From positions 1 to 22,681 of the forward strand of contig JBKHHG010000009.1 of the NCBI GenBank assembly GCA_046539225.1: a stretch of DNA of 22,681 bases, read 5' to 3'. The DNA is from Candidatus Nanohaloarchaea archaeon. Its GTDB lineage: Archaea > Nanohalarchaeota > Nanosalinia > Nanosalinales > Nanosalinaceae. Below are positions 1-22,681 of this stretch, one piece after another. The number at the start of each line of letters is the position of its first letter. Position 1 is the stretch's first letter. The position numbers were made by a program, and so were the translations under genes. Below the pieces are notes generated by a model, which was not told the DNA's origin, searched no databases, and worked only from the letters and a program-made list of their open reading frames with translations.

Positions 1-342
1 TAAGGTGCTTCTTGGATACACATCCGGCATTATATGGGCTTTAGTTCCTTCGACTTCTACAGCATCGGACGGGACTTCAACCTCTTCCCGGGTCTTGATT
101 AAGTAGTAGTCTCCCGGCTCGAGAGTTAATATGTCTTCCGAACCTTCTTGCAGGACTTTCTCGTTGTCTGGAGTATCTCGGGTATCTTGATGGAGAAAAC
201 CTTCTGAGGTTAACTTGAAGGCATCTCCCAGCCTTACTTCCAGGCCTACTCCTTCTGGATTCTCAAGCTCTCTTTCGGCAAGGCCGTGGATCATTCCGTG
301 TTCTTCACGCATTTCCAGAACTTTCTTGGCGGTAAGGATCAT
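1..342 (-). CDS. Trimeric dUTPase/dCTP deaminase family protein (5' part; runs off window start)
   Basis: Not in the ORF track. Translated by hand from ATG at 342: MILTAKKVLEMREEHGMIHGLAERELENPEGVGLEVRLG...LTLEPGDYYLIKTREEVEVP...DVYPRSTL. Open to position 1; LEPG..YLIKTxEEV and PRSTL (motif 2) are family hallmarks. Confidence 0.8.
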   Translation of the reverse strand, partial: MILTAKKVLEMREEHGMIHGLAERELENPEGVGLEVRLGDAFKLTSEGFLHQDTRDTPDNEKVLQEGSEDILTLEPGDYYLIKTREEVEVPSDAVEVEGTKAHIMPDVYPRSTL

Positions 343-377
343 AAAGATACTTTAGAAGAGAATTTTCATAACTTTAA

Positions 378-890
378 TCAGATTTCAAGGTAATCGCCGG
401 AGTAACCTTCTTCAACTTCCTTAATTCTGTGGAAAACTACCTGATTAAACCTTGCGTTCTCCTTTATTTCCACGCCTTCAGGGTTCTCCACTTTTAATAG
501 ACAGGCGCCTCTGACCGTTGTGCCCGCATCCCAGACTGCGTTTTCGATGCTGCAGCCCATTCTCAGCAGCGAGCTTCTTGGAAATGCGTAGGCCATCAGG
601 TTCTCGGGTATATCGACTTTTTCATTCATTTTCACTTTGTAAGCTCCGGGCTCAAGCTTCCACCAGCCGTAATCATTTCCAGGTTTTCTCTCAGGATTTA
701 ACTTTTCTGAGGCCGGTATTTTTCTTTCGTTGTTCGAAAAGTCCAGCTTTCCTTTTCCACTGTATTCATAAATTTCCCCGGCAGTCAAATCGAATCCCTG
801 TGGAGTCAACTGAGTCTCCAAATCGATGTAGTCCTGGATCAGGCCTTCACTCTCTATCTTTTCCTTGAGTTCGTGCTTGTTCAGAGGCAT
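378..890 (-). CDS. dut: Archaeal-type dUTPase (dUTPase/dCTP deaminase family) with atypical motif 3
   Basis: QLTPQGFDLT, LEPGAYKV, PRSSLLRMG, AVWDAG, ARFNQVVF and C-terminal EGYSGDY match archaeal dUTPases. Motif 3 reads WDAGTTVRG instead of WDAGYxGRG. Confidence 0.8.
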   Translation of the reverse strand: MPLNKHELKEKIESEGLIQDYIDLETQLTPQGFDLTAGEIYEYSGKGKLDFSNNERKIPASEKLNPERKPGNDYGWWKLEPGAYKVKMNEKVDIPENLMAYAFPRSSLLRMGCSIENAVWDAGTTVRGACLLKVENPEGVEIKENARFNQVVFHRIKEVEEGYSGDYLEI

Positions 891-951
891 AAATATTGAT
901 GGTGTTACATTGATAAAAAATTAGACCTGTTAACCTTTGTGTGAATCTTTA

Positions 952-2259
952 ATGGAAAGAACTTACACCGATAAGATAACTGAAGAAGATGACGGCGAAA
1001 AATTTACTGTGGCAGGCTGGGCCCACGAGATCAGGGATCTGGGAGGAATAACATTTGTAGTTCTCAGGGACAGAAAAGGCCAGATCCAGCTAACCTTCAA
1101 GGAAGACAGTAATGAAGAACTCTTCGAAAAGGCCCAGTACGTAGGGAAAGAAGACGTGATCAAGGCCTCAGGAATAGTTCAGGCCTCGGATCAGGCGCCG
1201 GGCGACAGAGAGATGCATCCGGATTCCCTGGAGATAGTGGGCGAGGCAGAATCACCTCTCCCGATGGACGTATCCAAGAACATTGACTCCGATCTCTCTA
1301 CCCGGTTAGACAACAGGTTCATGGATCTGAGGAGGCCTGAGAAGCACGCAGTATTCTCTCTGAGAGGCAAGATGCTTGAATCCATGGAGGAATGGTTCGC
1401 GGACAACAACTATATCAAAATCAATACACCGACTATCGCAAAGATGGGGGCGGAAGGAGGGGCAGAACTTTTCCCTGTAGTCTACTACGGAGATGAGGCC
1501 TTTCTAAGCCAGAGCCCGCAGCTCTACAAGCAAATGCTGATGGCAGCAGGCTTCGACAAAGTATATGAGACAGGTAAGGCCTTCAGGGCCGAGGAGTTCG
1601 CTACTTCGCGCCATGTTTCAGAGATCACGATGTTTGACGTCGAGTTAGCGTTTATAGAGGATCAGCACGACGTAATGGATGTGCTTGAAGACTCGCTGAC
1701 CTATACTCTTGAACAGCTGCAGAGCAAGGCCGCCGAAGAGCTGAACGAGTTAGGCGTCGATCTCGAGGTTCCAGAGGAGGACTTCCCGAGGATCAAGTTT
1801 GAGAAAGCCAGGGAAATCCTCGAGGAGGAATACGATCATGTTCCGGAAGACCCTGAGGATCTCGATACGAAAGGGGAGAAACTTCTCGGCGAGTACTTCG
1901 AGGAGAAAGGCCATCCCGCCTTCTTTGTCATCGGGTATCCCGGCGAAAAGTTTTACTACATGGAGGCCCGGGAAGGCGACGAATACCAGTCCCGCCGCTT
2001 TGACTTGATCTACAAAGGCCTCGAGTTGGCGTCAGGAGGGCAGAGAGAGCACGACCTTGAACGACTTGAGGCAGGGATGAAGAGGGACGGAGTCGACCCT
2101 GAAGACGTATCCTTCTACCTTGAATCATTCAAGTTCGGGATGCCGCCGCACGGAGGCTACGGATTAGGCCTCGACAGACTGGTCAGAAAGATCGCGGGCC
2201 TTGAAAACGTGAAGGAAGCTATACTGTTCCCGAGGGATCCAAACCGGCTGACCCCATAA
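952..2259 (+). CDS. aspS: Aspartate--tRNA(Asp/Asn) ligase, archaeal non-discriminating type
   Basis: OB-fold [21 protein letters not shown], motif 2 [11 protein letters not shown]...FRAEE...RH, motif 3 [15 protein letters not shown], terminal [14 protein letters not shown] at 952 preferred over TTG at 937. Confidence 0.96.
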
Positions 2260-2338
2260 TGAGGCCTGGTTTGAAGGCCTGCAGGATTTCCGGGTTTCCA
2301 AGTGTTTTTTATTCTAACACTTTACTTATTTTGTTAGA

Positions 2339-4864
2339 ATGAGTGATCAGGAAGCAGTGACGGAGGCGCAGGATTTCGGTGCGGATACGGAGATTAACAA
2401 GGTTACGTGTAAAGGTTTCAAGTCTTTCCAGAGGAAGACTGCTGTGCCTTTCTATGAAGGCCTGACCGCGATTGTTGGGGAGAACGGCTCGGGGAAGTCG
2501 AATATTCTGGATGCGTTGAGCTTTGTGTTTGGTAGGAGGTCTTCTCAGTTGAGAGCGGAGAAGATGACTCAGCTGATCTTTAACGGCGGTGAGGACGGTG
2601 AGCCCTCTGATTTTGCAAAGGTCACGGTCTATCTTGATAACTCTTCCGGTATCTTTGACGAGTTTCTTGATGAGGATGAGGAGGCTGAGGAGGTTACGGT
2701 CGGGCGGAAGATCACCCAGGCCGGGAGCTCGATGTACAAGTTTCAGGGCACTAACTGCAAGAAAAAGAAGATTGCGGATATCTCGAGGAAGGCCAATATT
2801 GACCCTAAAGGCTACCATTTTGTCCGTCAGGGCAAAGTGACGGAGATAGTTGAGCAGAGCGATACCGAGCGGAGAGAAGTGGTGGATGATCTTTCGGGCA
2901 TCTCGGAGTTCGATGAGAAGAAGGAGGAAGCTGTAGAGGATCTGGAGGAGGTGGAGGAGAAGCTGAGGGAGCAGGAGATCAAGCTTGATCAGAAGAAGGC
3001 CCACCTCAATAAGCTGAAGGAGGAGAAGGAGATTGCCTTGAAGTACCGGGAGCTGGAGAAGCGGAAGAGAAAGCTTGAGGCCTCGAAGCTTGAGGTGAGG
3101 AAGAGAGCCATCGCTAACAGGCTTGCAAACATTAATACTGATGTGTCAGACAGCCGCGAGCGCCTGGAAGAGCTGGAGGAAGAGCTGGAGGAGATCGATC
3201 AGGAGATAGAGGAGAAGCAGGACAGGATAGAGGAAATCGATGAGAAGCAGTCGCAGGGTAATACTGATGTTCAGCACCTTGAAAACAGGATTGAGAAGAA
3301 GAAAGGCCAGATCGAGAACAAGAGGGAACGAGTAAAAGACCTCGAGGACCAGATCGAGGACCTCAAGAAGATGAGCTCCCGGGGCTCCAAGAACAAGGCT
3401 GTGAATGCGGTGTTAGGCCTTGACTGGGATGGGGTCCATGGAAGCTTTCAGGACTTGATCTCGGCGGATGAGAAGTATGCTGTGGCGATCGAGACCGCGG
3501 CAGGAAGCCATATGGATGATGTGGTTGTCGAGGACCGAGATGTGGCTTCAAAGGCCATCGACTATCTGAAGAGGGAGAGTATTGGTAGGGCGAGGATGCT
3601 TCCGCTTGACAAGATCAAGGATCGGAACAGGAGCGCGAAGTCGAAGATGGCTTTGAAGAAGAAAGGAGTGATAGGCTACGCCGGCGACCTTGTAAACTAC
3701 AGCTCAGATTATGAAAAGGCTGTCAACTACGTCTTCTCCGACACCGTTATCGCGGAAGACCTCGACTCAGTCAAGGATATCGATGGAATCAGGGCAGTAA
3801 CTCTTGACGGCGATGTTATGAGCAGAGGCGGCGCGATGAGCGGTGGAAAGAAGAAAAAGAGGCACGGCAACAAGAAGAACCTGTCGAAAAGCCTTGATCC
3901 CGAAGAAAAGAAGAAAGAGAAAGAGGAGGTCGAGGAAGAGATCGAAGGCCTCCAGAAAGACATTGCAGAGCTTAAAAAGATGAAGAAGAGGAAGGAAGAG
4001 GAAGAAGAGACGGATGAAGAACTTCTTGAGGAGAAAAAACAGATTAGAGATGAGTTGAAGGATCTGCGTTCGGATAGACAGGATCTTTACAGCGAGCAGC
4101 AGAAGCTGGAGACGAAGATCGACGAGGTCGGCAGCAAAAAGGCCAATTTCAAGGCCGAGCTGGAGAATATTAAAGATGATCTTGAGGAGTACGAGTTCGA
4201 TGAGGAGGAGCTTGTAGGCCTTGACTCATCGCCGGAAGACCTGAAAAGGAAGAAGTCAAAGGTTGTGAAGAAGATTAACTCGATGGGGCCTGTGAATATG
4301 CGGGCTATCAACGAGTACAAGGAGAAGAAAGAGGAATACGACGAGTTCAAGGAGAAGGTCTCCGAGGTTCGGCAGGAGAAGCTTGAGATCGAGGATTTGA
4401 TAGAGGAGATAGAGTCGAAGAAACGGGAGAGGTTTATGGAGGTCTTCAACCAGATCAACGGGAGCTTCCAGGAGATCTTCCAGAAGCTTTTCGGCGGTGG
4501 AAACAGCGAGCTCGTCCTGGAAGACGATGACATCGAGAAAGGCCTTAAGATCCGCGCAGCCCCTCCAGACAAAGACCCGCATATAATCCAGGCCTTATCG
4601 GGAGGAGAGAAGACTATGACAGCTATCGCGTTTGTGTTCGCTATACTGGAGTACGAGGAGTCTCCTTTCTACATTATGGATGAGATTGACGCTGCTCTGG
4701 ATGATTCAAACTCGAAGAAGCTGTCAGAGCTGCTTAAAGATTACGCGGAGGAAAACCAGTTTATCGTCATCAGCCACAACGATATCACGGTGAGGCACGC
4801 GGAAAGAGCCTACGGTGTCTCCCTGAGGAACGGGAGGTCGAAGATAAGAAGTATAGAGCTCTGA
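2339..4864 (+). CDS. smc: Chromosome segregation protein SMC (short, 841 aa)
   Basis: GFKSF, Walker A GENGSGKSN, Q-loop VRQG, coiled coils, hinge (GVHG...AIETAAG...GRARMLPLDKI...VTLDGD..GGAMSGG), LGPVN-like MGPVNMRAI, signature LSGGEK, Walker B/D-loop MDEIDAALD, H-loop ISH. Confidence 0.96.
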   Translation: MSDQEAVTEAQDFGADTEINKVTCKGFKSFQRKTAVPFYEGLTAIVGENGSGKSNILDALSFVFGRRSSQLRAEKMTQLIFNGGEDGEPSDFAKVTVYLDNSSGIFDEFLDEDEEAEEVTVGRKITQAGSSMYKFQGTNCKKKKIADISRKANIDPKGYHFVRQGKVTEIVEQSDTERREVVDDLSGISEFDEKKEEAVEDLEEVEEKLREQEIKLDQKKAHLNKLKEEKEIALKYRELEKRKRKLEASKLEVRKRAIANRLANINTDVSDSRERLEELEEELEEIDQEIEEKQDRIEEIDEKQSQGNTDVQHLENRIEKKKGQIENKRERVKDLEDQIEDLKKMSSRGSKNKAVNAVLGLDWDGVHGSFQDLISADEKYAVAIETAAGSHMDDVVVEDRDVASKAIDYLKRESIGRARMLPLDKIKDRNRSAKSKMALKKKGVIGYAGDLVNYSSDYEKAVNYVFSDTVIAEDLDSVKDIDGIRAVTLDGDVMSRGGAMSGGKKKKRHGNKKNLSKSLDPEEKKKEKEEVEEEIEGLQKDIAELKKMKKRKEEEEETDEELLEEKKQIRDELKDLRSDRQDLYSEQQKLETKIDEVGSKKANFKAELENIKDDLEEYEFDEEELVGLDSSPEDLKRKKSKVVKKINSMGPVNMRAINEYKEKKEEYDEFKEKVSEVRQEKLEIEDLIEEIESKKRERFMEVFNQINGSFQEIFQKLFGGGNSELVLEDDDIEKGLKIRAAPPDKDPHIIQALSGGEKTMTAIAFVFAILEYEESPFYIMDEIDAALDDSNSKKLSELLKDYAEENQFIVISHNDITVRHAERAYGVSLRNGRSKIRSIEL

Positions 4865-4933
4865 ATTAAAGGATAAAAAAGGCCTTACATAAACTTCTTT
4901 CAGGGGGAAGGGATTTCGAGATGGTAAACGACA

Positions 4934-5620
4934 ATGGAAGAACACCAAGTTGAAATGATAGCGGAGCAGCCCTGGGAGGAGACCCTGGAGTTCTTGACGG
5001 CCGACATGCCTCCGCAGGAGATAGATATAAGTGTTCTTGCGGACCGATACAAGAAGTATATTGACGAGATGCAGGAGTACGACCTTTCAGTACCTGCGAA
5101 AGCGGTCAGGATCTGCGCCGCACTTTTGAACATGAAGGCCATGGCACTCTACGAAACTGAAGAACAGACACAGGAAGAAGAGATGGAGCACCCTATGGAC
5201 TTCGAAGAAGAGGAAGACGAGATAGAGCTCGAGATAGGGCCTGAACTCGATATGCCTGTGAAAAATAGGCCTCAACGAAGAATGAGGTTCGAAGAACTGA
5301 AAGAGGCCTTGAACGATGCACTGGAAGTGAAAGAACAGCGAGAGGAACGCCAGGAGAGAAGGATGGAGATAGATGAGGCCTTTGAAATGGATGAAGAAGA
5401 TCTAACGGATAAACTGGACTCTTTGATGGACTCGATCGTTTCTTTCGTCGGGCGAGACGGGGAAAAAGTAGAGTTCGAGTCCTTGCTGGAGCAGCAGGAC
5501 CGAGAGGAGAAGATTGAAAAGTTCAAGCATGTTCTGCATCTTGAAAACGATGAACAGGTAAGACTAATACAGGAAGAGTTTTTGGGCGACTTACATGTCC
5601 AGCCGGAGGAGGTGAACTGA
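4934..5620 (+). CDS. scpA: Segregation/condensation protein A (kleisin)
   Basis: Directly after smc; N-terminal MPPQEIDISVLADRY...AALLNMKA, acidic linker, C-terminal winged helix F..VLHL...V.LIQEEFLGDL. Confidence 0.88.
   Translation: MEEHQVEMIAEQPWEETLEFLTADMPPQEIDISVLADRYKKYIDEMQEYDLSVPAKAVRICAALLNMKAMALYETEEQTQEEEMEHPMDFEEEEDEIELEIGPELDMPVKNRPQRRMRFEELKEALNDALEVKEQREERQERRMEIDEAFEMDEEDLTDKLDSLMDSIVSFVGRDGEKVEFESLLEQQDREEKIEKFKHVLHLENDEQVRLIQEEFLGDLHVQPEEVN
5608..5615 (+). promoter_or_regulatory. Shine-Dalgarno GGAGGTGA for scpB
   Basis: GGAGGTGA ends 5 nt before the TTG at 5621, supporting that start. Confidence 0.7.
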
Positions 5621-6124
5621 TTGGAGGATAAAAAAGCAAAGCTCGAGGCCGCTCTTTTCCTCGCTGAAGAACCGCTCGAAAGGAAAGAAGTTGCGGATGT
5701 TTTGAACCTTGGAAGCATCGGCTACGTCGACATGCTGATAGAAGAGTTCGAGGAAATGCTTGAAGAAGAGCATAGAGGCCTTGAACTGATACAGACAGAG
5801 GAAGGATACGAGCTGAAGGTTAAAAAGGATCATTTAGATGAGGTTGCGCATCTCGCGCCTCACCAGGATTTAAATTCGGGTCAGCTCCGGACCTTATCGG
5901 TTATAGCCTATAATGCGCCTGTTGAGCAGAAGCGTATTGTAGAGGTGCGGGGTAACAGGGCCTACCAGCATATAAAGGAGCTTGTGTCCCGGGGATTCGT
6001 TTCAAAGGAGAAGGATGGCAGGACAGCCACGCTCGACGTTACAGACCATTTCCTGGACTACTTCGAGATAGAGTCGCTCGAAGAGTTCAAAGAGGGCAAG
6101 GATACCGAGACCGAGATGCTGTAG
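5621..6124 (+). CDS. scpB: SMC-Scp complex subunit ScpB (kite)
   Basis: LEAALFLAEEPL, GLEL...GYEL, LRTLSVIAYNAPV...IVEVRG, T..FLDYF.IESLEE; abuts scpA; TTG start with SD. Confidence 0.93.
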   Translation: MEDKKAKLEAALFLAEEPLERKEVADVLNLGSIGYVDMLIEEFEEMLEEEHRGLELIQTEEGYELKVKKDHLDEVAHLAPHQDLNSGQLRTLSVIAYNAPVEQKRIVEVRGNRAYQHIKELVSRGFVSKEKDGRTATLDVTDHFLDYFEIESLEEFKEGKDTETEML

Positions 6125-6165
6125 ACTCGAGTCTTTTTAGTCTTCCCGGGTTTTAACTTACTGTA

Positions 6166-8052
6166 ATGGAGATCACCAGTCTTGACCTTTCGATACTTGA
6201 GGAAGAGTTCTCGAAGCTTGAGGACGGGCATGTTCAGAAGGTTTACCAGAGAGGCCAGGAGCTGACAATAGAGGTATATGTGCCGGGAGATGAGAAGAAG
6301 CGGGTGGTGATTGGTACGGACAAGGCCTTTATCTCGAAGTACAAACGTGACAATCCTATGAAGCCTCCAGGTTTCTGCATGGAGCTTAGAAAGCATCTGG
6401 GCAAGGTTGACAGTATCACGCAGAAAGGATTTGACCGGGTGCTTGTAATTGAAAGCGGCGACACCAAGCTGATCTGCGAGCTCTTCGGCAAAGGCAACTA
6501 TATACTGACAAAGGAAGGCAAGATTATCGGAGCCTTGAGAGAAGAGGAATGGGTTGACCGGGAGATCAGGGTAGGCCTTGAGTACGAGTTCCCTGAACCG
6601 GCGGACGACCCACGCGGAAAGAACTATATAGAGATGCTTGAAGGCGGTGAAGTAGTGCGTCGAATCGCTTCAGACCTGTCGCTCGGCGGCACGTACGCCG
6701 AGGAGATCTGCACGAGACTCGGCATCGAAAAAGACAGGCCTGTAGAAGATCTTTCAATGGAAGAAAGGCAGAGACTTGAAGAAGAGATCCAGAACTTTCT
6801 GAACCCGGAGCCGAGGCCTGTGCTCTACACGGAAAACGGTTTCCCCGAGAGAGCAGCGCCTTTCCCACTCCAAAACTATGAGAAATATGAAAAAGAAGAG
6901 TTTGAAAGTTTTTCCGAGGCCCTGGACGAGTACTACTACAGGAAGAAGCAGAAGAAAGAGGAGAGAAAGAAAAAGGAGAAGTACAGGGAGGAACTGGAAG
7001 GCCTGAAGCAGAAGAAACAGCAGCAGGAGAGAAAGATTCAAGGCCTAAAGAAATCTTCCAGGCAGAACAGGAGAAAGGCTGAACTGATCTACGAGAACTA
7101 TCAGGAGCTTGAAAAAGTTAAAAAAGCTCTGGAGACCGGTGTGGAACAGTATGGATGGAATAAAACCCGGGAGACGTTGGAAGAGGCTGATATGGAGGAG
7201 GCCTCGAAGATTAAGACGTTGAATGAGCAGAACGGGTTTTTCAGTTATCAGCTTGAGGAGGATTCTGTGAAAATCTTTCTTTTCCAGGATCTGGAGGCCA
7301 CGGCTTCAGGCTACTACGACAAAGCTAAAGATTCGGAGCAGAAGATGGAGAACGCGGAAAAGGCCCTGGAAGCCACCAAAAAAGAGATCGAGGATCTCGG
7401 CGAGGAAGACGTACAGGTTGAAGAGGTTATGGAGGACAAGTCGGAGAAGCGGGGAAAGAAATGGTTTGAGAAGTACCGGTGGTTTTACTCCAGCGATGGC
7501 TTCCTTGTTGTGGTAGGTAGGGATGCTCAGACCAATGAGATGCTTGTAAAGAAGCATATGGAAGACACGGATCTCTATCTTCACGCAGACTTTGACGGCG
7601 CCCCCAGTGTCGTGGTGAAGGATGGGCAGGATGCGCCGGAGGAGACCCTGAAGCAGGCGGCGAAAGCGGCTGTAACATTTACAAAGGCCTGGAAGGCGGG
7701 TATAGGAGCGGCGGATGTCTACTACGTCGAGCCAGAACAGGTGACGAAAGACCCTGAATCAGGAGAGTATCTTTCAAAAGGCGCTTTCGTTATCAGAGGA
7801 GAGCGAGAATACTTCAGGAATATCAAGATCGATGCCTGTATAGGGCCTTACAAAATAGAGGATTTCTACGTGCCGATGTGCGGGCCTGAAAAAGCAGTAG
7901 AGGAACAGTGCGAGGAGAAGATCAAGTTGAGGCCTGGAAGGGATAAGAAGAGCGAAGTCGCAAAGCAGGTTAACTCCAGGCTGAAAGATTACGATCTTGA
8001 CCTGGACTACACTGTACGTTCGCTTCCACCCGGAAAGTCCGAGACCGTCTAA
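6166..8052 (+). CDS. rqcH: Ribosome quality-control protein RqcH/Rqc2 (NEMF, NFACT family)
   Basis: PPGFCMELRKHL, Q.GFDRV, ELFGKGN, LGGTYAEEIC (HhH), coiled coil, NFACT-R WFEKYRWFYSSDGFLVVVGRDAQTNE..VKK, HADFDGAP, ESGEYLSKGAFVIRGER. Confidence 0.93.
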   Translation: MEITSLDLSILEEEFSKLEDGHVQKVYQRGQELTIEVYVPGDEKKRVVIGTDKAFISKYKRDNPMKPPGFCMELRKHLGKVDSITQKGFDRVLVIESGDTKLICELFGKGNYILTKEGKIIGALREEEWVDREIRVGLEYEFPEPADDPRGKNYIEMLEGGEVVRRIASDLSLGGTYAEEICTRLGIEKDRPVEDLSMEERQRLEEEIQNFLNPEPRPVLYTENGFPERAAPFPLQNYEKYEKEEFESFSEALDEYYYRKKQKKEERKKKEKYREELEGLKQKKQQQERKIQGLKKSSRQNRRKAELIYENYQELEKVKKALETGVEQYGWNKTRETLEEADMEEASKIKTLNEQNGFFSYQLEEDSVKIFLFQDLEATASGYYDKAKDSEQKMENAEKALEATKKEIEDLGEEDVQVEEVMEDKSEKRGKKWFEKYRWFYSSDGFLVVVGRDAQTNEMLVKKHMEDTDLYLHADFDGAPSVVVKDGQDAPEETLKQAAKAAVTFTKAWKAGIGAADVYYVEPEQVTKDPESGEYLSKGAFVIRGEREYFRNIKIDACIGPYKIEDFYVPMCGPEKAVEEQCEEKIKLRPGRDKKSEVAKQVNSRLKDYDLDLDYTVRSLPPGKSETV

Positions 8053-8936
8053 ACACTTTCTTCAGGGTCAAGATTGGAGAGATCGACGTCAGATATCAGG
8101 TTGAATCCTGAAGTTACAACCCAGATAAGCATAGTCCACGCAAAAATCATGGTTACAGGCGTGCCAAGGCATCTAAAACCTGATAGAGGTACATTGACAG
8201 AGGTCCAGAAACCTATCTGCTGAGTTATGAAAGAAGTAACAAATCCTGCGAGGACTGAAAGAGTCAGTACAGCGCCAAGCTTATCCCGTTCTCTGTATGA
8301 AATATTTGCGATTATGCCCTGGCCTTTCTTCCTGAACTCAAAGTACTCTATAACAAATAAAAGGCCTACAAGAGAGCCTATAAACATTAAATACGATGTC
8401 AGGCTTCCAGCATCGACTACAAGTAAGAGGAACGGCGCCGCCATCATTAGAAGGCCTGTATGGACGAAGTAGCGGTAGTAATCAGATCCAAACTCTTTTT
8501 TAAGCATTGTTTCGGCCTCGAAAACTCTTTTTAAAATCCTGAAGATTGCGTAGCCCGGCATTATCAACAGGCCGTAAACGAAAATCGTTTCAAACGCAAA
8601 GTTAATGGCCTGAACCGATAAAAACGTTTCTGGCAGAGTAAAAGCTCCCTGCCAGACTCCTGTGACCGCTGCACCATAAATCTCGGATATAAACCCGAGT
8701 ACTGCACCTGAAAACAGTACAAACATCGCGCCCTGCAGAGGAGATATTTTCTTGGCGAGCAGCGGTTCCTGGTCCGCGATGAAGTAGTTCAACGAGTCGA
8801 AGAACAGGAATAGGCCTATACATGTGAAAACATAGATGTGCTTCAGCTGGCCGACATCGGTGAAAAGGTTCAGTAACGCCAGCACCACGAGGAAGAGGCC
8901 TGATACTCCGTAAAGTTTCTGGAACTTTGAGTCCAT
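8049..8936 (-). CDS. Hypothetical polytopic membrane protein with two similar halves
   Basis: About 8 hydrophobic segments; similar motifs GFISEIYGAAVTGVW and GFVTSFITQQIGFW. ATG at 8936 lies about 24 nt downstream of a TTTTAA box. Confidence 0.7.
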   Translation of the reverse strand: MDSKFQKLYGVSGLFLVVLALLNLFTDVGQLKHIYVFTCIGLFLFFDSLNYFIADQEPLLAKKISPLQGAMFVLFSGAVLGFISEIYGAAVTGVWQGAFTLPETFLSVQAINFAFETIFVYGLLIMPGYAIFRILKRVFEAETMLKKEFGSDYYRYFVHTGLLMMAAPFLLLVVDAGSLTSYLMFIGSLVGLLFVIEYFEFRKKGQGIIANISYRERDKLGAVLTLSVLAGFVTSFITQQIGFWTSVNVPLSGFRCLGTPVTMIFAWTMLIWVVTSGFNLISDVDLSNLDPEESV

Positions 8937-9043
8937 ACCATTCAAAGACTCACGCCGGGTTAAAATAATACCGCCTCATTCCACCAGGAACTTTACAGGT
9001 CTGTTACCCAAAATAATCAATAGGCCTGAAATAAAAAAATGTT

Positions 9044-9976
9044 TTAAGCTATCAGGAGGCCTATCGGCGCGGTCAGAACCGCTGACAGCAGGAAGGCTGA
9101 GATCCAGGCCGCAAACGTCCTGTAAATCTTTGAGTCGCTTCTGTTGCCGCTGCCCTCTACAAGGCCTGAGCCGATGACGGCTGCCACTATCGCAAGATTG
9201 AAGGATACCGGTATACCAAGCTGGATGCCTGCCTGTGCCAGAATCCCAGAAGAAATAAGCGCAGCGACCGATCTTCTCGGCCCTACGTTGCTGTAGTCGT
9301 ACGCCACGGCCTTGATTATCCGCGGCGAGATCATCCAGGATCCCATTAGGATAGCTCCTCCACCCAGAAACAGCAGAAAACCTGATTCAAGGCCTGAAGA
9401 CTGTAGAGGGCCGACAGCCAGGCCTACAGAAGCCGCTCCAGCAGTATAGGCCACGTAACTGCCAGAAACAAGCAGTAAATAGTTAATAAATTTTTCAGAT
9501 CCTTTTTTCGGTACATAAGCCTGGAGAAGTCTCGCCAAGATATATGAGACTATCAGAGAAAAGACCGGGGTCAGTATCCAGAAACTCAAGATTCTCCCAA
9601 ACTCTATCCAGTTGACAGCGTTGTTAAAACCAATGCTTGAGCCTATAACAGCCCCTACAATTGTGAAAGCGGTCGGCATAGGATAATCAGTTAAGACACT
9701 GATGATTACAAGGCCTGATCCGATAGTCAGTATCGCTGCCCCCTGTAGAACCGATATGCTTCCAAACAAGAGGCCTGATCCGACAGTTGAGGCCACGTTC
9801 TGTCCCTGGAGTACTGCGCCGATGAAAGCAAAGATCCCTGCAAGAAGAGCCAGTTTCATAACGTTGAGTCTGCCAGCAGAGTTCGCAGGAGCATATGAAG
9901 GGGCTACGCTGGATGCTCCTATCGATACCCCCATGAAAATCGAGGCTATCAGTGCAAAAACAAGTATTAAATCCAT
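9044..9976 (-). CDS. PiT/PHO4-family inorganic phosphate (anion) transporter, divergent signature
   Basis: MGVSIGA...G.NVASTVG.GL, PMPT...IVGAVIG, W..TP, YTAGA...GLAVGP, GIPVS....VAAVIGSG; PiT repeat topology. Translationally coupled to the upstream gene (TAATG at 9976). Confidence 0.85.
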   Translation of the reverse strand: MDLILVFALIASIFMGVSIGASSVAPSYAPANSAGRLNVMKLALLAGIFAFIGAVLQGQNVASTVGSGLLFGSISVLQGAAILTIGSGLVIISVLTDYPMPTAFTIVGAVIGSSIGFNNAVNWIEFGRILSFWILTPVFSLIVSYILARLLQAYVPKKGSEKFINYLLLVSGSYVAYTAGAASVGLAVGPLQSSGLESGFLLFLGGGAILMGSWMISPRIIKAVAYDYSNVGPRRSVAALISSGILAQAGIQLGIPVSFNLAIVAAVIGSGLVEGSGNRSDSKIYRTFAAWISAFLLSAVLTAPIGLLIA

Positions 9977-10539
9977 TAGTTATCCTCTTCTTTTAGATGC
10001 TGCTTCATACTGCTTCTCCTGTCTTTATCCGGCACGTTTATCTCCATCGTGTATTTTCCATCTTTCCTGGACCGTAGATCCACAGAAAACTCTTTAGCAT
10101 CAAAGAAGTAAGGATTGAACTTTGTCATGAGGCCTGAGTAGACTTCTTCCTCCATTCCTCTTGCTGCTTTTCTTGATCCGGAGCGGAAAGGCCTTGAAAA
10201 TTTCTGGGAGGCCTCTTTCAAATCTTTTCCTGCTTCTGACGGTTTTAATGCGTTTTTCCCGGCTTCAAGGGTTTTTCTGCCGGCTTCCGAGAAATCTTTT
10301 GATCCTCCAGAGTCTTTCTCCACTTTTTTCTTTTTGAGGGAGGCCGTCTCTACAGTCCTCTTTTTGATGTCTTCATCTGTGTCTTCCTCTCTGGGTCTCC
10401 AGGTCTCGAACTCTTCTATAGACTCCTGGTCGACTTCGTTTTCGAGGCCTTCCCTGACCTGTTGGGCGAACTCGGCTACTTCCTCTATACTCCCCTTTTT
10501 TCTGAGGCCTGCGTTTGTTTCCTCGATTTCTTCAGCCAT
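9976..10539 (-). CDS. Conserved haloarchaeal-type hypothetical protein (DUF5828-like)
   Basis: G....G...EV.E, E.WRP.E.....D...RT.E.AS and EE.VY...M....PYFFD....S patterns recalled from the DUF5828 family; no search run. Confidence 0.6.
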   Translation of the reverse strand: MAEEIEETNAGLRKKGSIEEVAEFAQQVREGLENEVDQESIEEFETWRPREEDTDEDIKKRTVETASLKKKKVEKDSGGSKDFSEAGRKTLEAGKNALKPSEAGKDLKEASQKFSRPFRSGSRKAARGMEEEVYSGLMTKFNPYFFDAKEFSVDLRSRKDGKYTMEINVPDKDRRSSMKQHLKEEDN

Positions 10540-10557
10540 TCTATAATGCTTTACAGG

Positions 10558-10571
10558 TTAAACCGGTTTAA
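10558..10571. promoter_or_regulatory. Perfect 14-bp palindrome TTAAACCGGTTTAA in the divergent promoter region
   Basis: Exact self-complementary sequence overlapping TATA-like boxes 19-32 nt upstream of the ATG at 10539. Confidence 0.45.
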
Positions 10572-10647
10572 AACTCTATCCATATGGATGCTTATTCACG
10601 GGTTTCTTAACAGTTGCTTTTTGAAGTTCAGGCCTCAAAAACTGTCT

Positions 10648-11289
10648 ATGGATCACAGAATCAAAACCATTGGAATCGCCTCAGGCCTGATCGCTTTGAA
10701 TGTGGCTTTGATGTCGGGGATTGCATTCAGCCCCATTGCATCAATCACAGGCCTCGTATTCGAGCATTTGATCATCGGCGTCCTGTTCTTCGGTGCGTTC
10801 CTGACAGCCGGGGTCTGGATCGCCAAGTCCGGGATCAGGAACAACGATAAAACGAGGACAGGCCTCGGAGCCGGGATTCTACAGGCCGCGTACGGCATAT
10901 TCGGAGGCGGAATTCTAAGCCTTGCACCTCCAAGTCTGATGCCGATCGTGATCCTCTCGACATTTGCGGCGACCCTGACAATCTCGGTTCTTTCAGCCGC
11001 ACTGGTTTACTTCACAGGCAGAGACTTTTCCCGGTGGGGAATTTACTCGACCTATCTCTTCCTCGGTGTTATAGGCCTTTCACTCTTCGGCACGTTCCTC
11101 CCTGGATTCGGGGTAATCGCGTTCTTCCTCGCATTAGCAGGCTTCACAACCTATCTAATCCATGAAATCTATATTTTACGGGAGCAGGAGGCCTCAGCTT
11201 TGATGAACGGGCTCGGAATCTACATCGCGTTCATGGGAGTCTTTGTACAGGTGCTTCAGATGGTGTTAAGGTTCTACCTTGAAAGGTGA
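10648..11289 (+). CDS. Bax inhibitor-1/YccA-like membrane protein
   Basis: About 7 TM segments; T.......A.LVYFTGRDFSRWG and terminal GLGIYIAFMGVFVQVLQ resemble the TMBIM family. ATG at 10648 chosen because the upstream extension overlaps the opposite-strand gene. Confidence 0.65.
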   Translation: MDHRIKTIGIASGLIALNVALMSGIAFSPIASITGLVFEHLIIGVLFFGAFLTAGVWIAKSGIRNNDKTRTGLGAGILQAAYGIFGGGILSLAPPSLMPIVILSTFAATLTISVLSAALVYFTGRDFSRWGIYSTYLFLGVIGLSLFGTFLPGFGVIAFFLALAGFTTYLIHEIYILREQEASALMNGLGIYIAFMGVFVQVLQMVLRFYLER

Positions 11290-11306
11290 AACCATTGAAG
11301 CATAGA

Positions 11307-11747
11307 ATGGATAATTACGAAGAAATCTACGAAAAAGAGCTTGAAGACTCAGTGGACAGAGTTCTGCATCCTTTCAAGGCCTCGGAACTCGATGCTTCAA
11401 TGCCGGACAAAGTGGTTAGCAGAGTCCTCAGAAACGTTTCAGAGGACGAGGCCTACAACCTTGAAATCGTGGACAAACATCCCCGGTACTTCAGCAGGAA
11501 CGGCGTAAAAGGAGTAAAACTCGACTACCCTGAGGAAACACAGCGAATAGGCAGGAGAGCGACGCAGGTTCTCAGGCATCAGGGAACTTTGAATGAGGAA
11601 GAGCTGAACCAGGTAATCGACTATCTAACCGGTGAAGAGGCCTCACTGACCCGTCTACTATCGCGGAGAGGCGAAGTAAAAGACCTAATCAGGGAGATTG
11701 GCGCAGAGTACGACCCAGAAAACCAGGAGTTCAACTGGACAAAATAA
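11307..11747 (+). CDS. Hypothetical acidic protein
   Basis: Open frame with genome-typical composition filling the space between co-oriented genes; start at ATG 11307 or GTG 11286. Confidence 0.65.
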   Translation: MDNYEEIYEKELEDSVDRVLHPFKASELDASMPDKVVSRVLRNVSEDEAYNLEIVDKHPRYFSRNGVKGVKLDYPEETQRIGRRATQVLRHQGTLNEEELNQVIDYLTGEEASLTRLLSRRGEVKDLIREIGAEYDPENQEFNWTK

Positions 11748-11772
11748 AACAGTTGAGGCCTGTTCTTGAATT

Positions 11773-12174
11773 ATGAGCCACAGAGAGAAAATCCTTTCAG
11801 CACTTGAAGAATCTCCGATGAGTTTCTCCGAGCTCAAAGAGAAGACAGGCCTTGCCAACGGAGTAATACAGCACCATATCAACGCCTCAGAGAAGATAAA
11901 GAAAGAAAACGGCGCCCTGATCTTAAAAGGAAAATGCGACAGCTGCGATCTAAGAGAAGAATGCTGCAACGACTGTATAATCCTCAAGATCAACGATGAG
12001 AGAAAAAGAGATATACTTAAGCTGAAAGACGAAGGCCTTACACAGTCAGAGATAGCAGAAAAACTTGAGCTCTCAAGGCCTACCGTGAACCACCACTTCC
12101 AGGATTTAAGGCTTAACGGACTGATAAAAGACGGAGAAGTAAGAGAAAATATTTCAGAGGCCTTAAAGGAGTGA
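11773..12174 (+). CDS. Double winged-helix transcriptional regulator with central Cys cluster
   Basis: HTH1 MSFSELKEKTGLANGVIQHHI; CDSCDLREECCNDC; HTH2 LTQSEIAEKLELSRPTVNHHFQDLRLNGLI (ArsR-like). Confidence 0.8.
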   Translation: MSHREKILSALEESPMSFSELKEKTGLANGVIQHHINASEKIKKENGALILKGKCDSCDLREECCNDCIILKINDERKRDILKLKDEGLTQSEIAEKLELSRPTVNHHFQDLRLNGLIKDGEVRENISEALKE

Positions 12175-12471
12175 AACCTTTTTCATCTCGGTTAAGAACT
12201 TTTCCACATCTTCCTCATTATTGTAGAGGTGCATAGACGCCCTTAAAGTCGAGTCAAACTTTTTTCCCTTGAACCATGGATGTACGCAGTGCTGGCCCGA
12301 CCTCACCTTTACTCCTCTCCGGTTTAAAATCTCTGAGGCCTCATTACAGCTCATAGACCCGGGTATTACAGATACTATGCCTGCTCCCTGATTCAAAACT
12401 TTTACATCGAGTTTTTCAAGGCCTGAAACCATTTTATCCGTCAGTTGTTTTTCATGACGGTAAATTCTCTC
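12163..12471 (-). pseudogene. sufS: 3' remnant of cysteine desulfurase (SufS/CsdA type)
   Basis: Frame reads ERIYRHEKQLTDKMVSGLEKL...GIVS...RGVKVRSGQHCVHP...LRASMHLYNNEEDVEKF (catalytic RxGxHC). The N-terminal ~300 aa, including the PLP lysine, are missing, and the frame hits a TAG upstream. Confidence 0.85.
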
Positions 12472-12544
12472 TGGTGTAATGGCGGTAGGCCGCGGAGAAG
12501 ATGCCGAGAAACGCGAATACGATAAGGCCTACAAAGCAGATCAT
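12452..12544 (-). pseudogene. 5' remnant of a membrane-protein gene (30 aa)
   Basis: ATG at 12544 gives MICFVGLIVFAFLGIFSAAYRHYTRENLPS*: a clean TM helix plus basic residues, ending shortly after it runs into sufS-derived DNA in another frame. Confidence 0.55.
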
Positions 12545-12632
12545 AAGTAGCGTTCTCGGGTTGAAATGTTAAGGATACTTGTGCAGATTTCTTACAGTTT
12601 CTTTTTTCAACTGTCCGGCCTTATTGAACAGT

Positions 12633-13562
12633 ATGGATGTAGGATGGTTTAACCTGAAGGAATGGGAGGATGTGGAAGGATACGAAACTTTTGAAAGGCC
12701 TTTAGGCGAGGTAGACTGTGGTGAACACGACTTTGACGTGATCTCGGTTTTTGCCTCGTCCGAGGTAACCGGCGAGATGCTTGAAGAGTTGAGGCCTGAA
12801 GCCGTGGTGACGCGTTCCACAGGATTCGACCATATAGATACTGAAAAAGCCGAGGAGCTCGGTATAGAGGTCTACAATGTTCCGAACTATGGGTCCAGCA
12901 CGGTGGCAGAACACGCATTCGCGTTACTGCTGTTTCTCTCAAGAAACTTGAGGAAGGCAGACGAAAGAACACGCAACAACTTCAGCTTTGAAGGACTTGA
13001 AGGCTTCGAACTAAAAGATAAAAAGCTTGGAGTAGTGGGGACAGGTGAGATAGGCCAGAAAGCCATTAAGATAGCGAAAGGATTCGAGATGGAGGTAATA
13101 GCATACGATCCGTACGAGAGAGAAGGCCTTGAGGAAGAACTCGGCTTTATGTACGTCGAACTCGAAGACTTGATACAGAAATCGGATATTATATCGCTTC
13201 ACTGTCCATTAACCAGGGAAAACCATCACATGTTTTCAAGCGAAGAGTTTGAAGAAATGGACGGAACTGTCTTGATTAATACGGCCCGGGGAGGCCTTGT
13301 AGAGGCTGAAGCACTGGTTGATGCCCTTGAAGAAGATTATGTAAAATACGCGGGTCTTGACGTCCTCGAGGAAGAGGATGAGATGCGTGAGGACGCCAAA
13401 ATCCAGGACTCGATTATAGAGGCCAATGAACAGCTGATTGAAAGAGAGGACGCCCTTGTAACGCCGCACTCCGCATTTAATACGTGGGAGGCCAAGCAGA
13501 GGATAGTCGAGACAACTATCAAGAATATCGAGGAGAGGCCTGAAGAAAACCGTGTGGTTTAG
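12633..13562 (+). CDS. D-isomer-specific 2-hydroxyacid dehydrogenase (D-lactate dehydrogenase-like)
   Basis: TRSTGFDHID, NVPNYG..TVAEHA, Rossmann GVVGTGEIG, SLHCPLT, INTARGGLV, GLDVLEEE, TPHSAF; ATG at 12633. Confidence 0.93.
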   Translation: MDVGWFNLKEWEDVEGYETFERPLGEVDCGEHDFDVISVFASSEVTGEMLEELRPEAVVTRSTGFDHIDTEKAEELGIEVYNVPNYGSSTVAEHAFALLLFLSRNLRKADERTRNNFSFEGLEGFELKDKKLGVVGTGEIGQKAIKIAKGFEMEVIAYDPYEREGLEEELGFMYVELEDLIQKSDIISLHCPLTRENHHMFSSEEFEEMDGTVLINTARGGLVEAEALVDALEEDYVKYAGLDVLEEEDEMREDAKIQDSIIEANEQLIEREDALVTPHSAFNTWEAKQRIVETTIKNIEERPEENRVV

Positions 13563-14953
13563 AAAATTCCTTCGAAGAACTCTACGATGCCATCCCAGAG
13601 TTCAAGAGGGTTAAAAGGCGACCGGGCAAAGCCTCCTACAGGGCCTGAACCTTCAGGTTCTTCTTCCTGAGCAGCAGTTTCAAAGTTGAGCACCTGGCTG
13701 TACGAGTCCTCAGCGTTCTCGTCCTCCACAGTCAAAGTAACGTTTACCTCGTCTTCCTCGAATGATTCAACAGCCTGAGGGCCTTCATCCCCGAAACTCC
13801 ACTCGTAGCTCTCAATCTCGGAGTCCGGCGAGTAAGAGTTGGACGCATCAAACCTCACGTTCTCCCGTGGATCCGGCTCAGTATACTCTACGCTGAAGAA
13901 GGCTGTAGGCCTCTGAACCTCGACAGTCTCAGTCTCATTGACTGACTCGTTGACTTCTTCATCTTTAGTCTGATTGACGACCTGTGTTTCAGTAACGGTA
14001 GAGGTCTCGGTTTCTGTGACAACATCTTCCTCGATTACATTCGAGGTAAAAACGCCGTACAACGGATACTTAAACTCGAGGTCTGACTCTATGACTCCGT
14101 TATCTCCCTGAGCTATTCTCTCCCATGAACAGTCCTGTTCCTCGAAACTGCAGCCGTAAAGTCTTGGATCCTCGCGTTGCCTGTTTTCGATCGATTCCTG
14201 GTCGTATTCAAGCCTTGCAACGCCTGAAACATCTGTGTGAGGCCTGAACTCGTAGTACTCGAGGGCGAACTCTTCGCTTCCAGGCCTGTCAGTCTCCGCA
14301 TTGATGTAGCTGTAGCCTACCACTGTGAAATCGACGTTGGACTCGGATACAATCTCTATCCCCTGGTTTTCCAAAAGTTCATGGCTTGAGCCGTTGATAA
14401 CACCGTTTTCGCCCGTGGAGACAACAGGGTCGAACTCGGGAAGGCCTGTCCACCCTGCAAACTCGTAATCAACATCGTATGTGCCCGGCTCCATCTTCAC
14501 GTCAGGAGTAACGTTCAGATCAACCTCTCCATCAACGACCTGGAAGCTCGGCAAGACAGTGATCGCATCCTCGGTGAAGCATAGAACCTCCGAGCCGTCC
14601 AGCATCGAGGCCTTACCCCTGTAGAACTCTCCCACATCTCCGCGGGAAACAGGCCTCTCTCCTGCGGTGCATTCCAGCGAGTAGTTCTTCTCAAGGCCTC
14701 CTTCTTCAAAGCTCAGCTCTCCATCTACTTCAAAGTTCTCCCCTCTCGCACCGTCAAAACTGACGTTCAACACGAACGGATCCCTCTCACCTTCAAAATG
14801 GTCGCCCTCATACGTAAACTCAAGCAAGGCCTCACCAGTCTCACCAGCCACCATATCCGGATCCTCAACCGCCTCTAAATCAGTGTAATCCGCGGCTGAA
14901 ACCATTCCAAGGCCTAAAATCAATACCAGCGTCAAGACCACGAGTTTTCTCAT
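13559..14953 (-). CDS. Secreted multidomain surface protein: signal peptide, beta-sandwich domain, PGF-pre-PGF-like domain, Thr/Glu linker, PKD domain, amphipathic C-tail
   Basis: MRKLVVLTLVLILGLGMVSA signal; PKD PTAFF...VRFDASNSYSPDSEIESYEWSFGD...VTLTVED; linker TETETSTVTET; tail GPVGGFARSPFNPLELWDGIVEFFEGIF; SD GAGGTGA at 14961-14967; ATGA overlap with the upstream gene. Confidence 0.8.
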   Translation of the reverse strand: MRKLVVLTLVLILGLGMVSAADYTDLEAVEDPDMVAGETGEALLEFTYEGDHFEGERDPFVLNVSFDGARGENFEVDGELSFEEGGLEKNYSLECTAGERPVSRGDVGEFYRGKASMLDGSEVLCFTEDAITVLPSFQVVDGEVDLNVTPDVKMEPGTYDVDYEFAGWTGLPEFDPVVSTGENGVINGSSHELLENQGIEIVSESNVDFTVVGYSYINAETDRPGSEEFALEYYEFRPHTDVSGVARLEYDQESIENRQREDPRLYGCSFEEQDCSWERIAQGDNGVIESDLEFKYPLYGVFTSNVIEEDVVTETETSTVTETQVVNQTKDEEVNESVNETETVEVQRPTAFFSVEYTEPDPRENVRFDASNSYSPDSEIESYEWSFGDEGPQAVESFEEDEVNVTLTVEDENAEDSYSQVLNFETAAQEEEPEGSGPVGGFARSPFNPLELWDGIVEFFEGIF

Positions 14954-15498
14954 TGAGCGCTCACCTCTACCTTTGAATCCCCAGTCGCAGCGTACTGAAT
15001 TTCCGCATCATCAGCCAACACGTTTATCTCCAATTCCAGTTCATCAACTTCCGAATCCAGAATGCCCTCACAAGAGTCGCTTACAATGTCTTTATCATCC
15101 TTGGGTGTTACAGTTACTTTTCCCGTACATATCGAGTACGATGAATCACTGCTTTTACCTCGTAAGGTCAACTCCACATCGGTAGAATCAACAGCATCTG
15201 TTTCAAGCTCTGCATCCAAGTAATAAGTGAGATTCATTGGATACCAATCTGATTCAGGAAGCCCCTCACGAGTATAGTAATCTAAAGTCGACTTATCAAC
15301 GGTTGAATAAGTAAAGTGATCATCTGAACCAAAATTCTGTCCTTCAACAAGCCTCTCATCATTGGCAACATAAAAAGTAGGGCCCTCAACTTCAGCATCA
15401 CCTGAGACAACACCAAAACTATCAAGCACAGAAGCAGAGGATATACCTAAAACTAAAAGCAACCCTGCCAAAACCATTGACACCTTGAAAGCCTTCAT
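14950..15498 (-). CDS. Secreted beta-rich protein, putative minor/tip subunit
   Basis: Signal MKAFKVSMVLAGLLLVLGISSA, then SVLDSFGVVSGDAEV, similar to the mature N-terminus of the upstream gene; two Cys. ATG at 15498 preferred. Confidence 0.75.
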   Translation of the reverse strand: MKAFKVSMVLAGLLLVLGISSASVLDSFGVVSGDAEVEGPTFYVANDERLVEGQNFGSDDHFTYSTVDKSTLDYYTREGLPESDWYPMNLTYYLDAELETDAVDSTDVELTLRGKSSDSSYSICTGKVTVTPKDDKDIVSDSCEGILDSEVDELELEINVLADDAEIQYAATGDSKVEVSAQ

Positions 15499-15552
15499 AC
15501 GTAAAAGACAGGCCTCAGCTATCAACTAAAGGCCTGCTCAAATCCCCTTCCT

Positions 15553-15562
15553 AAAAATAAAA
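15553..15562 (-). terminator. Possible oligo-U terminator after the putative major subunit gene
   Basis: Minus strand reads TTTTATTTTT about 20 nt after the stop at 15583; archaeal terminators are U-rich. Confidence 0.35.
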
Positions 15563-15582
15563 TGGAAGAGTGAATGTGAAAT

Positions 15583-16659
15583 CTATTCCTCAGGATCGAC
15601 CTGTCTCTCCTGATCATAATCAGCGTTAACTTCGGCGTCAACGCTGTAATCGTAGGAAGGATCAAGGTTGATAGCCCATTCATTGACCATTACGTAGGAG
15701 TTAGACTGATCAGGCTGAACTGTCTCTACGGTGCTCTCATCACCAGAGATAATCTCTCCATCAACTAATCTGTATTCGTGATACTGACTTGAATCAGTCC
15801 ATTTATCGCTTGGATTGACAGGATAATAGTAGTTCTCCGCTGGAGCTCCTTCACTTTCTCTTGGAGCATCTTTATGATCTTGATCGTTTAGGAAGAACCT
15901 AACTCCTTTTCCAACTCTATCTTCATCTATAGTGATTGTATATTCGACATCACTAGTTCCTCCCCAGTTTAGCTGATTAAAGTCCACGAAGTTACCTGAA
16001 ATTCCGTCCTCATTACTGGCAGAAGTCCAGCTACTCCATTCACCGTTTTCAAGTTCTCTGTATTGCTATTCTCCTCCTTGACTGTCTTTTCTGTTGAAGT
16101 CCATCTGAGCATCTGGAGTTCCATCTCTATCTTGATCCATCATGAAAATGACTTGATACTCATCGTCATTTGGAGGAAGATCTCTATCTTCGATAGACCC
16201 TTCAATCACTACTTCACCATTTTCTACATCGTAATCCACCGTTACATTACCGGCGTCTGAGCTGTCAATATTGTAGACGAACTGACCTGTCTCTTGGCCG
16301 CTAGCAGAATAGACTGTTGTATCTACCCCATTCATATTTCCTGAATCACCGCCATTTGCTTCTCTCTCAAGGTTGAGTCCATAGTCTACTTCTGTCTCAG
16401 ATGTCTGGCTGTTGACAGTGAAAGAATCGACAGTGGTCTGACCTACATCCAGATTTCCATCATAGCTCACTGAAGATGGACCCTCAACTGTTACAGCCTT
16501 ATCTGTTACTGTTGCTTCTCCTTCTAATGTTCCGAAGCTACTGAGGAGTGCTGCTGATGCGCCTCCTACGATGAGTAGGCCTGCTATGACAAGTACTGAA
16601 ACGCTTCTTCCAAGGAGTTCGACTTCGTGTTCGAGCGCTTTTTTCACGTGTTTCTTCAT
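15583..16659 (-). CDS. Secreted putative major surface/filament subunit (358 codons) interrupted by one in-frame TAG at 16066-16068
   Basis: The 197-aa and 134-aa ORFs share a frame, and the gap translates without further stops: ...SQGGE*QYRELENGEWSSWTSASNEDGISGNFVDFNQL.... Signal peptide ending GGASA, then ALLSSFGTLEGEATV; strong SD. Confidence 0.75.
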
Positions 16660-16665
16660 TTATTG

Positions 16666-16673
16666 TCACCTCC
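16666..16673 (-). promoter_or_regulatory. Shine-Dalgarno GGAGGTGA of the putative major subunit gene
   Basis: Minus strand reads CCGGAGGTGACAATAAATG, with ATG at 16659. Confidence 0.75.
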
Positions 16674-16972
16674 GGTCGTTTTCCGATACTTTATTTTTGA
16701 AGGTTTTTGGAGAAGAATATGAAGGATAGAAAATGATAGCTGTATTTTTCAAAGGCCTGAGGCCTTTTACTACTATTTCTACCTCCCCCGCCACGAGACA
16801 CATATTTTACTGCGAGCCACCGACTTTTTTATTGGTTTCCATAAGTTAAACTATGTCTAAGCTTTATTTATTGGCGGTAGTAAAAGCTCTTTAAACCTCT
16901 GTGTAGAGTTTTGAAGGCCTTAAACCCTGGTAAAAGGTTTTTAACTTTTGAAACCTGATTATCTACTGTTTA

Positions 16973-17452
16973 ATGGCTGATCAGCTTCCTGAAAAAGTTT
17001 CAGACCGCAGAAAAAGTCCTGGACAGGATATTGTCAGAGTAGATGGCTGGGATAGCCTGGCGGAGATTCTGCGGGGAGGCCTTGAAGGAGAAAGTAGTTT
17101 TCACGGTTCTTTTGAAAGCCTAGAGGAGGTTAAAGTATTTGTAGCTGGTTCAAGGGATTACAGGGATCGGAACAGCTATTTTCTTGATTCAAAGGATTTC
17201 ATTGAGCAGAAAGAGGAAGGTTTTTTCCGCGAGGCTTACTGCCCGTCATGTCTGGTCGATGAAGTTGTCAAGGCCGACGAACTTGAGGATTCGGGGCTTC
17301 AGGAGGCTCGAATGGATTTTTTCTATGATCGCAGCCGGGTTAAGTCTTTCAGGCCTGGTTTTGAGAAGTATGTAGAGTGGAAAAGTTTGAACTGTCTTGA
17401 GCATCCTGAACACGGTATCGTAATGAGGCGGAAGGAGTACGTTGAAAGATAG
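16973..17452 (+). CDS. Hypothetical protein with possible Zn-binding residues
   Basis: YCPSC and C..HPEH motifs; co-oriented 35 nt before hel308; TTTTAA box upstream. Confidence 0.65.
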   Translation: MADQLPEKVSDRRKSPGQDIVRVDGWDSLAEILRGGLEGESSFHGSFESLEEVKVFVAGSRDYRDRNSYFLDSKDFIEQKEEGFFREAYCPSCLVDEVVKADELEDSGLQEARMDFFYDRSRVKSFRPGFEKYVEWKSLNCLEHPEHGIVMRRKEYVER

Positions 17453-17487
17453 CTGAATGATAAAAGAATTCCATTTAATTGTCTGGT

Positions 17488-19740
17488 GTGAAAGTTTCGG
17501 ACCTGAGTATACCTGAAGGCCTGAAGCAGAAGTACATCGAGGAAGGTATTACCGAGTTGAATCCTCCTCAGAGACAGGCAGTGGAGAAAGGTTTGATGGA
17601 TGGCGAGGATTTGATTGTGGCGTCTCCTACAGCTTCCGGCAAGACTCTTATCGCAGAGTTAGCGGTGGCGAAGGAAGCTGTCGAAAAGGGGAAGACCGCG
17701 ATCTACATCGTTCCTTTGAAGGCCTTAGCTTCTGAAAAGTACGAGGATTTTTCCGAGAGATACGAGAACTTGAACGTGAAGATGAGCGTAGGAAACAGCG
17801 ATGATGCGGGCGAGTACCTCGATTCAGCGGATATAGTGATTGTGACGAGCGAGAAGATGGACTCCATGTTAAGGCATAACCCGAGCTGGATCCACGACAT
17901 AGGCCTGGTCGTGGTGGACGAAATACATCTTCTCACCTCCGAAAACAGGGGTCCAACCCTTGAAGTCACTTTAACCCGGTTAAGGGAATTACTGGATTTC
18001 CAGCTTTTAGGCCTCTCCGCAACTATCTCCAACGCTTCAGAGATGGCGGACTGGCTGGAGGCCTCGCTTGTAAAATCGGATTACAGGCCTGTAGAACTGA
18101 AGCACGGAGTTTACTGGAACAGCGAGGTAGAGTTTTACTCTGATGAAGATGTAGAGTCAAAATCCGAACTGGAGACCCCTGAGGGCTGGAGCACCGGCGC
18201 AGACGTCAAGAAGAGAGAGGAAGAGGCCTCAGAGTCAGAAAAAGAGGAGATGGGCTACGGCGAGGACCGCGGCACAGAAAACATACTGAGAGACACCTTG
18301 GAGATGGATAAACAGGCCATCACCTTCTGCAACTCGAGAAAAGGCTCTGAAAAAGAGTCAGACAGAGCCGCAAAGATAGTGGAGGACGATCTTTCCCGGG
18401 ATGAGAAAAAAAAGCTCGAGGAGTACTCTGAAGAGATACTGAACGCCCTGGGATCCCCAACTTCCCAGTGCAAAAGATTAGCGAAAAACGTGAAGAATGG
18501 TGCGGCTTTTCACCACGCAGGCCTCGTCAGTCAACAGCGAAAGGCCGTGGAAGAGGCCTTCAAGAAAGGATTGATCCGTAATATTTCTGCTACTCCGACT
18601 CTGGCTGCAGGGGTGAATCTTCCGGCTTTTAGAGTTGTTATACGGGATTTAAAGCGTTATACCGGGAACGGAATGGATTTTATTCCTGTTCTGGAGTATG
18701 AACAGATGACTGGTCGTGCTGGGAGGCCTAGCTACGATGACAGAGGTGAGGCGATCAGTATTGCTAAACAGCCGGGGATGAAGCAGGATATTCTTGAAAG
18801 GTATATTCTCGGCGAGGCGGAGAGAATTCAGTCCAAGTTGAATGTGGAACCGGTTCTCAGGATGCATACCTTGGCTTTGATCGCGTCAAAGTTTTGCTCG
18901 AACATGGATGATCTTCTTGACTTCTACAAAGAGACTTTTTACGCCCACCAGTTCGGGGATATGATGTCGGTCAGGGAGAAGATTGAGAGAGTTGTTGACA
19001 CGCTTGAAAGTTATGGATTCGTTGACAAGGAAGAGTTTGAAGCCACGGAGATCGGCAGAAAGGTCAGCGATCTCTACATCGACCCTGACTCCGCGCACCT
19101 CATTATTCAGGGCCTTGAAAAGGCCTCTGGAACCGAGACACGAGATATCTCCTACCTGTTTCTGCTTTCAAGGACTTCGGAGATCCGGTCGCTTAACGTG
19201 AAGGACAAGGAGTGGAACGAGTACGAGAAAATGTTGATGGACGCAGAGCCCTACCTTTTGGAAGATATTCCGCAGGAGTGGGATGTGGAATACGAGACGT
19301 TCATGGATTCGATGAAGACCGCGATGATGATGAACGCCTGGATCAGCGAGATGGACGAAGAGGAGATCATGAACGAGTTCGGAACCGCTCCAGGAGGCAT
19401 TCGAGCAAAGATTCAGAACGCTGACTGGCTTCTCTACTCGAGCAAGGAACTGGCGAGAATGAAAGGCCTTGAAGTCGACAACGAGCTTGAAAAACTTCGG
19501 ATCCGCCTCAAACATGGCATCGACGAAGAACTTTTAGGCCTGGTAAAATACGATCAGATCGGCAGAGTAAGAGCCAGAAAACTCTACGATCACGGCATCA
19601 GGTCGAAGAAAGACATTAAACAGGTGAACTTCGAGAAACTGAAGAAACTGATCGGGAAGAAGACCGCAGGCCTCCTCAAAGAACAGGTTGGAGAGGAAAA
19701 CTACTTTGACCGGGAAAACATTATGGACTACTTCAGCTAA
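17488..19740 (+). CDS. hel308: ATP-dependent DNA helicase Hel308/Hjm (Ski2-like SF2)
   Basis: ELNPPQ, SPTASGKT, PLKALASEK, DEIH, LSAT, HHAGL, TPTLAAGVNLP, QMTGRAGRP, AT.IG..VS.LYIDP, C-terminal HhH IGRVRARKLY. Start at GTG 17488 or TTG 17479. Confidence 0.94.
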   Translation: MKVSDLSIPEGLKQKYIEEGITELNPPQRQAVEKGLMDGEDLIVASPTASGKTLIAELAVAKEAVEKGKTAIYIVPLKALASEKYEDFSERYENLNVKMSVGNSDDAGEYLDSADIVIVTSEKMDSMLRHNPSWIHDIGLVVVDEIHLLTSENRGPTLEVTLTRLRELLDFQLLGLSATISNASEMADWLEASLVKSDYRPVELKHGVYWNSEVEFYSDEDVESKSELETPEGWSTGADVKKREEEASESEKEEMGYGEDRGTENILRDTLEMDKQAITFCNSRKGSEKESDRAAKIVEDDLSRDEKKKLEEYSEEILNALGSPTSQCKRLAKNVKNGAAFHHAGLVSQQRKAVEEAFKKGLIRNISATPTLAAGVNLPAFRVVIRDLKRYTGNGMDFIPVLEYEQMTGRAGRPSYDDRGEAISIAKQPGMKQDILERYILGEAERIQSKLNVEPVLRMHTLALIASKFCSNMDDLLDFYKETFYAHQFGDMMSVREKIERVVDTLESYGFVDKEEFEATEIGRKVSDLYIDPDSAHLIIQGLEKASGTETRDISYLFLLSRTSEIRSLNVKDKEWNEYEKMLMDAEPYLLEDIPQEWDVEYETFMDSMKTAMMMNAWISEMDEEEIMNEFGTAPGGIRAKIQNADWLLYSSKELARMKGLEVDNELEKLRIRLKHGIDEELLGLVKYDQIGRVRARKLYDHGIRSKKDIKQVNFEKLKKLIGKKTAGLLKEQVGEENYFDRENIMDYFS

Positions 19741-20129
19741 TCATCTGACACCAGGAAGTATTTATCGCGTTCATCTTCGACGCAGCCCCATCGAGCATTC
19801 AGATGTTTATCGGCCTGAAACCCTGTATCACTCGGTATAGAGATAGCGACACCATAGTAGTTAGAGTAGGGAACAAGAAGGTCAGAATCGGAGAAAAGAG
19901 CCGCAAACTTTTTTAACGCCGTATCTTCGTGATCGACGCCCGGATCAAGAACATGGAGATCAGCCGAGCCAGAAACATCTCCAGGCATAGAGTAAAGCTC
20001 TACATCATCGTACTCATCAATTCCAAGGCCTTCAACCAGCCGCGAATCTATATCCACACTGCCAGAAGAATAAACATCTTCCTCTACATCCGGATTATCT
20101 TCAGCCGGTCCTGAATCCGCCTGTGCCAT
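19737..20129 (-). CDS. Hypothetical acidic protein
   Basis: 130-aa open frame, very Asp/Glu-rich; TTTAA box about 24 nt upstream. Confidence 0.6.
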   Translation of the reverse strand: MAQADSGPAEDNPDVEEDVYSSGSVDIDSRLVEGLGIDEYDDVELYSMPGDVSGSADLHVLDPGVDHEDTALKKFAALFSDSDLLVPYSNYYGVAISIPSDTGFQADKHLNARWGCVEDERDKYFLVSDD

Positions 20130-20171
20130 ACTGAAAACTTAGCAAAGCCGCCTTAAATCTTTAAGGTTGCC

Positions 20172-20699
20172 TCAACTTCCAACTACCAGCCTACCCGAAC
20201 CTTCACCATCGTCAAAATACCTCAAGTAGGCCCCACCAGGCTCAACGCCCTCATCAAGCAACTCCACAACTTCTCTGCTGACTTTACCGTTTTCCCGGTC
20301 AAGATACTGATTCTCATAGCCTTCTTCAAGATAATCAACCCTCAAGACCGCAACGCCATCCATATCATTTACATCGCTTAACAGACCATCCTCTCTAATC
20401 CTTAAAGGAATAACCTCGTCCAGATCGCCGCTGAAAAACTGTCCAATGTAATGCTCAAGTATTTCGGCGGATTCTTCAGGGCCAGCATAAATGCTTCGAT
20501 CAGAAGCCTCCGACAACCGATTCAAACGCTTTTCATCAGGCCTAAAAACACTTTCAGTCTCCATAAGGCCTTCAGCGTTAACGTAATCAATGCTTAAATC
20601 TGGATCAACTTTTACAGTAGAAGCAGAGGCCTCTAACGGCTCTGGAGACTCTCCAGAGACTCCTTCGTTTGCTGCTTCTTTCTGTTGGGCCTGAGACAC
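20172..20699 (-). CDS. Hypothetical acidic protein
   Basis: 175-aa open frame (GTG start) with genome-typical composition; AT-rich promoter-like region upstream. Confidence 0.6.
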   Translation of the reverse strand: MSQAQQKEAANEGVSGESPEPLEASASTVKVDPDLSIDYVNAEGLMETESVFRPDEKRLNRLSEASDRSIYAGPEESAEILEHYIGQFFSGDLDEVIPLRIREDGLLSDVNDMDGVAVLRVDYLEEGYENQYLDRENGKVSREVVELLDEGVEPGGAYLRYFDDGEGSGRLVVGS

Positions 20700-20806
20700 G
20701 TATTAACTGGGAAAAACTTTTTTAAAAACTTTGCCCGAAAAAAGGCCTTCAATAAAGTAAAACAGGAATGAAAAAATATTTCAGGGCCTCTTAATTAGGT
20801 ATAAAC

Positions 20807-21610
20807 TCAGTAAATTACTTCTTCAAGTTTATCAAGTATTTTTCCAGGTTCTTTTCGCTGGAAGACGTTTCTTCCAACAGCTAAACCGTTGCCTCCTGCC
20901 GATAAAGAGGCCTCTACGTCTTGTAGAAACTTTTCGTCGCTCCTCTTTGATCCACCACTCATGACAAACTTCATATCTCCTGTGTTACGCAGCACTTTTT
21001 CTGTTTCTTTTTTTGATCCTGGATACTTGCATTTTACAACGTCAGCCCCAAGTTCAAGGCCTAATCTTGCTGCATAGGCTATTACATCGGTGTCTTTCTG
21101 TCCGCTGTAGTCAGGGTTTTGATCTATGCCGTGGCCGCGGGGATAGGCCCACATAACTACAGGAACATCGTATTTCCGGGCTTTTTCCTGTACCTGCCTG
21201 AATTCTTTCCACATTTTGTCTTCAAAGTCGCTTCCGGCATAGATTGTATATCCTACTGCTTCTGCTCCAAGTTCTTCGACTGCGTACTCCACGCTGCACT
21301 GCTTGGGGCTGTAGTAGTCCGTTCTGCTTCCAAGACCGGAGTTGCCGTTGAGTTTGACAAGTAAGGGTGCTTTCTCAAGTTGTGAGGCCTTTTCGTACTG
21401 TTTCTCCCATCTCCGGTAGGATTCTGCCAGGCCTTTCTGCAGGGCGAGGGCGGTGACTGCGTCGTGGGTTGCTGTCTCAAAGATATGCTCCGGGTCTGCG
21501 CTCTCCGGGTTAGGATCAAAGTTTGTTGGGCCGTGTTCAAGGCCGTGATCATACGCAAGGATCAGAAGGTTCCCGTCCCGGAAGATCGGGGAGTCAGGAT
21601 GTTCTCTCAT
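20807..21610 (-). CDS. fba: Class I (DhnA/archaeal-type) fructose-bisphosphate aldolase
   Basis: LAYDHGLEHGP, VKLNG, VMWAYPRG, YAARLGLELGADVVK (Schiff-base Lys), VMSGG, GLAVGRNVFQ. Confidence 0.93.
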   Translation of the reverse strand: MREHPDSPIFRDGNLLILAYDHGLEHGPTNFDPNPESADPEHIFETATHDAVTALALQKGLAESYRRWEKQYEKASQLEKAPLLVKLNGNSGLGSRTDYYSPKQCSVEYAVEELGAEAVGYTIYAGSDFEDKMWKEFRQVQEKARKYDVPVVMWAYPRGHGIDQNPDYSGQKDTDVIAYAARLGLELGADVVKCKYPGSKKETEKVLRNTGDMKFVMSGGSKRSDEKFLQDVEASLSAGGNGLAVGRNVFQRKEPGKILDKLEEVIY

Positions 21611-21632
21611 AACAGGTGTTTAGTCTCCCCGG

Positions 21633-21667
21633 TTTAAATTTTGATCTTCCTGAGATAGTTTTTTAAC
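21633..21667. promoter_or_regulatory. Divergent TATA-like boxes for fba and the TM2 gene
   Basis: TTTAAA at 21633-21638 is about 22 nt from the fba ATG; TTTTTTAAC ending near 21667 is about 22 nt from ATG 21689. Spacing typical of leaderless archaeal transcripts. Confidence 0.55.
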
Positions 21668-21688
21668 TTCGGAGACCCTGCTTAAGTT

Positions 21689-22018
21689 ATGGCAGAAGAT
21701 GAGCCAGGACCTGACGAACAGTACTGCAGCAGCTGCGGAGAGATAATCAAAAAAGAAGCGGAAATATGCCCGGAATGCGGGGTAAGACAAAGCTCCGGTT
21801 CTGGAAGCGGAAGTAAAGACCGTCTAACAGCTGGAATCTTCGCTCTGCTTCTCGGAAGCTTTGGAGCCCACAAGTTCTACCTTGGGAACACAGGCCTCGG
21901 AATACTTTACCTGTGCTTCTTCTGGACAGGGATTCCAGGCCTAATAGGGTTTATAGAAGGCCTAATTTACCTTACAAAGAGCGATGAAGAGTTCAATGCA
22001 AAGTACGTCGAGAACTGA
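21689..22018 (+). CDS. Zinc-ribbon plus TM2 (NINE) domain protein
   Basis: YCSSCG...ICPECG, then AGIFALLLGSFGAHKFYLG..GLGILYLCFFWTGIP..IGFIEG. Confidence 0.9.
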   Translation: MAEDEPGPDEQYCSSCGEIIKKEAEICPECGVRQSSGSGSGSKDRLTAGIFALLLGSFGAHKFYLGNTGLGILYLCFFWTGIPGLIGFIEGLIYLTKSDEEFNAKYVEN

Positions 22019-22427
22019 AGAGTTTAGGAAAGGCCTGAAAGAGACACGGAGACACCTGCTTTCCCACCACAGAGACGAAGAGCTTTACCGGTGTTACAAA
22101 GTCAGAGGAGAGCATCTCTGCTCAAGATGCACAGGGATCTACCCGGGAATACTCGCAGGCCTCTACCTCATTTTTTCCTCAAACCCGCTCTCCATCGCCG
22201 CAGTCGCGTTATCCGGGGTGCCGACCCTAATTGAAAAATTCTTCACCGGCGTCAAGAACTTCAAAGGCTACAACACAGTCAGAACAGGTTCAGGCCTGCT
22301 GCTCGGAGCCGGCTACATCAACGGCCTCTACCTTTTGATCCAAAACCCTTTCAACCCTGAGATCCTGTCCACAGGCCTTTTCTACATTACAGCAGGCCTC
22401 CTGCTTTTATACCTCGAGAAAAAATAG
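21996..22427 (+). CDS. DUF2085-like membrane protein
   Basis: H......RCY.....LCSRCTGIYPG followed by TM segments and N..R..SG.L.G; start uncertain. Confidence 0.7.
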   Translation: MQSTSRTEEFRKGLKETRRHLLSHHRDEELYRCYKVRGEHLCSRCTGIYPGILAGLYLIFSSNPLSIAAVALSGVPTLIEKFFTGVKNFKGYNTVRTGSGLLLGAGYINGLYLLIQNPFNPEILSTGLFYITAGLLLLYLEKK

Positions 22428-22433
22428 CTTTAC

Positions 22434-22681
22434 ATGAGCCTTGAACAGTCCGACTCGGAACTTGAAAACGGCGAGGAGGCCCCAGGATTTGAACTTGAAA
22501 GCTACAGCGGTGAAGAAGTAGCGCTGACAGACCTGGACAATTTTGACGGCGTCCTTGTAGTTTTCATGTGCAACCACTGTCCATACGTCAAGGCCCAGAC
22601 CGAAGAACTGGAAAAACTGGTGGAAGAGTTCTCAAGCATCGCTTTAGTGGGTATAAACCCGAACGCAGAGACGCATCCCGA
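22434..22681 (+). CDS. Thioredoxin-fold AhpC/TSA (peroxiredoxin-like) protein, 5' part
   Basis: Hand translation from ATG 22434: MSLEQSDSELENGEEAPGFEL...VLVVFMCNHCPYVKAQ...VGINPN; runs off the window end. Confidence 0.88.
   Translation, partial: MSLEQSDSELENGEEAPGFELESYSGEEVALTDLDNFDGVLVVFMCNHCPYVKAQTEELEKLVEEFSSIALVGINPNAETHP

Follow-up and report, generated by a model that had tools for sequence, protein, structure and literature searches.

AGGCCT in the Window and Across the Genome

The window analyzed here is a 22,681-nt stretch of DNA from a small halophilic symbiotic archaeon of the Nanohaloarchaeota. It carries genes including aspS, smc and scpA, and dispersed through it are copies of the palindrome AGGCCT (Table 1). 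An exact-match count gave exactly 118 sites (5.2 per kb), in agreement with the hand count of about 118 in the original prediction, against a mean of 7.1 and a maximum of 15 in 100 dinucleotide shuffles of the window. Genome-wide, the observed/expected ratio by base composition was 20.2, close to the 20-fold first estimated and above the at least 15-fold that defines a highly iterated palindrome (HIP). According to our own gene calls, 105 of the 118 sites are coding, in all three codon registers (59 xxA-GGC-CTx, 28 xAG-GCC-Txx and 18 AGG-CCT) and in genes of both strands (68 plus, 37 minus), as had been proposed. The other 13 lie outside called genes, two of them (10630 and 15510) within longer start choices. 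All of the spacer sites named earlier are outside called genes, as is the tandem pair, whose 7-bp gap is uncommon across the genome (3 of 2,812 successive gaps). Between aspS and smc, 13 bp separate the two sites, and pairs so spaced are under-represented.

Table 1. Coordinates of AGGCCT sites and associated genes (window positions unless another contig is given)
Feature	Coordinates	Strand	Comment
118 dispersed exact AGGCCT palindromes	242..22399	.	sample of what is seen genome-wide rather than a local element
Two intergenic sites (2262, 2275)	2262..2280	.	between aspS and smc
Intergenic site	4880..4885	.	between smc and scpA
Intergenic site	9022..9027	.	
Coding site	10130..10135	.	one transition (10134) in run X2 contig
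Intergenic site	11756..11761	.	
Intergenic site	15530..15535	.	
Tandem pair, 7 bp apart (16753/16760)	16753..16765	.	
Intergenic site	20743..20748	.	
Context genes with coding sites	952..8052	+	aspartyl-tRNA synthetase, SMC, ScpA, ScpB, NFACT/Rqc2
AddB-like and AddA-like pair (candidate reader)	G000:C2:28886-34077		outside window

The HIP-like character proposed for the word holds genome-wide, with 2,850 copies in 606,781 bases (4.7 per kb), in all registers and in spacers, on all 38 contigs (1.7–5.8 per kb). AGGCCT is the commonest hexamer of the genome by 2.5-fold, and other NGGCCN words, which had been described as visibly rarer, number 68–438 against 5,700 for AGGCCT when both strands are counted. 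In codon-matched places it was favored 37-fold over words with at least two mismatches, and its flanks had only a weak preference for A at +3/+4 (1.13–1.18). The enriched motif is the 6-mer AGGCCT and not a GGCC core. Within-gene synonymous codon shuffles left 87, 176 and 178 copies where 444, 930 and 1,160 were observed, and spacers genome-wide held 302 sites compared to 9.0 in 50 base shuffles. Codon bias is thus insufficient to explain the enrichment, as originally argued, since the latter survives synonymous shuffling and is present in intergenic DNA. Contigs from two runs agree with the window to about 99.5% or more where they span the sites, so these are not assembly junctions.

Saturation of Codon-Permitted Places

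AGGCCT is realized in about 80% of the places where codons permit it, the odds of realization being 58-, 29- and 41-fold those of the background for the three registers, and dipeptide use is shifted toward pairs that permit the word. Genes found only in genome G005 were as a whole little lower (1,281 of 1,791 places realized) than core genes (775 of 1,034), and a defense island of G005 carried 14 sites in 15 kb where about 60 were expected. The word is therefore over-represented in core genes and scarce in recently acquired DNA, as is characteristic of Chi sequences. G005 also favors AGGCCC/GGGCCT 9-fold, versus 48-fold for the full AGGCCT, indicating that word specificity differs between lineages.

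Protection, Spacing and Turnover of Sites

We found that AGGCCT sites are conserved between genomes beyond codon constraint. In the very close pair L275/L287, which has about 37 sites, changes were seen at 0 of 73 and 2 of 74 in-site third codon positions, where 10.0 and 11.5 were expected. When ten pairs were pooled, comprising this one and nine more distant, all six positions had changed less than expected (observed/expected 6/24.7, 7/20.5, 3/11.2, 14/37.8, 7/30.6 and 8/11.5), one locus being used twice in the pool and the distant pairs including convergence. Genus-level orthologue comparisons are saturated (four-fold identity 0.32–0.36) and thus uninformative on conservation. One of the 40 strain differences listed (of 477) touches a site, that at 10130, where 1.2 were expected, too few to be informative.

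AGGCCT sites are mutually exclusive over distances up to about 30 bp. Places 6–19 bp apart were both realized in 54 of 187 pairs in G000 (expected fraction 0.62) and in 59 of 211 pairs in G005 (0.54), and control palindromes had no short-spacing gap. An exclusion of this size fits any bound protein. In orthologue alignments the sites pair gap-free with non-site hexamers, which indicates that they arise by substitution and not by insertion, and decay products of AGGCCT were seen in a sister genome. Each copy is favored over its one-letter variants, a pattern from which we infer that AGGCCT is read by a sequence-specific protein; a protein-binding site or a self tag would be compatible with both the site protection and the 30-bp exclusion.

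Distribution Across the Nanohaloarchaeota

The enrichment is a nanohaloarchaeal trait; 12 of 70 Nanohaloarchaeota genomes, in four genera, are AGGCCT-rich. It is patchy on an AspRS tree and stable across whole genera (three of three genomes rich in each of g7 and g19), and rich, decaying and unaffected sister lineages exist inside single genera. Neither the non-rich loci nor the 680 kb of genome G014 that were examined yielded another hyper-abundant word in its place. Completeness is 82% for G000, 68–82% across G000, G001 and G002, and 92% for G003; G005 is whole, and the single-contig rich genomes include G005 and G010. The original prediction knew of no description in this lineage, and our literature search, which covered few subscription journals, likewise turned up no account of the word being enriched in archaea. 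The trait is an archaeal HIP variant for which no methylase was found.

An AddAB-Type Enzyme and Its Relation to Mre11

An AddB-like gene is present in 29 of 50 family genomes, including all 12 rich ones, and in every rich genome it stands beside an AddA-like gene, so that an AddAB-type enzyme is encoded, as a Chi signal would require. Within genus g2 the AddB-like gene was found only in the two rich genomes of six, and AddA was likewise absent from the other four, which are 77–89% complete. The N-terminal 430 residues of the AddB-like protein match an ADDB_N cluster in predicted structure (TM 0.77 over 427 residues), and the partner protein matches AddA/AdnB/RecB models and structures. A search for sequence matches of the AddB-like protein to solved AddB gave none; its nearly invariant T46 and W73 may correspond to T44 and W73 of B. 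subtilis. In Bacillus the Chi reader is described as the inactive helicase domain of AddB (PMC3321194).

Canonical Mre11 was found in 18 of the 50 family genomes and in none of the 12 rich ones, and only 4 of the 50 had both Mre11 and the AddB-like gene. AddAB and Mre11 are nearly mutually exclusive across the family. NurA was found in none of three single-contig rich genomes and in two of two Mre11-bearing ones. The PF04152 profile gave no match anywhere, controls included, and is thus uninformative. No report of Mre11 loss in nanohaloarchaea was found in a literature search that covered few subscription journals.

The AddAB association was found after about ten candidates had failed, draws on four genera, and has several observations against it. 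G003 has kept its own AddAB while its sites decayed, 17 of 38 non-rich family genomes have the AddB-like gene (13 of them without Mre11), and the rich genomes are split among four separate places in the AddB tree. Q203, N191 and L180 are common to the rich AddBs, but a clade-level permutation was not significant (14% of 715 clade sets did as well), and the same residues occur in several homologues that have few site-friendly dipeptides.

Candidate Mechanisms

An AddAB-type enzyme, standing where Mre11-Rad50-NurA genes were not found in rich lineages, is the most likely reader. We tentatively propose that AGGCCT is a palindromic Chi-like signal with this enzyme as its reader, spread by repair bias or selection, a reading that was absent from the original prediction and that we hold as possible. 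Such an enzyme would degrade DNA from a break until it met AGGCCT, in the way that bacterial AddAB responds to Chi. Where a chromosome copy lacked the site, it would be resected past that point and refilled from a site-bearing copy, while a copy with AGGCCT would keep it through repair; this bias could turn near-sites into sites and shield all six positions of those already present, and degradation would go further in foreign DNA lacking the word. The palindrome would act from both directions and so double the push, which would explain why AGGCCT alone reaches saturation, and a second site inside the enzyme footprint of about 30 bp would add little. Somewhat doubtful is the fuller scenario, in which some nanohaloarchaea swapped Mre11-Rad50-NurA resection for a bacterial-type AddAB, AddB reads AGGCCT as Chi, and a two-way repair bias saturated the genome and reshaped its proteins.

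Exact palindromes suit dimeric binding proteins, and AGGCCT may alternatively be the site of an abundant dimeric nucleoid or chromosome-organizing protein, with weak per-site selection keeping the chromosome covered. The footprint-sized exclusion, the protection at all positions and a slight dip in site density between positions -40 and -21 relative to start codons, to 3.6 and 3.1 per kb from about 5–6 further upstream, would agree with this, and a nucleoid-type role has been proposed for HIP1 (PMC5861425). However, ribosomal protein genes have no shortage of sites (54 of 68 and 52 of 73 places realized), of the small DNA-binding genes tested (the SWIM protein and the 89-residue protein, from a minority of the 413 G005-only genes) none followed the trait, and there is no convincing 10–100 kb period in G005, whose 52-kb peak was reached by 8–47% of gene-block shuffles in a simpler test than that of PMC5861425; we regard a nucleoid protein as rather unlikely. 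A self tag for uptake or cell-to-cell transfer, raised by preferential uptake or recombination as with uptake sequences and as lately suggested for HIP1, seems unlikely. The dipeptide shift resembles that of uptake sequences. HIP1 raises transformation (10.1101/2024.09.10.611283), a correlation of HIP1 with genes for type IV secretion has been described (PMC13756078), and giant VirB4-like proteins are present in nanohaloarchaea (PMC10266531). Against this, the cyanobacterial uptake effect needs methylation, for which no cognate methylase was found here, and ComEC was not found in any of the five single-contig genomes (three rich, two not), in a search whose control matched in 10 of 14 cases, none of them archaea.

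The original prediction had considered a methylation- or repair-driven process on a GGCC core. Sites would then be created with the nanohaloarchaeon's own methylase, through either a repair ratchet directed by methylation (Elhai's model) or patch repair of the Vsr/MIG type, and the ratchet would likewise protect all AGGCCT positions. AGGCCT is a methylase target elsewhere (M.AboORF2079P of an Alcanivorax borkumensis type II R-M system; PMC12128166), and alternate HIPs come with a matching methylase (PMC4390886). Against this, the motif is the 6-mer, and in three Pfam families of methyltransferases there was none whose presence follows the trait: of the seven rich genomes among 41 searched, PF00145 was found in one, PF01555 over cut-off in one and PF02086 in none, and none of the three was found in G005 or G010. 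The search for a GGCC or AGGCCT methyltransferase that had been suggested found no cognate enzyme of known fold in G000 or in these two single-contig genomes. A motif scan of the whole G005 chromosome turned up just two methylases, one type I-like and one large and fused, the second of which is matched by a counterpart in non-rich G014, and SAM synthetase was not found in the incomplete G000, G001 and G002. No donor word is depleted and no one-letter neighbor shows the draining that patch repair would require (in G000, AGGTCT/AGACCT stood at 0.98 and AAGCCT/AGGCTT at 1.63 of baseline), and all positions are protected, where a Vsr/MIG signature would have one drained donor and one protected position. 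Nor does the HhH-GPD glycosylase found in G005 follow the trait, and we consider this route very unlikely. Most improbable is a reader from outside, either a host haloarchaeal enzyme arriving by a cell bridge or a resident virus. In that case no symbiont gene would track the trait. The patchiness of the trait would suit it, and passage of methylases between symbiont and host has been proposed (PMC11001535), but the trait is stable over whole genera, probably for longer than strain-specific host systems usually last. Among the at least 120 clustered-site viral loci listed, mostly chance clusters and tandem repeats, none was nanohaloarchaeal by protein match, save two single generic hits. No RNA was listed as a holder of the word.

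Several genes were tried as the driver and rejected. C5, N4/N6 and D12 methylases and the HhH-GPD glycosylase do not track the trait; the SWIM protein (7 of 41 genomes) is missing in G022, which is rich, and present in G017 and G018, which are not; the 89-residue protein is in none of two rich and all of three non-rich genomes. Nre (35 of 41), uracil glycosylase (5 of 5), SAM synthetase (51 of 70), UvrB (5 of 50, including rich G004) and ComEC were also set aside. A driver gene may have been missed, since genomes were incomplete and our gene caller simple: candidate subtraction used G000, G003, G005 and no more than 680 of the 957 kb of G014. The Pfam scan covered 234 of the 272 candidate proteins of G005 in one set and 238 of the 413 in another, skipping membrane, lectin-like, very long and plainly metabolic ones.

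Comparison With Known Systems

The closest parallel is HIP1, GCGATCGC, with its alternate HIPs, including CAGGCCTG of Synechococcus PCC 6312 (PMC4390886; PMC5861425; PMC13756078). Both are short palindromes that exceed composition 20-fold, occupy every frame as well as spacers, are more conserved than codon constraint would demand, have a patchy distribution in their clade and spread by substitution, and one alternate HIP has a six-letter core identical to AGGCCT. In contrast to HIP1, AGGCCT is an archaeal 6-mer with nearly free flanks at 4.7 per kb, has no cognate methylase that we could find and no clear kilobase periodicity of the 10–90 kb kind, and displays a 30-bp mutual exclusion of which the parts of the HIP1 literature consulted give no description. 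In Synechococcus PCC 7002 the HIP1 effect is reported to remain after addAB deletion (10.1101/2024.09.10.611283), which counts against the Chi-like reading.

Chi of RecBCD/AddAB, GCTGGTGG in E. coli and AGCGG in B. subtilis (PMC3321194; 10.1101/2020.08.13.249359), is likewise a short, over-represented, lineage-specific word that is scarce in recently acquired DNA, and the AddB-like protein, with its predicted ADDB_N-like fold, accompanies an AddA-like helicase-nuclease wherever AGGCCT is rich. Known Chi sequences are non-palindromic and strand-polarized, whereas AGGCCT is archaeal, its own reverse complement and without polarity, and occurs once per 0.2 kb as opposed to about once per 5 kb for E. 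coli Chi; recognition by AddAB is here a proposal. AGGCCT is also the target of StuI. With type II restriction-modification targets it shares the identical hexamer and sharp specificity, yet it is hugely enriched and not avoided, and no type II methylase was found in the rich single-contig genomes. DNA uptake sequences are known from Neisseria and Pasteurellaceae. Methylated RAATTY has been cited for Campylobacter jejuni (10.1101/2024.09.10.611283). Their very high density, effect on protein sequence and possible role as a self tag resemble what we observed, but neither ComEC nor a methylase was found here.

How a restriction-type palindrome comes to fill a genome is a question posed by HIP1 for three decades, with methylation central to most models. 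The same signature now appears in an archaeon with a 1-Mb genome, where no matching methylase was found, and one concrete candidate enzyme can be offered for the six-letter word. If the AddAB reading is correct, AGGCCT would be the first archaeal and the first palindromic Chi, and would represent a methylase-free route to a highly iterated palindrome. The near exclusion of AddAB and Mre11 is a separate, testable finding on archaeal break repair.

Results

Abundance of AGGCCT and the force acting on it

The window, which is contig C9 of its genome, contains 118 exact AGGCCT sites, compared with 7.1 in dinucleotide shuffles. In the genome to which it belongs (G000; 607 kb, 82% complete), whose AspRS groups among Nanohaloarchaeota, AGGCCT is the commonest hexamer, with 2,850 sites spread over all 38 contigs, and Markov scans indicated the 6-mer itself and no longer word. 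Using gene calls from our own caller (723 genes, 90% coding), we found 4.65 sites per kb within genes and 5.3 per kb outside them, where 302 sites occur versus 9.0 after shuffling. Synonymous shuffles account for at most one fifth of the sites in every register. Sites occupy 441 of 515 protein-permitted R-P places, 910 of 1,206 E/K/Q-A-x places and 1,159 of 1,457 x-G-L places, where codon use elsewhere predicts 48, 116 and 128, respectively. In the spacers of G000 and G005, a single-contig rich genome, site density peaks between convergent genes at about 10 per kb (21 and 57 sites), compared with 5.5-6.3 per kb in other spacers, and one of the longest gaps between sites in G005 overlaps the large rRNA gene. 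CTAG is strongly avoided in G000, with 133 copies genome-wide where 980 are expected and 4 copies in the window; no CTAG methylase was found there.

Between the closest pair of rich loci (L275 and L287; third-position divergence 10%), 0 of 73 and 2 of 74 third positions within sites had changed, while 10.0 and 11.5 changes were expected from the same codons outside sites. On the step to a decayed locus (L049) there were 16 such changes versus 21 expected. Pooling ten rich pairs revealed protection at all six positions, weakest at the last; thus, the force is active and covers the whole word. The low site turnover counts against mere replenishment. Single-position patch repair was ruled out, as none of the one-letter neighbours of AGGCCT is drained; because such repair shifts words within one position only, it would be expected to yield a few-fold gain rather than a 37-fold one. 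In G003, a sister genome with decayed sites, transition neighbours are in 3- to 3.6-fold excess, as expected where a lineage has lost the force.

The pressure also alters protein sequence. Relative to expectation, the dipeptides R-P, G-L and A-S stand at 1.66, 1.45 and 1.40 in G000 versus 0.82, 0.99 and 1.00 in the non-rich G014, with no rise of the reversed dipeptides in G000, and site-permitting places are twice as common (17.4 versus 8.6 per 1,000 residues). Residues at G000 sites are less conserved than those at control palindromes. We also compared permitting with reversed contexts in 57 loci: their ratio lay between 1.2 and 2.1 for the 14 loci whose excess was at least 13-fold, and mostly between 0.6 and 1.3 for the others.

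Sites exclude one another at short range. In each of G000 and G005, site pairs 6-9 bp apart reach 0.17-0.18 of baseline density, rising to 0.4-0.7 for separations of 10-29 bp and to 0.85-1.0 past 30 bp, compared with 1.1-1.3 at 6-19 bp for fifteen control palindromes. A neighbour at 6-12 bp lowers site realisation from 0.86 to 0.47, costing about half of the log-odds advantage.

Distribution among relatives

With a threshold of at least 1.8 sites per kb, 12 of 70 genomes of the phylum are rich, all within one family: 4 of 5 in genus g1, 3 of 3 in g7, 3 of 3 in g19 and 2 of 6 in g2. The remaining g1 genome, G003, has intermediate density. Rich loci, which sit in at least four places of a quick AspRS tree, include Nanohaloarchaea archaeon SG9 (L053) and Ca. 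Nanosalina sp. VS9-1 (L073); J07AB56 (L058) is not rich, and GGCC is depleted in NHA25 (L081; 8 versus 54). Neither the non-rich loci nor 680 kb of G014 yielded a substitute word of 5-8 letters at a comparable level. Three further relatives depleted in AGGCCT or GGCC, G020 (L001), G024 (L002) and G021, carry 73, 97 and 55 sites per genome; 340-residue C5 methylases with similar scores occur in G020 and G024, and none in G021. A record titled Colwellia polaris (L078) is likely mislabelled, as its AspRS is 75% identical to that of the window and falls inside the nanohaloarchaeal tree. Two viral contigs (L360 and L373) carry dispersed sites about 10-fold over expectation (30 and 17 in 10 kb); their proteins had no match among four nanohaloarchaeal proteomes.

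Features with coordinates
Location	Strand	Feature	Remarks
Window, 2339-6124		smc-scpA-scpB operon	SMC of 841 residues, shorter than the typical roughly 1,180
Window, 12163-12432	-	89-residue frame	Possibly a gene remnant; seems similar to a cysteine desulfurase C-terminus
G003:C5:4274-5551 (L146)		Second AddB-like piece of G003	Shares 82% identity with the G014 one; G045, G054 and G069 have near-identical copies, so this type looks mobile, or else the piece is a binning stray

Methylases and end-resection genes

Searches for PF00145, PF01555 and PF02086 found none in G000, G005 or G010, another rich single contig; of the 7 rich genomes in the set of 41 searched, 1, 1 and 0 carried these families. 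Scanned for motifs, the complete G005 chromosome yielded a putative type I-like methylase, encoded within a site-poor island, and a putative fused methylase of 1,236 residues with a counterpart in the non-rich G014. The G000 proteins with SAM motifs resemble housekeeping methylases of RNA and protein.

About ten candidates for a protein recognising AGGCCT, obtained by genome subtraction, failed, and we changed approach and looked for genes missing from rich genomes. A counterpart of the G014 Mre11 was found in 18 of the family's 50 genomes, with none in the 12 rich ones or elsewhere in their genera; NurA occurrence matches it in all 5 genomes tested. In G000, G003, G005 and G014, a UvrD-type helicase-nuclease matching models and structures of AddA, RecB and AdnB adjoins an 835-893-residue PD-(D/E)XK protein. 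The latter appears AddB-like from language-model features (0.95) and from the structure predicted for its N-terminal half (TM 0.77 to an ADDB_N cluster), which we count as one source of evidence; sequence searches against solved structures were blank. Its homologues include proteins of Ca. Nanohalovita haloferacivicina (P0041) and haloarchaea. The gene is present in 29 of 50 family genomes (12 of 12 rich, 17 of 38 others) and, within g2, in exactly the 2 rich genomes, with AddA concordant, a split for which the chance is at best 1 in 15. Fisher tests gave p-values of 5e-4 and below, but they overstate the association because related genomes are not independent; by genus, all 4 rich genera are among the 11 of 21 having an AddB-positive, Mre11-free member, with a chance of about 0.06 by our own arithmetic.

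Discussion

AGGCCT is under a force on the exact word that is symmetric, footprint-limited and lineage-specific, and that operates without a methylase from the three Pfam families examined. A literature search found no report of enrichment of this kind. The word behaves like cyanobacterial HIP as described in the available parts of PMC4390886, PMC5861425 and PMC13756078, but lacks the methylase feature of HIP, and we therefore file it as a HIP variant rather than a member. Methylation as the driver, as the original prediction had proposed among other options, is very improbable. The nanohaloarchaeal methylome in print concerns GDGCHC in Ca. Nanohalococcus, and the main text of PMC10266531 and that of PMC11001535 make no mention of GGCC. 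That the reader is supplied from outside seems very improbable, and a role of AGGCCT as a tag for DNA transfer rather unlikely. Binding by a nucleoid protein is a somewhat better prospect, though still unlikely; the footprint-sized exclusion is compatible with any bound protein and identifies none.

We tentatively favour, while considering it less than probable, an AddAB-type enzyme that may read AGGCCT as a palindromic Chi-like signal. AddB would recognise AGGCCT on the strand that has been unwound, and resection would stop there, as at Chi (PMC3321194); repair off another chromosome copy would then favour the site-bearing allele, and a palindrome would be favoured from either side. The 9-fold excess of AGGCCC/GGGCCT in G005, versus 48-fold for AGGCCT, is near the square-root relation predicted by one-sided recognition, although additive dimer binding predicts much the same. 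Several observations weigh against AddAB: AddB occurs in 13 non-rich genomes without Mre11, and no substitute word was found; sites decayed in G003 although its own AddAB was kept; and the AddBs of rich genomes form no single clade and share no significant diagnostic residue. Chi is by definition non-palindromic and polarised (10.1101/2020.08.13.249359), a polarity that AGGCCT lacks. In a study of PCC 7002 (10.1101/2024.09.10.611283), the HIP1 effect persisted after addAB deletion, and its authors nonetheless describe homologous HIP1 sites as Chi-like.

UvrD-Cas4-like fusions in mesophilic archaea have been remarked on, without a target word in the part consulted (PMC5704561). Wherever the AGGCCT force acts, AddAB is always present and Mre11 was not found. 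Across the 50 family genomes, 4 have both the AddB-like gene and Mre11, 25 AddB only, 14 Mre11 only and 7 neither; the two are nearly mutually exclusive, and the family thus contains two alternative end-resection systems.
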